Shown here piece after piece: positions 1 through 64,000 of a stretch of DNA of 64,000 nucleotides (position 1 is the stretch's first letter; the number at the start of each line of letters is the position of its first letter). Both the position numbers and the translations under genes were made by a program. Origin of the DNA: Candidatus Latescibacterota bacterium (GTDB taxonomy: Bacteria; Latescibacterota; UBA2968; UBA8231); NCBI GenBank assembly GCA_965261395.1, contig OZ253462.1, positions 5,856,001-5,920,000 on the forward strand, in the 5' to 3' direction. The notes under the pieces were generated by a model, which ran no database searches, was not told the DNA's origin, and saw only the letters and a list, made by a program, of their open reading frames with translations.

Positions 1-1362
1 CGCATCGTGCAGACTGTACGCCCCCGCTTTTTCTAGTACTGCCTGTTCCTCCTGCTGCTTTTTTTCTGATGCGGCTTGCTCCTCCTGCCGTTGCTTTTCT
101 AACGCTGTCTGCTCTCGACGCTCCTTTTCCAACGCGGCCTGCTGTTCCTGCCGCTTTTTTCCCAACGCCGCTTGTTCCTGCCGTTGCTTTTCCAGCGCGG
201 CCTGCTGTTCCTGCCGCTTTTTTTCTAACGCCGCTTGTTCCTGCCGTTGCTTTTCTAACGCCGCTTGTTCCTGCCGTTGCTTTTCCAACGCGGCCTGCTG
301 TTCCTGCTGCTTTTTTCCCAACGCGGCTTGTTCCTGAATTGCGATAGCGCCCATAATCAGGAGAGCGACTACCCCCAAAATCACGGCAAACCACTTTGCT
401 CTTGCTGATTTAGGCTTGCCTTTTGCCTTTTCCTTTTTATTTAATGGAGCATTTCCCGTCTCCCGCCCTAGCCCTTCCTTGGCGTCCGCCGCTATCGCAG
501 CCTGCCAAGCCTCAACACTCTGCGGACGATCCCCCTCATGCACCGCCAACGCCGCATCGATCGCCGCCAAAAACGCACCACTCACCCGACCTGCACACCG
601 CTGAGACACCGGAATCAGCGGGTCATCCCGCATCCGGTCGGTCGCATCGTCGGGTGTCTCTCCCGTCAACGCCCGATAGCACACCCCACCCAACGCATAA
701 ATGTCGGTCCACGCTCCTTGGTGCCCCCGGCTCGAATACTGCTCGATCGGCGCATACCCCGGCGTTACGATCGACGTAACCGAACGACTCTTGGCCCCCA
801 TCGCCTGACGCGCCGCACCAAAGTCCAACAACACCGGCGAACCATCCTCAGCGCGCAGGATGATATTGCCCGGCTTGATGTCCCGATGCAAAAAGTCTGC
901 TTGATGCACCACTTCTAAGGCACTCAGCAACGGATATAGAATATTTTTGAGCTCGTCTTCGCTCAGCGTCTCCTTGCGCGTCAGATGCGCCGACAAGTCT
1001 TCTCCCTCCACATAGTCCATTGCGATATAGGCCGTACTATGCGCTTCAAAGAAGTGGTGGACGCGGACGATGTTGGGGTGCTGAAGGCGCGCCAAAATTC
1101 GGGCTTCGTCCAAGAAGCGTTCCAAGCCCCATTGGAAATCCGACGCCGCACGCGGTGCCTGCGGCACGACGGACAGGTCCTGTTCGCGGGTAGCCAAGCC
1201 CGAGGGTAGATACTCCTTGATCGCCACGGGAATATCCAGCGCCACGTTCCAGCCGAGGTAGGTCATACCGAATCCGCCGTGGCCGAGGACGCGGCGAAAC
1301 TCAAAGTCCCGTATGCGCGTTCCCTGCGGCAACGCCAAGCGATGCTGTTGTTCCTCACTCAT
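1..1362 (-). CDS. Hanks-type Ser/Thr protein kinase with TM helix, coiled-coil stalk and probable start of an ankyrin repeat (3' partial, runs off window)
   Basis: Manual translation from ATG at 1362 (MSEEQQHRLALPQG...) gives LGHGGFGMTY, VAIKEY, HRDIKPGN, LLDFG, TPGYAPIEQ and DIYALG motifs, then hydrophobic WFAVILGVVALLIMGAIAI, QAALEKQRQE repeats, ending ...YSLHDA at the window edge. No stop in window, hence absent from the ORF track. Confidence 0.93.
   Translation of the reverse strand, partial: MSEEQQHRLALPQGTRIRDFEFRRVLGHGGFGMTYLGWNVALDIPVAIKEYLPSGLATREQDLSVVPQAPRAASDFQWGLERFLDEARILARLQHPNIVRVHHFFEAHSTAYIAMDYVEGEDLSAHLTRKETLSEDELKNILYPLLSALEVVHQADFLHRDIKPGNIILRAEDGSPVLLDFGAARQAMGAKSRSVTSIVTPGYAPIEQYSSRGHQGAWTDIYALGGVCYRALTGETPDDATDRMRDDPLIPVSQRCAGRVSGAFLAAIDAALAVHEGDRPQSVEAWQAAIAADAKEGLGRETGNAPLNKKEKAKGKPKSARAKWFAVILGVVALLIMGAIAIQEQAALGKKQQEQQAALEKQRQEQAALEKQRQEQAALEKKRQEQQAALEKQRQEQAALGKKRQEQQAALEKERREQTALEKQRQEEQAASEKKQQEEQAVLEKAGAYSLHDA
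50..340 (-). repeat. Coding 30/33-bp tandem repeat (QAALEKQRQE[Q]) forming the kinase stalk
   Basis: Recurring cttgttcctgccgttgcttttctaacgccg-like units seen directly. Confidence 0.85.
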
Positions 1363-1374
1363 ACTCGGCTCTCT

Positions 1375-2328
1375 CTACCCCCGCACGGGTAATATTGTCT
1401 CAACAGCCGCATCTTCGCCCCACCCAAGCCAATAAAGCACCCCCAATAAGACGATAACGCCTAGCAATATCCCGCCCCAGCGTTTTAATCGCGGCCTACT
1501 CTGAGCAGCTTCCCCCTCGCCAATAGCAGCCGCAGCCAATTCCGTGCCCTCGGCCGGCGCGTACAACAAGACGGTCGTGTTGTCCTGCTGGGGATGTGCT
1601 GCCGCTTCCACGGCTTGGATGAGGGCCGCAGCACTATCCTCCAATGGCGCGTCTTGCGTTTTCTGGAGGATCTCCGCAATCTCTTGATCGCTGAGGGTCA
1701 ACAAACCGTCGCTCGCCAAGAGCAGCCGGTCGCCCTGCTCGACCGCTACCGGCTGCGACGACACGTCAATCAGATGGATGTCATCGCCCATGACCGCCGA
1801 CCGCAGTGCATGCCGCCTTGGATCCCGCGCGGCTTCTTCTGCGGTCATATCCCCCTTTGCTACGAGATCCGCAAGAATCGGAGCCATAGAGTGGTCTGCA
1901 TTCAAACGCTCCAATGTGCCTTGGCGGAACAACCACAACGGGGAATCGCCCACGCTGATCCAGTGCAGCCCTTCGCTTGAAACAACAGCCGCGACCAAGG
2001 TCGAACCCATGCTGTCGAGTTTGGGATTTTCGGCGATGGCATCGGCAATGGCTTTATTAGCCGCTTCGAGGCAGTCCCGGAGCCGATCGATGATGGGCCC
2101 AGAAGCCTGGGGATAGACCTCGACAAAGGTCTTGCTCAAAAGGCCACTGGCCGTCGCGCCGGCCACGTGGCCTCCCATGCCATCGGCGACCACCAACATG
2201 GAGTGCTCGCTGCCGTCTAGGCCGAGGTCGCGTCCATCCAGCAGGCCGTAATCATCTTCTTGGTACTCCCGTTTGCCGGGGATTTGCCGCGCGGCAAAGC
2301 GCCCGTCTAATTCGTTCATTTTTGTCAT
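1375..2328 (-). CDS. PP2C/PPM family Ser/Thr phosphatase with C-terminal TM helix
   Basis: REYQED, VADGMGGH, VGDS, LLASDGL and DNTT motifs; C-terminal hydrophobic segment; adjacent to the kinase. Confidence 0.93.
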   Translation of the reverse strand: MTKMNELDGRFAARQIPGKREYQEDDYGLLDGRDLGLDGSEHSMLVVADGMGGHVAGATASGLLSKTFVEVYPQASGPIIDRLRDCLEAANKAIADAIAENPKLDSMGSTLVAAVVSSEGLHWISVGDSPLWLFRQGTLERLNADHSMAPILADLVAKGDMTAEEAARDPRRHALRSAVMGDDIHLIDVSSQPVAVEQGDRLLLASDGLLTLSDQEIAEILQKTQDAPLEDSAAALIQAVEAAAHPQQDNTTVLLYAPAEGTELAAAAIGEGEAAQSRPRLKRWGGILLGVIVLLGVLYWLGWGEDAAVETILPVRG

Positions 2329-2915
2329 TGCGCCTTACTTCCCTCTGTATCCTGCCAATCAAACTCGGCACCGCACAGGGGCACGAAGCGGAGAACTGTA
2401 TTGCCGATACTGATGTGGCTCTGCGCCGACAACTCAGCCGGTGCGAGCACGGGCTGATCGCCGAGATACGTCAGATTGGTGCCGCCACCGTGCTGCACGT
2501 AAAACTTCCGGCCGCGCGGATCGTACGTAACAACGGCATGGCCATTGCGCGAAATCTGGTCGTCGCCAAAATCCAGCTTGACGCGGTCGGTCGCCCCGCG
2601 CCCAAGTGGATTGGAACCATAACCCAGTTGCATGGCCTGCCCTTTTCCCGGCCCCTCGACAACCACTAGCCACCCCACAACCGGATCATCCATGGCGCGG
2701 TCCGCTTCGGTGTGCTCCTCGTCTGTTCGCCGCCCGCCCACCAAACGCGTCTTCTCCTCCTCGCCGCCCTGCTGCTCGGCAGCGGCAGATTCTTCGCCGC
2801 CCTGTGGTGCCGGCGGCAATGGCCTATTGACCACCTCCGTTGGTTTGTCCTCCTCTTTCCGCCTAACGGTTTTTTCTTCTATGATTTTGCCATCGGGTCC
2901 GCGATAAACAGGCAT
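2325..2915 (-). CDS. FHA domain protein with disordered N-terminus
   Basis: VVGWLVVVEGP...LGR...ISRNGHA...GTNLTYL pattern typical of FHA. Confidence 0.85.
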   Translation of the reverse strand: MPVYRGPDGKIIEEKTVRRKEEDKPTEVVNRPLPPAPQGGEESAAAEQQGGEEEKTRLVGGRRTDEEHTEADRAMDDPVVGWLVVVEGPGKGQAMQLGYGSNPLGRGATDRVKLDFGDDQISRNGHAVVTYDPRGRKFYVQHGGGTNLTYLGDQPVLAPAELSAQSHISIGNTVLRFVPLCGAEFDWQDTEGSKAQ

Positions 2916-2943
2916 GGTACCCTCCTATCTTTGGGTTATTCCG

Positions 2944-2966
2944 GTAGGGCAGGCGTCTCACCCGCA
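2944..2966 (+). repeat. Degenerate GTAG-type REP-like element
   Basis: GTAG followed by imperfect hairpin GGCAGGCG-TCT-CACCCGC in a short intergenic gap. Confidence 0.3.
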
Positions 2967-2968
2967 AC

Positions 2969-3760
2969 TTATTTTTCGTAAAGCCGGTTAATTAAGTGGT
3001 CCAAACAGTATTGGCCGGATAGGTTCAGGGCCATTTCTTCCCGGCTTTCCGCAATGTGCAATGTAAATACCAGCAGTACCGACTGGAGCAACGCGAGTAA
3101 GGTCGTGTAAAACGCGACGCTCAGCCGACCCGTGATCTCGGCCAGCAAGGTCGGGTCTCGTGGGTCTTGGATATTGGCCGCATAATCCAAGGCAAACGCA
3201 ATGCCCACCACCGTGCCGATAAACCCCAACGTTGGTATTAGCCATACGAGATAGCGCAACATCGCATATTTGAGTTCGAGCTCGTGCTGAAACAATTCGA
3301 GGGAAGAATTTAATAGCGAGTTAGCTTGGTCCACGGAGCGGCTCCCCTGAAATTGTAGAATGCAGCGCATGATCAGACGCTGTAAAAAGAAAACGCGCTT
3401 CTCGGCCACAGGCCGCACCTTTTGATAAAGGTCACCCAAATCCTGCGCCCGCAACACAACCTCATCTTCTTCCGGCAGGTAGCGTTTGGCTATTTGTTGC
3501 AGTTCCAGCCTCGCTTGGTTGAATCGCACCCAGAGTTCACCGCAGCCGACCCAAAACATGAGCCACATGACGTTTTGGATCGTAAACGGGTACAGGAAAC
3601 TGGCCGTGTGGCGATCTAGCAAGAAAGCACCTACCGCAGAATCGGGATGTCTAAAAATAAAGCTCATAATCGCTATAAAGATGACGCCTCCTAGCAAACT
3701 GACGCCGTTTACTTTTAGGCGTTGCTCTAGCTCTATCCCTGGCCTTGGTCTTTTTGCCAT
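2969..3760 (-). CDS. MotA/TolQ/ExbB proton-channel family protein
   Basis: LIPTLGFIGTVVGI and LSVAFYTTLLAL TM motifs. Start moved to ATG 3760 (MAKRPR), which has GAGGAG upstream. Confidence 0.88.
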   Translation of the reverse strand: MAKRPRPGIELEQRLKVNGVSLLGGVIFIAIMSFIFRHPDSAVGAFLLDRHTASFLYPFTIQNVMWLMFWVGCGELWVRFNQARLELQQIAKRYLPEEDEVVLRAQDLGDLYQKVRPVAEKRVFFLQRLIMRCILQFQGSRSVDQANSLLNSSLELFQHELELKYAMLRYLVWLIPTLGFIGTVVGIAFALDYAANIQDPRDPTLLAEITGRLSVAFYTTLLALLQSVLLVFTLHIAESREEMALNLSGQYCLDHLINRLYEK

Positions 3761-3761
3761 G

Positions 3762-4139
3762 TCAATCCTCCTCGCCGATGATCTCACCTGTATCTACGTC
3801 ACGCCGTACCGGTCCCTCGGGTAGGGGCGTCGTACCTCCCGAACGGCGCTTCCGTTGCACGGCCATCGCGATAAGTGCGGGTGCGGTCGTCTGATAACGA
3901 CCGAGTAGAATCGCATCCGTCGGGTCTATAAATTCCTGCCGGATGCGTTTCCACTCGCCGTTGTGCGCAACATAACTACCCCCGCTGCTGGCGCAATCGG
4001 TGAGATAGTAAGCGCCGCTTGGCGTCGCAATTAGCTCGGCGTGGACGCGCGAGACCGACTCATCGTCAATCTGGATGTCCACGCCTGCGCCGCGACCGAT
4101 TCGGTACACATAAAAGCTCGATTCGCTCATAGTTATCAA
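3762..4139 (-). CDS. Small FHA domain protein
   Basis: IGRG...VSRVHAEL...LTDCASSGGSYV FHA signature. Confidence 0.88.
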   Translation of the reverse strand: MITMSESSFYVYRIGRGAGVDIQIDDESVSRVHAELIATPSGAYYLTDCASSGGSYVAHNGEWKRIRQEFIDPTDAILLGRYQTTAPALIAMAVQRKRRSGGTTPLPEGPVRRDVDTGEIIGEED

Positions 4140-5035
4140 CCTGGTTTGGCTCCTACAACATACCCATTATTCTGCTCGGTCAACTGCACTAGAAAATCAA
4201 TAAAGTTCCGGTCCGCGGTGTAATTGCCAACGGCTACGGCGTGGATGGGTGTTTTCTGCTTATTTTTAGCCGTTACAGCCTGCACAACCACTTGCCAATC
4301 TTCGGTGGGTGCTCCATCGCTCAAGAGGATGATTTCTTCGGGGTGTAGGGCAAGCGCCGCCAGCAAAGCGACGCGGGTGGGTGAGCCACCGCCAATGCTC
4401 TTCATCCAGTTTTTTACTAGTGATACAACGCGATCTTGCGTATTCTTTTTGACCTGAAAGTATTCTCCATCTTGAGGCCAATAGTGCAGCAGATCCGCGC
4501 CTTGGAAACCAATGAGACAGACCTCTATTTCCGACTTAAAAGCAGCGAGCATGTCTTGTACAGACAATGCTATAAACTGGCGATAGTCGTGCTGTTCAGG
4601 CTGATAAATGCTGCTCGACATATCTATGACGAACACAAACTTCTTTGCTTTCGTCCTAATGCCCAATAAAACGCTTGTGTCATCTATCTCCTGTTGCAAA
4701 GCCGCGACCTGTCTTTCAAGCGGACTTTTTGTTCTCGGTGCTTTGGCCATTGCCCGCTCTAGCTCGGTTTTTTCTTGTTCCAGCTTGGCTGTCTGCTGCT
4801 CCAGCATAGCCTTCTCGCGCTCCAACTCGGTCCTAGCCTGCTCCAACTCGGCCTTAGCCTGCTCCAGCGTAGCCTTCTCGCGCTCCAATTCGGCCTCTTC
4901 TAGTCCCGATATGTTCAGATTCGGAAAAAAGGGCAGCAGCACTATGGTAATGAGCATGAAAGCGCCGAGAGCCGATGCAAACAGATCGAGCATGGACATG
5001 CTAAATATGTTGAGCTCTCGGCGGCGCTTTTTCAT
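4136..5035 (-). CDS. ExbD/MotB-like single-TM protein with coiled coil and vWA domain
   Basis: Basic N-terminus, TM segment containing Asp (MLDLFASALGAFMLI), LEQAKAE heptads, then MIDAS motif FVIDMSSS...T...LLSDG. Confidence 0.82.
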   Translation of the reverse strand: MKKRRRELNIFSMSMLDLFASALGAFMLITIVLLPFFPNLNISGLEEAELEREKATLEQAKAELEQARTELEREKAMLEQQTAKLEQEKTELERAMAKAPRTKSPLERQVAALQQEIDDTSVLLGIRTKAKKFVFVIDMSSSIYQPEQHDYRQFIALSVQDMLAAFKSEIEVCLIGFQGADLLHYWPQDGEYFQVKKNTQDRVVSLVKNWMKSIGGGSPTRVALLAALALHPEEIILLSDGAPTEDWQVVVQAVTAKNKQKTPIHAVAVGNYTADRNFIDFLVQLTEQNNGYVVGAKPG

Positions 5036-5049
5036 GCCTAATATCCGAT

Positions 5050-6660
5050 CTAAAGTTTGGACGCCACAAGCACCAAATCGCCCAGCGCGACTTTGGCCCC
5101 ATAATCCAAGCGCGCCGGCTTAAAGGGCGACAGACGCTGCTCGTTGAGAAACGTCCCATTGCTGGAGTTCAAGTCTTCAACATAAAATTGATCGCCCTCG
5201 GCTGCAATGCGCAGATGCCGTCGGGATACGTTTTCATCCGCGACGACTTCATCCACCAAATCGGGATGCCTGCCGAGCGATATCCCCAAGCGTTGACTGG
5301 CAAATAGGGCTGGTGACAACTCGATGCGGACGCGGTCGCCGCGACTGTCAAAACCGGCTAGCACGAGGCCGTGTTTTGGGCCTTGTGCAATGGCCTTTAC
5401 CGCTTCCTTTTTGGTTACGCGCCGACTCATCTGTTGGACTAGCTGGCGCGGGTTCTTTAAGGCCGCTATCAATTTTCGCCGCGAGGAAAGCAACCAACCG
5501 AGCAGGGCAAGCAGCACCAGTCCCGCTCCCGCAACAATGCCCCACTGCAACCGCTGCGCAGCTTTCTCTTTGGCCGCTTTGAGGCTGTCGGCTTTGGCTT
5601 GGGCCTGCACTTCCGCTGCTCTGAGGCTGTCGGCTTTGGCTTGGGCGGCTTCGAGACTATCGGCTTTGGCTTGGGCGGTCTTGAGGCTGTCGGCCACTGC
5701 TTTCTTTGCGGCATCGGCCCGTGCTTTTTCCGTCTCCAGACGATTGGCTTTGGCTTGGGCGGCCCTGAGGCTATCGGCGACTGCCTTACTCGCGGCATCG
5801 GCCTGCGCTTTCACCCGTTCTGCCGCCTGCCGAGCGGCCTCTTCTTTGGCTTGGGCCTTTTTTGCGACTGCGCTTGCCGAGTCGGCCTGCGCCTTGGCCA
5901 CTTGGAGGCTATCGGCGGCCGCTTTTCTAGCGCGTTCAGCGCGCTCAACAGCACTCAGGCATTTTGATTTAACCACGGTATGGGCGATTTCTCGGCCTTG
6001 GAGTGCAGCTATTATGTCGCCGCTGCGCAAGGCAAAAATAGCTCCTCTTGGTTGCGCTTTCCGAAACGGCCACGAGCTGTTGCCCGGACCGGGCAGGTTG
6101 ATGGCGACGACATCTCCGCATTCATTGAACAAGGGCATGCCGAAGGATTGGGCCGTTATCAAGGCATTGTGTTGTAGCAGGTGTGCGACAGGACGGCTTG
6201 ATTTCTTGCCGAAGATGTCCTGGTACGCGCCGATCGTCCCGTGAGCAAGCTGAACATCCCCTGTCGCGCCGAACCGCAGCGTCTGCACGGCGCGGCCTAC
6301 ATCGGCCCCTTGCTCGGACAAGTGGAGGGGCGGCAAGTTCAAGCCCTGGACGTGCAGTAGGGCCAAGTTCATGTCGCGGTTGGCAAACACCCGTTGCAAC
6401 ACGACCTCGGCCCCAGTCTTCAGGGACAATGCGGTCAATTCCTCTGCCTTCTCTATAAGATGGGCATTGGTCAGCACGTATCCCTTTTCGTTGACGACAA
6501 ACCCGCTCCCTTCAGCCACGATTTTGTTATTGTCATAAGCGCGAACACGCACGATGCTTGCAGAAACAACATCGACATCTATTTGCGCCGAGACGGGGCT
6601 TGCACAAAGGAACCAAGCTACTGCGAAATGCACGATGAAAGATGGGAATTTTTTGTTCAT
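5050..6660 (-). CDS. Secreted trypsin-like (pseudo)protease - coiled coil - TM - FHA protein
   Basis: Signal peptide from ATG 6660 (GGAGAGG RBS); GSGFVV and TNAH motifs; AKADSL repeats; TM GIVAGAGLVLLALLGWLL; C-terminal LGR..VSRRH..DLNSSNGTFLN FHA. Confidence 0.88.
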   Translation of the reverse strand: MNKKFPSFIVHFAVAWFLCASPVSAQIDVDVVSASIVRVRAYDNNKIVAEGSGFVVNEKGYVLTNAHLIEKAEELTALSLKTGAEVVLQRVFANRDMNLALLHVQGLNLPPLHLSEQGADVGRAVQTLRFGATGDVQLAHGTIGAYQDIFGKKSSRPVAHLLQHNALITAQSFGMPLFNECGDVVAINLPGPGNSSWPFRKAQPRGAIFALRSGDIIAALQGREIAHTVVKSKCLSAVERAERARKAAADSLQVAKAQADSASAVAKKAQAKEEAARQAAERVKAQADAASKAVADSLRAAQAKANRLETEKARADAAKKAVADSLKTAQAKADSLEAAQAKADSLRAAEVQAQAKADSLKAAKEKAAQRLQWGIVAGAGLVLLALLGWLLSSRRKLIAALKNPRQLVQQMSRRVTKKEAVKAIAQGPKHGLVLAGFDSRGDRVRIELSPALFASQRLGISLGRHPDLVDEVVADENVSRRHLRIAAEGDQFYVEDLNSSNGTFLNEQRLSPFKPARLDYGAKVALGDLVLVASKL

Positions 6661-6681
6661 AACCTCTCCGGCACCTTGGCG

Positions 6682-6725
6682 GGCGCGGTTCGTCGTCTGC
6701 ACGCGCAGAGACGACGAACCGCGCC
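6682..6725. other. Perfect 17-bp inverted repeat (stem-loop)
   Basis: GGCGCGGTTCGTCGTCT-N10-AGACGACGAACCGCGCC. No clear U-tract, so not called a terminator. Confidence 0.8.
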
Positions 6726-6752
6726 TAATGAATACGCGCTTATTATTAGGTT

Positions 6753-7784
6753 TTAGGGACTCAAGGCGATATCACTTGGACTATCCAATCCGGCGACGAT
6801 GGTTTCGAGTTCGGAGCCGTCGAGGTTGGCTCGCTGAATCTTACCCCAAATCCATTCTGTCCAGTATATCTTGCCCCCGCCCACGTCGAGGGCAACGCCC
6901 TTACTACTTTCGGTGAAGAGGGTTTGGGCTTGGGAGCCGTCGAGGTTGGCCTGCAGAACCCCATCCCACCCCGCCCAGTATAGCTTACCCCCCTCCTCGT
7001 CGACGGCGAGGTCGTATACGCGATCCAATCCGGCGACGATGGTTTCGACTTGGGATCCATCGAGGTTGGCTCGTTTAATCACATCCCCCCTCCAGCCTGC
7101 CCAGTACATCTTGTCCCCGCTCAAGTCTAAGGCGATGACCTCTGACGCCCCCGCATTGGAGACGAGGGTTTCGACGGGGGAACCGCCGAGGCCCGTACGG
7201 TAGATTATACCACGCCAGTTCGCTAAGTACATCTTGCCTTGGCCTACATCTAAGGCAAGGTCACTTCCCGTTTCGGTGCCGAGGGTTTGGACTTGGGACC
7301 CGTCGAGGTTGGCCCGTCCAACCTTCTCCGATTCTGTCCAGTATATCTTGCCCCCGTCCACGTCGAGGGCAATGCCCTCTGGAGAATCTAGGCCGGTGCC
7401 GAGGGTTTGGACTTGGGAGCCGTCGAGGTTGGCCCGCTGAATCGTACCCGCTTCGGAATCCGTCCAATACAGCATCGCGTCCGTCGACCCTTGATTGACC
7501 GTAATTGGTTCGTCTTGTTCGCCTCCTTGGGGTCCTTCAGATCCTGGAGGTCCTTCAGATCCTGGAGGTCCTGGAGGTCCTTGGGGTCCTTCAGGCCCTT
7601 GTTCGCCTTCACCTGGAGGTCCTTGGGGTCCTTCAGGCCCTTGTTCGCCTTCACCTGGAGGTCCTTGGGGCCCTTCAGACCCTTGTTCGCCTTGGGGTCC
7701 TGGAGGCCCCGCCGGGCCCGGAGGCCCTATGCATGATGCGGCGAGGCCGATAGCTAATAACGATAAAAATGCAAAGTACTTCAT
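6753..7784 (-). CDS. Lipoprotein: collagen-like Gly-X-Y stalk + LDL-receptor YWTD beta-propeller
   Basis: Lipobox LAASC; GPP/GPQ/GEQ triplets; repeated KIYWT...RANLDGS units. Confidence 0.9.
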
Positions 7785-7969
7785 TGCCTGCCTCCTTCTA
7801 TGTGTAAGAAGTAGATCTTCCGCACGGTTGGTTCCGGCTCTTATTCAATTGTTGGCCTAGCTCCACTACCAGTTCCATCTCGGTTCCCTTGTCGCCGTCT
7901 CCACCAACAGTCCAGCCCAACATCAGCCCAAGCAGGGTGATTCGCCTCCATCCGAGCAGGGGGTTCCAT
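7741..7969. repeat. 229-bp direct repeat, copy 1 (intergenic leader + signal-peptide codons)
   Basis: Identical by eye to 9111-9339 (offset 1370); near-identity continues into the collagen codons. Confidence 0.92.
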
Positions 7970-9154
7970 TTACTGCGCCAATCTAGCTGGGTTCTCGGTG
8001 TCGATGGGCGAGCACCCATCGCTGGTACAGGCAGTAATCCAGTAGTAGTTTGAGGACAAGGAACCGGAAGAAGGGTTGGTGTGGACGTAGGTCGTCTCGG
8101 AGACCCTCGTAGCCAGTTCCTCACACCAACTCGGCGTGCCACTTTGCTCTAAATGGCAGCTACTACCGAAGAAACTATCCCAGTAAATATTGTAGTGGGT
8201 AGCCCGTTCCACAGGATCCCAACTGACGATTACCTCGTCCCCATCCCAGGCAAATCGTTGGTTACTTGGGCTTGTGCAGTACGGCACCGACGACCCCTCG
8301 GGTAGGCATCCATTCAGTTGGGAGTTTCCGCTGAGTTTCAGCGTTTCCAGGTTGTCGAGGTTGCCCAGTTCGGGTGGAATCTCTCCCTGTAATTTGTTAT
8401 TTATCAGGTCCATCACTTCTAGGTTGTCGAGGTTGCCCAGTTCGGATGGAATCTCTCCCCGCAACTCGTTTCCACCGAGGACCAGAAATTCTAGGTTGTC
8501 GAGGTTGCCCAGTTCGGATGGGATCTCCCCCCGCAACTCGTTTCCACCGAGGTTCAGAAATTCTAGGTTGTCGAGGTTGCCCAGTTCGGGTGGAATCTCC
8601 TCCCGCAAATTGTTCACCGGCAGGTTCAGCACTTCTAGGAAGGCGAGGTTGCCCAGTTCGGGTGGAATCGTCCCCCATAGCCCATTATCCGAGAGGTCCA
8701 GCCGAGTGACGTAGCGGCCGCTGGGGTTGGTGGTGACGCCGTACCATTCGCTGATGGGAGCCGCGCTCAACCAGTTGGTGTTGTTCTTCCAGTCCTCTCC
8801 GCCCGTGGCATAGTAGAGCAAGACCAGAACGGTACTATCTGATGTGGCAGAGGAGATGGTAGGTTCTCGAGGTTCCTGGGGACCTTGTTCGCCCTGTCCG
8901 CTACCTGACGGTCCTGGAGGCCCTTGAGGCCCTTGTTCGCCTTGAGGTCCTTGAGGTCCTGGCGATCCTGGTTCGCCTTCACCTGGAGGTCCTTGGGGTC
9001 CTTCAGGCCCTTGTTCGCCTTCACCTGGAGGTCCTTGGGGTCCTTGAGGCCCTTGTTCGCCTTGGGGTCCTTCAGGCCCCGTCGGGCCCGGAGGCCCTAT
9101 GCATGATGTGGCGAGGCCGATAGCTAATAACGATAAAAATGCAAAGTACTTCAT
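7970..9154 (-). CDS. Lipoprotein: collagen-like stalk + plant-RLK-type LRR + FN3-like domain
   Basis: Lipobox LATSC; Gly-X-Y; L.G.IP.ELGNL..L LRRs (72-bp units); [15 protein letters not shown]...YYWITAC FN3-like tail. Confidence 0.9.
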
Positions 9155-9339
9155 TGCCTGCCTCCTTCTATGTGTAAGAAGTAGATCTTCCGCACGGTTG
9201 GTTCCGGCTCTTATTCAATTGTTGGCCTAGCTCCACTACCAGTTCCATCTCGGTTCCCTTGTCGCCGTCTCCACCAACAGTCCAGCCCAACATCAGCCCA
9301 AGCAGGGTGATTCGCCTCCATCCGAGCAGGGGGTTCCAT
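9111..9339. repeat. 229-bp direct repeat, copy 2
   Basis: Identical by eye to 7741-7969. Confidence 0.92.
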
Positions 9340-9391
9340 CTCCCTATGAAGGGGCGGTCATGGCGCGTTGATCCAAGCGGTCGGGTAGGGA

Positions 9392-9435
9392 GGAATAGAG
9401 CCTATCCATCCGCGCCCGATGAATAGGCCTCTTCC
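9392..9435 (-). terminator. Imperfect hairpin downstream of the third collagen lipoprotein gene
   Basis: GCCTAT-C-CATC/GATG-A-ATAGGC stem with outer GGAA(T)AGAG/CTCTTCC pairing, 10 bp after the stop. Confidence 0.35.
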
Positions 9436-9444
9436 AAGTCTTTT

Positions 9445-10827
9445 CTACTCCGGCGCAATTCCGTCCTCTCTTATGATGGCTGAGCACCCATCGCTGTTAC
9501 AGGCAGTGACGTAGTAGAAGTAGGGGGTTAGGCCACCAGTTTCGACAGGGCCATAGATTGTCTCGAAGACCTGCCAAGCCAGCAAATCACAAAAGATGCC
9601 GCCGGGGCAACCGGGTCCTGCCCAACTTTCGTAGATTTGGTAGTGGGTAGCCCCCTCCACAGGGTCCCAAGCGAGGGCGGTCCGCTCATTCTCCTCATCC
9701 CAAACAAACCGTACGTTCTTTGGGGAGGCGCAAAACGGCACCGGCGACCCCTCGGGTAGGCATCCCTCCAGTTGTCTGTTTCGTTCGAGTTTCAGCGTTT
9801 TTAGGATTTTGAGGTTGCTCAGTTCCACTGGAACCCTCCCCCGTAGCTTGTTATCTATCAGGTCCAGCACTTCTAGGCTGGCGAGGTTGCCCAGTTCGGA
9901 TGGGATTTCCCCCTCCAACTCGTTTCCACCGAGGATCAGATATTCCAAGTAGGCGAGATTTCCCAGTTCGGATGGGATTTCCCCCCGTAGATCGTTTCCA
10001 CCGAGGTTCAGAAATTCCAGGTTGTCGAGGTTGCCCAGTTCGGGTGGGATTTCCCCCCGTAGCTCGTTAACCGGCAGGTTCAGCACTTCTAGGAAGGTGA
10101 GGTTGCCCAGTTCGGGTGGGATTTCCCCCCACAGCCCATTATCCGAGAGGTCCAGCCGAGTGACGTAGCGGCCGCTGGGGTTGGTGGTGACGCCGTACCA
10201 TTCGCTGATGGGAGCCGCGCTCAACCAGTTGGTGTTGTTCTTCCAGTCCTCTCCGCCCGTGGCATAGTAGAATGCGACCAGCACGGTACTATCTGACGTG
10301 GCAGAGGAGATGGTAGGTTCTTGAGGTTCCTGGGGACCTTGTTCGCCTTCGCCTGGAGGTCCTTGGGGTCCTGGAGGTCCTTGGGGTCCTGGAGGCCCTT
10401 GTTCGCCTTGAGGTCCTTGGGGTCCTGGAGGTCCTTGGGGTCCTGGAGACCCTTGTCCCCCGCCTTCCCCGTCTTGTCCCCCGCCTTGGGGTCCTGGAGG
10501 TCCTTGTTCACCTTGGGGACCTTCAGGTCCTTGTTCTCCTTCACCTTGGGGCCCTTGCGGTCCCATCGGCCCTTGTGGTCCTTGTTGGCCTTGTTGGCCT
10601 TGTTCACCTTGGGGACCTTCAGGCCCTCGGGGTCCTTGTTCTCCTTCACCTTGTTCACCTTGTTGGCCTTGTTCACCTTGCGGTCCTTGGGGTCCTTGTT
10701 CGCCCTGTTCGCCCTGGGGTCCTTGTTCTCCTTCGCCTTGCGGTCCCATCGGCCCTGGCGGCCCCTGAGGACCTGAGCAGGTGGCGAGGCCGAAAGCTAA
10801 TAACGATAAAAATGCAAAGTACTTCAT
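9445..10827 (-). CDS. Lipoprotein: long collagen-like stalk + plant-RLK-type LRR + FN3-like domain
   Basis: True start MKYFAF at 10827 (AGGAG RBS, same N-terminus as paralogs); lipobox GLATC; LRR block nearly identical to that of 7970-9154. Confidence 0.9.
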
Positions 10828-10977
10828 CGCTTGTCTCCTTCTAAGTGACTGAAAATAATGGATCTTGAAGAGATTGTTAGTCCTTGTTCGGTTGCCTCCT
10901 GACGCTCGTTTGCCCAAGCGAAGGGCCATTGCCAAGATAGAAAGGGTTTGCCGTCCCTAGGCACCGTAGGGAACTAC

Positions 10978-13900
10978 CTATTTCAGCAGCAACAGCCGAC
11001 GGACCTGTACTCCTTGAGTGCTAACGAGCCGGGACAGATACACCCCGCTGGCCAGCGATGAACCGCTGTCGCTGCGACCGTCCCAGGCGATCTGGTAGCG
11101 ACCCGCCGCCTGCATGCCTTGGACTAGGGTGCGAACCCGCTGCCCCATGACATTGTAGATAGCCAACTCTACTGGGCTGGCTACCGGCAGCGTATAGACA
11201 AGCTGCGTCTGGGCATTAAACGGGTTGGGATAGTTGGCGTCCAAACCAAAGGTCCGGGGTGCGACTACCGGCTTGGCCGCCGGGCCGGGCACAATCGCCG
11301 TCAGTTCGTTCGACAGGGGCCGTCCGTCTTCGGTGCATATCGCGCCTGCCGCCTCGCAATCAGTCGGCGGCGGCAGGACGATGAGCACCTCTGCGTTGGA
11401 CTCTGGTTCGATGGTGATTTTCCAGCCTAGGTTACTGCCCGCCTGCAAGCGTTGCGCTTTTTTCGCCACGCCGCCGGTCACGTCGAGTGTGGTATCTCGC
11501 AGGGTCTTGAAGCTGATCTCGATTTTCTCGCTGAAGTGCAACTCGAAGGTGAACTCGCTGCCGTCGTGCGCCGCGGGCATCGCCTCAAAGCGCGCCGTCA
11601 GCAGGCCGGGCACAATTGCCGTCAACTCGTTTGACAGGGGCCGTCCGTCTTCGGTGCATACGGCACCGGCTGCCTCGCAATCGTCCGTCGGCGGCAGGAC
11701 GATGAGCACCTCCGCGTCGGAGTCTGGTTCGATGGTGATATTCCAGCCTAGGTTGCTGCCCGCCTGTAAGCGTCGCGCCCCTTTCACCACGCCGCCGGTC
11801 ACGTCGAGCACATCGTCCCGCATGTTCACGAAGCTGATCTCGATTTCTTCACTGAAGTGGATCTCGAAGGTGAACTCGCTGCCGTCGTGCGCCGCGGGTA
11901 GCGCCGCAAAACGCGCCGTCAGCAGGCCGGACCCGGGCACACTCGCCGTGAGCTCGTTCGCCAAGGGCCGTCCGTCTTCGGTGCATACTGCGCCTACTGC
12001 GTCGCAATCGGTTGTCGGCGGCAGGACGATGGATACCGCTGCGTTGGTGGTGTCTGGTTCGATGGTGATCCTCCAGCCTAGGTTGCTGGGCGGCTGCAAA
12101 CGGCGTGCCCTTGTCGCCGTGCCACCGGTCACCTCGAGTACGGTATCGCTCACCGCTAGGGCTCTGCTGATCTTGATTTCCTCGCTGAAGTGCAGCTCGA
12201 AGGTGAACTCGCTGCCGTCGTGCACCGCTGGCATGTCCTCGAAGCGCGCCGTCAAGGATTGTTCGGATGAGTCAGGCTGCTGATCACCGTCGTCTTCAGT
12301 CGCCTCGGATTCTGTACTAGCGGCGACAGCTATTTGTGCCGTGAGTGGGGAGCCGTCGTATTCTGCGATGGCATCTGCGCCGATGATGAAGGTGAGGGTG
12401 GCATCGGTGTCGAAGTTGGTGCCGTCGAATGTAAGTTCGACGGTCACCACCGTATCGCTTACACGATCCACATCAAGACGTCGAACCGTGACCCCGGCGA
12501 TACCCGCTACGGTCACCGCCCCTCTGATTGTGGAACGGGATGACTCGTAAGCCCCGCTGCTGAGCGTCAGGGTGACAACGCTCTCGTGCAGTGTCGCCTC
12601 GGTTAACGGGGAGGCCGTGGAGGCGGTTATAGTTGGGCCCTCACTAGGTTCGTCCGATTGTTCAGCGCCGGGCACAATCGCCACCAGACTGTTCGACAGG
12701 GGTTGTCCGTCTTCGGTGCATACTGCGCCGTCTGCCTCGCAATCGTCCGTCGGCGACAGGATGATGAGCACCTCTGCGTTGGTGGAGTCTGGCTCGATGG
12801 TGATTTTCCAGCCTAGGTTACTGCCCGCCTGCAAGCGCCGTGCACCTGTCACCGTGCCGCCGGTCACGTCGAATACGTCATTCCGCACGGTCGCGAAGCT
12901 GATGTTGATTTCCTCGCTGAAGTGCAGCTCGAACTGGAACTCGCTGCCGTCATGCGACGCCGGCATGCCCTCGAAGCGCGCTGTCAAGCCAAGCGCTTCG
13001 GATTGTTCCGGCTCTTCGGGTTGTTCGGGCTGCTGCACAATGCTCTCTCCAGGGATTTCTATTTGTCCCGTAGCCGCATTGTAAACAGCCTCCTTGATAT
13101 TGGGGGTGCTACTCTCGTCAAAAAAGCGCAGATGGGTTATCCGAGACCCAGCCCAAGAAGAGGAGTAGCTGGAGGTCGTTGTCCCGCACATGGTCTCTGA
13201 GACATAGTTGCTTTGACTCCCCAAGTCCTGTGTCTTGATATACACTTTGCTTGGTCGGGCTGCCTCTGCATTGGCGAAGCTACATCCCTTCAGCGTGCCC
13301 AACACCATAAAGGCCAACGTGCCAACTGCCGAATCATCGGTGAACTGGGTTGGAACGCCCCAAACCGTACCGGTCTTACTCAGCGTCACTTGGGTGTAGC
13401 CCGCTGGGGTAGAGGATTCAAACGCCATCCGGTCAGTTGCCGCGTCCGGCTGCTCCGGCGGTTGGCCGCCGTCCGGCTGCTCTGATTCGATAGTGGCGGT
13501 GACGACTATTTGTGCCGTGAACGGAGATCCGTCGTAGTCTTCTATGGCCCCTGCGCCGACGATGACAGTGAGGGTAGCATCGGTGTCAAAGTCAGTGCCA
13601 TCAAATGTAAGTTCAACAGTCACTACTGTGTCGCTCACACGATCCACATCAATCCTTCTAACCGTGACGCCGTCAATACCCGATACCGTCACCGCATCTC
13701 TGATTCTGGAACGGGATGACTCGTAAGCTCCGCCGCTGAGGGTGAGGGTAACGACGCTCTCGTCCAGCGTCTCCTCAGTCAACGGAGAGGCCGTGGAAAT
13801 ACTGAGCGTCACGTTGACAGGCTCTTCGGATTGTTCGGGCTGCTGCACAATGCTCTCTCCAGGAATTTCTATTTGCCCCGTAGCCGCATTGTACACAGCC

Positions 13901-16900
13901 TCTTTGACATTGGAGGTACTGCTCTCGTCAAAAAAGCGCAGATGGGTTATTCGAGCCCCATCAAAAGAAGAGGAAGCGTTGGAGGTCGTTGTTCCGCACG
14001 CCGTTGCCGAGCCAAAGCTGTTTAGCTGTCCCAAGTCCTGGGTCTTGATATACACTTTGCTTGGTCGATCGGCCTCGGCATTGGCGAAGCTACATCCCTT
14101 CAGTGTTCCCAACACTATGAATGCCAGCGTGCCAACGTCAGAACCACTGGCGTACTGGGTTGGAACGCCCCAAACCGTACCGGTCTTACTCAGCGTCACT
14201 TGGGTGTAGCCTGCTGGGGTAGAGGATTCAAATGCCGTCCGGTCAACCGCCGCGGGTTGTTCTGCTATGTCGGTGACGTTGATGGTGACGTTGATGGTGT
14301 CCGTGAGGTTACCATCGGAGACAGTGATGGCCACCGAATAGGAAGACTTCGTCTCGTAGTCGAGGGCCGCACTGGTTTTCAACTGCCCGGTCGCGCGCTC
14401 AATGTCAAACGAAACCGCATCGGTACCACCGAGAGTGTAGGTGAGCACGTCGTTGTCAGCGTCTGTGGCGGCTATGGCCGTGCCGATGAGTACGCCGTTT
14501 GCGGTATTCTCCGCCACCGTGCGGGTGGTGCTCGTGCCGTCGGTGAACGCGGGTGCCGTATTCGCGGGAGAGCTGATGACTTCCAGCGGCAGGTCGGCGG
14601 ACTTGACGAGAGCATAGCCGAGATGGTTTGCAGGTAGCCCCGGCAATATGCCAATATTCACGGTGACAATAGAGGTCGTGCCGGGCGTGCGGGTTACGGT
14701 GACAACATCGCTTTCCACGCGACCGGCGCGAATCGTGACACTGTTTGCCCCACCGGTGATGGTCCCGTCCGCAACGGTGAGCGGCAAGACGATGTCAAAG
14801 GGTGCACCTGCAGGCACGGTAGCTTTGAACTGTCCCTCTCCAACCTTCTCTAAGGACACGGTAAGAGGCAGGGGGTTAACCGAGTTAATACCTAAGTCGA
14901 GCCCTGTCAGCGTGTTGAGTTTGTCAAAGATCCCGGCTGGCAGCGAACTCAACTGGTTGGCGGCTAGGTAGAGCCTTGTAAGTGCGTTGAGATTATCAAA
15001 GATCCCGGCTGGCAACGAACTCAACTGGTTGGCGCTCAAGTTGAGCGTCGTCAGGGCGTTGAGTTTGTCAAAGATCCCGGCTGGCAGCGAACTCAACTGG
15101 TTGCGGCCTAGGTGGAGTTCTTTCAGGGCGTTGAGTTTGTCAAAGATCCCGGCTGGCAATGAACTCAACTGGTTGCGGGTCAAGTTGAGTGTCGTCAGCG
15201 CCGACAAGCCGTCAAAATCGCCGACTTTGAGCGAGCTGATTGATTTATCAGTGACATTGAGAGATGTAATCACCGCGAGCTGAGCTTGGGTCACCTCGTC
15301 GCAAGTGCTTACGCTCGGCACCGCGGCCACGATCGCGGTTTGCACTTGCGCGGTGCGGTCGCAAATCCCTCCCGTCAAAAGACTGAACATTTCCAGCGGC
15401 AGATCGGCGGATTTGCCAAGGGCATAGCCGCTGTGGTTTGCGGGCAGCCCCGGCAAGGTGCCCATGTCCACGGTGACGGCAGCCGCCGTGCCGGGGGTGC
15501 GGGTCACGGTGAGCGGCTGGCTTTCGAAGCTGCCGGCGGGAATGGTGATCGTGGTTGCGCCGCCGCTGATGCTGCCGTTGGCAACGCTGAGCGGCAGCAC
15601 CATCTCAAACGGCGCACCGGACGGGGCCACCGCCTTGACCTGATCCGCGCCAACTTTCTCTAACGATACGGTAAGCGGCAGAGGATCCACTGAGTTGCCA
15701 TACAAGTAGAGGGTTGTCAGCGCCGACAGCCCGTTAAATAGGCCGTCCGGTAGCGCCGATAACTGGTTGCCGTTCAAGTAGAGCGTGGTCAGCGCCGACA
15801 ACCCGTCAAACAGGCCATCTGGTAGCGTCGATAACTGGTTGCCATACAGGCGGAGTTCCGTCAGGCTAGTCAGGCCCGCGAAATCACCGGCTTGCAGGGC
15901 AGTAATGCCTTGGTCGTTCAGGAACAGACTCGTGACCCCGGAGGACACCTGCGCCTCGGTCACCTCGCCGCAGGTGCTGGGACTCGGGGTCTGTAGCTGT
16001 AATATACCCACGATAGCGTCGCGCACCTGCGGGGTGCGATCGCAGACCGTAGTCTCTGCAGAGACTACGGTGTCGTTGTCGGTGATGGTGACGGTCAGCG
16101 ACGATGGCGAGAGCGTGAGGCCCGACGTCGTCGTGGCCGTGAAGATGACCGTCTCGTCGTCCTCATCCACCGAGTCGTCCACTAGGCTCAGCGTCAACGT
16201 GGCCGTGCCCGACACCGAGCCGGCTGGAATCGTCAACGGAAGCACTGTTACCGAGTAGTCTGCATCGCGCGTGGCCGTGCCCGAGATCGTCAGCCTCACG
16301 TCCGTCGCCGTCGTCAGCGCCGCGCCGTTGAGCGTCCCGGTCACCGTTATCGTCGTCGCGCCCGCGTCTTCTGCCACCTCGGTCGGCGACAACTCAAGCG
16401 TGACCGCCGTACTTTCGTCAACAGCGGTGTTGGTCGTTGTTGCCTCGGCAGTAAAGGTCTCCGACTGGGCAATACCTTGGACACTTACTTGAACCGTGTT
16501 GGTGCCGGCGCTGTTGCCAAGCGTCAGCGTACTCGCCGCTTGGCCGTTGGCATCGGTCGCGGTACTCGTGGCACTCAGCGTGCCGCCGCCTGCGGTGATA
16601 GCAAACGTCACTGGCACCCCCGCAAACGCAGCACTTTCCCCATCCTGCACTTCAACCACAAACGGCTGCGCCAGGGCGGTACTGGGCGTGCCCTGCTGGC
16701 TATCACCCGATATTTTCACCAGCGTCGTCGGTGTGCGGTTGTCAAAGTCTATGTAAACACTTCGCGCTTGTAGAGCTGGAATGTGGGTGTAGATAGACGG
16801 GTAGTCCAACGGATTGCCCTGCACATCAATCTCGGTGTCCGCTCCCAACCCCGTATTAGCAACCAACGGCGAGAGGTCGGATACGGCGTTTTCAGCAAGA

Positions 16901-19900
16901 ATCAACTCTAGCAGATTGGTTAAGCCGGTCACCGCCGATAGATCCGCGATGCTATTGCCACTAAGATCAAGCGATGTCAGGCTGGTTAGGTTCGTCACCG
17001 CGGCGATATCTGAAATGCTGTTGTTGGGGGCATCCAACCATTCCAGCTTGGTTAGGTTCGCTACAGCGGCGATACTGGAGATGGTGTTATCGCCGATTCG
17101 CAGTTCGGTCAGGTTGGCCAATGTTGCTACGGCTGATATATCGGATACTGAATTCTCGCGGAGACCGAGATGGGTCAGTTGGGTCAATCCTGCCACGGCC
17201 GATACATTTGCTATCGAATTTTCACCAAGACGTAAATCGGTCAGGTTGGTCAACCCTGCCACGTGCGATATATCCGTGATGGCGTTGCCCCACAGATACA
17301 GTTTGGTCAGGTTGGTTAATCCCGCCACGACGGCCATATCCGCGATGTTGTTATCCCAAAGCTGTAGTTCGGTCAGATTGGTCGCGGTTTCCAGTCCGGT
17401 CAGATCGCTAATGGCGGCGTCTTGTGCGGACAGGGCTGTCAGTGTTGCCATCTCGGCTGCGGAGATGGGGTCTCCAGATGTTTTGCCGAGGGCGGTTTCA
17501 ATCTTAGCGCGGAGATTGGCGTCGGGGATGGTCAGCGTCACTGCCACCTCACCGATGACTTCTAGCGGCAGGTCGGTAGATTTGACGAGGGCATAGCCGG
17601 AATGGTTTGCAGGCAGCCCCGGCAAGGTGCCAATGTCCACGGTGACCGCCGCGGTTGTGCCGGGGGTGCGCACCACGGTGAGGAGTTGGCTTTCCACACC
17701 GCCGGCGGGTATCGTGATAGTCGTCGCGCCACCGCTGATGTCTCCATTCGCAACGGTGAGCGGTAGCACAAGGTCAAACGGCGCACCGGACGGGGCCACC
17801 GCCTTGACCTGATCCGCGCCAACCTTCTCTAACGACACGGTAAGCGACAGCGGATCCACCGAGTTACCATACAAGTACAGCGTCGCCAGCGACGACAGCC
17901 CGTCAAACAGACCATCGGGCAGCGTCGTCAACTGGTTGCCGTTTAAGTAGAGCATGGTCAGCGCGCCCAACCCGTCAAACAGGCCGGCCGGTAGCGTCGT
18001 CAACTGGTTGTCATACAGGCGCAGTTCCGTCAAGCTGGTGAGATCCTCGAAATCGCCGGCTTGCAGGGTGGTAATGCCCTGACCGTTCAGGAACAGACTC
18101 GTAATATCGGAGGTCAGATGCGCCTTGGTTACCTCGCCGCAGGTGCTTACGCCCGGCACCACGGCCACAATCGCGTCGCGCACTTGCGGGGTGCGGTCGC
18201 AGACCGGGATTAGGCTTTCGTCTAGGTCGGTGACATTGATGGTGACGTTGATGGTGTCGGTGAGGCTGCCATCGGAGACGGTGACGACCACCGAATAGGA
18301 AGACGTTGTCTCGTAGTCGAGTGCCGCACTGGTTTGTACCTGCCCGGTCGTACTATCAATGGCAAACGCAGCCGCATCGGTGCCGCCGAGGGTGTAGGTC
18401 AGCACCTCGTTGTCCGCGTCTGTGGCGGCTATGGCCGCGCCGAGGTTGACACCGGCCACTGTATTCTCCGCAACAGAAAGCGTCGTGCTAACTCCATCGG
18501 TGAACTCTGGGGCGTTGTTTGATGCAACCGCACTCGTTGTGACTTCAATCGTGCCTTGAGAGACTGCGCCGTTTGCAATGATACAATCTACTGCTGCGAC
18601 GCAGGTGTATGTTCCATTATCTGCAGTTACTGCTCTTCCACTTCCGATTGTAAGGCGTGCGGTCTGGAATCCCGTGGGGAGTAGAATGGTATCACCGACA
18701 TTGTATGTGGTAACCTCAGTACCTTCGCCAACAGCGGTGTCGGTCGTGGTCGCCTCGGCGGTAAAGGTCTCCGACTGGGCAATGCCTTGGGCACTCGCGC
18801 GAACCGTGTTAGTGCCGGCGCTGTTGCCAAGCGTTAGCGTACTCTCTGCTTGGCCGTTGGCATCGGTCGCGGTGCTCGTGGCACTAAGAGTGCCGCCAGC
18901 GGTGACGGCAAACGTCACCGGCACGCCCGCAAACGCGGCACTTTCCCCATCCTGCACCTCAATGACAAACGGATCCGGCAAGGCGGTACCGGACGTACCC
19001 TGCTGGCTATCGCCCGATACTTTCGCAAGGGTCGTCGGTGTGCGGTTGTCGAAGTCTATGAAAACACTTCTCGCCTGTAGAGCTGGGATGTGGGTATAGA
19101 TGGACGGGTAGTCCAACAGATTGCCCTGCACATCAATCTCGTTGTCTGCTCCCAACCCCGTATTGGCCACCAACGGCGAGAGGTCGGATACGGCGTTTTC
19201 AGCAAGATACAACTCTAGCAGCTTGGTTAAGCCGGCCACCGCCGATAGATCCGCGATGCTATTGCCACTAAGATCAAGCGAGGTCAGGTTGGTGAGGTTC
19301 GCCACCACGGCGATATCGGAGATGCTGTTGTTGGGCGCATCCAGCCATTCCAGCTTGGTTAGGCTCGCCACCGCGGCGATACTGGAGATGGTGTTATCGC
19401 CGATTCGCAGTTCTGTTAGGTTGGTCAAGCCCGCTACAGCGGCCATATCGGATACCGAATTCTCGCGGAGATCTAAATGGGTCAGGTTGGTCAATCCTGC
19501 CACATGAGATGCATTTGCTATGGAGTTTTCGCCCAGCCGCAGATCGGTCAGGTTGGTCAACCCTGCTACGTGCGATAGATCCGCGATGGCGTTGCCCCAC
19601 AGATACAGTTTGGTCAGGTTGGTTAATTCCGCCACGGCAGCAATATCCGAGATTTCGTTATCCCAAAGCTGTAGTTCGGTCAGATTGGTCGCGGTCTCAA
19701 GGCCGGTCAGATCGCTAATGGAGGCATCTTGTGCGGCAAGGGATGTCAAGGTTGCCATCTCGGCTGGGGAGATGGGGTCTCCGGACGTTTTGCCGAGGGC
19801 GGTTTCAATGTTGGCGCGGAGATTGGCGTCGGGGATGTTTACGGCCGCGGTATTGGGAGTCGTTGCACTGATGATTTCTAATGGCAGGTCGGTGGATTTG

Positions 19901-22900
19901 CCGAGGGCATAGCCGGAATGGTTTGCAGGCAGCCCCGGCAAGGTGCCCATGTCCATGGTGACCGCAGCCGTCGTACTGGGGGTGCGGGTCACGGTGATCG
20001 GTAGGCTTTCCAGGCTGCCGGCGGGTATCGTGATGCTGGTTGCGCCGCTGATGCTGCCGTTCGTAACGGTGAGCGGTAGGACGATCTCAAAGGGTGCACC
20101 GGTGGGTGCTATTGCCTTGACCTGATCCGTTCCCACCTTCTCTAAGGACACCGTAAGGAGTAGGGGGTCCACCGAGTTGCCGTACAAGCGGAGCTGTGTC
20201 AGCGTGGTTAGTCCGTCAAACAGACCCTCGGGCAGCGTCGATAACTGGTTGCCGTTCAGGAAGAGTTCTTCCAGTGCGGTCAGTCCGTCAAACAAGCCCT
20301 CGGGTAGCCCCGTCAACTGGTTGCCTTGCAGCCAGAGCGTTGTCAGTGCGTCGAGGTGGTCAAAGAGGCCTGTAGGTAAGGAACTCAACTGGTTGCCTTG
20401 CAGCCAGAGCGTTGTCAGTGCGTCGAGGTGGTCAAAGAGGCCTGCAGGTAAGGAACTCAACTGGTTGCCTTGTAGCCAGAGCGTTGTCAGCGAGATCAGT
20501 CCATCAAAATCACCGGCTTTCAGTGCTGTGATGTTCCTGTTTTGCAAGTTAAGTCCTAAAATCGCCACGAGGTGAGTCTCGGTCACCTGCGCGCAGTCTG
20601 AGATGCCACTAATGTTATCGAGTATGGCATCTCGTACCTGCGGCGTGCGATCGCAGACCGGAGTGATCGCTGTGCCTGGAGGAAGTTGTGGTGGAGGTTC
20701 TGACTCAAGGATAAAAGGCACTTGCTTACTATTCCCATTCGTATCGACTGCCACGACATAAATGGAGTGCTGATTAACTGCGGCGTCAAATCTCCAAGCA
20801 AAATTGAATTCAACGACGGTATCTGTTTCACCGGCCAATCCACGACACTCTCTTACTGCGGGGGTGGGGGGGTGCGAGGGATCTCGGGGTTGAGAGAGTA
20901 GAATTACCTGATGAAGTCCATCATCATCGCGGACCCTCAGTTGGACGGACACGCTCACTGACCCGAATGGATATGTTGCAGATGAAATCAGTTCAACCGT
21001 GGGCGGTGATTCGTTTTCAAGTGGGATATCCGAATCGAAGTAGGGATTCACGGCTAAAAAATCGGCAGCGCACACAGATAATTGGCCAGATTCCCGATCT
21101 GCCCATCCATACGACATGATGTACGCATTAGATCTGAAATCGTGTCGCAAGTCGAAGGCGTGTCCGAGTTCATGAGCCGCAGTAGACCAATCCCATTCTT
21201 CATAAAGTGTCACCTTTCCGCTCTCTTTGCTTGGGGGGTATGAGTGTCCCAGAATAGTAGAAGATCTACTCGCGTCCATGACTATTAGTATGACGTTTGC
21301 AGAGTTATCGTACGCTCGGTTAATCTCACCCTGCGTAAAATAATGTCTGCTGATGTAATAGCTTTCGGGGTAGTCTCCATCCACGCGATGAACGATCAGA
21401 TCGCCTTGGTCATCGGTTTCAATCTGAAAAGTTTTGTTCCCGTATCCATGCGTCTCCATCTGCTCAGCATAGAAGGACTGGACCTCGAGAATCCCCGTTT
21501 TCATCGCCTCAACCACCTCGGCGCGATACGTCCGGTCATTGGGCAAGAAGTAGAAGAGGCGCACGGTGCGCGGTTCGCCGACCTCTTCGGGTTGTTCGGG
21601 TGAGTCAGGCTCCTGAACAATGCTCTCTTCGACCTCCCCTATGTCGGAAACGTTGAACACTAGCGGCAGGTCGCTGGATTTGACGAGGGCATAGCCGTTG
21701 TGATTTGTGGGTAGCTCCGGCAACGTGCCAATGTCCACGGTGACCGCAGCCGTCGTGCCGGAGGTGTGCACCACGGTGAGAGATTCGCTTTCTAGGCTGC
21801 CGGCGGGTATCGTGATGGTGGTTGCGCCGCCGCTGATGCTGCCGTTGGTAACGGTGAGCGGCAGGACGATCTCAAAGGGTGCGCCAGTGGGTGCTACGGC
21901 TTTGACCTGATCCGTTCCCACCTTCTCTAAGGACACCGTAAGCGGCAGCGGGTCCACGGCGTTGCCATACAAGTAGAGCGTGGTCAGCGACGATAGCCCG
22001 TCAAACAGGCCCTCGGGCAGCGTCGATAACTGGTTGTCGTTCAAGTAGAGCCTCGTCAGCCCGGTCAGCCCGTCAAAGATACCCGCCGGTAGCGTCGTCA
22101 ACTGGTTGTCGTACAGGCGGAGTTCTGTCAAGCTGGTGAGATCCTCGAAATCGCCGGCTTGCAGGGTGGTAATGCCCTGACCGTCCAGGAACAGACTCGT
22201 AATATCGGAGGTCAGATGCGCCTTGGTTACCTCGCCGCAGGTGCTTACGCTCGGCACCGCGGCCACAATCGCGTCGCGCACCTGCGGGGTGCGGTCGCAG
22301 ACCGGGATCAGGCTTTCGTCTAGGTCGGTGACGTTGATGGTGACGTTGATGGTGTCGGTGAGGCTGTCATCGGAGACGGTGACGACTACCGAATAGGAAG
22401 ACTTTGTCTCGTAGTCGAGTGCGGCGTTGGTTTTCAACTGCCCTGTTGCGCTATCAATGGCAAATGCAGCCGCATCGGTGCCACCGAGGGTGTAGGTGAG
22501 CACGTCATTGTCCGCGTCCGTGGCGGCTATGGCCGTGCTGATGTTGACGCCGGCTGACGTGTTCTCCGCTATGGTGCGGGTGATGTTGGCCCCGTCGGTG
22601 AACACCGGGGCGTTATTCGTTGTTGTCGGCGGTTCTTCGCTTCCCGCACCTATCACTCGAACTATACCTTTAGTGACGCGCGTGTCTTCAATCGTACACC
22701 CTTCAGTACTTGCGCAGGTGTATGTGATCCCATCCTTTACTATTTCCCCCGCATTATTGAACTCAATAGTGACCTTGCCTCCACTAAAAGAAAAGGCCGC
22801 TTGTCTGGTCTCATCTGGCGTCCAAAATCCGGTCGGCAGCGTTGGGACCTCTTCACCGGACGCGTATGTAGTCTCACTGAGCGGTTCATCGTCTGCTATA

Positions 22901-25185
22901 TCGGTGTCGGTCGTTGTCGCCTCGGCGGTAAAGGTCTCCGTCTGAGAAATGCCTTGGACACTCACTTGAACCGTGTTGGTGCCAGCGCTGTTTCCAAGCG
23001 TCAGCGTACTCGCCGCTCTGCCGTTGGCATCGGTCGCGGTGCTCGTGGCACTCAGCGTGCCTCCACCTGCGGTGATGGCAAAAGCCACCGGCACTCCTAC
23101 AAACGCGCCGCTATTGGCATCCTGCACTTCAACCACAAACGGCTGTGCTAGTGCGGTACCGGACGTGCCCTGCTGGCTATCTCCCGATACTTTCGCAAGT
23201 GTCGTAGGCGTTCGGTTGTCAAATTCTATGAAAATGCTTCTCGCCTGTAGGGCCGGAATGTGGGTGTAGATGGACGGGTAGCTCAACGGATTGCCCTGCA
23301 CATCAATCTCAGTGTTTTCTCCCAACCCCGTATTTGATACTAACGGCGAGAGGTCGGATACCGCGTTTTCAGCAAGAAACAACTCTAACAGGTCGGTTAA
23401 GCCCGCTACAGCCGATAGATCCGAGATGCTATTTCCACTCATAGTGAGTGAGGTTAGGCTGGTGAGGTTCGCCACCGCGGCTAGGTCTGAGATGCTGTTG
23501 TTGGGCGCATCCAGCCAGACTAGGTTGGTCAGGTTCGCCACCGCGGCGATACTGGAGATGGTGTTATCGCCGATTCGCAGTTCGGTCAGGTTGGTCAAGC
23601 CCACCACAGCAGCAATATCGGATACCGAATTCTCGCGGAGATATAGATGGGTCAGGTTGGTCAATGCGGCCACGGCCGATACATTTGCTATCGAGTTTTC
23701 GCCAAGACGTAGATCGGTCAGGTTAGTCAATGCGGCTACGTGCGATATATCCGTGATGGCGTTGCCCCACAGATACAGTTTGGTCAGGTTGGTTAATCCC
23801 GCCACAGCGGATATGTTCGAGATTTCGTTATCCCAAAGCTGTAGTTCGGTCAGATTGGTCGCGGTTTCCAGTCCGGTCAGATCGCTAATGGAGGCGTCTT
23901 GTGCGGCAAGGGAGGTTAGCGTTGCCATCTCGGCTGCGGAGATGGGGTCTCCAGACGTTTTGCCGAGGGCGGTTTCGATGTTGGCGCGGAGATTGGCGTC
24001 GGGGATGTTTACGGCCGCGGTATTGGGAGTCGTTGCACTGATGACTTCTAGCGGCAGGTCGGCGGATTTGACGAGTTCGTAGCCGGAGTGGTTTGTCGGC
24101 GGCCTCGGCAAGGTGCCAATGTCCATGGTGACCGCTGCCGTCGTACTGGGGGTGCGGGTCACGGTGAGCGGTTGGCTTTCCAAGCTGCCGGCGGGTATCG
24201 TGATGGTGGTTGCGCCGCTGCTGAGGCCGCCATTCGCAACGGTGAGCGGCAGGACGATCTCAAACGGCGCACCGGCAGGGGCCACGGCCTTGACCTGATC
24301 CGCGCCAACCTTCTGTAAAGACACGGTAAGCGGCAGGGGATCCACCGAGTTGCCATACAAGTAGAGCGTCGTCAGCGCCGACAATCCGTCAAACAGGCCG
24401 TCCGGTAGCGTCGATAACTGGTTGCCGTTCAAGTAAAGCGTCGTCAGCGCGGTCAGCCCGTCAAACAGGCCATCTGGCAGCGTCGTCAACTGGTTGTCAT
24501 ACAGGCGGAGTTCCTGCAAGCTGGTCAGGCCCTCGAAGTCGTCGGCTTGCAGGGCGGTAAGGCTCTGACCGTTCAGGAACAGACTCGTAATCCCGGTGGC
24601 CACCTGCGCCGCCGTCACCTCCGCGCAGGTGCTGGGACTGGGGTTTTGTGCCTGTAGCCCAGCCAAAATAGCGGTTTGCACCTGCGAGGTGCGGTCACAA
24701 ATCCCTCCTGCCAAAAGACTGAATATTTCTAGCGGCAAGTCGTCGGATTTGACGAGGGCATAGCCGGAATGGTTTGTGGGCAGCCCCGGCAAGGTGCCAA
24801 TGTCCACGGTGACGGCAGCAGTTGTACCGGGAGTGCGCGTCACCGTGAGCGGTTGGCTTTCCAGACTGCCGGCGGGTATCGTGAGAGTGGTTGCACCGCC
24901 GCTAATGCTGCCGTTGGTAACGGTGAGTGGCAGGACCATATCAAAGGGTGCGCCGGACGGTGCCACGGCTTTGACCTGATCCGCTCCAACCTTCTCTAAG
25001 GACACGGTAAGCGGCAGCGGGTTCACTGCGTTGCCATCCAAGTAGAGCGATGTCAGCGACGACAGTCCCGAAAATACACCCGCTGGTAGCGTGCTCAACT
25101 GGTTGCCGGCCAGGTGGAGCCCTCCCAGCGCGTTGAGGTTGTCAAAGATGCCCTCGGGCAGCGTGGTCAACCTGTTGGAAGCCAA
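10978..25185 (-). CDS. C-terminal half of giant surface protein (LRR, internalin-like LRR, Big_1, cadherin-like, Calx-beta-like, metzincin, Ig-like repeats, FlgD/T9SS-CTD-like tail)
   Basis: Begins mid-LRR (TTG-ASNRLTTLPEG) with no signal peptide; HELGHAFDLRH at 21142-21174; ends NYPNPFN...LASGVY...RRLLLLK. Continues the upstream ORF across a frameshift. Confidence 0.9.
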   Translation of the reverse strand: MASNRLTTLPEGIFDNLNALGGLHLAGNQLSTLPAGVFSGLSSLTSLYLDGNAVNPLPLTVSLEKVGADQVKAVAPSGAPFDMVLPLTVTNGSISGGATTLTIPAGSLESQPLTVTRTPGTTAAVTVDIGTLPGLPTNHSGYALVKSDDLPLEIFSLLAGGICDRTSQVQTAILAGLQAQNPSPSTCAEVTAAQVATGITSLFLNGQSLTALQADDFEGLTSLQELRLYDNQLTTLPDGLFDGLTALTTLYLNGNQLSTLPDGLFDGLSALTTLYLYGNSVDPLPLTVSLQKVGADQVKAVAPAGAPFEIVLPLTVANGGLSSGATTITIPAGSLESQPLTVTRTPSTTAAVTMDIGTLPRPPTNHSGYELVKSADLPLEVISATTPNTAAVNIPDANLRANIETALGKTSGDPISAAEMATLTSLAAQDASISDLTGLETATNLTELQLWDNEISNISAVAGLTNLTKLYLWGNAITDISHVAALTNLTDLRLGENSIANVSAVAALTNLTHLYLRENSVSDIAAVVGLTNLTELRIGDNTISSIAAVANLTNLVWLDAPNNSISDLAAVANLTSLTSLTMSGNSISDLSAVAGLTDLLELFLAENAVSDLSPLVSNTGLGENTEIDVQGNPLSYPSIYTHIPALQARSIFIEFDNRTPTTLAKVSGDSQQGTSGTALAQPFVVEVQDANSGAFVGVPVAFAITAGGGTLSATSTATDANGRAASTLTLGNSAGTNTVQVSVQGISQTETFTAEATTTDTDIADDEPLSETTYASGEEVPTLPTGFWTPDETRQAAFSFSGGKVTIEFNNAGEIVKDGITYTCASTEGCTIEDTRVTKGIVRVIGAGSEEPPTTTNNAPVFTDGANITRTIAENTSAGVNISTAIAATDADNDVLTYTLGGTDAAAFAIDSATGQLKTNAALDYETKSSYSVVVTVSDDSLTDTINVTINVTDLDESLIPVCDRTPQVRDAIVAAVPSVSTCGEVTKAHLTSDITSLFLDGQGITTLQAGDFEDLTSLTELRLYDNQLTTLPAGIFDGLTGLTRLYLNDNQLSTLPEGLFDGLSSLTTLYLYGNAVDPLPLTVSLEKVGTDQVKAVAPTGAPFEIVLPLTVTNGSISGGATTITIPAGSLESESLTVVHTSGTTAAVTVDIGTLPELPTNHNGYALVKSSDLPLVFNVSDIGEVEESIVQEPDSPEQPEEVGEPRTVRLFYFLPNDRTYRAEVVEAMKTGILEVQSFYAEQMETHGYGNKTFQIETDDQGDLIVHRVDGDYPESYYISRHYFTQGEINRAYDNSANVILIVMDASRSSTILGHSYPPSKESGKVTLYEEWDWSTAAHELGHAFDLRHDFRSNAYIMSYGWADRESGQLSVCAADFLAVNPYFDSDIPLENESPPTVELISSATYPFGSVSVSVQLRVRDDDGLHQVILLSQPRDPSHPPTPAVRECRGLAGETDTVVEFNFAWRFDAAVNQHSIYVVAVDTNGNSKQVPFILESEPPPQLPPGTAITPVCDRTPQVRDAILDNISGISDCAQVTETHLVAILGLNLQNRNITALKAGDFDGLISLTTLWLQGNQLSSLPAGLFDHLDALTTLWLQGNQLSSLPTGLFDHLDALTTLWLQGNQLTGLPEGLFDGLTALEELFLNGNQLSTLPEGLFDGLTTLTQLRLYGNSVDPLLLTVSLEKVGTDQVKAIAPTGAPFEIVLPLTVTNGSISGATSITIPAGSLESLPITVTRTPSTTAAVTMDMGTLPGLPANHSGYALGKSTDLPLEIISATTPNTAAVNIPDANLRANIETALGKTSGDPISPAEMATLTSLAAQDASISDLTGLETATNLTELQLWDNEISDIAAVAELTNLTKLYLWGNAIADLSHVAGLTNLTDLRLGENSIANASHVAGLTNLTHLDLRENSVSDMAAVAGLTNLTELRIGDNTISSIAAVASLTKLEWLDAPNNSISDIAVVANLTNLTSLDLSGNSIADLSAVAGLTKLLELYLAENAVSDLSPLVANTGLGADNEIDVQGNLLDYPSIYTHIPALQARSVFIDFDNRTPTTLAKVSGDSQQGTSGTALPDPFVIEVQDGESAAFAGVPVTFAVTAGGTLSATSTATDANGQAESTLTLGNSAGTNTVRASAQGIAQSETFTAEATTTDTAVGEGTEVTTYNVGDTILLPTGFQTARLTIGSGRAVTADNGTYTCVAAVDCIIANGAVSQGTIEVTTSAVASNNAPEFTDGVSTTLSVAENTVAGVNLGAAIAATDADNEVLTYTLGGTDAAAFAIDSTTGQVQTSAALDYETTSSYSVVVTVSDGSLTDTINVTINVTDLDESLIPVCDRTPQVRDAIVAVVPGVSTCGEVTKAHLTSDITSLFLNGQGITTLQAGDFEDLTSLTELRLYDNQLTTLPAGLFDGLGALTMLYLNGNQLTTLPDGLFDGLSSLATLYLYGNSVDPLSLTVSLEKVGADQVKAVAPSGAPFDLVLPLTVANGDISGGATTITIPAGGVESQLLTVVRTPGTTAAVTVDIGTLPGLPANHSGYALVKSTDLPLEVIGEVAVTLTIPDANLRAKIETALGKTSGDPISAAEMATLTALSAQDAAISDLTGLETATNLTELQLWDNNIADMAVVAGLTNLTKLYLWGNAITDISHVAGLTNLTDLRLGENSIANVSAVAGLTQLTHLGLRENSVSDISAVATLANLTELRIGDNTISSIAAVANLTKLEWLDAPNNSISDIAAVTNLTSLTSLDLSGNSIADLSAVTGLTNLLELILAENAVSDLSPLVANTGLGADTEIDVQGNPLDYPSIYTHIPALQARSVYIDFDNRTPTTLVKISGDSQQGTPSTALAQPFVVEVQDGESAAFAGVPVTFAITAGGGTLSATSTATDANGQAASTLTLGNSAGTNTVQVSVQGIAQSETFTAEATTTNTAVDESTAVTLELSPTEVAEDAGATTITVTGTLNGAALTTATDVRLTISGTATRDADYSVTVLPLTIPAGSVSGTATLTLSLVDDSVDEDDETVIFTATTTSGLTLSPSSLTVTITDNDTVVSAETTVCDRTPQVRDAIVGILQLQTPSPSTCGEVTEAQVSSGVTSLFLNDQGITALQAGDFAGLTSLTELRLYGNQLSTLPDGLFDGLSALTTLYLNGNQLSALPDGLFNGLSALTTLYLYGNSVDPLPLTVSLEKVGADQVKAVAPSGAPFEMVLPLSVANGSISGGATTITIPAGSFESQPLTVTRTPGTAAAVTVDMGTLPGLPANHSGYALGKSADLPLEMFSLLTGGICDRTAQVQTAIVAAVPSVSTCDEVTQAQLAVITSLNVTDKSISSLKVGDFDGLSALTTLNLTRNQLSSLPAGIFDKLNALKELHLGRNQLSSLPAGIFDKLNALTTLNLSANQLSSLPAGIFDNLNALTRLYLAANQLSSLPAGIFDKLNTLTGLDLGINSVNPLPLTVSLEKVGEGQFKATVPAGAPFDIVLPLTVADGTITGGANSVTIRAGRVESDVVTVTRTPGTTSIVTVNIGILPGLPANHLGYALVKSADLPLEVISSPANTAPAFTDGTSTTRTVAENTANGVLIGTAIAATDADNDVLTYTLGGTDAVSFDIERATGQLKTSAALDYETKSSYSVAITVSDGNLTDTINVTINVTDIAEQPAAVDRTAFESSTPAGYTQVTLSKTGTVWGVPTQYASGSDVGTLAFIVLGTLKGCSFANAEADRPSKVYIKTQDLGQLNSFGSATACGTTTSNASSSFDGARITHLRFFDESSTSNVKEAVYNAATGQIEIPGESIVQQPEQSEEPVNVTLSISTASPLTEETLDESVVTLTLSGGAYESSRSRIRDAVTVSGIDGVTVRRIDVDRVSDTVVTVELTFDGTDFDTDATLTVIVGAGAIEDYDGSPFTAQIVVTATIESEQPDGGQPPEQPDAATDRMAFESSTPAGYTQVTLSKTGTVWGVPTQFTDDSAVGTLAFMVLGTLKGCSFANAEAARPSKVYIKTQDLGSQSNYVSETMCGTTTSSYSSSWAGSRITHLRFFDESSTPNIKEAVYNAATGQIEIPGESIVQQPEQPEEPEQSEALGLTARFEGMPASHDGSEFQFELHFSEEINISFATVRNDVFDVTGGTVTGARRLQAGSNLGWKITIEPDSTNAEVLIILSPTDDCEADGAVCTEDGQPLSNSLVAIVPGAEQSDEPSEGPTITASTASPLTEATLHESVVTLTLSSGAYESSRSTIRGAVTVAGIAGVTVRRLDVDRVSDTVVTVELTFDGTNFDTDATLTFIIGADAIAEYDGSPLTAQIAVAASTESEATEDDGDQQPDSSEQSLTARFEDMPAVHDGSEFTFELHFSEEIKISRALAVSDTVLEVTGGTATRARRLQPPSNLGWRITIEPDTTNAAVSIVLPPTTDCDAVGAVCTEDGRPLANELTASVPGSGLLTARFAALPAAHDGSEFTFEIHFSEEIEISFVNMRDDVLDVTGGVVKGARRLQAGSNLGWNITIEPDSDAEVLIVLPPTDDCEAAGAVCTEDGRPLSNELTAIVPGLLTARFEAMPAAHDGSEFTFELHFSEKIEISFKTLRDTTLDVTGGVAKKAQRLQAGSNLGWKITIEPESNAEVLIVLPPPTDCEAAGAICTEDGRPLSNELTAIVPGPAAKPVVAPRTFGLDANYPNPFNAQTQLVYTLPVASPVELAIYNVMGQRVRTLVQGMQAAGRYQIAWDGRSDSGSSLASGVYLSRLVSTQGVQVRRLLLLK

Positions 25186-28100
25186 GCCATGTCAGTGCGG
25201 AGAGGTTGTCAAAGATACCTTCTGGCAGCGTGGTCAACCTGTTGAGAGCCAAGCCAAGCGTTGTCAGTGAGTTGAGTCCGTCAAAGATGCCCTCGGGCAG
25301 CTTGGTCAATTGGTTGTTTTCCAAGCCAAGCCATGTCAGTGCGGAGAGGTTGTCAAAGATGCCCTCGGGCAACGAACTCAACTGGTTGTCCTGCAGGTTG
25401 AGCACTCTCAGCGCGTTGAGTCCGTCAAAATCGCCGGCTTGCAGGGCGGTAATGCTCTGACCTTTCAGGAACAGACTCGTAATATCGGAGGTCAGATGCG
25501 CCTTGGTTACCTCGCCGCAGGTGCTTACGCCCGGCACCACGGCCACAATTGCGTCGCGCACCTGCGGGGTGCGGTCGCAGACCGGGATTAGGCTTTCGTC
25601 TAGGTCGGTGACGTTGATGGTGACGTTGATGGTGTCGGTGAGGCTGCCATCGGAGACGGTGACGACCACCGAATAGGAAGACGTTGTCTCGTAGTCGAGT
25701 GCCGCACTGGTTTGTACCTGCCCGGTCGTACTATCAATGGCAAACGCAGCCGCATCGGTGCCGCCGAGGGTGTAGGTGAGCACCTCGTTGTCGGCGTCTG
25801 TGGCGGCTATGGCCGCGCCGAGGTTGACGCCGGCCACTGTATTCTCCGCAACAGAAAGCGTCGTGCTCGCTCCATCGGTGAACTCTGGGGCGTTGTTTGA
25901 TGCAACCTCACCCGTTGTGACTTCAATCGTGCCTTGAGAGACTGCGCCGTTTGCAATGATACAATTTACTGCTGCGACGCAGGTGTATGTTCCATTAGCG
26001 GCAGATATTGTTCTTCCATTTCCGATTGTAAGGCGTGCGGTCTGAAATCCCGTGGGAAGTGGAATGGTATCACCGACATTGTATGTGGTAACCTCAGTAC
26101 CTTCGCCAACAGCGGTGTCGGTCGTGGTCGCCTCGGCGGTAAAGGTCTCCGACTGGGCAATGCCTTGGACACTTACTTGAACCGTGTTGGTGCCGGCGCT
26201 GTTGCCAAGCGTCAGCGTGCTCTGTGCTTGGCCGTTGGCATCGGTCGCGGTACTTGTCTCACTCAGCGTGCCGCCGCCGGCAGTGACGGCGAATACCACC
26301 GGCACTCCTGCAAACGCAGCACTTTCCCCATCCTGCACTTCAACCACAAACGGCTGCGCCAGGGCGGTACCGGACGTACCCTGCTGGCTATCGCCCGATA
26401 CTTTCACCAGTGTCGTCGGCGTGCGGTTGTCAAAGTCTATGAAAACACTTCTCGCTTGTAGGGCTGGGATGTGGGTATAGATGGATGGGTAGTCCAACGG
26501 ATTGCCCAGCACATCAATCTCCGTGTCCGCTCCCAACCCCGTATTGGCCACCAACGGCGAGAGATCGGATACGGCGTTTTCTGCAAGATACAAATCTAGC
26601 AGCTTGGTTAAGCCGGCCACCGCCGATAGATCCGAGATGCTGTTGCCACTCATAGTGAGGGATGTCAGGTTGGTGAGGTTTGTCACCGCGGCGATATCGG
26701 AGATGCGGTTGTTGGGCGCATCCAGCCATTCCAGGTTAGTCAGGTTCGCCACCGCGGCGATACTGGAGATGGTGTTATCGCCGATTCGTAGTTCGGTCAG
26801 CTTGGTTAATCCCGCCACAGCAGCAATATCGGATACCGCATTCTCGCGGAGGCCTAGATGGGTCAGGTTAGTCAGGTTCGCCACCGCCGAGATGTTTGCT
26901 ATCGAGTTTTCGCCAAGACGTAGATCGGTCAGGTTGGTCAATGCGGCCACGTGCGATATATCCGTGATGGCGTTGCCCCACAGATACAGTTTGGTCAGCT
27001 TGGTTAATCCCGCCACGGCAGCAATATCCGAGATTTCGTTATCCCAAAGCTGTAGTTCGGTCAGATTGGTCGCGGTCTCAAGGCCGGTCAGATCGCTAAT
27101 GGAGGCATCTTGTGCGGCAAGGGATGTCAAGGTTGCCATCTCGGCTGGGGAGATGGGGTCTCCGGACGTTTTGCCGAGGGCGGTTTCAATGTTGGCGCGG
27201 AGATTGGCGTCGGGGATGTTTACGGCCGCGGTATTGGGAGTCGTTGCACTGATGATTTCTAATGGCAGGTCGTCGGATTTGCCGAGGGCATAGCCGGAAT
27301 GGTTTGCAGGCAGCCCCGGCAAGGTGCCAATGTCCACGGTGACCGCCGCGGTTGTGCCGGGGGTGCGCACCACGGTGAGGGGTTGGCTTTCCAAGCTGCC
27401 TGCGGGAACCGTGATCGTGGTTGCGCCACCGCTGAGGCTGCCATTCGCAACGGTGAGCGGCAGGACGATCTCAAACGGCGCACCGGACGGTGCCACGGCT
27501 TTGACCTGATCCGTGCCAACTTTCTCTAAGGACACGGTAAGTGGTAGTGGATCCACCGAGTTGCCATACAAGTAGAGCGTCGCCAACGACGCCAGTCCGT
27601 CAAACAGACCATCGGGCAACGAACTCAACTGGTTGCCGTTCAAGTAGAGCATCGTCAGTGCGGTCAGCCCGTCGAAGAGGTCTGCTGGTAGCGTCGTCAA
27701 CTGGTTGTCATACAGGCGGAGTTCCGCTAAGCTGGTGAGATCCTCGAAATCGCCAGCTTGCAGGGTGGTAATGCCCTGACCGTTCAGGAACAGACTCGTA
27801 ATATCGGAGGTCAGATGCGCCTTGGTTACCTCGCCGCAGGTGCTGGGACTCGGGGTCTGTGACTGTAGCGCCCTCAAAATCGTGGTTTGCACCTGTGGGG
27901 TGCGCCCGCAGATGCCGGCGGTGGAGGCGGTCGCCGTCACGGTGGCGATGTCGGGGGCGGGGGCGGTGCCGGTGGCACCCGACGGCACGGCGGTCACGGT
28001 GAGAGTGAAGGTAAGTTCGGTGCCCTCCGTCAGCGCCGGGATCGTCACCACCGGCGTGGCGCTCGTGTCATCGTCAAACGTCACCGTCACCCCGCTCGCC

Positions 28101-30190
28101 GGGCTGGTCAGCGCCCAGCCATAGGTCACATTCGTGCCCCACGGCCCGCCGCTGCCGCTGCCATCGAGCGTCACCGTGCCCCCGGCGACGGGAATCGTTC
28201 CGTCATCGGGCAGGGCCACTGCCTTGGGCGCGAACGGTGCCCCGGGATTGTCCGACAGATCCAGCCCCGTCAGCGCGGTCAGCCCGGCGAACACCCCGGC
28301 GGGAAGCGTGGTCAGATCGTTGCCGCCCAGAAGCAGGAGCTCCAGCGCGGTCAGCCCGTCGAACACCCCGGCGGGAAGCGTGGTCAGATCGTTGCCGGGT
28401 AGCCACAACTCCGTCAGCGCGGTCAGCCCGTCGAACACCCCGACGGGAAGCGTGGTCAGCGCGTTGCCCTGCAGATCCAGCCCCGTCAGCGCGGTCAGCC
28501 CGGCGAACACCCCGGCGGGAAGTGTGGTCAGCGCGTTGTCGGCCAGAATCAGGAGCTCCAGCGCGGTCAGGTCCTCGAACACCCCGGCGGGAAGCGTGGT
28601 CAGCGGGTTGACTCTCAGATTCAGATTCTCCAGCGCGGTCAGCCCGGCGAAATCCCCCGCGGCGAGAGCGGTGATGCTCTCGCCGATCAGCGACAGCGTG
28701 CCGGTGATGGCGGCGAGATGGGCCTCGGTTACATCATTGCAATCGCTTACGCTTGGCACGGCGGCTACAATGGCGTCGCGCACCTGCGGGGTGCGGTCGC
28801 AGACGGGGGGCAACGTAGAGACTACAGGGGTCTCGTCTGTGTTTGATGCAACCGCACTCGTTGTGACTTCAATCGTGCCTTGAGAGATTGCGCCGTTTGC
28901 AATGATACAATCTACTGCTGCGACGCAGGTGTATGTTCCATTATCTGCAGTTACTGCTCTTCCACTTCCGATTGTAAGGCGAGGGGTCTGGAATCCCGTG
29001 GGGAGTGGAATGGTATCACCAACATTGTATGTGGTAACATCAGTGCCTTCGCCAACAGCGGTGTCGGTCGTTGTTGCCTCGGCGGTAAAGGTTGCCGTCT
29101 GAGAGATGCCTTGGACACTTACTTGAACCGTGTTGGTACCGGCGTTAGTCCCGAGCGTCAGCGTACTCGCCGCTTGGCCGTTGGCATCGGTCGTGGTGTT
29201 TGTCGCACTCAGCGTACCGCCGCCTGCGGTGATAGCAAACGCCACCGGCACGCCCGTAAAAGCGACGTTGTTGGCATCCTGCACTTCAACGACAAACGGC
29301 TGCGCGAGTGCTGTCTCGGGAGTGCCCTGCTGGCTATCACCCGATATTTTCACCAGTGTCGTCGGCGTGCGGTTGTCAAAGTCTATGAAAACACTTCTCG
29401 CTTGTAGGGCTGGGATGTGGGTATAGATGGATGGGTAGTCCAACGGATTGCCCTGCACATCAATCTCGTTGTCTGCTCCCAACCCCGTATTGGCCACCAA
29501 CGGCGAGAGATCGGATACGGCGTTTTCAGCAAGATACAACTCTAACAGGTTGGTTAAGCCGGCCACCGCCGATAGATCCGAGATGCTATTGCCACTAAGA
29601 TCAAGCGAGTTCAGGTTGGTGAGGTTCGCCACCACGGCGATATCGGAGATGCTGTTGTTGGGCGCATCTAGCCATACCAGGTTAGTCAGGTTCGCCACGG
29701 CAGCGATACTTGAGATGGTGTTATCGCCGATTCGCAGTTCTGTTAGATTGGTCAATGCGGCCACGGCCGATATATCCGATACCGAGTTCTCGTTGAGATG
29801 CAGATGGGTCAGTTGGGTCAATGCGGCTACGGCCGATACATTTGCTATCGAGTTTTCACCCAGCCGCAGATCGGTCAGGTTGGTCAATGCGGCCACGTGC
29901 GATAGATCCGTGATGGTGTTGCCCCACAGATACAGTTTGGTCAGCTTGGTTAATCCCGCCACCGCGGCAATGTCCGCGATGTTGTTGTCCCAAAGCTGTA
30001 GTTCGGTCAGATTGGTCGCGGTCTCCAGTCCGGTCAGATCGCTAATGGAGGCATCTTGTGCGGACAGGGAGGTTAGCGTCGCGATCTCGGCTGGGGAGAT
30101 GGGGTCTCCGGACGTTTTGCCGAGGGCGGTTTCGATTTTAGCGCGGAGATTGGCGTCGGGGATGTTTACGGCCGCGGTATTGGGAGTCGT
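16440..30190 (-). repeat. Five ~1.1-kb internalin-LRR + Big_1 modules inside the giant gene
   Basis: IPDANLRA.IETALGKTSGDPIS...FTAEATT units at about 16440-17530, 18750-19860, 22920-24030, 26130-27240 and 29080-30190. Confidence 0.88.
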
Positions 30191-33100
30191 TGCACTGATG
30201 ATTTCCAGCGGCAGGTCGGCGGATTTGACGAGGGTGTAGCCGGAATGATTGGTGGGCGGCCTCGGCAAGGTGCCGATGTCCATGGTGACGGCAGCGGTTG
30301 TGCCGGACGTGCGTACCACGGTGAGCGGTTGGCTTTCCAGGCTGCCGGCGGGTATCGTGATGCTGGTTGCACCGCCGCTGATGCTGCCATTGGTGACGGT
30401 GAGCGGTAGCACAAGGTCAAACGGCGCGCCGGCAGGTGCCACGGCTTTGACTTGATCCGCGCCAACTTTCTCTAAGGACACGGTAAGTGGCAGCGGATCC
30501 ACCGCGTTGCCATACAAGTAGAGCGTGGTCAGCGACGACAGCCCGTCAAACAGGCCCTCGGGCAGCGTCGATAGCTGGTTGCCGTTTAAGTAGAGCATGG
30601 TCAGCGCGGTCAGCCCGTCGAAGAGATCTGCCGGTAGCGCCGTCAACTGGTTGTCATACAGGCGGAGTTCTGTCAAGCTGGTCAGGCCCGCGAAATCGCC
30701 GGCTTGCAGGGCGGTAATGCTCTGACCGTTCAGGAACAGACTTGTAATTCCGGTGGCTAAGTGTGTCTCGGTTACTTCGCCGCAGGTGCTGGGACTCGGA
30801 TTCTGTTGTTGTAGCCCAGCCAAGATCGCGGTTTGCACTTGCAGGGTGCGGTCGCAGATCCCCCCTGCCAAAAGACTGAATATTTCCAGCGGCAGGTCGC
30901 TGGATTTGACGAGCGCGTACCCTTGATGGCGTCCAGATAGAACCGGTAATGGGTCTCCGATATTCACAGTAACTGCAAATGTTGTGCCGGGAGTGCGAGT
31001 AACTGTGAGGGTCTCACTTTCCACACTACCTACGGGAATCGTAAGGGTTGATGCACCGCCAGTGATGCTCCCGTTGGTAAGGGTAAGCGGCAGCACAATA
31101 TCAAACGGCACACCGCTGGGTGCGACTGCCTTGAACTGGTTTGCCCCGACCTTCTCAAGGGAAACGGTGAGGGGCAGCGGATTAACTGCATTGTCAGACA
31201 GAACGAGTTCTATCAGTGGTTCTGTGAGCCCGTCAAATACACCTGCCGGGAGCGACGTCAACGCGTTGCCACTCAGCCAGATCAATCTCAGTTCTGCGAG
31301 CCCGTCAAATATACCTGCCGGGAGCGACGTCAACGCATTGTCAGACAGATGGAGATCTCTCAGTTCTGTGAGTCCGTCAAAAATACCCTCCGGGAGCGAC
31401 GTCAACGCGTTGCCATTCAGGTAGAGCGATGTCAGCGACGAAAGTCCCGAAAATACACCCGCTGGTAGCGTGCTCAACTGGTTGTTGAACAGATTGAGGA
31501 ATGTCAGCGCGGTGAGGTTGTCAAAGACGCCCGCCGGCAACGAACTCAATTGGTTCTGGTCGAGTTCGATCCTCGTCAGCGCGGTGAGATTATCAAAGAC
31601 GCCCGCCGGCAACGAACTCAACTGGGTTTCGCCTAGGTCGAGTGTTGTCAGCGCGTTGAGGTTATCAAAGATGCCCGCCGGCAACGAACTCAAATCGTTC
31701 TCGGACAGATAGAGTGTTGTCAGCGCGTTGAGGTTATCAAATATGTCCGCCGGCAGCGAACTCAAATCGTTCTGGGACAGGTTGAGCGATGTCAAAGCAG
31801 TGAGGTTGTCAAAGATGCCCGCTGGCAACGAACTCAACGGGGTGTTGGACAGGATGAGCGTTGTCAGCGCGGTGAGTCCATCAAAATCGCCGGCTTTCAG
31901 TGCTGTAAAGCGCTGTCCATCCAGACTAAGGCGTGTAATTGTCGCGAGGTGCGCTTCGGTCACCAACGCGCAGTCTGAGATGTTACTAATCTCGCCGAGG
32001 ATAGCATCGCGCACCTGCGGAGTACGGTCGCAGACAGGAATAACCCCTCCGGGAATCGCCGTTATGTGTGCAGCATCACCACTACCATCCCCACCTCTGG
32101 CACGGATTTCAAAGGTATACGATGTTCCGTTGGTGAGGTTAATGTCAATAATGTCGTCAACATTAGGATTGTGATCTCTATCTCCAATGGTACAACTCGT
32201 CCGATTGCTTTGACCTGAACGACTACTTGAAATGATGTCCCAGTCCGGATTCCAAGTATTTCCGCCATCGTCGCTCACCCGAAATTCATATTCGGTAACA
32301 GGTAGTGTAGTTGGGTCAGCATTTGTAGGAGGTTCCCAAGACAAGGTTACCTTCTCGTAACCGGGAGTTGCTGTAAAGTTCGTCGGTGCTCCTGGCGGTA
32401 TAGGTGTCGTTTCAACAACGCGGACCTGTACCTGCTGACCGACTGACCAATTTAAATCTACATTGTTCCACTGATGTAGATTGTAATCAAGTGCCGAAAA
32501 AGACCTAAGCAGATGCGAGTCCAGATGCAACTCAAATCCTCGTAACATCGGACTTGTTTGAATTTCAAGTCTTTTTCCCGCCACACTATAATAGAGTCTG
32601 TACAAGGTGTAAGAAACACCATTCAAGACAAATGTACGAGAAGAAAGAGAGCCAAAGTTCCAGTCAGGGACCGAATGTGGGTTGTAGCCTCTTAATGCAG
32701 CACCGGGGCCCGCGCCTACTGTCAACGTCAAAACGGATTCGTTAGGTGTGTTGCCCTCGGTTAATACTAGCGGCAGGTCGCTGGATTTGACGAAGGCGTA
32801 GCCGGAATGGTTTGTGGGCAATCCCGGCAACGTGCCAATGTCCACGGTGACGGCGGATGTCGTGCCGGGGGTGCGGGTCACGGTGAGGGGTTCGCTTTCG
32901 ACGCTACCGGAGGGAATTGTGATCGTGGTTGCACCGCCGTCAATGCTTCCATTCACAACGCTAAGCGGCAGGACGATCTCGAACGGCGCGCCGGTAGGTG
33001 CCACGGCCTTGACCTGATCCTCGCCTACCTTCTCCAAGGATACGGTAATGCTAGCGTTATTCCGTTGATTGTCGGAATCTGTCCCACCAGGTCTTCCAGC

Positions 33101-36100
33101 CAGGGCACCAGGCGGTACGTTGGATACTGGGGTAGAAGACAGGTCGAGCGTTGTCAGTGACAGCCCAGTAAAAATGCCATCCGACAGGCTGAGCTGTGGA
33201 TTGTTGCTCAGGTCGAGCGTAACCAGCGAAGACAATCCAGAAAAAATGTCAGCAGGCAACGTGGTCAACTGGTTGCCATTCAGGCGGAGTTCGGTCAAAC
33301 CGGTGAGTCCGTCAAAATCGCCAGTTTGCAAGGCGGTGATGTTGCTGTTATTCAGATACAGGGAGGTAATTCCAGCAAGGTGAATCTCCGTGATGTCAGC
33401 GTAGTTAGAGATGCTAGGATAGTTTAAGCGAACTACGCCGAGAATGGCGTCGCGCACTTGCGGCGTGCGCTCGCTGACTGGGGTGAGAGCTCCCGCCAAG
33501 CGACTGAATATTTCCAGCGGCAGGTCAGCAGATTTGACGAGGGTGTAGCCGGAATGGTCTGCAGGCAGCCCCGGCAAGGTGCCAATATCTACGGTGACGG
33601 CGAACGTCGTGCCGGGCGTGCGGGTCACGGTGAGGGGTTCGCTTTCTAAGCTGCCGGCGGGTATCGTGATGGTGGTTGCGCCGCCGCTGATGTTGCCGTT
33701 GGCAACGGTGAGCGGTAGCACCATTTCAAACGGCGCACCGGACGGGGCCACGGCCTTGAACTGACCTTCAGCAACCTTCTCCAGTGAGACGGTAAGGGGC
33801 AGCGGATTAATAAGGTTGTAGGTCAGGTTGAGGTATGTCAGATTGGTGAGATTACCAAACAGGCCCGCTGGTAATGAACTCAACTGGTTGTCGTTTAGGC
33901 CGAGAAAGAGCTCGGTGGGATTACCAAAGAGGCCCGCTGGTAACGAACTCAACTGGTTGTTGCCCAGCTCGATGTATGTCGGATTGGTGAGATTACCAAA
34001 GAGGCCCGCTGGTAACGAACTCAACTGGTTGTCGTGCAAGTAGAGCTCTGGCAGGTTGGTGAGATTACCAAAGAGGCCCGCTGGTAACGAACTCAACTGG
34101 GTGTCGTACAGGTAGAGCCCTTCCAGCGCGGTGAGGTTGCCGAAGAGTCCGTCTGGTAATGAACTCAACTGGTTGCCGCTTAGGTCGAGGTATTGCAGTG
34201 CGGTGAGGTTGTCAAACAGGCCCGCTGGCAACGTGCTCAACTGGGTGTCGTGCAAGTAGAGGTATTGCAGTGCGGTGAGGTTGTCAAACAGGCCCGCTGG
34301 CAGCGTGCTCAACTGGTTGCCGTTCAAGCTGAGCGTTGCCAGCGCGGTGAGGTTGTCAAACAGGCCCGCTGGCAACGAACTCAACTGGGTGTCGTTCAAG
34401 CTGAGCCCTCGCAGGTTGGTGAGGTTGTCAAACAGGCCCGTTGGCAGCGTGCTCAACTGGGTGTCGTGCAAGTTGAGCGTTTCCAGCGCGGTGAGGTTGT
34501 CAAACAGGCCCGCTGGCAACGAACTCAACTGGTTGTCGGACAAGTTGAGCCCTCGCAGGTTGGTCAGGCCATCAAAATCGCCGAGTTTCAGTGCTGTAAT
34601 GGAAATGTTCCGAGAATAAAGGCCCCCATGATTTAGGTCCAGCCTCGTAATCGTCGCAAGGTGTGCCTCGGTTATGGCACTGCACGCGCTTGTACCCGTT
34701 CTCCCCCAAATCGCGTCGCGCACCTGCGGCGTGCGTTCGCAGACCGAGATCATGCCCCCGAATTCCGTGAACACCAGCGGCAAGTCGGTGGGTTTGACGA
34801 GAGCATAGCCCTCATGGGTTGAGGGCAGCTCCGGTAATGTTCCGATATCCACGGTTACGGCGAATGTCGTGCCGGGGGTGCGGGTTATGGTGAGTGTCTC
34901 GCTTTCCACGCTGCCGGCGGGAATCGTGATGGTAGTTGCGCCGCTGCTGATGCTTCCATTCCCAATGGTTAGCGGCAGGACCATATAAAGCGGCGAACCG
35001 GCAGGGACCACCACCTTGAACTGACCATCCGCAACCTTCTCCAGTGAGACGATGAGAGGTAGGGGGGCACCTGGGTTGCCGGTCAGGTCGAGACTTGTCG
35101 TGTTGGCGCTGTAGTCATAGGTGTCCTCTGTTAATGGACCCAGCGGGTTGCCGAACAGTTCGAACCCTGTAAAGTCGGGGGGTTCGTCAAAAATGCCCTT
35201 AAAGAGTCCGTCTGGTAATGAACTCAACTGGTTGTCGCTTAGGTCGAGAGCAAACGTAGCTTTGTCAAAGAGTCCCTCCGGCAATGAACTTAATTGGTTG
35301 CCACTTAGGTCGAGCAACGTAACTTTGTTAAAGAGTCCGTCTGGTAATGAACTTAATTGGTTGCCGCTTAGGTCGAGAAACGTCAGGTTGGTTTGATTTT
35401 CAAAGAGTCCCTCCGGCAATGAGCTCAACTGGTTGCCACTTAGGGAGAGCAGTCTCAGGTTGGTGAGATTTTTAAAGAGTCCGTCTGGTAATGAACTCAA
35501 CTGGGTGTTGGCTATGCCGAGGGCTTCTAGGTTGATGAGATATTCAAAGATGTCCTCCGGCAATGAACTCAACTGGTTGTCGACTAGGCCGAGCCCTCTC
35601 AGGTTAGTGAGATTGTCAAAATCGCCGGGTTTCAGTTCTGTAATGCTACTACCAGACAACTCCAGCTCCGTATCCGTAATCGCTGCGAGGTGTACCTCGG
35701 TCACATTGCGACAATTGCGTACGCCCGGCACCGCGGCCACAATCGCGTCGCGCACCTGCGGGGAGCGGTCACAGACGGGGGTGTCCCCGCTGAATTCCAG
35801 CGATAAATTCGACGAGTTGCTGTTGCCGGGTAGGATGAGCGTTGTCAGATTGGTGAGATGGTCAAAATCGCTCTCCTGCAGTGAGCTCAACGGGTTGTCG
35901 AACAGGTTGAGTAGGGTCAGGTTGGCGAGCCGGTCAAAGAGGCCGTCTGGCAATGCACTCAATTGGTTGCTGTTTAGGTAGAGCCTTGTCAGATTGGTGA
36001 GTTGGTCAAAGAGGCCGTCTGGCAATGCACTCAACTGGTTGTTGTTTAGGGTGAGTACTGTCAGATTGGTGAGTTGGTCAAAGAGGCCGTCTGGCAATGC

Positions 36101-38335
36101 ACTCAAATCGTTGTTGCTTAGGGCGAGCTCTGTCAGATTGGTGAGCTGGTCGAAGAGGCCGTCTGGCAATGCACTCAACTGGTTGCCGTCTAGCTTGAGC
36201 TCCGTCAGATTGGTGAGCTGGTCGAAGAGGCCAGATGGCAATGCACTCAACTCGTTGTCGTCCAGGCGGAGCTCTGTCAGGTTGGTCAGGCCATCAAAAT
36301 CGCCGGGTTTCAGTTCTGTAGCGTTCCCCTGCAAACTAAACCAATTGCCTCCGAGGCTTAAGTCGCCCCCACTAGACCCAGATACATCCAGACTCGTAAT
36401 CGCCGCGAGGTGTGCCTCAGACACATAGTGGCCAAAATTGGATGTCTGGTCTGTAAATCTCCCGTTCACCATGTAGCGTACCTCTCTATCATGGAGGACG
36501 TGATTTATCTCTGGCACTGCACCTACGATAGCGTCGAGTACCTGCGGTGTGCGTTCGGTAACGGGGGTGGGTGCTCCCGGCAAGGGGCTGAATATTTCCA
36601 GCAGGAAGGATGATCTGTAGAAGCTGTAGCCGGAATGCCCCGTAGGGATACTCGTATTCGGCAACGTCTCAATGTCCACGATGACCGCAGCGGTTGTGCT
36701 GGGAATACGGGTCACGGTGAACGGCGCGCTTTCGACGCTGCCTGTGGGTATCGTGATAGTAGTTGCGCCGCCGTTGATACGCCCATTCACAACGTGGAGC
36801 GGCAGGTCCATGTCAAACGGCGCGCCGTAGGGTACAACCACCTTGAACTGACCTTCGCCAACCTTCTCCAGCCCTACGGGAAGCGGAAGAATCGGATAAA
36901 GCGAAGGATCATCACCGTGTATGTTAGTATAATAGAGGAAGTTGAGCCGGCTCAGCGAAGTGAGTCCTGCAAAAATCCCTGCTGGCAGAAGACTCTCCTC
37001 CGAAAATCCGTCCCCCAATCTTAGTTCAAGGCTTTCCAAACCGGTGAGACCATCAAGATCGTTAGATTGCAGGGGAGAGTCTGAAGCATGGATATTATTC
37101 ACAAACAACGTATTTATGGCAGCAAGGTGGGCATCAGTGATGTGTTCATAGCTAGAGACGCTCCGATCTTGGAACCTACTGACTACTTGATAAATAGATT
37201 CGCGCACCTGTGGTGAGCGTTCGCTGACTGGAGTGTTCGCCTGCGGAATATTTATTGCCTGAAGCGTCCAATCATAGGGTGAATCAATTCTATTTCCCTG
37301 CTTATCAACAGCCGAGACATAAATCGTATGCCGGAGCTGATCGAGAAGACTCGTATCATCATCACCCTTAGAAGGCAAGCCTCCCTTATAATTGAAGGTG
37401 ACGGTTGCATCTGTTTGACTGGACAAATTATGATAACTTACTACTTCATTATATCCTGTGGGAAGATTGACTCCTTCAGGCGTCTTAACGAATAAGATTA
37501 CCTGCTGAAGTCCGTCGGCATCTCGGACTCTGACTTGGACCGGCACACTCGTTGCGCCATACGAATATTGCGTTGAAGAAAGAAGTTGAACGGATGGTGC
37601 TGATCCCGCTTCAAGTGGAACACTGCTATTAAAATAGGGATTCACGGCTAAAAACTGTGCTGCGCCTGCAGACAAAGAATTTCGACCGGATCCATACCCC
37701 ATGATGTACGCATCATCGCGAAAATCGTGTTGCAAGCCGAAGGCATGTCCTAGTTCATGGGCTGCAGTGCGCCAATCCCATCTTCCATCAACGATTGCCT
37801 GTCCCCTCTGTTTAATCCCGACACCACGTCCACCGGATGATCTACTAATGTCCATAACGATTAGTTGAACGATTGAAGAGGTGTCAAACTCTCGGTTAAT
37901 CTCGTTCTGGGGACGCCCCCGGGTTTTGTAATGGCTGTCGGAGTAGTCCCCATTCACGCGATGAACGATCGGCACGCCTTGGGCATCGGTTTCAATTTGG
38001 AAGGTTTTGTTCCCGTATCCATGCGTCGCCATCTGCTCGCGATAGAAGGACTGGACCTCAAGAATCCCCGTTTGCATCGCCTCAACTACCTCGGGGCGCT
38101 CCGTCCGGTCTTCGGGCAAGAAGTAGAACAGCCGTACGGTGCGGGGTTCGCCGACGTCCAGAGCCGTCCGCTTGGCCGCAGGGAGGGGCTGCTCGCGCTC
38201 CCACTCCTCGAGATCAATAACTTGGCAGAAATGCGCGCTATCGGCCGGCGAGGGCGAGGCATAGGCGACCGCTAGCGGTGTGAGAAAAGAACCGAGCAAC
38301 GCCAAAAACACGAAGTGAAGAACGGGAGTTTTCAT
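25142..38335 (-). CDS. N-terminal half of giant surface protein (signal peptide, metzincin, many LRR/Ig modules, FN3, internalin-like LRR, Big_1, cadherin-like)
   Basis: Start MKTPV at 38335 (AGGAG RBS; homologous to the start at 48290); HELGHAFGLQH at 37727-37759; frame breaks mid-LRR at ~25180. Confidence 0.9.
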   Translation of the reverse strand: MKTPVLHFVFLALLGSFLTPLAVAYASPSPADSAHFCQVIDLEEWEREQPLPAAKRTALDVGEPRTVRLFYFLPEDRTERPEVVEAMQTGILEVQSFYREQMATHGYGNKTFQIETDAQGVPIVHRVNGDYSDSHYKTRGRPQNEINREFDTSSIVQLIVMDISRSSGGRGVGIKQRGQAIVDGRWDWRTAAHELGHAFGLQHDFRDDAYIMGYGSGRNSLSAGAAQFLAVNPYFNSSVPLEAGSAPSVQLLSSTQYSYGATSVPVQVRVRDADGLQQVILFVKTPEGVNLPTGYNEVVSYHNLSSQTDATVTFNYKGGLPSKGDDDTSLLDQLRHTIYVSAVDKQGNRIDSPYDWTLQAINIPQANTPVSERSPQVRESIYQVVSRFQDRSVSSYEHITDAHLAAINTLFVNNIHASDSPLQSNDLDGLTGLESLELRLGDGFSEESLLPAGIFAGLTSLSRLNFLYYTNIHGDDPSLYPILPLPVGLEKVGEGQFKVVVPYGAPFDMDLPLHVVNGRINGGATTITIPTGSVESAPFTVTRIPSTTAAVIVDIETLPNTSIPTGHSGYSFYRSSFLLEIFSPLPGAPTPVTERTPQVLDAIVGAVPEINHVLHDREVRYMVNGRFTDQTSNFGHYVSEAHLAAITSLDVSGSSGGDLSLGGNWFSLQGNATELKPGDFDGLTNLTELRLDDNELSALPSGLFDQLTNLTELKLDGNQLSALPDGLFDQLTNLTELALSNNDLSALPDGLFDQLTNLTVLTLNNNQLSALPDGLFDQLTNLTRLYLNSNQLSALPDGLFDRLANLTLLNLFDNPLSSLQESDFDHLTNLTTLILPGNSNSSNLSLEFSGDTPVCDRSPQVRDAIVAAVPGVRNCRNVTEVHLAAITDTELELSGSSITELKPGDFDNLTNLRGLGLVDNQLSSLPEDIFEYLINLEALGIANTQLSSLPDGLFKNLTNLRLLSLSGNQLSSLPEGLFENQTNLTFLDLSGNQLSSLPDGLFNKVTLLDLSGNQLSSLPEGLFDKATFALDLSDNQLSSLPDGLFKGIFDEPPDFTGFELFGNPLGPLTEDTYDYSANTTSLDLTGNPGAPLPLIVSLEKVADGQFKVVVPAGSPLYMVLPLTIGNGSISSGATTITIPAGSVESETLTITRTPGTTFAVTVDIGTLPELPSTHEGYALVKPTDLPLVFTEFGGMISVCERTPQVRDAIWGRTGTSACSAITEAHLATITRLDLNHGGLYSRNISITALKLGDFDGLTNLRGLNLSDNQLSSLPAGLFDNLTALETLNLHDTQLSTLPTGLFDNLTNLRGLSLNDTQLSSLPAGLFDNLTALATLSLNGNQLSTLPAGLFDNLTALQYLYLHDTQLSTLPAGLFDNLTALQYLDLSGNQLSSLPDGLFGNLTALEGLYLYDTQLSSLPAGLFGNLTNLPELYLHDNQLSSLPAGLFGNLTNPTYIELGNNQLSSLPAGLFGNPTELFLGLNDNQLSSLPAGLFGNLTNLTYLNLTYNLINPLPLTVSLEKVAEGQFKAVAPSGAPFEMVLPLTVANGNISGGATTITIPAGSLESEPLTVTRTPGTTFAVTVDIGTLPGLPADHSGYTLVKSADLPLEIFSRLAGALTPVSERTPQVRDAILGVVRLNYPSISNYADITEIHLAGITSLYLNNSNITALQTGDFDGLTGLTELRLNGNQLTTLPADIFSGLSSLVTLDLSNNPQLSLSDGIFTGLSLTTLDLSSTPVSNVPPGALAGRPGGTDSDNQRNNASITVSLEKVGEDQVKAVAPTGAPFEIVLPLSVVNGSIDGGATTITIPSGSVESEPLTVTRTPGTTSAVTVDIGTLPGLPTNHSGYAFVKSSDLPLVLTEGNTPNESVLTLTVGAGPGAALRGYNPHSVPDWNFGSLSSRTFVLNGVSYTLYRLYYSVAGKRLEIQTSPMLRGFELHLDSHLLRSFSALDYNLHQWNNVDLNWSVGQQVQVRVVETTPIPPGAPTNFTATPGYEKVTLSWEPPTNADPTTLPVTEYEFRVSDDGGNTWNPDWDIISSSRSGQSNRTSCTIGDRDHNPNVDDIIDINLTNGTSYTFEIRARGGDGSGDAAHITAIPGGVIPVCDRTPQVRDAILGEISNISDCALVTEAHLATITRLSLDGQRFTALKAGDFDGLTALTTLILSNTPLSSLPAGIFDNLTALTSLNLSQNDLSSLPADIFDNLNALTTLYLSENDLSSLPAGIFDNLNALTTLDLGETQLSSLPAGVFDNLTALTRIELDQNQLSSLPAGVFDNLTALTFLNLFNNQLSTLPAGVFSGLSSLTSLYLNGNALTSLPEGIFDGLTELRDLHLSDNALTSLPAGIFDGLAELRLIWLSGNALTSLPAGVFDGLTEPLIELVLSDNAVNPLPLTVSLEKVGANQFKAVAPSGVPFDIVLPLTLTNGSITGGASTLTIPVGSVESETLTVTRTPGTTFAVTVNIGDPLPVLSGRHQGYALVKSSDLPLEIFSLLAGGICDRTLQVQTAILAGLQQQNPSPSTCGEVTETHLATGITSLFLNGQSITALQAGDFAGLTSLTELRLYDNQLTALPADLFDGLTALTMLYLNGNQLSTLPEGLFDGLSSLTTLYLYGNAVDPLPLTVSLEKVGADQVKAVAPAGAPFDLVLPLTVTNGSISGGATSITIPAGSLESQPLTVVRTSGTTAAVTMDIGTLPRPPTNHSGYTLVKSADLPLEIISATTPNTAAVNIPDANLRAKIETALGKTSGDPISPAEIATLTSLSAQDASISDLTGLETATNLTELQLWDNNIADIAAVAGLTKLTKLYLWGNTITDLSHVAALTNLTDLRLGENSIANVSAVAALTQLTHLHLNENSVSDISAVAALTNLTELRIGDNTISSIAAVANLTNLVWLDAPNNSISDIAVVANLTNLNSLDLSGNSISDLSAVAGLTNLLELYLAENAVSDLSPLVANTGLGADNEIDVQGNPLDYPSIYTHIPALQARSVFIDFDNRTPTTLVKISGDSQQGTPETALAQPFVVEVQDANNVAFTGVPVAFAITAGGGTLSATNTTTDANGQAASTLTLGTNAGTNTVQVSVQGISQTATFTAEATTTDTAVGEGTDVTTYNVGDTIPLPTGFQTPRLTIGSGRAVTADNGTYTCVAAVDCIIANGAISQGTIEVTTSAVASNTDETPVVSTLPPVCDRTPQVRDAIVAAVPSVSDCNDVTEAHLAAITGTLSLIGESITALAAGDFAGLTALENLNLRVNPLTTLPAGVFEDLTALELLILADNALTTLPAGVFAGLTALTGLDLQGNALTTLPVGVFDGLTALTELWLPGNDLTTLPAGVFDGLTALELLLLGGNDLTTLPAGVFAGLTALTGLDLSDNPGAPFAPKAVALPDDGTIPVAGGTVTLDGSGSGGPWGTNVTYGWALTSPASGVTVTFDDDTSATPVVTIPALTEGTELTFTLTVTAVPSGATGTAPAPDIATVTATASTAGICGRTPQVQTTILRALQSQTPSPSTCGEVTKAHLTSDITSLFLNGQGITTLQAGDFEDLTSLAELRLYDNQLTTLPADLFDGLTALTMLYLNGNQLSSLPDGLFDGLASLATLYLYGNSVDPLPLTVSLEKVGTDQVKAVAPSGAPFEIVLPLTVANGSLSGGATTITVPAGSLESQPLTVVRTPGTTAAVTVDIGTLPGLPANHSGYALGKSDDLPLEIISATTPNTAAVNIPDANLRANIETALGKTSGDPISPAEMATLTSLAAQDASISDLTGLETATNLTELQLWDNEISDIAAVAGLTKLTKLYLWGNAITDISHVAALTNLTDLRLGENSIANISAVANLTNLTHLGLRENAVSDIAAVAGLTKLTELRIGDNTISSIAAVANLTNLEWLDAPNNRISDIAAVTNLTNLTSLTMSGNSISDLSAVAGLTKLLDLYLAENAVSDLSPLVANTGLGADTEIDVLGNPLDYPSIYTHIPALQARSVFIDFDNRTPTTLVKVSGDSQQGTSGTALAQPFVVEVQDGESAAFAGVPVVFAVTAGGGTLSETSTATDANGQAQSTLTLGNSAGTNTVQVSVQGIAQSETFTAEATTTDTAVGEGTEVTTYNVGDTIPLPTGFQTARLTIGNGRTISAANGTYTCVAAVNCIIANGAVSQGTIEVTTGEVASNNAPEFTDGASTTLSVAENTVAGVNLGAAIAATDADNEVLTYTLGGTDAAAFAIDSTTGQVQTSAALDYETTSSYSVVVTVSDGSLTDTINVTINVTDLDESLIPVCDRTPQVRDAIVAVVPGVSTCGEVTKAHLTSDITSLFLKGQSITALQAGDFDGLNALRVLNLQDNQLSSLPEGIFDNLSALTWLGLENNQLTKLPEGIFDGLNSLTTLGLALNRLTTLPEGIFDNLSALTWLGFQQVDHAARGHL

Positions 38336-38456
38336 CGCGTCTGGCTCCTGTAATATAGGTTTGCTTCTAGGTCGGGCCGTGCCCAAACGCGGGGCTGTCC
38401 CCGATCCCGCTTATACATTAATAAATACAGCGATACAACTACGAACGTATATATAA

Positions 38457-39425
38457 TCATTTATACAGCGCCCCTGCGGCCTTCATCTCCGCCGCAATCT
38501 CGCGCCGCAACTCGTCCGGTGCCAGCACCTCACACTCCGGCCCCCACCCGCGAATCCAAGACTTGATCTCCAAAACGTGATTGACCCGAAACGTCAGCGT
38601 GCACCGTCCGTCTTGGTCTTCCTCTTGGGCGATCACCCCCGGCCAGTCCGATTCCCGCACCCGATAGACCGCCTCCTTGGAAAACCGCATTTTCACCTCC
38701 TCCTCGCAGCCGCCCCGGACTCCCCAGGCGTGCTTGAGATACTCGTAGGGGTCAAAATCCGGCGGCTCAAAGTGGGTCTCCAACACCTCAACCCGCTCCA
38801 ACCGCTCGATCTTGAACGAGCGGTTGGCTTGGCGAAAGTGATCGAACCCATACACATAGCAGGAATAGCCAATAAAGGACGGCTCGATAAAAAAGGGATC
38901 GAACAGGCGCTCTGAACGCGTCCCAGAGACAGGATCTTGATAGGTGAGCTGCACCTGTCGCCGGTTAGCCCAAGCGCGGGTCAATCCTTCCAAGACATTC
39001 AGATACTTCGGCGCAGGCTGCCTTTGGGAAACGGTCTCCGCTGCGGACTCAACGTGCTCCCCAATCGCCTCGGGCAAAACCTCGGCCAGCTTGAGCAGGG
39101 AGGCGACCATGTGCGGATTGTGCTTATCGCTGTAGGCCGACAGCATCCGCGCCGCCAAGTACAGCGCGAGGGCCTCGTTTAAGTTCAACCGGATGCGCAG
39201 CGGATCCATGTGCCCGCCCTCCATGAGCTTCCAGACCCGGCCCTGCCGGTACACGGGCAGCCGCCCCCGCTCGGATAACTCCATCACATAGCGCCGGGCC
39301 GTCCGTTGACTTACGCCTAATAGCTGGGCGATTTCCATAGTTCCCACTCCTTTGGGCCGCCGCAGGAACAGTACTCTGATTTGTTCGAGCCGATCCGCCT
39401 TGTGGATTGCATCGGTTATGGGCAT
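38457..39425 (-). CDS. WYL-domain transcriptional regulator (wHTH-WYL-WCX, PafB/C-YafY-like), copy 1
   Basis: N-terminal HTH (EIAQLLGVSQRTARRY), R.FDP...CYVYGF...RSFKIERL WYL core, WIRGWGPECEVLAPDELR WCX motif. Confidence 0.93.
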   Translation of the reverse strand: MPITDAIHKADRLEQIRVLFLRRPKGVGTMEIAQLLGVSQRTARRYVMELSERGRLPVYRQGRVWKLMEGGHMDPLRIRLNLNEALALYLAARMLSAYSDKHNPHMVASLLKLAEVLPEAIGEHVESAAETVSQRQPAPKYLNVLEGLTRAWANRRQVQLTYQDPVSGTRSERLFDPFFIEPSFIGYSCYVYGFDHFRQANRSFKIERLERVEVLETHFEPPDFDPYEYLKHAWGVRGGCEEEVKMRFSKEAVYRVRESDWPGVIAQEEDQDGRCTLTFRVNHVLEIKSWIRGWGPECEVLAPDELRREIAAEMKAAGALYK

Positions 39426-39441
39426 AACTCCAGCCTCCAGC

Positions 39442-39493
39442 AGATAAAGATAAGATTTAAGCAGACAGGGAATGTCCGTTGCGTTAAAAAATT
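39442..39493 (-). promoter_or_regulatory. Conserved promoter/operator block, copy 1
   Basis: CAGACA-GGGAA-TGTCCG at 39462-39478; minus-strand TATCTT (-10-like) 9 bp beyond it; A/T tract upstream. Confidence 0.85.
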
Positions 39494-39534
39494 TATTTTT
39501 TTGTGTCGCACGTCTCAGCCTTCTCCGTAGCGAA

Positions 39535-39576
39535 TACCTATTTCAGCAGCAACAGCCGACGTACCTGTACTCCTTG
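39535..39576 (-). pseudogene. Orphan 3' end of a giant-protein paralog (QGVQVRRLLLLK-stop)
   Basis: 41/42 identical to 10975-11016. Confidence 0.85.
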
Positions 39577-39582
39577 CCATCC

Positions 39583-40737
39583 TCACCGATGGTCCTTTTG
39601 TTCCCCACCGAAAATAAAAGAGGCACCTAGGGTTACCGGCACATGCCGGGTTGGTAGCTCAAAAAACGGCTGATCCACTCGCAATTCGAGCTTGAAGCCG
39701 ACATCGTGGAAACGCAGTGCCTCTATTCCACCGACAGCATAGCCCCCCAGACCGTTGCCCGACTCTCCGCTAATGATATAGGTGAACCCACCGCCCACGT
39801 ACGGCGAGAAATTCTGCTTGTTGAAGAAGTGACGTCCGCCGAGTCCCAGGAAACCAAATTCAACCGATTCAATCTCTTCACCATCTATCTCTATGCGTCC
39901 GGCAACCCCAAACTCAAACCCCATAGCATAGGATGGGCGCTCGTTAGAAAACGCTATTTTGAAGCCGGGCTTGGCTCCCGAGTCCATGTCCGTGCCGAGG
40001 CCGTAGATGCCGAAGATTCCTATTTCCCCAGACACCTGGCTGGGTATCTTCCGGAGCACACGAGCCTCCTGTTCGACGACACTCTCCACGTCAACCGTGG
40101 AAGCGAGCGATTTTCGGTGGACGAGCGCATCGACCAATCGCGGCGCGGCTGGGATCATCTCTTCGATATTTCCCAACTGGAGCTGGCGCTCGATAAGGAC
40201 CGTTCCGATGGGGTTTTCCTGACTCAAGCGCACCAGAACCTTTTGACCGAGGCGATGCAAACCCACGCGATAAATACTCGCCGAGTACGGCGCACGGTAA
40301 ACGGGCTCGCCGACCGGTATGCCCTGCTTGCGCAACTCGTCACACACCAGCAGGGCCGCGGTGCGCGCGTCGGCTTCCGGGAAACCCGAATGTTCTCCAA
40401 TCAAGCAGACAGCCGGGGCAAATCTCGGCTCATCCGGCTCATCGGCCTGCGAAGACGGCGTTTCAGTTTCAGCCACAGGGGCGTCCTTCTTGGCATCGAC
40501 GCGACGGCTCATCTCCACAGGTTTCTTGGAGATCTTGGCAATCTCATCCATGATATAGACGAACACGCTGCCGTCTTGGGTCTGTATCTTCAGCAATCCG
40601 CCCGGAATCTGCTCGATGATGGTGCCGCGAACGATGCTTCCATTCTTCAAGTGAACGACATCTTCCATCTGCTGGGCGAAAGCCGGCGCGGTCCCTACAA
40701 AAGCCGTCAGGCACGCGACCAAGATAAACCGTAGCAT
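39583..40737 (-). CDS. Secreted hypothetical protein, probable C-terminal outer-membrane beta-barrel
   Basis: Signal peptide (..APAFA); EDVVHLKNGSIVRGTIIEQ N-terminal module; Gly/aromatic amphipathic strands (FSPYVGGGF). Confidence 0.7.
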   Translation of the reverse strand: MLRFILVACLTAFVGTAPAFAQQMEDVVHLKNGSIVRGTIIEQIPGGLLKIQTQDGSVFVYIMDEIAKISKKPVEMSRRVDAKKDAPVAETETPSSQADEPDEPRFAPAVCLIGEHSGFPEADARTAALLVCDELRKQGIPVGEPVYRAPYSASIYRVGLHRLGQKVLVRLSQENPIGTVLIERQLQLGNIEEMIPAAPRLVDALVHRKSLASTVDVESVVEQEARVLRKIPSQVSGEIGIFGIYGLGTDMDSGAKPGFKIAFSNERPSYAMGFEFGVAGRIEIDGEEIESVEFGFLGLGGRHFFNKQNFSPYVGGGFTYIISGESGNGLGGYAVGGIEALRFHDVGFKLELRVDQPFFELPTRHVPVTLGASFIFGGEQKDHR

Positions 40738-40836
40738 ATCTTCCTCTTAAGGAATTCTACCACTTAAACACCTACGGCGGTGCAAGGTGTTACCTGTGCA
40801 GCGGATTTTTTTGTCGCTTTGCTCTGTTGAAAAGTC

Positions 40837-41008
40837 CTACGACAGCTCGCCGATAAGCCTGCGGATGTTGGTGTAGTTAGTCTGCATGGCTTCGAGCCGC
40901 GAGCCGCTTGCCGGCAGGAAGTGGGTGGCAATCGACAGGACGACGTCGCAGCGGTTGTCGCGTAGGTTGCGCAGGATAGTCGGGTAATCGACGTCTCCCT
41001 CGCCGATG
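40837..41008 (-). pseudogene. Duplicated 3' fragment of the TIM-barrel isomerase gene at 55491-56417
   Basis: 172 bp matching 55491-55662 with about 9 mismatches (counted by eye), including the stop codon. Confidence 0.92.
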
Positions 41009-41199
41009 TGAGACCACACCGTGGAGATCCATCTTGAGGGTTTCAAAATTTTCATAGGGAGTATGGTTGAATATCTACGCGGGTTAGGAGTATATTTTTC
41101 GAGTACGAAGCGGATTCACCACTCCCGAAGGGTGTGCCAAGGGTACGAAGCTTATACCTATCCGGCCCTCTTTCATTTATATCCTTAAGGTTATTTTTA

Positions 41200-43608
41200 A
41201 TGATCAAATCACTTAGCCGCATGGGCACTTGGAAGACGTATTCCATAGACGATGGCCTCGCATCGCTGCGCATTGAACACATCGCCGAGGACCGCGAGGG
41301 TTCTATCTGGTTTGCCGCGTGGGACAACGGTGCCAGCCGCTTTGACGGAGATGAGTTCCAAAATTTCACTACACGGGACGGTCTTGTTCACGACCGGGTT
41401 TTCTTCATTCAAAAGGATCGTCAGGAGCGGTTGTGGTTTGGTACCTCAAAGGGGGTCTGCTGGTACGACGGTGCAGACTTCCACCCTTTGGAGGACGACG
41501 GCATTGCAGGGCGTTCCGTGCAGTTCATCTACGAGGATCGTCAGGGTCGTATCTGGTTCGGCGGCACCGGTACCCTAGGGTATTACGATGGCTCGGCTTT
41601 CCACGACTTAATTCCACGCTATCTCCAGCAGTACCAGCCGCCTCCCTCTCCTGAGTGGGGCAACTATTGTTGGGGCATCACCGAGGATCCGCAAGGCCAC
41701 CTGTGGTTTGGCTTTGACCTCCTTACCCGCTTCGATGGCGAATCCTTCCACCGCTACAACAAGGATGAGGGTTTTCCCCGAGCAGATAACAGTTATGTCG
41801 TGAGCCAGGACCATACCGGCAAGGTGTGGATCGGTCGTAATGATTGCCACGATAAACTCTGGTACTATGCCGATGGTACCTTCCAGTCTATTCGGGTAGA
41901 TTTGGATGGCAACCTGCGCAAGATTGTGTGCGACCGGGAAGGTCGGATGTGGTTATGCACCAAGCATGGGGCATTCTACCAAGACGGTGAGGGATTCAGC
42001 CGATTTACCCCTGCCGATGGCTTACCCCATCCCGCCGTCAAAGCCATGTTCCATGATCGCGAGCATCAATTTTGGTTTGCCACTTGGGGCGGCGTCGGGC
42101 GGTACGATGCGCATAGTATCCACGTTTTCGACCTTCGTGCGAACGCAAATAGAGACATGCGTGAAGTCTCGCAGATCGTGCAAGACCGGCAAGGTGATAT
42201 ATGGGTCGGGTATGCGTCTCCCCTTATCACCCGTAAGCTCAAAAGCGTCGCCCGCTTCGATGGCGAGCACTTTACATTTGTAGATGACGAAGAAGGCTCT
42301 GACATCGGCAACTGTTTTTCCATCTACGAGGACCTTGAGGGATACCTATGGTTCGGCGGCGGAAATGGTCTGTTCCGCTACGAAGGGCAGACGCTCAAAA
42401 AGAGGAGGATAGCGGCCGATTCAGACGAAGGGGGTGTCAGCAGCATTACTCAAGATGGGGAAGGAAGATTCATTTTCGGCTATTGGGAACACTATACCCT
42501 AAGAGATAGAAAAAAGCTTTTCACCAGCCCATTAAAAATCGTGTACCAGCAGGGTGAGCAGTTCCAAACCATTTTTACGGAGGACGACAAAAAAACACTT
42601 CGTAGCCGTATAGATACGGTGATTGCCACGAACAACAACGCAATCTATTTCCATTTGGCCAGTAGCGATGGCCCAGCGAGCGGCACTGGCTTCGCCCGCT
42701 GGCATCCTGAAGAGGGCCTTACATGGTATGGGGTTGAAGATGGGCTGATCGACAACGATGTCAACGACCTACTATTAGACCGCCATGACAACCTATGGAT
42801 CGCCACGCGGGGCGGTCTCAGTTGCTTTGACGGCAGCACCTTCCGCACCTTCACCACCGAAGACGGGCTGCCGGGCAACCACATCCACTGTTTGTTTGAG
42901 GATGCACAAGGGCACCTCTGGATCGGTACCGACAGGGGTATAGGTCTTCACGATGGTCGGCTTTTCCAGACCATCAAATCACCCCATATAGCACCGGTTT
43001 GCCGCATCCTCGAAGATCGCGACGGCACCTTCTGGTTGGGCACGGTCTTGGGTTCCATTATACGCTACCGGCCACAGCAAACACCGCCCCTGATTCGTCT
43101 AATCCGGGTTGCCACCGATCAGGTCTATGAGAACATAGAGGACGTCTGCTCCTCCACGGTGGGACAGCCGGTGGTCTTCGAGTACAAGGGCCTGAGTTTT
43201 TCCACCCATCCCCGCGACATGCTCTATGTGTACCGCTTGCAGGGATACGACCTCGACTGGTGTTCAGCGACCCGAGAGCTACGAGCCTGTTATCAAAACC
43301 TGCCGCGGGGAGACTACACTTTTCAAGTCCGAGCGATAGATCGGGACCTCAACTACTCGGTGACGGCGCAGGCGCAGCTTGCGGTAGAACCTGTAGAATC
43401 CGTTAGGGAGTTATCAGTTTCTCAAGGCCCCCAAATAGTGCCTCTACTTGAATTTGAACGCCGCTATATTCTCGAAGCACTCAAAACCACCAACTGGCAG
43501 GTAAAGGGGGCAAAAGGGGCGGCGGCTCTGCTGGGGGTGCCGCCTTCTACGCTGTACGGCAAAATGAGAAAGTTGGGTATTATAAACGTTCCTAAGAAGC
43601 GTTCTTAA
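41200..43608 (+). CDS. Reg_prop beta-propeller + Y_Y_Y + Fis-type HTH regulator-like protein
   Basis: Repeated I.ED..G.IWF/DGL blades; YVYRLQGYD...YQNLPRGDYTFQVRA; C-terminal ERRYILEAL...GAAALLGVPPSTLY HTH_8. Start probably 41200 or 41221. Confidence 0.85.
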   Translation: MIKSLSRMGTWKTYSIDDGLASLRIEHIAEDREGSIWFAAWDNGASRFDGDEFQNFTTRDGLVHDRVFFIQKDRQERLWFGTSKGVCWYDGADFHPLEDDGIAGRSVQFIYEDRQGRIWFGGTGTLGYYDGSAFHDLIPRYLQQYQPPPSPEWGNYCWGITEDPQGHLWFGFDLLTRFDGESFHRYNKDEGFPRADNSYVVSQDHTGKVWIGRNDCHDKLWYYADGTFQSIRVDLDGNLRKIVCDREGRMWLCTKHGAFYQDGEGFSRFTPADGLPHPAVKAMFHDREHQFWFATWGGVGRYDAHSIHVFDLRANANRDMREVSQIVQDRQGDIWVGYASPLITRKLKSVARFDGEHFTFVDDEEGSDIGNCFSIYEDLEGYLWFGGGNGLFRYEGQTLKKRRIAADSDEGGVSSITQDGEGRFIFGYWEHYTLRDRKKLFTSPLKIVYQQGEQFQTIFTEDDKKTLRSRIDTVIATNNNAIYFHLASSDGPASGTGFARWHPEEGLTWYGVEDGLIDNDVNDLLLDRHDNLWIATRGGLSCFDGSTFRTFTTEDGLPGNHIHCLFEDAQGHLWIGTDRGIGLHDGRLFQTIKSPHIAPVCRILEDRDGTFWLGTVLGSIIRYRPQQTPPLIRLIRVATDQVYENIEDVCSSTVGQPVVFEYKGLSFSTHPRDMLYVYRLQGYDLDWCSATRELRACYQNLPRGDYTFQVRAIDRDLNYSVTAQAQLAVEPVESVRELSVSQGPQIVPLLEFERRYILEALKTTNWQVKGAKGAAALLGVPPSTLYGKMRKLGIINVPKKRS

Positions 43609-43671
43609 AACTCTTTTCCCGCTTGCTTCCGGCTCGCCTTTGGTATCACCGGGCCATGCCACTTCTTCGCT

Positions 43672-44655
43672 CTACTCTCGAATGGTCTTATACAGCGCCC
43701 CTGCGGCTTTCATCTCCGCCGCAATCTCGCGCCGCAACTCGTCCGGTGCCAGCACCTCACACTCCGGCCCCCACCCGCGAATCCAAGACTTGATCTCCAA
43801 AACGTGATTGACCCGAAACGTCAGCGTACAGCGCCCGTCTGGGTCTTCCTCTTGGGCGATCACCCCCGGCCAGTCCGATTCTCGCACCCGATAGATCGCC
43901 TCCTTGGAAAACCGCACTTTCACCTCCACCTCCTCGTAGCCGCCCCGGACTCCCCAGGCGTGCTTGAGATACTCGTAAGGGTCAAAATCCGGCGGCTCGA
44001 AGTGGATGTCCAACACCTCGACCCGCTCCAACCGCTCGAGCTTGAACGAGCAGTTGGCTTGGCGAAAGTGATCGAACCCATACACATAGCAGGAATAGCC
44101 AATAAAGGACGGCTCGATGAAAAAGGGATCGAACAGGCGCTTTGAGCGCGCCCCAGAGATGGGATCTCGATAGGTGAGCTGCACCTGTCGCCGGCTGGCC
44201 CAAGCGCGGATCAACCCTTTCAACACGTCCAGATACTTCGACGCAGGCTGCCTTTGGGACACGGCCTCGGCCGCACGCTCAACGTGCTCCCCAATCGCCT
44301 CGGGCAAAACCTCGGCCAGCTTGAGCAGGGAGGCGACCATGTGCGGATTGTGCTTGTCGCTGTAGGCCGACAGCATCCGCGCTGCCAAGTAGAGTGCGAG
44401 GGCTTCGTCTAAGTTCAACTCGATGCGAAGCAGATTTAGGTGCCCACCCTCGACTAGCTTCCAGACCCGGCCCTGCCGGTACACGGGCAGCCGCCCCCGC
44501 TCGGATAATTCTATCACATAGCGCCGGGCCGTCCGCTGACTCACGCCTAATAGCTGGGCGATTTCTCTGGTACCCACTCCTTCGGGCCGCCGCAGGAATA
44601 GTACTCTGATTTGTTCGAGCCGATCCCCCTTGTGGATGGCATCAGTTATGGGCAT
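43672..44655 (-). CDS. WYL-domain transcriptional regulator, copy 2
   Basis: Highly similar to 38457-39425 over the full length; true start MPITDA at 44655. Confidence 0.93.
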   Translation of the reverse strand: MPITDAIHKGDRLEQIRVLFLRRPEGVGTREIAQLLGVSQRTARRYVIELSERGRLPVYRQGRVWKLVEGGHLNLLRIELNLDEALALYLAARMLSAYSDKHNPHMVASLLKLAEVLPEAIGEHVERAAEAVSQRQPASKYLDVLKGLIRAWASRRQVQLTYRDPISGARSKRLFDPFFIEPSFIGYSCYVYGFDHFRQANCSFKLERLERVEVLDIHFEPPDFDPYEYLKHAWGVRGGYEEVEVKVRFSKEAIYRVRESDWPGVIAQEEDPDGRCTLTFRVNHVLEIKSWIRGWGPECEVLAPDELRREIAAEMKAAGALYKTIRE

Positions 44656-44671
44656 GACTCCATTCTCCAGC

Positions 44672-44723
44672 GAATAAAGATAAACTTTAATCGGACAGGG
44701 AATGTCCTTTCCGTTAAAAAATT
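44672..44723 (-). promoter_or_regulatory. Conserved promoter/operator block, copy 2
   Basis: CGGACA-GGGAA-TGTCCT at 44692-44708 with the same flanks and spacing. Confidence 0.85.
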
Positions 44724-44745
44724 CATAAAAGAGAGAGTTGTCAAC

Positions 44746-44784
44746 AAAAAGGTCCATATATGGTAAAAATGGTCCATATGTGGT
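44746..44784. repeat. Tandem 19-bp direct repeat with 20-bp period
   Basis: AAAAAGGTCCATATATGGT / AAAATGGTCCATATGTGGT, containing the palindrome CCATATATGG. Confidence 0.6.
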
Positions 44785-44985
44785 CCTTGCAAAAAGAACG
44801 ATATACCATTCCTAATAAAAACAACTAAATGTGTCACATATTTTTTAGGGGCAACCAATGGGTCGGACAGAGCAAGGGCCTGCGTCATTTCCAAACCAGA
44901 CTCATGGAGGTGGTGCCAAACCGATGCAGATCAAACAGCCGCACCTGCACGCCAACGGCTAGTAATCGGCCTAATAATCTGCACG

Positions 44986-47900
44986 TTACCGCAGCAGGAT
45001 AAGCTTGCGCGTCAAAACGGTCTCTTCCGTCATCAGCCTGTATAGGTACATGCCGCTGGCCACGGGGCGACCCGCGTCGTCACGACCATTCCAGTGCAGC
45101 CGGTGGTAACCCGCCTGCTGCAGCCCTTGCTGCAAGACCGCCACCCGTTGTCCGGTCAGTGCGAACACTTCCACGCTCGCCGGACTAGGCGCGTGCAAGA
45201 AATAGGCAAGAACCGTCTGGCTGTTGAACGGATTGGGCGCGTTTTGCGCCAACTGCGGGTTGTCGGGCAGAGCCACCCGCTTGCCACCCCCCAAAAAAGC
45301 GTCGAAGAGACTAACCAAGGGCGACTCCTGCCCGGTAGCGGTAAAGGTCCCCGGCTCCAGCCCCTCCACAATGGCCGAAACCGCGTTGGTCCCAGGCTCA
45401 CTGCCCAGCGTCAGTCTGGTAGCAGCGCGGCCGTTGGCATTGGTGGTGGCGGTGGCAGCCGACAGCGTCCCCCCACCAGCGGTGACCGTAAACGACACCA
45501 CCACCCCGGCCATTGCCGTACCCTCTTCATCCGACACTAAAACCACAAACGGCTCGTCCAGTAGTATGCCGGCCGTGCCCTCTTGGCTATCGCCGCAGAC
45601 CTTCGCCAGACTATGGGGCATTGCTTGCTCGGCAGCAGTAGCGGTAAAGGTCACCGGTTCCAGCCCCTCAACCGTGGCCGAAACCGTGTTGGTCCCCGGC
45701 TCGCTGCCCAGCGTCAGCCGAGTTGCGGCTTGGCCGTTGGCATCGGTGGTAGCGGTGGTGGACGACGTAGATGATTCAATAGTACAAGGGTCGGCATCGG
45801 TGGTGGACGACAGCAGCCCGCCGCCAGCGGTCACTGAAAAGGTGACGGTCGCCCCGGCAAGGGGTGAGCTAGCTTGATCCAACACCGAAACGACAAACGG
45901 CGTGGCTAGTTTTGTGCTAGCCGGGCCTTCTTGGCTATCGCCGGAGACCTTGGTCAGACTATGGGGCGTTTGCTCGATGGCCGTAGCGGTAAAAGTCTCA
46001 GGTTCAAGCCCGGCGACGGTGGCCGCAACGGTGTTGGTCCCCGGCTCGCTGCCCAGCGTCAGCGTGCTTCTGGCTTGGCCGCTGGTATTGGTAGTAGCGG
46101 TGGCAGCCGACAGCGTCCCTCCGCCGGCAGTGACCGAAAAGGTGACGACCGCCCCGGCAATCGCCGTGCCATCCTCATCCAGCACCGAAACGACAAATGG
46201 CGTGGCCAATTGCTCGCCGGCCAGGCCCTGTTGATTGTCGCCGGAGAGTTTCCTCAGCGTGTGAGGACGGGACTCCTGTTGCTCATCGCCGGAGGTTTCC
46301 ACCACCGTGTGAGGACGAGACCCCATCCACTCCGATACATCCCACAGTGCGATCATGCCAGGTGCCCCGCCCGGCAAGCCTGACCCGGAGGCGAGCGTGG
46401 CATCGTCGCCAAGAAACACTACCGAACGGACCTCACCCGTGTTCGGAAAAACGACGAGCTTTTGGCGTCTCAATACATCCCACAGTATGACCCTGCCGTC
46501 TTTTGACCCGGAAGCCAGGAGGGTCCCGTCGGGCGAAAACGCTACCGAAGTGACGTTCTTCGTATGCTCCTCTAGGATGCCGATCTGTGCGCGACTCGCA
46601 ACATCCAACAGCCTGACCGTATCATCGGACATCCCCGTTGCCAGGAGGGCACCGTCGGGCGAAAACGCCATCGAACGGACCTTATCCATAGTCAGGCTGC
46701 CGACCTTTGTGCGGCTCGCCACGTCCCAAAGCTCCGCGCCATCACTCGACCCCGTTGCCAAGAGGGCACCGTCAGGCGAAAATGCCACCGAATGGACTGC
46801 ATCTATAGACAGGCTACTGACCTTTGTGCGGCTCGCCACGTCCCAAAGCTCCGCGCCATCACGCGACCCGGAAGCCAAGAGGGCACCGTCGGGAGAAAAC
46901 GCCACCGAACGCACCCAATTCGTATGCCCTTTTAGGCTGCCGACCTTTGTGCGGCTCACCACGTCCCAAAGCAGAATCGTGCCGTCACGAGATCCGGAAG
47001 CCAGAAGGGCACCATTACGCGAAAACGCCATTGCCCAGACCCCATCCGTATGCCCTTCCAAGGTGGCGATTTCTTCTCGGCTCGCCACGTTCCACAGCCT
47101 GACCGTGGTATCTCTTGACTTGTCAGCAGTTCCCGCTCCGGAGGCTAGAATGCCCCCGTCGGGGGAAACCGCCATCGCCCAGACTCCATCCGTATGCCCT
47201 TCCAAGGTGGCAATGTGGTACGGGGAGATCTCTACAAGAACGAACTCCGTCTCGCCCACATCTCCCTCGGTATCAACTACTCTGATCTCAATCGGATGTG
47301 CAATCGGATCGGAGAGACTTGAGACAAAGGAAGAGGGAATGCTGCCGTCATAGTCGAATTCAACGAGGGTATCTCTCTCGCCTGACAACCCACGACACGC
47401 CTTGACTTCGAGAGTATTAATGCCAAATTCCCCCCTCGTGGGAGCGAACAGAAACACTTGGTGAAGCCCTTCCGAATCGCCGACTTTGAGTCGAATGGAG
47501 ACGCTCTCCGAGCCGGCCGGATAGGCGCGCGGCGATATGAGTTCGACGGTCGGTGGCAGTGTCCCATGAATTGGGCTGTCGGGATTGAAATAGGGATGCA
47601 CGGACAAAAATTCGGCAGCGCACGCAGATAACTGATCCGGTGTCCAGCCATACGACATGATGTACGCATCATCGCGGAAATCGTGATGCAAGCCGAAAGC
47701 ATGCCCCAATTCGTGGGCCACGATTATGAAGTCCACACTTTCAGATACGAACGCAAAGCCACCTTTCTTGTTGTACCGTGTTCCGATTCCTCCACCCATG
47801 CTAGCGTCGACGAGATGAAGTAAATGTTCTCTTGGAAATCGAACATCCGAATCTCATCTCTACTATAGAGGGGGTTTTGATAGTAGCTGTCGGGATGTTG

Positions 47901-48290
47901 CCCGTCGACGCGATGCACCAGCGGCTCGCCCTGCGCATCTGTCTCAAAACGGAAGGTTTTATTACCGTAGCCGTGTGCCTGCATCTGCTCGGCATAGAAG
48001 GTCTGAACCTGGCTAATCACCACTTTCATTTCATCAACCATTTCTTGACGATACGGCCGGTCATTGGGCAAAAAGTAGATCATCCGCACCGTGCGCGGCT
48101 CTCCCACGTTGAGGTCCTCCAGCCGCTTGGCCGCAGGTCGGGGGTGACCGCGCCGCCACTGTTCGTAGTCGTCGAAGGCGCAGAAATGCACACTATCGGC
48201 TGGCGGGGACGACGCATGGGCCAGCACCAGCGGCGAGAGAATGAGGCCGATTAACGCGAAAAGAGCGGAATGACGAACTGGAGTTTTCAT
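44986..48290 (-). pseudogene. Frameshifted secreted metzincin + WD40 + 3x Big_1 + FlgD/T9SS-CTD-like protein (ORFs 47724-48290 and 44986-47799)
   Basis: MKTPV head homologous to the giant gene; one missing base near 47812 (ATC TC GTC GAC) joins the two frames; HELGHAFGLHH at 47683-47715; WD repeats; QNAPNPFN tail. Confidence 0.85.
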
Positions 48291-48355
48291 GGGTTCAGCC
48301 TCCTGTAATTTCGATTTGCGTCCATGTCAGTGTCGGCATGGCTCAATCCTCCGTC

Positions 48356-48406
48356 AGATAAATATAAACCCGAAGCGGTCAGGGAATGTCCGTTATTTAA
48401 AAAATT
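48356..48406 (-). promoter_or_regulatory. Conserved promoter/operator block, copy 3
   Basis: CGGTCA-GGGAA-TGTCCG at 48376-48392; minus-strand TATATT 9 bp beyond it. Confidence 0.8.
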
Positions 48407-48441
48407 AGGGCATTAAAGCGTATTGCGTCTCGGAGACTGAC

Positions 48442-50628
48442 CTAGTCGGCGGCCATCACATAGACCTCTGTGTTGCCATCGCGATTGGACAAGAAGGCGA
48501 GGCGCTGGCCATCTGGAGCCCAAACAGGAGACCAGTCGTCACCGACGTTCTGCGTGAGGTTGGTGGAGTTGGTGCCGTCGGCGTCCATGACATAGACCTC
48601 TGTGTTGCCGTCGCGATTGGACAAGAAGACGAGGCGTTGGCCGTCGGGAGCCCAAACAGGAGCCCACTCACCGCTGAAGTGGTATGTGAGGCTAGTTGGG
48701 TCGGTGCCGTCGGCAGCCATGACATAGACCTCTGTGTTGCCGTCGCGATTGGACTCGAACACAATGCGTTGGCCATCGGAAGACCAAACAGGATTCCCGT
48801 CGATGCCAGCGTCTTGTGTGAGGTTGGTCAGGTCGCTGCCGTCGGCGGCCATGACATAGACTTCCGCGTTGCCGTCGCGATTGGACGTAAACGCGATGTG
48901 TTGACCATCGGGAGACCAAACAGGAGCCCAGTCGTCGCCCGCGCTCTGGGTGAGGTTGGTGGGATCGGTACCGTCGGCGTCCATGACATAGACCTCTGTG
49001 TTGCCATCTCGATTGGACGTGAAGGCGAGGCGTTGGCCGTCGGGAGACCAAACAGGAGCCCAGTCGTCGCCCGTGCTCTGGGTGAGGTTGGTGGGATCGG
49101 TGCCGTCGGCGTCCATGACATAGACCTCTGTGTTGCCGTCGCGCTCAGACGTGAATGCGAGGCGTTGGCCGTCGGGAGACCAAACGATATTCCACCCGTC
49201 GGTGTCGGCGTTCTGGGTGAGGTTAGTTGGGTTGGTGCCGTCGGCGTCCATGACATAGACCTCTGTGTTGCCATCGCGACTGGACGCGAAGGCGAGGCGT
49301 TGACCGTCGGGAGACCAAACAGGAGCCCAGTCGTCACTGGCGTTCTGGGTGAGGTTAGTTGCGATGTTGCTAGCGCTGCTGAGACTCCGCACATCAAGCG
49401 TATAGTCTGTCGTCGATCTGTACGCCTCTATATGGATGTAGTAAGTACCTGAACTGACAGGAACAAGAATTTGGAAATTGAAGCCCGCAGCGGAGTTGCC
49501 GTCCCTAGCCAAGACGTTGCCAGAGCTATCAAAAATGAAGGTGTAGGCACCCATGCTACTCGTCACAGAAGCCGACAAGACGCCCGCAGTGTTCATCTCA
49601 AGGCGAAAATAATCCACATCACCCTCCGATATCGAGCCAACAGTCGAACTCCCCAAAGGCACCTCCGTCGCCTCAGAGAGCGTGTCGCCATGATCATCGC
49701 CGATCAGCGGCAACGTCGGATCGGACGGATTGTCGGTGTAGCGGACGAGGAGCAAGAGATCGGCTAAATCGACCGTGCCATCGTTGTTTATATCGCCGAG
49801 GGAAATGTCGCCGTTGTTGGGAAGAATAATGGAGGAGTCTGCTATAACATATAATAGTACATACAGCACATCCGAGATATCGACTTGCCCATCGTTGTTC
49901 ACATCCCCTAATAACCCGCCCGCAGCCACCTTCATCCGTGGGATACCGCCGTGCTCTTCGATCACAAGGTCCGCCTCGTCAATCCCCATCCGAAAAGCCG
50001 GGTTCACATACGCAACCAAACCCTCGCCCGAGACCGTCAGCCCATAGACCGAGCCATCCGCTGCCACTAAATCCTCGACCGCCGACCGCACCGGCCCCGC
50101 CGGAATCCCCGCCTGCCCATCCACCAACACCATCCGCCGACTCTCCGTCTGATCATTGCTGCTCAGCCGGTAGATATACACCCCTGCGCCCACGGCTCGC
50201 CCCGCTGCATCCGTAGCATCCCATTGCGCCATATGCACCCCTGCCGACCTCACCCCATCCACTAACGTCGCCAGACGCTGACCCAGCAGGTTGAACACTT
50301 CCAGCCGCACATGGCCAGCCACCGGCAGTTGGTAGGGAATGACGGTCGAAGGATTGAACGGATTGGGGTAATTCTGCCCCAGCGCAAAGTCGGTCGGCAG
50401 AGCTGTGCCCCTTGCCCTAGAGAGTGCTCGCAGCGGCAGCGCGAAATGCCCGGTCTCGTCCGTGGTGGTGCCGACGAACCGGCGCAGATCGGTCAAATCA
50501 AACAGCCGCACCTGTGCGCCAATGGCTGGCTGCCCAGACGACAGTCGCACCCGGCCTTCAAGGAGAGATTCTGCGCCGACGCTGACGCTCAGCACCAATC
50601 CGATGAAACTACCGATCAAATACTTCAC
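48442..50628 (-). CDS. Secreted protein: N-terminal FlgD/CTD-like Ig domain, dockerin-like EF-hands, PPC-like domain, TolB/PD40 propeller
   Basis: Signal peptide; QNYPNPFNPST near the N-terminus; GDVNNDGQVDISD and GDINNDGTVDLAD; seven ~132-bp PVWSPDGQRLAF repeats. Confidence 0.88.
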   Translation of the reverse strand: MKYLIGSFIGLVLSVSVGAESLLEGRVRLSSGQPAIGAQVRLFDLTDLRRFVGTTTDETGHFALPLRALSRARGTALPTDFALGQNYPNPFNPSTVIPYQLPVAGHVRLEVFNLLGQRLATLVDGVRSAGVHMAQWDATDAAGRAVGAGVYIYRLSSNDQTESRRMVLVDGQAGIPAGPVRSAVEDLVAADGSVYGLTVSGEGLVAYVNPAFRMGIDEADLVIEEHGGIPRMKVAAGGLLGDVNNDGQVDISDVLYVLLYVIADSSIILPNNGDISLGDINNDGTVDLADLLLLVRYTDNPSDPTLPLIGDDHGDTLSEATEVPLGSSTVGSISEGDVDYFRLEMNTAGVLSASVTSSMGAYTFIFDSSGNVLARDGNSAAGFNFQILVPVSSGTYYIHIEAYRSTTDYTLDVRSLSSASNIATNLTQNASDDWAPVWSPDGQRLAFASSRDGNTEVYVMDADGTNPTNLTQNADTDGWNIVWSPDGQRLAFTSERDGNTEVYVMDADGTDPTNLTQSTGDDWAPVWSPDGQRLAFTSNRDGNTEVYVMDADGTDPTNLTQSAGDDWAPVWSPDGQHIAFTSNRDGNAEVYVMAADGSDLTNLTQDAGIDGNPVWSSDGQRIVFESNRDGNTEVYVMAADGTDPTSLTYHFSGEWAPVWAPDGQRLVFLSNRDGNTEVYVMDADGTNSTNLTQNVGDDWSPVWAPDGQRLAFLSNRDGNTEVYVMAAD

Positions 50629-50701
50629 AGGTCATACTCCTTGTTGAATGGTTGATTGTCTTCCGACGAGTAGAAAGCAATCGGCCTAAAAATCTGTCAA
50701 G

Positions 50702-53700
50702 CTACCGCAGCAGCACGAGTTTGCGCGTCAGGATGCCCTCGTCTGTCACCAGCCGGTACAGATAGATGCCGCTGGCTAGGGGGCGACCCACGTCGTCGCG
50801 GCCATTCCAGCGCAGCCGATGGTAGCCGGCCTGCTGGTGTCCCTGGCGCAGGACGGCCACTCGCTGCCCGATCATCGAGAACACCTCGAGGCGCGCCGGT
50901 CCTGGTTCCAACAGGAAGTAGGAGAGGACGGTCTGGCTGTTGAACGGATTGGGCGCGTTTTGCTGCAACTGGGTTTTCTCCGGCAGGCCGATCAACGCCT
51001 GGGCCTTAGCTGCCGGCTGGGACGGCGCCGCCATGTGGTAGGCGTAAATCTTGTCGTCCTCCTCGTCCGCCACCCATAGGGTCATGCCGTCCGCCCAGAG
51101 GCCCGTGGGGCTGTCGTTTCCAGCGGCTTGTAGGGTATTGAAATCGTTGTTGGGGTCTCGGGCCTTGGTGGACAGGTTATAGGCGTAAATCTTGTCGTCC
51201 GTCACGTCCGTCACCCACATGGTCGTGCCGTCCGACCAGAGGCCATAGAAGTAGGTGTTTCCAGCGGCTTGTAGGGTATTGAAATCCTTGGTTGGAACCC
51301 GTACCTTGGCGGCCATGTCGTACGCGTAGATCTTGTCGTCAGAACCGTCCGCTACCCACATGGTGATTCCGTCCGACCAGATGGCTTTGGGGTGGTCGTT
51401 TTCAGCGTCGTCCAAGGTATTGAAATCCTTGGTTGGAACCCGCTCCTTGGTGGCCATGTCGTACGCGTAAATCTTGTCGGTACCCCTTTCGTCATCGTCT
51501 GCGACCCACATGGTCGTTCCGTCGGACCAGATGCCTGTAGGGCGGTCGTTTCCAGCGGCTTGTAGGGTATTGAAATCCTTGGTTGGAACCCGCTCCTTGG
51601 TGGCCATGTCGTACGCGTAAATCTTGGTTCTACCAGAGGTGTCATTGAACCACCCCTCTAGAACCCACATGGTCGTTCCGTCGGACCAGATTCCCACAGG
51701 GGAAGAGTTTCCAGCGGCTTCTAGGGTGTTGAAATCAAACTTTGGGTTCCGGACGTAGGGGACGAGGAAGCCGGCGGTGACGGGTATTTCTACGGTGAGG
51801 GCGGGCCCGTCGTAGTTGGCGATGGCCTGCGCTTGCACCGTGAAGATCAGCGTGCCGTCGGTGGCCATGCCGCCGACGAGATCGCCGATGTACGTCAACC
51901 TGACCGTCACCACCGTGTCGCTCACGCGCCTTATGTCGGAAGAGCTGTCAAACGTTACGCCGAGGATGCCCGACATGGTCACGGCATATTGGATGGCGGA
52001 GAGATCCTGCTGGTAGGAACGGCTCGTTAGGGTCAGCGCCACCACGATGCCGTTCAGCGAGGACTCCCACAGCTGAGACGGGGATGCGACCACCGATTCC
52101 GCCACCGCGGTGACGGGTATTTGTGCGGTGAGCGCCGGCCCGTCGTAGTTGGCGATGGCCTGCGCCCCCACCGTGAAAGTCAGGGTGCCGTCGGTGGTCA
52201 GATCGCCGCTGAACGTCAACTCGACCGTCACCACCGTGTCGCCCACCCGATTTATGTCGGAGCGGTTGACCGTTACCTCGGCGATGCCCGACACGGTCAC
52301 GGCTTCCCGGATGGCGGAGATAGACCGCTCGTAGGGACGGCTCGTTAGGGTCAGCGCCACCACGCTGCCGTTCAGCGAGGACTCTCGTAGCGGAGACGGG
52401 GATGCAACCAGCGATTCCGCCAGTGCGGTGACGGGTATTTGTGCGGTGAAGGCGGGCCCGTCGTAGTTGGCGATGGCCTGCGCCCCCACCGTGAAAGTCA
52501 GGGTGCCGTCGGTGGTCAGATCGCCGCTGAACGTCAACTCGACCGTCACCACCGTGTCGCCCACCCGATTTATGTCGGAGCGGTTGACCGTTACCTCGGC
52601 GATGCCCGACACGGTCACGGCTTCCCGGATGGCGGAGATAGACCGCTCGTACGCTCCACCTGACAGCAGCAGTGCCACCACGCCGCCATCTACCGTCGCC
52701 TCCGTCAACGGGCCCGCCGTGGAGACGATTAGGGTTGGGGTTCCTTCCTCCCCTCCGGGTGCTTCTGGTTGTTGGGGTTGTTCGGGTTGCTGATCCCCGC
52801 TGTCGCCAACCGTCCCGACCGTGGACGATTCGTTGCTGTCGGTGACGTTGATGGTGACGATGATGGTGTCGGTGAGGCTACCATCGGAGACGGTGACAAC
52901 CACCGAATAGGCAGACTTCGTTTCGTAGTCCAGTGCCGCCTTGGTTTTTAACTGACCGGTCGTGGACTCTATGTTGAACGCCGCCGCATCGGTGCCGCGG
53001 AGGGTGTAGGTGAGCACGTCGTGGTCGGCATCGGTGGCGGCGATGGCGGTGCCGATGTTGACGCCGGCGGCCGTATGCTCCGCTATGGTGCGAGTGGTGC
53101 TGGCCCCGTCGGTGAACACCGGCGCGGTGTTCGCGAGAACCTCCTCTAGGTCGGTGACGTTGATCGGGACGATGATGGTGTCGGTGAGCGTTCCATCGGA
53201 GACGGTGACAACCACCGAATAGGCAGACTTCGTCTCGTAGTCCAGTGCCGCCTTGGTTTTTAACTGACCGGTCGTGGACTCTATGTTGAACGCCGCCGCA
53301 TCGGTGCCGCGGAGGGTGTAGGTGAGCACGTCGTGGTCGGCATCGGTGGCGGCGATGGCGGTGCCGATGTTGACGCCGGCGGCCGTATGCTCCGCTATGG
53401 TGCGAGTGGTGCTGGCCCCGTCGGTGAACACCGGCGCGGTGTTCGCGAGAGTACTGATGACTTCCAGCGGCAGGTCGTTGGCTTTGACGAGGGCGTAGCC
53501 GACATGGTTGGTGGGCAGTCTCGGCAAGGTGCCTATATCCACCGTGACCGCCGCCGTCGTGCCAGGGGTGCGCACCACGGTGAGGGGCGCGCTTGCTACG
53601 CTGCCGGCGGGGATCGTGAGGGTGGTTGCGCCGCCGCTGAGGCGGCCGTTGGTGACGTTAATCGGCAGCACGATCTCAAACGGTGCCCCGATGGGTGCCA

Positions 53701-55177
53701 CCGCCTGGACCTGATCCGCGCCAACCTGCTCTAACGAAAGGGTAAGCGGCAGCGGATCTACGGCGTTGCCATATAGGTAGAGCGTGGCCAGCGACGATAG
53801 CCCGTCAAACAGACCATTAGGCAACGAACTCAACTGGTTACCGTTCAAGTAGAGCGTCGTCAGCGACGACAGCCCGTCAAACAGGTCTGCTGGTAGCGTC
53901 GATAACTGGTTGTCATACAGGCGGAGTTCCACCAAGCGGGTCAGGCCCGCGAAGTCGTCGGCTTGGAGGGTTGTAATGCTTTGACCGTTCAGGAACAGAC
54001 TCGTAATGCTGGATGCTAACTGTGTCTGGGGCACGTCGTTACAATCGCTTACACTTGGCACGGCGGCCACGATCGCGTCGCGCACCTGCGGCGTGCGGTC
54101 GCAAAGGGTTATGGTTGGGGTACCCCCCTCCCCCCCGGGTGCTTCCGGTTGTTGGGGTTGTTCGGGTTGCTGATCCCCGCGGTCGCCAACCGTCCCGACC
54201 GTGGACGATAGGACTTCCAGCGGCCGGTCGCTGGCTTTGGCAAGGGCGTAGCCGGCATGGTCTGTGGGTAGCCCCGGCAAGGTGCCAATATCCGCCGTGA
54301 CCGCCGCCGTCGTGCCGGGGGTGCGCACCACGGTGAGGGGCGCGCTTGCCACGCTGCCAGCGGGGATTGTGAGGGTGGTTGCGCCGCCGCTGAGGCGGCC
54401 ATTGGTGACGCTAATCGGCAGCACGATCTCAAACGGTGCCCCGATGGGTGCCACCGCCTTGACCTGATCTGCGCCAACCTGCTCTAACGAAACGGCCAGC
54501 GGCAGCGGGTCAACCGAGTTGCCATCCAAGCGAAGCACGGCCAGCGACGACAGCCCAGCAAACAGGCTGTCAGGAAGGGTTGACAATTGGTTGTCGTCGA
54601 GTTCTAGGTGCGTCAGGTTGGTCAGGTTGCCCAGTTCTTTTGGAATGGTCCCCGTCAACTGATTGTCCGAGAGCACCAGTCGTTCTAGGTGGGTCAGGTT
54701 GCCCAGCTCAGCGGGGATTTCGCCGCTTAACCGGTTCTGATCGAGTTCGAGGTATCTCAGGTTGGCGAGGTGGCCCAACTCGGAGGGGATCTCACCGCTC
54801 AATCGGTTCTGATTGAGTACTAGGTATCTCAGGTGGGCGAGGTTGCCCAGTTCAGCGGGGATCTCGCCACTTAACAGGTTTCTTTCGAGACGCAGCTCAT
54901 ACACCTGGCCGACGTTTTCGGTGGAAACGCCTGCCCACTCGCCGAGGGGCTGGTTGCTGAGCCAGTTTGTCTTGTTCCGCCAACTGGGGCCATTGGTGGC
55001 GTTGTATAGCGCAACCAGTGCGACACTGTCGGAGTTTGCGGACTCGGACGTGAGAGCAGAGGTTGCCATCTGCTCGAACGCATCCCCGAGTTCGACCCCG
55101 TTCTGGGCGCGGCTGTCTTGCGCCAACAGAACAGCGACTAATAAGAAGGCGAGATGGAACAAGCGGTTCTTTTTCAT
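50702..55177 (-). CDS. Secreted LRR / Ig / 2x cadherin-like / beta-propeller protein with FlgD/T9SS-CTD-like tail
   Basis: Signal peptide; plant-type then bacterial LRRs; two near-identical cadherin-like units; five DFNTL..AGN..P.GIWSDGTTMWV repeats; QNAPNPFN tail. Confidence 0.9.
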   Translation of the reverse strand: MKKNRLFHLAFLLVAVLLAQDSRAQNGVELGDAFEQMATSALTSESANSDSVALVALYNATNGPSWRNKTNWLSNQPLGEWAGVSTENVGQVYELRLERNLLSGEIPAELGNLAHLRYLVLNQNRLSGEIPSELGHLANLRYLELDQNRLSGEIPAELGNLTHLERLVLSDNQLTGTIPKELGNLTNLTHLELDDNQLSTLPDSLFAGLSSLAVLRLDGNSVDPLPLAVSLEQVGADQVKAVAPIGAPFEIVLPISVTNGRLSGGATTLTIPAGSVASAPLTVVRTPGTTAAVTADIGTLPGLPTDHAGYALAKASDRPLEVLSSTVGTVGDRGDQQPEQPQQPEAPGGEGGTPTITLCDRTPQVRDAIVAAVPSVSDCNDVPQTQLASSITSLFLNGQSITTLQADDFAGLTRLVELRLYDNQLSTLPADLFDGLSSLTTLYLNGNQLSSLPNGLFDGLSSLATLYLYGNAVDPLPLTLSLEQVGADQVQAVAPIGAPFEIVLPINVTNGRLSGGATTLTIPAGSVASAPLTVVRTPGTTAAVTVDIGTLPRLPTNHVGYALVKANDLPLEVISTLANTAPVFTDGASTTRTIAEHTAAGVNIGTAIAATDADHDVLTYTLRGTDAAAFNIESTTGQLKTKAALDYETKSAYSVVVTVSDGTLTDTIIVPINVTDLEEVLANTAPVFTDGASTTRTIAEHTAAGVNIGTAIAATDADHDVLTYTLRGTDAAAFNIESTTGQLKTKAALDYETKSAYSVVVTVSDGSLTDTIIVTINVTDSNESSTVGTVGDSGDQQPEQPQQPEAPGGEEGTPTLIVSTAGPLTEATVDGGVVALLLSGGAYERSISAIREAVTVSGIAEVTVNRSDINRVGDTVVTVELTFSGDLTTDGTLTFTVGAQAIANYDGPAFTAQIPVTALAESLVASPSPLRESSLNGSVVALTLTSRPYERSISAIREAVTVSGIAEVTVNRSDINRVGDTVVTVELTFSGDLTTDGTLTFTVGAQAIANYDGPALTAQIPVTAVAESVVASPSQLWESSLNGIVVALTLTSRSYQQDLSAIQYAVTMSGILGVTFDSSSDIRRVSDTVVTVRLTYIGDLVGGMATDGTLIFTVQAQAIANYDGPALTVEIPVTAGFLVPYVRNPKFDFNTLEAAGNSSPVGIWSDGTTMWVLEGWFNDTSGRTKIYAYDMATKERVPTKDFNTLQAAGNDRPTGIWSDGTTMWVADDDERGTDKIYAYDMATKERVPTKDFNTLDDAENDHPKAIWSDGITMWVADGSDDKIYAYDMAAKVRVPTKDFNTLQAAGNTYFYGLWSDGTTMWVTDVTDDKIYAYNLSTKARDPNNDFNTLQAAGNDSPTGLWADGMTLWVADEEDDKIYAYHMAAPSQPAAKAQALIGLPEKTQLQQNAPNPFNSQTVLSYFLLEPGPARLEVFSMIGQRVAVLRQGHQQAGYHRLRWNGRDDVGRPLASGIYLYRLVTDEGILTRKLVLLR

Positions 55178-55311
55178 CGGCGATCTCCTTTGGTTAAAGG
55201 ATTTCGACAGTAGCTTCTCCCTCTTGTCTGAGAGAGCTTCCGTGGACTTGAATTCATGGGAATTCGGGGGCCACGATGGTATCGGTTATGGGCATGGCTC
55301 TATCCTACATT

Positions 55312-55364
55312 AGATAAAGATAAACTTTAAGCGGACAGGGAATGTCCGTTGCGTCAAAAAAATT
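55312..55364 (-). promoter_or_regulatory. Conserved promoter/operator block, copy 4 (perfect palindrome)
   Basis: CGGACA-GGGAA-TGTCCG at 55332-55348, followed by the first 15 nt of the WYL gene. Confidence 0.88.
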
Positions 55365-55449
55365 TAAATAGTGGGTCAATTTGAATTTTCAGTCAGGCGA
55401 AACTCATCTTAACCTTCCGCAACAGCAATCGGAACCTCAAGTAATTTCG

Positions 55450-55478
55450 CCTAAGCGGTGGGGCCGTACCGGCTTAGG
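55450..55478 (-). terminator. Hairpin downstream of the isomerase gene
   Basis: CCTAAGC-GGT...ACC-G-GCTTAGG stem 12 bp after the stop; weak U-tract. Confidence 0.4.
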
Positions 55479-55490
55479 AAGTGATAGAGG

Positions 55491-56417
55491 CTACGACAAC
55501 TCGCCGATTAGCCTGCGGATGTTGGCGTAGTTCGTCTGCATGGCTTCGAGCCGCGAGCCGCTTGCCGGCAGGAAGTGGGTGGCAATCGACAGGACGACGT
55601 CGCAGCGGTTGTCGCGCAGGTTGCGCAGGATCGTCGGGTAATCCACTTCCCCCTCGCCGATGGGCGCGTACTCGAATTCGAGCTTTGGGCCGTTTATGGT
55701 GCACAGATCCTTGGCGTGGACGCCGTGCAGGTAGGGGCGCAGGTTTTCGAATCCCGCGGTGGCATTATCGACTTCGCCGCAGTTGTAGTTGTCCGCCGGA
55801 CACCAGAGCACCTTGAAGCGCCGCGAGCCTACGGCTTCGACAATGCGGCGGAAGTTGCGGCTGGTGTTGCCGTAGTTCCACTGCATCATCAGGAAGGCGA
55901 TATCCACGTCGTATTGCTCGGCGAGGTCGGCGAACATGGAGAACGCCTCGACTAGCTTTTCCATGTCGCCGTCGGAGATGATGCCGCCACGGGTCGCCCA
56001 GCGCATGGGCCAGGTCGGCTTGCCGCCGGTGTACTCGGCCGGCCAGGCGAAGCTGCTGCAGCCGACTGCGGCGATTCCCAAGCGGGCCGAAACCTCCATC
56101 GACCGTTCCAGCTTGGTAAAATGATCCTTGAATTGGGCGTGTTCGAGCATCTTGCCCGGCTCAAGCTCGGCGAGGTGCACTGTCTTGAATAACCCAGCGC
56201 CGTCGAGCAGGAAAAACTCGAGACCGTGCGCGGCGACCTGCGCGGCGGCTTGGTCTATCTCGGCGTCGGAAAGCTCGTAGAAGCTGCGATTGTCGGAGTG
56301 GGTGCCGCACCAGACGTAGTGCGCGCCGAGATCGCGCGCCGTGGCCAGCGATTGCTCGAATGGCTGCTGCAGCTCTCCGAGGTAGATCCCCATCTTGAAT
56401 TCGTAGTGGTTGCTCAT
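55491..56417 (-). CDS. Sugar-phosphate isomerase/epimerase (xylose-isomerase-like TIM barrel)
   Basis: LHGVHAKD...PIGEGEVDYPTILRNL motif and typical size; several usual metal ligands look substituted. Confidence 0.78.
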   Translation of the reverse strand: MSNHYEFKMGIYLGELQQPFEQSLATARDLGAHYVWCGTHSDNRSFYELSDAEIDQAAAQVAAHGLEFFLLDGAGLFKTVHLAELEPGKMLEHAQFKDHFTKLERSMEVSARLGIAAVGCSSFAWPAEYTGGKPTWPMRWATRGGIISDGDMEKLVEAFSMFADLAEQYDVDIAFLMMQWNYGNTSRNFRRIVEAVGSRRFKVLWCPADNYNCGEVDNATAGFENLRPYLHGVHAKDLCTINGPKLEFEYAPIGEGEVDYPTILRNLRDNRCDVVLSIATHFLPASGSRLEAMQTNYANIRRLIGELS

Positions 56418-56424
56418 GATTTCC

Positions 56425-57258
56425 CTATCCCCGCGACGGCTCGGCCATTTCTGCCCGCGCCTTCGCTGCTAGTTTTTTGAGGTGGCCGTCGTTGGCCATG
56501 CGCTGTTCGAGATGTACCATGCGGCGTTCACTTGCGGTGGCGATCATGGTTTCGCTGTACGCGCGCTCCGCCCAGAAGCGGGCCAGCCCGGCGATGTCTT
56601 GTTTGACGGTGTCGAGCTGATCGTCGGGCACGCGCACCATGCAGTTGATGGTGAACATGCGGCGACGACCACCGCCCCCGAAGGCCGCGTGTTTGAGGTT
56701 GTGCTGGAAGACGACGACGTCTCCTGGGACGATCTCCAGCGCGACGGCGGGTACCTGGTCGCCGGAGATGCCCCACTGCTCCGGCGATTGGCGCGCGTTT
56801 GCTTCGAGTGCATCAGCGTACTGATCGCGAAGTCGGTGGCTGCCTGGGATCACGCGCAGGCAGCCGGTGTCCCGCGTCAGGTGGTCGAGGTAGAAGGCGA
56901 TCTTGACGTGGCGCACTTCCTTCTGGTAGCCGTCGGAGTGCCACTGCGTGTCGCCGGCGTAGTAGTTGCCGTCGGAACTGCTGTAGTTGAAGTCGTCGCC
57001 GAGCAGGCTGGCCAGCAAGCCCTCGATGCGCGGATCGTCGAGCAGCGCGCACAGGCGCTCGTGTTGATCGATGAAAGGCACGATGCAGGAGCGCCGTTGG
57101 TCGTCGTGCGGGTTGCCGTCGTGGCCGCCGCCGCGCTCGGCCCAGACCTGCTCAAAGGCGTCGATGATTTCGTCGATGCAGTCGGCCATCAACCCCGGCA
57201 GCCCGAGGTAGCCGAAGGTGTCGAAAAAGTTGAGTTGCTGTTGGTTGAGACGGATCAT
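56425..57258 (-). CDS. Phytanoyl-CoA dioxygenase (PhyH) family Fe(II)/2OG enzyme
   Basis: FDTFGYL, WHSD, GCLRVIPGSH, PGDVVVF..NLKHA; start at 57258 with GGGAGA RBS. Confidence 0.88.
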   Translation of the reverse strand: MIRLNQQQLNFFDTFGYLGLPGLMADCIDEIIDAFEQVWAERGGGHDGNPHDDQRRSCIVPFIDQHERLCALLDDPRIEGLLASLLGDDFNYSSSDGNYYAGDTQWHSDGYQKEVRHVKIAFYLDHLTRDTGCLRVIPGSHRLRDQYADALEANARQSPEQWGISGDQVPAVALEIVPGDVVVFQHNLKHAAFGGGGRRRMFTINCMVRVPDDQLDTVKQDIAGLARFWAERAYSETMIATASERRMVHLEQRMANDGHLKKLAAKARAEMAEPSRG

Positions 57259-57444
57259 GTGGTTTCTCCCGGAGCGCTTGACGGAGGATGGGGGAGGCGA
57301 TACTTTGGCCGCGACAGGCTTCTTGGATGCCACGTCCAATCTAACAAGGAGCATATCTTCATTCAATGGCTATACAGAAGAACGGATCAACGCCTCTCGC
57401 TGCTGTAGAATGGCATTTGATAGCGACAGACGCGGAGGGCCGCA

Positions 57445-58587
57445 ATGAAAATTGTTGATGTCGGTGCCGTGTTGCTTGAGCCCGTGTCTTGGGTGCTGGT
57501 GAAGGTGCGCACCGACGAGGGGATTACCGGCATTGGCGAGGCCTATCACGGGGCCGGCGTCCACCACATCGCCGTGGACGAACGCCTCACCCAACGCGCC
57601 CTCATCGGCCAAGACCCGCGCAACGTTGACAAGCTCTTCCGCGACATGAAAAGCTCGATGTCGGCGTCGGGGTACTACCAAGGCGCGGTGATGAGCGCGA
57701 TTAGCGGGATTGAGATGGCGCTGTGGGATATCACCGGGCAGGCGATTGGCGTGCCGATCTGGCAATTGCTGGGCGGCGCGTACCGCGACTCGATTCGCAT
57801 GTACAACGACTGTCACGCTGGCGACGAGGACGACAATCCCGAATCTTGGGTGGCCAAGGCCAAGGAAGTGGAAGCGCGCGGCTTTGACGCCATCAAGTTC
57901 GACATCGATCCGCGTCCCGACCGGCGCGACCACTACAATCGCACCATGAGCAACAGCGACATCGCCTTCCACATCGAAGTGGTCACGGCGCTCCGCGAGG
58001 CGCTGCATCCCAACACGGATTTACTCATCGACGCCCACTGGGCCTACGCTCCCCACGACATTCTCAAGGTTGCCTATGCTTTTGAAGCGCTGGATCTGAT
58101 GTGGTTGGAGGATCCGATTCCGGCTGAAAACGTCGCCGCGCTCAAGGAAGTGAAGACCGCGACGCGCACGCCGATCTGCACCGGCGAAAACCTGTACACG
58201 CGCCACGGGTTCCGCGAGCTGGTCGAGACGCAGGCGACGGATATTATCTCGCCCGATCTGGCCAAGGCCGGCGGCCTGTCCGAGGGCCGGCGCATCGCCG
58301 ATTTGGCCGACATTTATTACATCCCGATTTCACCGCACAACATCTGTAGCCCGATTGGCACCGTGGCCATGTGCCACACGTGCGCCGCGTCACCCAACTT
58401 TCAAGTGTTGGAGTTCCACCACCTCGACAACGAGTTGTGGAACAGCCTCACGGTGGAACGCGACCTGATCGTCAACGGGCACATCCCCTTGCCGCAGGCT
58501 CCCGGTCTTGGAGTCACCCTCGACGAGGAAGTGGCTCGCGGCGCGGCGCGCGAGGACCTCGGCTTCTTCGACGCGGAGTCGAGCTAA
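57445..58587 (+). CDS. Mandelate racemase/muconate lactonizing family enzyme (sugar-acid dehydratase-like)
   Basis: SAISGIEMALWDITG, KFD, IDAH, WLEDP, TGENL, PHN and PGLG motifs. Confidence 0.9.
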   Translation: MKIVDVGAVLLEPVSWVLVKVRTDEGITGIGEAYHGAGVHHIAVDERLTQRALIGQDPRNVDKLFRDMKSSMSASGYYQGAVMSAISGIEMALWDITGQAIGVPIWQLLGGAYRDSIRMYNDCHAGDEDDNPESWVAKAKEVEARGFDAIKFDIDPRPDRRDHYNRTMSNSDIAFHIEVVTALREALHPNTDLLIDAHWAYAPHDILKVAYAFEALDLMWLEDPIPAENVAALKEVKTATRTPICTGENLYTRHGFRELVETQATDIISPDLAKAGGLSEGRRIADLADIYYIPISPHNICSPIGTVAMCHTCAASPNFQVLEFHHLDNELWNSLTVERDLIVNGHIPLPQAPGLGVTLDEEVARGAAREDLGFFDAESS

Positions 58588-58588
58588 C

Positions 58589-59590
58589 TTGTCGCTTAAC
58601 TACGTCTTCCGCCGCTTCGGGGTATTCCTGCTCATCGTGTGGGCAGGGGCTACCATCAACTTCTTGATGCCCCGGCTGGCCCCGGTGAACCCCATCCGCG
58701 AGCGCCTGTTGCAGGCGGTGTCCTTCGGCGGCGCGGGCAAGACCGACATGGAGGCCGTGGTGGCCACGTATGAGGCTCGCTTCGGTCTCGATCAGCCCCT
58801 GTGGAAGCAGTATCTGCGCTACCTCGGGGATGTGGCGCGCCTCGACTTCGGGGTTTCCATTGCCAACTTTCCGAGCCGCGCTTCTGACATCATCATGCGT
58901 GCTCTACCGTGGACGCTTGGGCTGCTGACGACGGCGACGCTGATCGCCTTTGCCCTCGGCACGGTGCTCGGCGCACTGCTGGCTTGGCCGCGATCACCCG
59001 GTGCCCTGCACTACTTTGCCGCGCCCTTCTTGGCGCTGTCGGCGATTCCCTACTACCTGCTCGGCTTGGTGCTCGTGTTCTTGCTGGGCTTCACTCTGGG
59101 CGCCTTTCCCCTCGGTGGCGGTTTCACCTTGGGAACGCTGCCTGGGCCGACCTTGGCTTTTGCCATTGACGTGATCTATCACTCCATCGTCCCCGCCCTG
59201 TCGATTGTGCTGTCGTCGGTGGGGTTTTGGGCTTTGTCGATGCGCGGCATGATGGTCACTGTCCAGGGCGAAGACTATGTCAACTACGCCGAGGCCCGGG
59301 GCCTGAAGAGCCGCGAGATTTTCTTCCGCTACGCCCTGCGCAACGCGCTGTTGCCGCAGACCACGGCCTTGGCGCTGGCTATGGGCTACGTGGTGTCTGG
59401 GGCCGTGCTGGTGGAGGTGGTGTTCGCGTACCCGGGTGTGGGGACGGTGCTGTACCGGGCCGTGCAGACTTTCGACTACTTCGTCATCTACGGCGTCGTG
59501 CTCATGGTTATCTTGGCTATTGCCTTGGTGACCCTGATCCTCGACTTGGTTTACCCGCTGCTCGACCCGCGCATTGCCTACCGCCGATGA
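58589..59590 (+). CDS. Peptide/nickel-type ABC transporter permease (OppB/DppB-like)
   Basis: FGLDQPLWKQY, EDYVNYAEARGL (EAA loop), VEVVFAYPGVG; probable TTG start at 58589. Confidence 0.9.
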   Translation: MSLNYVFRRFGVFLLIVWAGATINFLMPRLAPVNPIRERLLQAVSFGGAGKTDMEAVVATYEARFGLDQPLWKQYLRYLGDVARLDFGVSIANFPSRASDIIMRALPWTLGLLTTATLIAFALGTVLGALLAWPRSPGALHYFAAPFLALSAIPYYLLGLVLVFLLGFTLGAFPLGGGFTLGTLPGPTLAFAIDVIYHSIVPALSIVLSSVGFWALSMRGMMVTVQGEDYVNYAEARGLKSREIFFRYALRNALLPQTTALALAMGYVVSGAVLVEVVFAYPGVGTVLYRAVQTFDYFVIYGVVLMVILAIALVTLILDLVYPLLDPRIAYRR

Positions 59591-60444
59591 CGCTCTCTTC
59601 GATCTCCGCGGCGGTTCGCCGCCATCCCCAGCTAACAGCCGGCTTAATCGTCGTCTTCGTGGTGCTTGCTTTTGGTCCTGTGGGCACCCTGTTCGTCGAT
59701 ACGGATCTGGCCCGTGTCGGCTCGGCAGAACCCAATCTGTCGCCGTCGCTGGAGCACCTTCTCGGTACTGATGCGGCGGGGCGGGATCTGCTCGCGGTGA
59801 TGGTGGCGGGTACGCCGCTTACGCTTAGGATCGGCTTCCTCGCCGGTGCCGTTGGTCTCGGCATTGGCATCATCCTCGGCTTTCTCGCTGGGTACTTCGG
59901 CGGCTTGGTGGACACCCTGATTCGGGGTGCTGCCGACGTACTGCTGACCGTACCCGGCCTGCTGTTCCTCGTGGTGTTGGCGACCTCTCTGCGCACGGCC
60001 GTTACGGTCGATATGATGGCCTTGGTGGTGGCCTCGCTGGCGTGGATGCTACCGACGCGCACGATCCGCGCGCAGGTGTTGTCGATGCGCGAGCGCGCCT
60101 ATGTGCAGGTGGCGCGGCTCTCCGGCATGAGGGACTTGGAGATCATCGCCCGCGAGTTGCTGCCGAATCTGCTGCCCTATCTGGCGGCCAGCTTTGTCAG
60201 CGCCGTGGGTGCCGCGGTGCTGGCCTCGATTGGACTGGAAGCGCTGGGTTTGGGGCCGCAGAACGAGCCTACGCTCGGGATGACGATCTACTGGGCTTTG
60301 TACTACACCTCGCTGCTGAGGGGAATGTGGTGGTGGTGGGCGCCGCCGATAGTGATGATCGTGCTGATTTTCATCGGCTTGTTCCTCGTCTCCATGGGAT
60401 TGGATCGCATCGCCAATCCGCGCATATGGAAGGTCTCGTCGTGA
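59587..60444 (+). CDS. Peptide/nickel-type ABC transporter permease (OppC/DppC-like)
   Basis: HLLGTDAAGRD, RERAYVQVARLSG, ELLPN; ATGA overlap with the previous stop. Confidence 0.9.
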   Translation: MTLSSISAAVRRHPQLTAGLIVVFVVLAFGPVGTLFVDTDLARVGSAEPNLSPSLEHLLGTDAAGRDLLAVMVAGTPLTLRIGFLAGAVGLGIGIILGFLAGYFGGLVDTLIRGAADVLLTVPGLLFLVVLATSLRTAVTVDMMALVVASLAWMLPTRTIRAQVLSMRERAYVQVARLSGMRDLEIIARELLPNLLPYLAASFVSAVGAAVLASIGLEALGLGPQNEPTLGMTIYWALYYTSLLRGMWWWWAPPIVMIVLIFIGLFLVSMGLDRIANPRIWKVSS

Positions 60445-61424
60445 ACGCCGAGAGCAAGAGTCGCGTGGTGCTGCGGGTGCAGGACCTGCGCGTCCACTAC
60501 CACACTTCGCGGGGACCGGTGCGGGCCGTGGAGGGCGTCGGCTTTGAGTTGCGGGCGGGAGAGCGGTTGGGCTTGGTGGGCGAGTCTGGCTCGGGCAAAT
60601 CGACGACGGCCATGGCCCTGCTGCGACTGATCCGGCCGCCCGGGCGGATCGAAACGGGTCGGGTCGATCTCGACGAACTGGAGTTGTTGGCGCTGTCAGA
60701 CGAGCAGATGCGGAGCGTGCGCTTTTCGCGCATTTCCCTGATCCCCCAAGGCGTGATGAACTCGCTCAATCCGGTGATGCGGGTGGGCGCGCAGATCGCC
60801 GACACGATTGAGGCGCACGAGGAGCGGCCGGACCGCGAGGCCCTGCAGGAGCGGGTGCGGAACCTGCTGGCGTTGGTCGAGCTGGACCCGGCGACGGCGC
60901 GCATGTACCCCCATGAACTCAGCGGTGGGATGAAGCAGCGCATTGGCATGGCCATTGCCGTGGCCTTGCGTCCCCAAGTGATCGTCGCCGACGAACCGAC
61001 CAGCGCTCTGGATGTGGTGGTGCAAAAGCGGGTGATGGACACCTTGTTCCGCGTGCAGGAGGAACTCGACGCCGCGGTGATTTTGGTGGGTCACGACATG
61101 GGTCTGATGGCCCAGTGCGTGGACCGCATCGGCGTGATGTACGCTGGTCGGCTGGTCGAACTGGGGCCGGTGCAGAGCCTGCTCGACGAGCCGCTGCATC
61201 CGTACACGCGCATGTTGGTAGAAAGCCTGCCGTCGCTGGAGCGCAAGGGAGTGTTCCGCGGCATTCCTGGACTGCCGCCCTCGCTGCTGGAGCCGCCGCC
61301 GGGATGCCCCTTCCACCCGCGCTGTCCGCAGGTGATGGATCGCTGTTCGGCCCGCGTGCCAGAGTTGGAATTGGTGGCTGCCGAGCGCCGGGCGGCCTGT
61401 TACCTGCACACTGAGGTCTCGTGA
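60441..61424 (+). CDS. ABC transporter ATP-binding protein (OppD/DppD-like)
   Basis: GESGSGKS, LSGGMKQR, ADEPT, HPYT, GCPFHPRC; GTGA overlap start. Confidence 0.92.
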   Translation: MNAESKSRVVLRVQDLRVHYHTSRGPVRAVEGVGFELRAGERLGLVGESGSGKSTTAMALLRLIRPPGRIETGRVDLDELELLALSDEQMRSVRFSRISLIPQGVMNSLNPVMRVGAQIADTIEAHEERPDREALQERVRNLLALVELDPATARMYPHELSGGMKQRIGMAIAVALRPQVIVADEPTSALDVVVQKRVMDTLFRVQEELDAAVILVGHDMGLMAQCVDRIGVMYAGRLVELGPVQSLLDEPLHPYTRMLVESLPSLERKGVFRGIPGLPPSLLEPPPGCPFHPRCPQVMDRCSARVPELELVAAERRAACYLHTEVS

Positions 61425-62479
61425 ACACGCCACTGCTCGAAGCGCGGGGCGCGAGCCGAGCCTTTGGCGGCGGCGTGTTCGACCGGCAGCGGATCGTCGC
61501 GGTTGCCGACGCCTCGCTGGTGATTCCGCAGGACGATCCGGTGGTGGTGGCCATTGCCGGCGAGAGCGGTAGCGGCAAGACCACCCTAGCGCGCCTGCTG
61601 CTGGGTATTTTGCCTCCCACCGATGGATCGGTGCGCTACCAAGGCACGGAACTACACGCGCTCGACGCCAAGGCAAGACAGACGTTTCGTCGGCAGGTAC
61701 AGGCCGTGTTTCAGGATCCCTTTGAGGTGTTCAATCCGTTCTACCGAGTGGACCACACTCTGACGGTGCCGGTCGCCAAGTTCTTTCCAGAGCTGTCGCG
61801 CAGCGAGCGGCGGCAGCGGATTGAGGAGGGTTTGCAAGCGGTCGGTCTGCGCCCGGAGGAGACCCTCGGGCGTTATCCCCATCAGCTAAGCGGCGGTCAG
61901 CGCCAGCGCATTATGGTGGCGCGGGCGCTGCTGCTCGATCCGCGCGTGATCGTGGCCGACGAGCCAGTGTCGATGGTGGACGCCTCGTTGCGCGCTACCA
62001 TCTTGGAGACCTTGTCTCGCATCCATCGAGAGCGCGGCATCAGTCTGGTGTACATCACGCACGACCTGACTACGGCGTACCAGCTCAGCCACACCATTCT
62101 CGTCATGTACCAGGGTGCGGTGGTCGAGGTGGGCGGCGTGGAGCAGGTCATCAAGACACCGAAACACCCCTACACGCAGCTACTCGTGAGTTCCATCCCG
62201 CTGCCGGACGCAAAACGCCGCTGGGGTGAAGGCTCGGTTGATGTTGCACCTAGCAGCGCGGTGAAGTCGCCGACAGTGGAAGAGGGTGCAGAGATTCCGA
62301 GCACTACCGGCGGCTGCGCCTTTGCCGAGCGCTGTCCCCACGTCATGCCGCGCTGTCGCCAGCAGCGTCCGCCGCTGGTGCAGACCGATGCTGGCCGCGC
62401 TGCTGCCTGCTATCTCTACGAGGATGCCGCAGTGCTGTCGGAAGAACAGGTCGCTGGCTTGTCCTACGGAGGTGGGTGA
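61421..62479 (+). CDS. ABC transporter ATP-binding protein (OppF/DppF-like)
   Basis: GESGSGKT, LSGGQRQR, ADEPVS, HPYT, GCAFAERC. Confidence 0.92.
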   Translation: MNTPLLEARGASRAFGGGVFDRQRIVAVADASLVIPQDDPVVVAIAGESGSGKTTLARLLLGILPPTDGSVRYQGTELHALDAKARQTFRRQVQAVFQDPFEVFNPFYRVDHTLTVPVAKFFPELSRSERRQRIEEGLQAVGLRPEETLGRYPHQLSGGQRQRIMVARALLLDPRVIVADEPVSMVDASLRATILETLSRIHRERGISLVYITHDLTTAYQLSHTILVMYQGAVVEVGGVEQVIKTPKHPYTQLLVSSIPLPDAKRRWGEGSVDVAPSSAVKSPTVEEGAEIPSTTGGCAFAERCPHVMPRCRQQRPPLVQTDAGRAAACYLYEDAAVLSEEQVAGLSYGGG

Positions 62480-62482
62480 GCG

Positions 62483-64000
62483 ATGCAGAGAATGGGCTGG
62501 AGGCATTTGATTTCGTCCGTAGGGGCGACCGGCCGGTCGCCCCTACAGGTTGGGTCGCCCCTGCATGCCATCCTCGCGGCGTGTGCAATCTTGGCTAGCT
62601 GCGGGCCGGCGGTGGTGCTGGACGAGGTTCCCCGGGACCGCACCCTGATCTTGATGAATGGCGGGCCGAATCAGTATTCCCTGTTCGACAATCAGAACCC
62701 CTACATCCCCGGCTCCGATCAGGGATACCATATGGGCACGCTGCCGGCGATGTTCGAGCCGCTGATTATGTACAACGTGCTCACTGGGGAATACGAGAAC
62801 TGGCTGGCCGAGAGCTGGGAGTACAACGACAGCTTTACCGCGCTCACCGTGAAGATCCGCGCGGGCATTGAATGGGCGGACGGCGTCCCCTTCACGGCGC
62901 GCGACGTGGCTTTCACCTTTGACATGCTGCGCGATCACGCCACGTCCATGGTGCATCTGGCGGACCTGCCCGAGTTCTTCGACTCCATCGAGGTCGTTGA
63001 CGACCACACCGTGCGCTTGGTGCTGAAAAAGGCGGGGCCGGCGTTTTGGGCGACTACGCTGAGCAGCAACCACGGCATCTTCGTCTTGCCCGAGCACATC
63101 TGGAAGGACCAGGACCCGCTAGAGTTCACCTTCCACGACATTGATGGTGGCTTGCCCTTGGGTACGGGTCCCTATCGTCTTGTTCATGCTTCGCCGCACC
63201 AGAAAATCTACGATCTGCGCGAGGACTGGTGGGCGGCTAAGACGGGGTTCAAGCGTCTGCCGAGAATTCAGCGAATCATCTACGTGCCGCAGCAGGAGGA
63301 GAGCCAAGCCGCGCAACTGCTGCTGACCGATCAGCTCGACATGGCCCCCATCATGCAGGTGCTCACCCTCGAAAGCGTGTTAGAACGCAATGCGCGGGTG
63401 GTGACCTTCGCCGATCGGCAGCCGCCCTACGGCTACTTGGACTGGTGTCCCATCGACCTCAACATGAACTGCTCGGAGCCGCCCTTTGACGATCCACAGA
63501 TTCGCCGGGCGATCAGCATGGCCATCGACCGGGAGAAACTCGTCCAGCTAGCCGAGTCGGGGGCGGGCGTGGTCGCGCTGCATCCTTTCACGCCTTACGA
63601 ATGGTTCACGCCCTTTGACGAGGCCCTGCAGGAGATTCTCGCGCGGCACGGGTACGACTCCAAGCCGCACCTGCAAGAGGTGGACCGGATCATGGAGGGG
63701 AAAGGCTATCGCAAGGACGACGAGGGCTTATGGATCAGCTCGGAAGGCGAGCGCGTCGAGATCGCCCTGTACGTGCCGCAGTGGCTGCGGGCCTACGGTC
63801 CGCCGCTGACTCAACAACTGCGCGACGCTGGCTTTGATGCGAACTTCGACACCTCGCCCGGCCTGACCTCGCTCGTGCAGACGGGGGAGCAGAAGGTTTC
63901 CCTCGGCTGCAAGGGGCCGAGTGGGGTGCGCGGCATGGACCCCTATCTGATGCTGTCTTACTACACCTCGCAGTACTTCCGGCCCACGGGGCAGCCGGCA
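62483..64000 (+). CDS. ABC substrate-binding lipoprotein, family 5 (3' partial)
   Basis: Manual translation from ATG 62483: lipobox ILASC, WLAESW, WADGVPFTARDVAFTF, GTGPY; open to the window end. Confidence 0.88.
   Translation, partial: MQRMGWRHLISSVGATGRSPLQVGSPLHAILAACAILASCGPAVVLDEVPRDRTLILMNGGPNQYSLFDNQNPYIPGSDQGYHMGTLPAMFEPLIMYNVLTGEYENWLAESWEYNDSFTALTVKIRAGIEWADGVPFTARDVAFTFDMLRDHATSMVHLADLPEFFDSIEVVDDHTVRLVLKKAGPAFWATTLSSNHGIFVLPEHIWKDQDPLEFTFHDIDGGLPLGTGPYRLVHASPHQKIYDLREDWWAAKTGFKRLPRIQRIIYVPQQEESQAAQLLLTDQLDMAPIMQVLTLESVLERNARVVTFADRQPPYGYLDWCPIDLNMNCSEPPFDDPQIRRAISMAIDREKLVQLAESGAGVVALHPFTPYEWFTPFDEALQEILARHGYDSKPHLQEVDRIMEGKGYRKDDEGLWISSEGERVEIALYVPQWLRAYGPPLTQQLRDAGFDANFDTSPGLTSLVQTGEQKVSLGCKGPSGVRGMDPYLMLSYYTSQYFRPTGQPA
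62519..62546. repeat. GTAG-family REP-like perfect palindrome
   Basis: GTAGGGGCGACCGGCCGGTCGCCCCTAC (28 bp, self-complementary), followed by a partial arm GGTCGCCCCTGC. Confidence 0.75.

Follow-up and report, generated by a model that had tools for sequence, protein, structure and literature searches.

WYL regulators and cargo genes of the locus

The window, the whole stretch of 64,000 nt that we analysed, carries two minus-strand genes, WYL1 (38457-39425) and WYL2 (43687-44655), which code for paralogous 322-aa transcription factors with a wHTH-3HB-WYL-WCX architecture. An initial annotation, made from the sequence alone, had singled them out as near-identical regulators; both genes are intact, their products are 91% identical, and both score above the Pfam cut-offs for an HTH, the WYL domain (PF13280) and the WCX domain (PF25583), with WYL1 yielding 44 bits for WYL, 74 bits for WCX and a match to HTH_11. 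The 361-aa ORF of WYL2 represents an extension at the upstream end: the conserved start MPITDAIHK lies at 44655 and is preceded by GGAG. The DNA of the two copies is 92% identical over 1,039 nt (38461-39496 versus 43688-44726), and their dS of 0.18 indicates that the duplication is not very recent. A dN/dS of 0.25 between the paralogues and of 0.13-0.14 against the orthologue in the sister species G020 (0.13-0.27 across paralogue and orthologues) points to purifying selection on both genes.

Around these regulators lie minus-strand genes for large secreted proteins. WYL1 is situated 121 nt upstream of a giant cargo gene that is now split in two. Its upstream part (25142-38335, in an ORF of 25142-38386) has a signal-like start of the MKTPV type and a metzincin head, with LRR/BspA-LRR, fn3, PKD, Big_1 and cadherin repeats detected by Pfam; its downstream part (10978-25185, 4735 codons) contains LRR, cadherin and Big_1 repeats (Pfam) and ends in a T9SS type A sorting tail (TIGR04183, scoring 37.5 bits over the final 139 aa, where the cut-off is 23). 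The reading frame is lost near 25,150-25,190, where one 72-nt LRR unit is short by 5 nt, and this leaves the upstream part without a sorting tail; otherwise the frame runs on into the downstream ORF. A second metzincin domain without the signal part (20806-21582, minus strand) is fused in frame inside the downstream ORF; it is 67-74% identical (blastn) to the head at 47356-48107, its translation contains the HELGHAFDLRHDF motif, and Pfam Reprolysin_5 and Metallopep match at aa 1226-1354. The other broken cargo gene is represented by a 188-codon ORF (47724-48290, minus strand), with an MKTPV signal-like start and the first half of a metzincin head, and a 937-codon ORF (44986-47799, minus strand), with the second half, a WD40 propeller, Big_1 repeats and a sorting tail (TIGR04183, 41.4 bits); tblastn with an intact paralogue places the frame switch within 47,756-47,798. 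The two cargo genes of the window split by frameshifts are those nearest the two WYL genes. The metzincin heads are of two kinds: the MKTPV start is joined to a HExxHxxGxxH protease domain at the beginning of the 25142-38386 ORF and in 47724-48290, and a third, internal copy in the giant ORF lacks the signal part.

An intact gene (50702-55177, minus strand) codes for a cargo protein of 1491 aa that combines LRR and cadherin repeats with a T9SS sorting tail (TIGR04183, 39.8 bits). It is probably co-transcribed with the gene for a 728-aa protein (48442-50628, minus strand) combining a signal-like start, a CarboxypepD_reg domain, a sorting-type domain at aa 87-167 (TIGR04183, 59.3 bits), a dockerin and a PD40 propeller. 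The proposal that the middles of these proteins are interchangeable is borne out by the Pfam domains found (LRR_8, LRR_5, Cadherin, Big_1, WD40 and PD40) and by super-repeats of 2-4 kb, with 80-90% identity, common to the giants and the 1491-aa gene. The common tail proved to be the sorting domain TIGR04183, above the cut-off in all three C-termini tested. The conserved 3' flank claimed along with it shrinks to about 25 nt past the stop, common to the 937-aa and 1491-aa genes and in part to a paralogue elsewhere, and is absent from the giant gene.

The remaining features bear on how the array has changed. A 384-aa protein of an MLRF family (39583-40737, minus strand), with a signal-like start and a barrel-like C-terminal half, has no match in a Pfam search. 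At 40837-41008 (minus strand) lies one of the orphan ends noticed earlier, the 3' end of a gene for a xylose-isomerase-like TIM barrel; it is 95% identical to 55491-55662 in its parent gene (55491-56417; Pfam AP_endonuc_2) and marks a duplication junction. A one-component-type regulator with Reg_prop, Y_Y_Y and HTH_8 domains in Pfam (41134-43608, plus strand) is convergent with WYL2. At the same chromosomal site G020 has about 12 kb of cargo versus about 45 kb in the studied genome, with no counterpart of the Reg_prop/Y_Y_Y/HTH_8 regulator in its island; an orthologue of the 728-aa protein (84% identical) is present. This difference, the shared modules and the fossil fragments support the earlier description of the array as shuffled by recombination.

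A promoter/operator block shared by regulators and cargo

The initial annotation also listed four copies of one promoter/operator block, and a search with its 22-mer core (at most three mismatches) recovers exactly four in the window, all on the minus strand, with no match in any of 100 shuffled sequences. Two stand before WYL1 (39405-39494, core 39459-39480) and WYL2 (44635-44721, core 44689-44710). The third (48335-48406, core 48373-48394) precedes the broken head gene and carries a 45-nt leader, which recurs in the two other block-bearing copies of the head family, both located elsewhere in the genome. Behind the fourth (55275-55364, core 55329-55350) come fossil WYL start codons and, after them, the 1491-aa gene; the same fossil is seen at the syntenic block of G020. 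There the orthologue of the 728-aa protein lies directly behind the block, and blocks are kept at orthologous sites across species. No separate block precedes the giant gene; the 384-aa MLRF gene likewise lacks one in the window, and its paralogues in the same genome and in G020 have it.

Four parts make up the block. A/T tracts come first, followed by the palindrome CGGACA-N5-TGTCCG and, after a linker of constant length (9 nt), by TATCTT. Across the 13 copies in the genome the mean pairwise identity is 0.91 for the 22-nt core, 0.80 for TATCTTTATC and 0.70 for the T-run, against 0.47 for the linker and 0.24-0.37 for the flanks; conservation is limited to three short boxes, and linkers and flanks have drifted to background. 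TATCTT is a candidate -10-like box, which would place the palindrome at about -38 to -22, in the -35 position. A sigma-70 consensus scan gave no match at the blocks, and no recognisable -35 hexamer was found at the proper distance within them, the palindrome being fixed 9 nt from the -10-like box.

Genome-wide, an 18-mer search finds 13 blocks; the reversed 18-mer has no match across all 31 genomes of the genus. Two blocks precede the WYL genes, ten precede ORFs with signal-peptide-like starts (in the same direction, with the ORF start within about 40-340 nt) and one has no clear gene behind it. The genome scan suggested earlier, which set NPFN-CTD genes against repair genes, comes out as expected there, with none of the 13 before a repair gene. 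All 12 blocks having a gene are oriented towards it, and at least seven of the 13 have sorting-tail domains in the gene or operon that follows. Several copies retain fossil WYL start codons, which indicates that they derive from a WYL promoter. Intact targets code for proteins of 1491, 728, 803, 841 and 968 aa; others look interrupted, and together with the frameshifted cargo they imply that part of the regulon may be dead.

Such decay raises the question of whether the blocks are only scars, left where a 1.04-kb WYL cassette was inserted and deleted repeatedly in what would be largely a pseudogene field with no working regulon. The homology between WYL1 and WYL2, and also with the cas-linked orthologues discussed below, breaks off abruptly at the stop codon on one side and about 70 nt ahead of the start on the other, and this would suit a cassette, as would the fossil codons behind several blocks, the frameshifts in the giant and head genes, truncated targets at two other sites and a WYL pseudogene with three stops in G020. 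However, conservation confined to three boxes, retention at orthologous sites, the uniform orientation towards genes, purifying selection on both WYL genes and the five intact targets all argue against it, and we regard this explanation as highly improbable.

Blocks with and without the regulator

The block is found in all six genomes of the genus that have this WYL and in five of the 25 that do not. The highest counts are 13 in the studied genome (G000) and six in G020, in both of which WYL sits in a cargo island. The five WYL-less genomes have one to three blocks each, standing before intact signal-bearing genes, and the palindromes in them are almost unchanged (0-2 letters altered per site); G022 has three, and the block-bearing G011 and G021 have no WYL-domain gene at all. 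The promoter therefore evidently can persist, and probably work, without the regulator, and these orphan blocks are easier to reconcile with repression, or with a promoter that does not depend on WYL, than with an obligate activator. In the WYL-independent case all these genomes would have a factor that reads the block, be it RNA polymerase or something else; the WYL genes would merely use the block, and the secreted genes would lie outside WYL control.

The orthologues of WYL1 and WYL2 speak against this last explanation. At each of the 16 loci read, the start of the WYL orthologue has a palindrome 40-60 nt ahead of it, in the order T-run, palindrome, TATnTT box, GGAG and ATG. Eleven loci (ten intact and one truncated orthologue) combine CGGACA-N5-TGTCCG with the recognition helix VS(Q/E)RTARRY; this palindrome is also seen with an 82-aa WYL fragment in G043, and its spacer letters are free in G029 and G026. 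Four loci with the helix HR(S/T)TxYRD have a TGTCGCA-type site instead. In the loci compared, the operator type switches exactly where the recognition helix of the HTH switches, a covariation that goes back to a single evolutionary split. Orthologues from other families are accompanied by the palindrome too, each genome having a single site, at the promoter of WYL itself (one site in G029). As several target copies also still carry WYL start codons, we consider a WYL-independent promoter unlikely, the WYL-less genomes notwithstanding. The idea that the array is WYL-regulated is well founded on the palindromes and the helix covariation, and is weakened by the block kept in five WYL-less relatives.

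The same orthologues point to the origin of the regulator. In 11 of the 14 loci examined, cas genes of types I-B, I-C and I-E lie directly downstream, and Cas3-like proteins account for 32 of the 62 downstream ORFs at 49 metagenome loci. Makarova and colleagues reportedly noted in 2014 that WYL domains are enriched near cas genes. WYL1 itself matches the CRISPR-associated family TIGR03985 weakly, below the cut-off. There is no adjacent cas gene beside the WYL genes in the studied genome or in G020. G012, G013 and G004 have the orthologue in a cas island that is missing from the studied genome, where the flanks of the island are contiguous near 2.1127 Mb. These gene neighborhoods suggest that the WYL1/WYL2 lineage normally heads type I cas operons.

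Proposed mechanism

As the likeliest of the accounts compared, though plausible rather than probable, we tentatively favour a regulator of a cas lineage that has been rewired to a fast-turnover regulon of secreted proteins, preferably through activation of the ssDNA type. WYL1 and WYL2 would act as dimeric wHTH-WYL-WCX factors, each binding the palindrome CGGACA-N5-TGTCCG. Their promoter, in some cases together with the first 5-15 codons of WYL, has been copied before about ten other genes, mostly T9SS cargo of exchangeable parts, so that these genes and the regulator would be under common control; WYL1 is assumed, from the gap of 121 nt, to be co-transcribed with the giant gene. Activation would follow when the WYL domain binds single-stranded nucleic acid from DNA damage or phage replication, by analogy with DriD and PafBC, and the cargo array would grow and decay via unequal crossing-over, gene fusion and frameshifts. 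The nucleic-acid signal envisaged in the initial annotation gains indirect support from the cas-linked lineage, from the nearness of DriD and PafBC and from the retention of most DriD ssDNA contacts, though it is drawn by analogy; its interpretation as a whole is supported in part, with several cargo genes being broken. The presence of a cas-type regulator among giant secreted eukaryote-like proteins, with its own promoter copied before their genes, implies that a defence-type sensor may now control host-facing proteins.

Comparison with known systems

A profile search of solved structures with WYL retrieves nothing but chains of DriD and PafBC/PafC (E 1e-11 to 6e-5), and Foldseek, with a mediocre WYL model (pLDDT 70), ranks DriD (5e-15) and PafBC above CapW and BrxR (about 1e-8). 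DriD of Caulobacter crescentus (PDB 8tp8, 9pfq), an ssDNA-activated WYL activator of 327 aa with the same wHTH-3HB-WYL-WCX build, is the best solved match (profile E 1e-11, fold E 5e-15). Of six conserved DriD ssDNA contacts, an alignment at about 20% identity suggests that four are identical in WYL (Y, R, Y, R), one is Lys for Arg and one Arg is shifted by one position. DriD promoters are described as lacking a -35, whose place is overlapped by the DriD pseudo-palindrome, set at a constant spacing from the -10 (PMC13004042), and the predicted layout of the block matches this. DriD differs in its operator (ATACGAC-N7-GTCGTAT) and in its targets, which are DNA-damage genes (didA, bapE, recJ, dnaG), a class not seen behind the 13 blocks; it is a known activator, and activation by WYL1 and WYL2 is proposed by analogy. 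PafBC of actinobacteria (PDB 6sj9, 9fnd), the second-best solved match, is a WYL-WCX system triggered by ssDNA and acting by sigma adaptation, at promoters that reportedly rely on it in place of a -35 (PMC11804915); it differs in being a heterodimer or fusion of two WYL proteins, and not a single 322-aa protein with two paralogues, and in having a DNA-damage response as its regulon.

Other WYL factors suggest the opposite sign of control for the same regulon: sitting on the palindrome across the -35/spacer, WYL1 and WYL2 might repress until a ligand releases them, cargo and regulator being de-repressed together. BrxR and CapW, repressors of BREX, CBASS and other defence islands, are autoregulated members of the same broad wHTH-WYL-WCX family; BrxR is reported to repress via inverted repeats with a 5-bp spacer (PMC9122601), the spacing of our palindrome, and CapW is described as an ssDNA-sensing repressor (PMC11662680). 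They are shorter (about 285-290 aa) and control defence genes only. The one experimentally tested cas-linked WYL found, sll7009 of Synechocystis, compared here by description only, reportedly acts as a negative regulator on a I-D system (PMC4012209). The cas-linked orthologues of WYL1 and WYL2 sit like such regulators before cas genes; the two genes of the studied genome differ in having no adjacent cas. Repression would also accord with the orphan blocks before intact genes in WYL-less genomes, where A/T tracts and a good -10 could yield basal activity without an activator. However, sequence and profile searches with WYL did not find CapW or BrxR, which also fall below DriD and PafBC by fold, and an operator fixed 9 nt from the -10, with no recognisable -35, is the layout of DriD-activated promoters; we therefore hold repression to be a rather doubtful alternative to the activation favoured above.

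Eukaryote-like proteins are known from sponge-associated bacteria, including Latescibacterota, and relatives of the studied genome are recorded as Candidatus Latescibacterota MAGs; the passages of that literature used here mention no dedicated regulator, shared promoter blocks, metzincin heads or T9SS tails. The initial annotation knew of no WYL factor with a surface-protein output; this view is outdated, as WYL control of adhesins is already published: MbpR of Lactiplantibacillus plantarum is described as a c-di-GMP-sensing WYL repressor of mucin-binding surface proteins (PMC11880434). By this description it resembles our proposal in having a surface or host-adhesion output, and differs in its Gram-positive host, its ligand and its binding inside coding sequences, with neither cas ancestry nor copying of its own promoter. 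What is new here is the set of 13 block copies, the four-part block, the link between operator and recognition helix, the orthologues heading cas operons and the likeness to DriD and PafBC.

Gene organization and cargo of the island

The chromosome holding the window is complete (6.55 Mb, 59% G+C), and every element listed in the initial annotation was found in the window, with corrections to details. Beyond the limits of the finding lies a xylose-isomerase-like gene (55491-56417, minus strand), to the left of which the minus strand carries block 4 (the blocks being copies of a shared promoter/operator) followed by an intact gene for a 1491-aa LRR-cadherin protein, a gene for a 728-aa propeller/dockerin protein (48442-50628), block 3 followed by a metzincin-WD40-Big_1 gene that a frameshift splits into 188 and 937 codons, and block 2 with WYL2 (43687-44655). 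Past a convergent regulator gene with Reg_prop, Y_Y_Y and HTH_8 domains (41134-43608, plus strand), the minus strand continues with an orphan stretch of 172 nt duplicated from the 3' end of that xylose-isomerase-like gene, a gene for a 384-aa 'MLRF' protein, and block 1 with WYL1 (38457-39425). A 121-nt gap, in which a terminator scan found no clear terminator, separates WYL1 from a giant gene of about 9,100 codons with one frameshift that yields ORFs of 4414 and 4735 codons; the second of these continues the first past the frameshift and is not a separate giant gene. Two WYL genes are indeed present, but they are less similar than the near-identity first ascribed to them (91% amino acid identity, dS 0.18), and the conserved 3' flank described for the cargo genes is shared only over about 25 nt, by two genes of the window.

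Translation and domain searches reveal that the giant gene opens with an MKTPV peptide resembling a signal sequence, next to a metzincin domain, and continues with dozens of LRR units and with cadherin, Big_1, fn3 and PKD modules. Further on, another metzincin domain that lacks the signal part has been fused in frame, and the end is formed by a type IX secretion system (T9SS) type A sorting domain. The C-terminal sorting domain TIGR04183 (cut-off 23) is matched by the giant (37.5 bits), 937-aa (41.4 bits) and 1491-aa (39.8 bits) products. Given that the genome also encodes homologs of SprA (SprA_N, 78 bits in a 2164-aa frame) and of the PorU sortase (NF033707, 618 bits against a cut-off of 420), along with at least 150 FlgD_ig-type tails, the island proteins are ordinary T9SS cargo by type, of which the block marks only a small subset; a genome search for GldM_1st gave no match. 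The putative proteases carry the zinc site HExxHxxGxxH as HELGHAFGLQHDF, followed by a Met-turn, AYIMGYG or AYIMSYG, a metzincin-type combination, and they score 31.0 and 27.6 bits with Pfam Reprolysin_5, for which the cut-off is 27.

Several neighboring genes have features of their own. In the 728-aa protein (48442-50628), residues 87-167, right behind a signal-like start, form the T9SS type A sorting domain (59 bits), an unusual placement for a sorting-type domain, and the protein ends in PD40 repeats without a tail; its ortholog in the sister species G020 is the same at both ends. At the island border (1-7784) lies a cluster of genes for a Ser/Thr kinase, a PP2C phosphatase, and FHA, MotA/ExbB-like, VWA and trypsin-FHA proteins, which is retained in G020 at 88% identity and looks like a signalling or secretion-related module. 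Three genes (6753-10935) in which collagen triple-helix repeats occur together with repeats of the LRR or LDL-receptor YWTD propeller type are likewise eukaryote-like, with no sorting-tail family among their Pfam matches. The Reg_prop regulator shows a match to the T9SS protein PorZ that falls below the cut-off (70 bits against 260); as it is missing from the G020 island, it may be a second, unrelated regulator inserted between the WYL copies.

A conserved promoter block and its candidate operator

Four blocks are present in the window as initially described, but they are not a local array: the 18-nt core occurs 13 times in the genome with at most one mismatch, and the reversed control has no match in 31 genus genomes. 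Alignment of the 13 copies on the palindrome CGGACA-N5-TGTCCG shows conservation in three short boxes only, with mean pairwise identities of 0.70 for the T-run, 0.91 for the core AACGGACATTCCCTG(T/A)CCGCTT and 0.80 for TATCTTTATC, whereas the sequence between and around them has drifted (0.47 for the 6-nt linker, 0.24-0.37 for both flanks). This confinement to boxes points to constraint and not to recent copying; it likewise argues against the view that the copies are dead relics, which we regard as quite improbable.

Ahead of the palindrome, most copies have an A-run of 6-7 nt and, after 4-8 nt, the T-run (for example at 39495-39515), a pair also present in orthologous promoters. It resembles an UP element, going by the E. 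coli consensus, or DNA-bending phased A-tracts.

The order T-run, palindrome, TATnTT, GGAG, ATG precedes the WYL orthologs at all 16 loci read. In 12 of these the site is CGGACA-N5-TGTCCG or one half-site variant, including two genomes of other families (55-56% protein identity) in which the half-sites are the same and the spacer letters have changed. The four most distant loci (46-51% identity) instead have a TGTCGCA-type site in the palindrome's place, and the recognition helix there reads HR(S/T)TxYRD rather than VS(Q/E)RTARRY as elsewhere. This covariation between helix and operator is suggestive, being one evolutionary split and not a statistical result. Given its position and this covariation, the palindrome is most economically read as the WYL protein's own candidate operator. 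It is joined to TATCTT by a linker of constant length (9 nt), with no TTGACA-like hexamer 16-18 nt upstream. A scan for consensus promoters and terminators returned no more matches than in shuffled sequences and none at the blocks; by eye, the spacings in the block also do not fit a sigma-54, an ECF or a Bacteroidota -33/-7 promoter, and these readings were dropped.

Linkage of the WYL family to cas genes

No cas gene occurs in the window, and neither WYL1 nor WYL2 of this genome (G000) is next to one. Among relatives, cas genes lie next to the ortholog at 11 of 14 loci: in G012 the ortholog (77% identity) is followed by Cas6b, a large subunit, Cas7, Cas5, Cas3, Cas1 and Cas4; in G004 by Cas3; in G029 by Cas3 and Cse1; in G040, G035, G026, one further MAG and G043 (a WYL fragment) by Cas5d, Cas7, Cas6b or Cas3; and in G013, G041 and G034 there are Cas6b-like ORFs (tblastn). 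The three cas-less loci comprise a truncated WYL gene with no cas gene in 6 kb and two loci with only 1.5 kb of flank. The metagenomic set consists of 80 loci (35-59% identity) out of 532 relatives, 53 of them with at least 900 nt downstream; 49 of the latter gave 62 downstream ORFs, 32 of which have the Cas3 C-terminal domain and five more Cas5d, Cas6 or DevR, with no secreted-protein family among the 25 commonest downstream families. The non-cas arrangement, shared only by G000 and G020, is thus the exception for the WYL family. Within G000, tblastn matches to Cas1, Cas3 and Cas4 lie near 0.31, 2.77 and 2.97 Mb, where no block is found, and are far from both WYL genes and all 13 blocks.

In G012 the WYL gene and type I-B cas genes make up an island of about 15 kb, of which G004 and G013 retain remnants; in G000 the sequences that flank this island are contiguous (C1, about 2,112,718-2,112,789). 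The genus is cleanly polymorphic for the presence or absence of this CRISPR-Cas island.

Spread of the promoter and turnover of its targets

Comparison of the paralogs with each other and with orthologs from other genomes delimits a sharp WYL homology unit of 1.04 kb, which begins about 70 nt ahead of the reading frame and ends at the stop codon. Behind several target-gene blocks the beginning of the WYL reading frame is retained: block 4 is followed by 15 identical WYL bases, a fossil also seen at the syntenic block of G020, and the copies at 0.80 and 4.01 Mb retain about 42 nt of the WYL start at 79% identity. The targets thus took over a WYL promoter, and their unrelated leaders indicate that this happened at least five separate times. 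A 45-nt leader common to three block-bearing copies of the head family (48290-48335 in the window; G000:C1 1889050 and 6279820) reads in two of them as a mini-ORF of 14 codons that overlaps the ribosome-binding site; in the third, its start codon is gone. This leader resembles an eroded WYL start more than a leader peptide with a function.

Besides WYL1 and WYL2, the block precedes the 1491-aa gene, the head gene of the window and two head-family genes elsewhere, of which one encodes an 803-aa metzincin-Big_1-tail protein that is intact. Two 'MKAANV...EGRVRL' genes also lie behind it; one is truncated, and the other has 968 aa. The remaining targets are an LRR lipoprotein, a TonB-dependent receptor, a signal-bearing 192-aa ORF with a 1243-aa He_PIG/Calx-beta/tail protein after it, and a DUF5683 'MLRF' protein after which comes a collagen-repeat protein. 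Signal peptides were judged by eye only. At one site (G000:C1 6176866, one mismatch, about 321 kb to the right of the window) no gene is evident in the 240 nt that follow, and the closest candidate is a 100-codon ORF without signal features. The initial annotation had asked whether secreted-protein or repair genes lie behind the motif: none of the 13 sites lies ahead of a repair gene, and a repair-gene regulon was rejected on that count.

At the same chromosomal site in G020 (right flank 92%, left flank 88% identical), the propeller gene lies directly behind the fossil-bearing block, accompanied by a block with a WYL gene, a WYL pseudogene, a block with a 145-aa signal-like ORF and then a 1245-aa gene, and a block with an 'MLRF' gene; the 1491-aa gene, the head gene, the Reg_prop regulator and the giant gene are not part of that island. 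The promoters have thus stayed in place while genes behind them were gained or lost. Three features of the window point to unequal crossing-over: super-repeats (2-4 kb, 80-90% identity), modules common to different genes and the in-frame second head. Apparent signs of decay, which may be genuine or assembly errors, are a 72-nt LRR unit of the giant gene that is 5 nt short and a frame change of the head gene within 47,756-47,798. The contigs of the four sequencing runs compared with the window are short and end at the repeats. One sequencing run with another host label (X6) has joints at 38395-43690 (31 other letters between), 55205-55651 and 45756-48191, which have short sides and are of a kind that often derives from relatives, and are only a hint of strain variants. 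A mobile-element or shufflon reading was rejected, since the copies are direct repeats, each aimed at a gene (all four window blocks lie on one strand), and no recombinase or reverse-transcriptase domain was found among the window ORFs scanned.

We cautiously propose, as a scenario that we consider doubtful, that a nucleic-acid-sensing WYL regulator that evolved to turn on CRISPR-Cas operons was exapted in one host-associated lineage of Latescibacterota, its operator-promoter spreading to about a dozen genes, such that phage attack or DNA damage would remodel the secreted repertoire that faces the host. Among the targets would be proteases secreted by the T9SS, LRR/cadherin giants resembling adhesins, and outer-membrane proteins, and evolution would have exchanged the cargo behind each promoter.

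Domain architecture of the WYL proteins and comparison with known regulators

Both WYL proteins show above-cut-off matches to HTH_11 and HTH_23 (residues 12-59), and the structure model has helices at 29-36 and 40-52 followed by a hairpin at 58-67. The WYL domain (PF13280; 44.0 and 39.0 bits, cut-off 21.8) and the WCX dimerisation extension (PF25583; 74 and 77 bits, cut-off 23.9) follow. Profile searches against solved structures matched only chains of DriD and PafBC/PafC, and the fold ranking, from a model of moderate quality (pLDDT 70), placed DriD (E = 5e-15) and PafBC ahead of CapW and BrxR (about 1e-8). In an alignment of only about 20% identity, CYV at 189-191 corresponds to NYL of DriD, and four of DriD's six conserved ssDNA contacts (Y168, R176, R178, Y192, R204 and R207) are identical, R207 being replaced by Lys and R178 offset by one position. 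In this same alignment Y240 is not retained and R288 corresponds to Leu, a variant also seen among homologs by the authors of the DriD work.

According to the DriD papers (PMC13004042, PMC9186387), the DriD site is pseudo-palindromic, lies over the place of an absent -35 element at a constant distance from the -10, and serves activation through RNA polymerase contacts once ssDNA has bound the WYL domain. The predicted promoter layout here is the same, provided that TATCTT is the -10. Overall, a WYL-controlled regulon is fairly probable. Because of this layout and the retained ssDNA contacts we tentatively favor an ssDNA-responsive activator akin to DriD and PafBC. The main counter-evidence comes from orphan blocks ahead of intact genes in five of the 25 genus genomes that lack this WYL gene, with 1-3 copies each, two of the five being devoid of any WYL-domain gene. 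Such blocks would suit a repressor, for which BrxR (PMC9122601), CapW (PMC11662680) and sll7009 (PMC4012209) offer precedents; we nonetheless hold repression to be unlikely. They also fit a promoter with useful basal activity. A promoter independent of WYL seems slightly less likely still than repression.

WYL regulators, palindromic autoregulation, cas linkage and ssDNA sensing are already known, as are eukaryote-like repeat proteins in sponge-associated Latescibacterota (PMC12993501) and WYL control of adhesins by MbpR (PMC11880434). In our literature search, no paper connected WYL factors with T9SS cargo or with proteins of sponge symbionts. The combination that we did not find in print is a DriD-like WYL factor of a cas-associated family that lies away from cas genes within a T9SS cargo island, and whose operator-promoter has spread to a dozen secreted-protein genes. 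To our knowledge, hardly anything has been established about how animal-associated bacteria, themselves uncultured, regulate their eukaryote-like proteins; with a single small protein, a 17-bp site and 13 promoters, the locus provides a concrete, testable handle. It would indicate that a defence-island regulator and its promoter can come off cas genes and find reuse, which bears on the birth of regulons. Were ssDNA the signal, genotoxic stress within the host, or pressure from phages there, would be tied to the proteins shown to that host, and, should the exaptation hold, an immune-type alarm would be wired directly to symbiosis factors. The known outputs of DriD- and PafBC-like WYL factors would also be widened past DNA repair and immunity.
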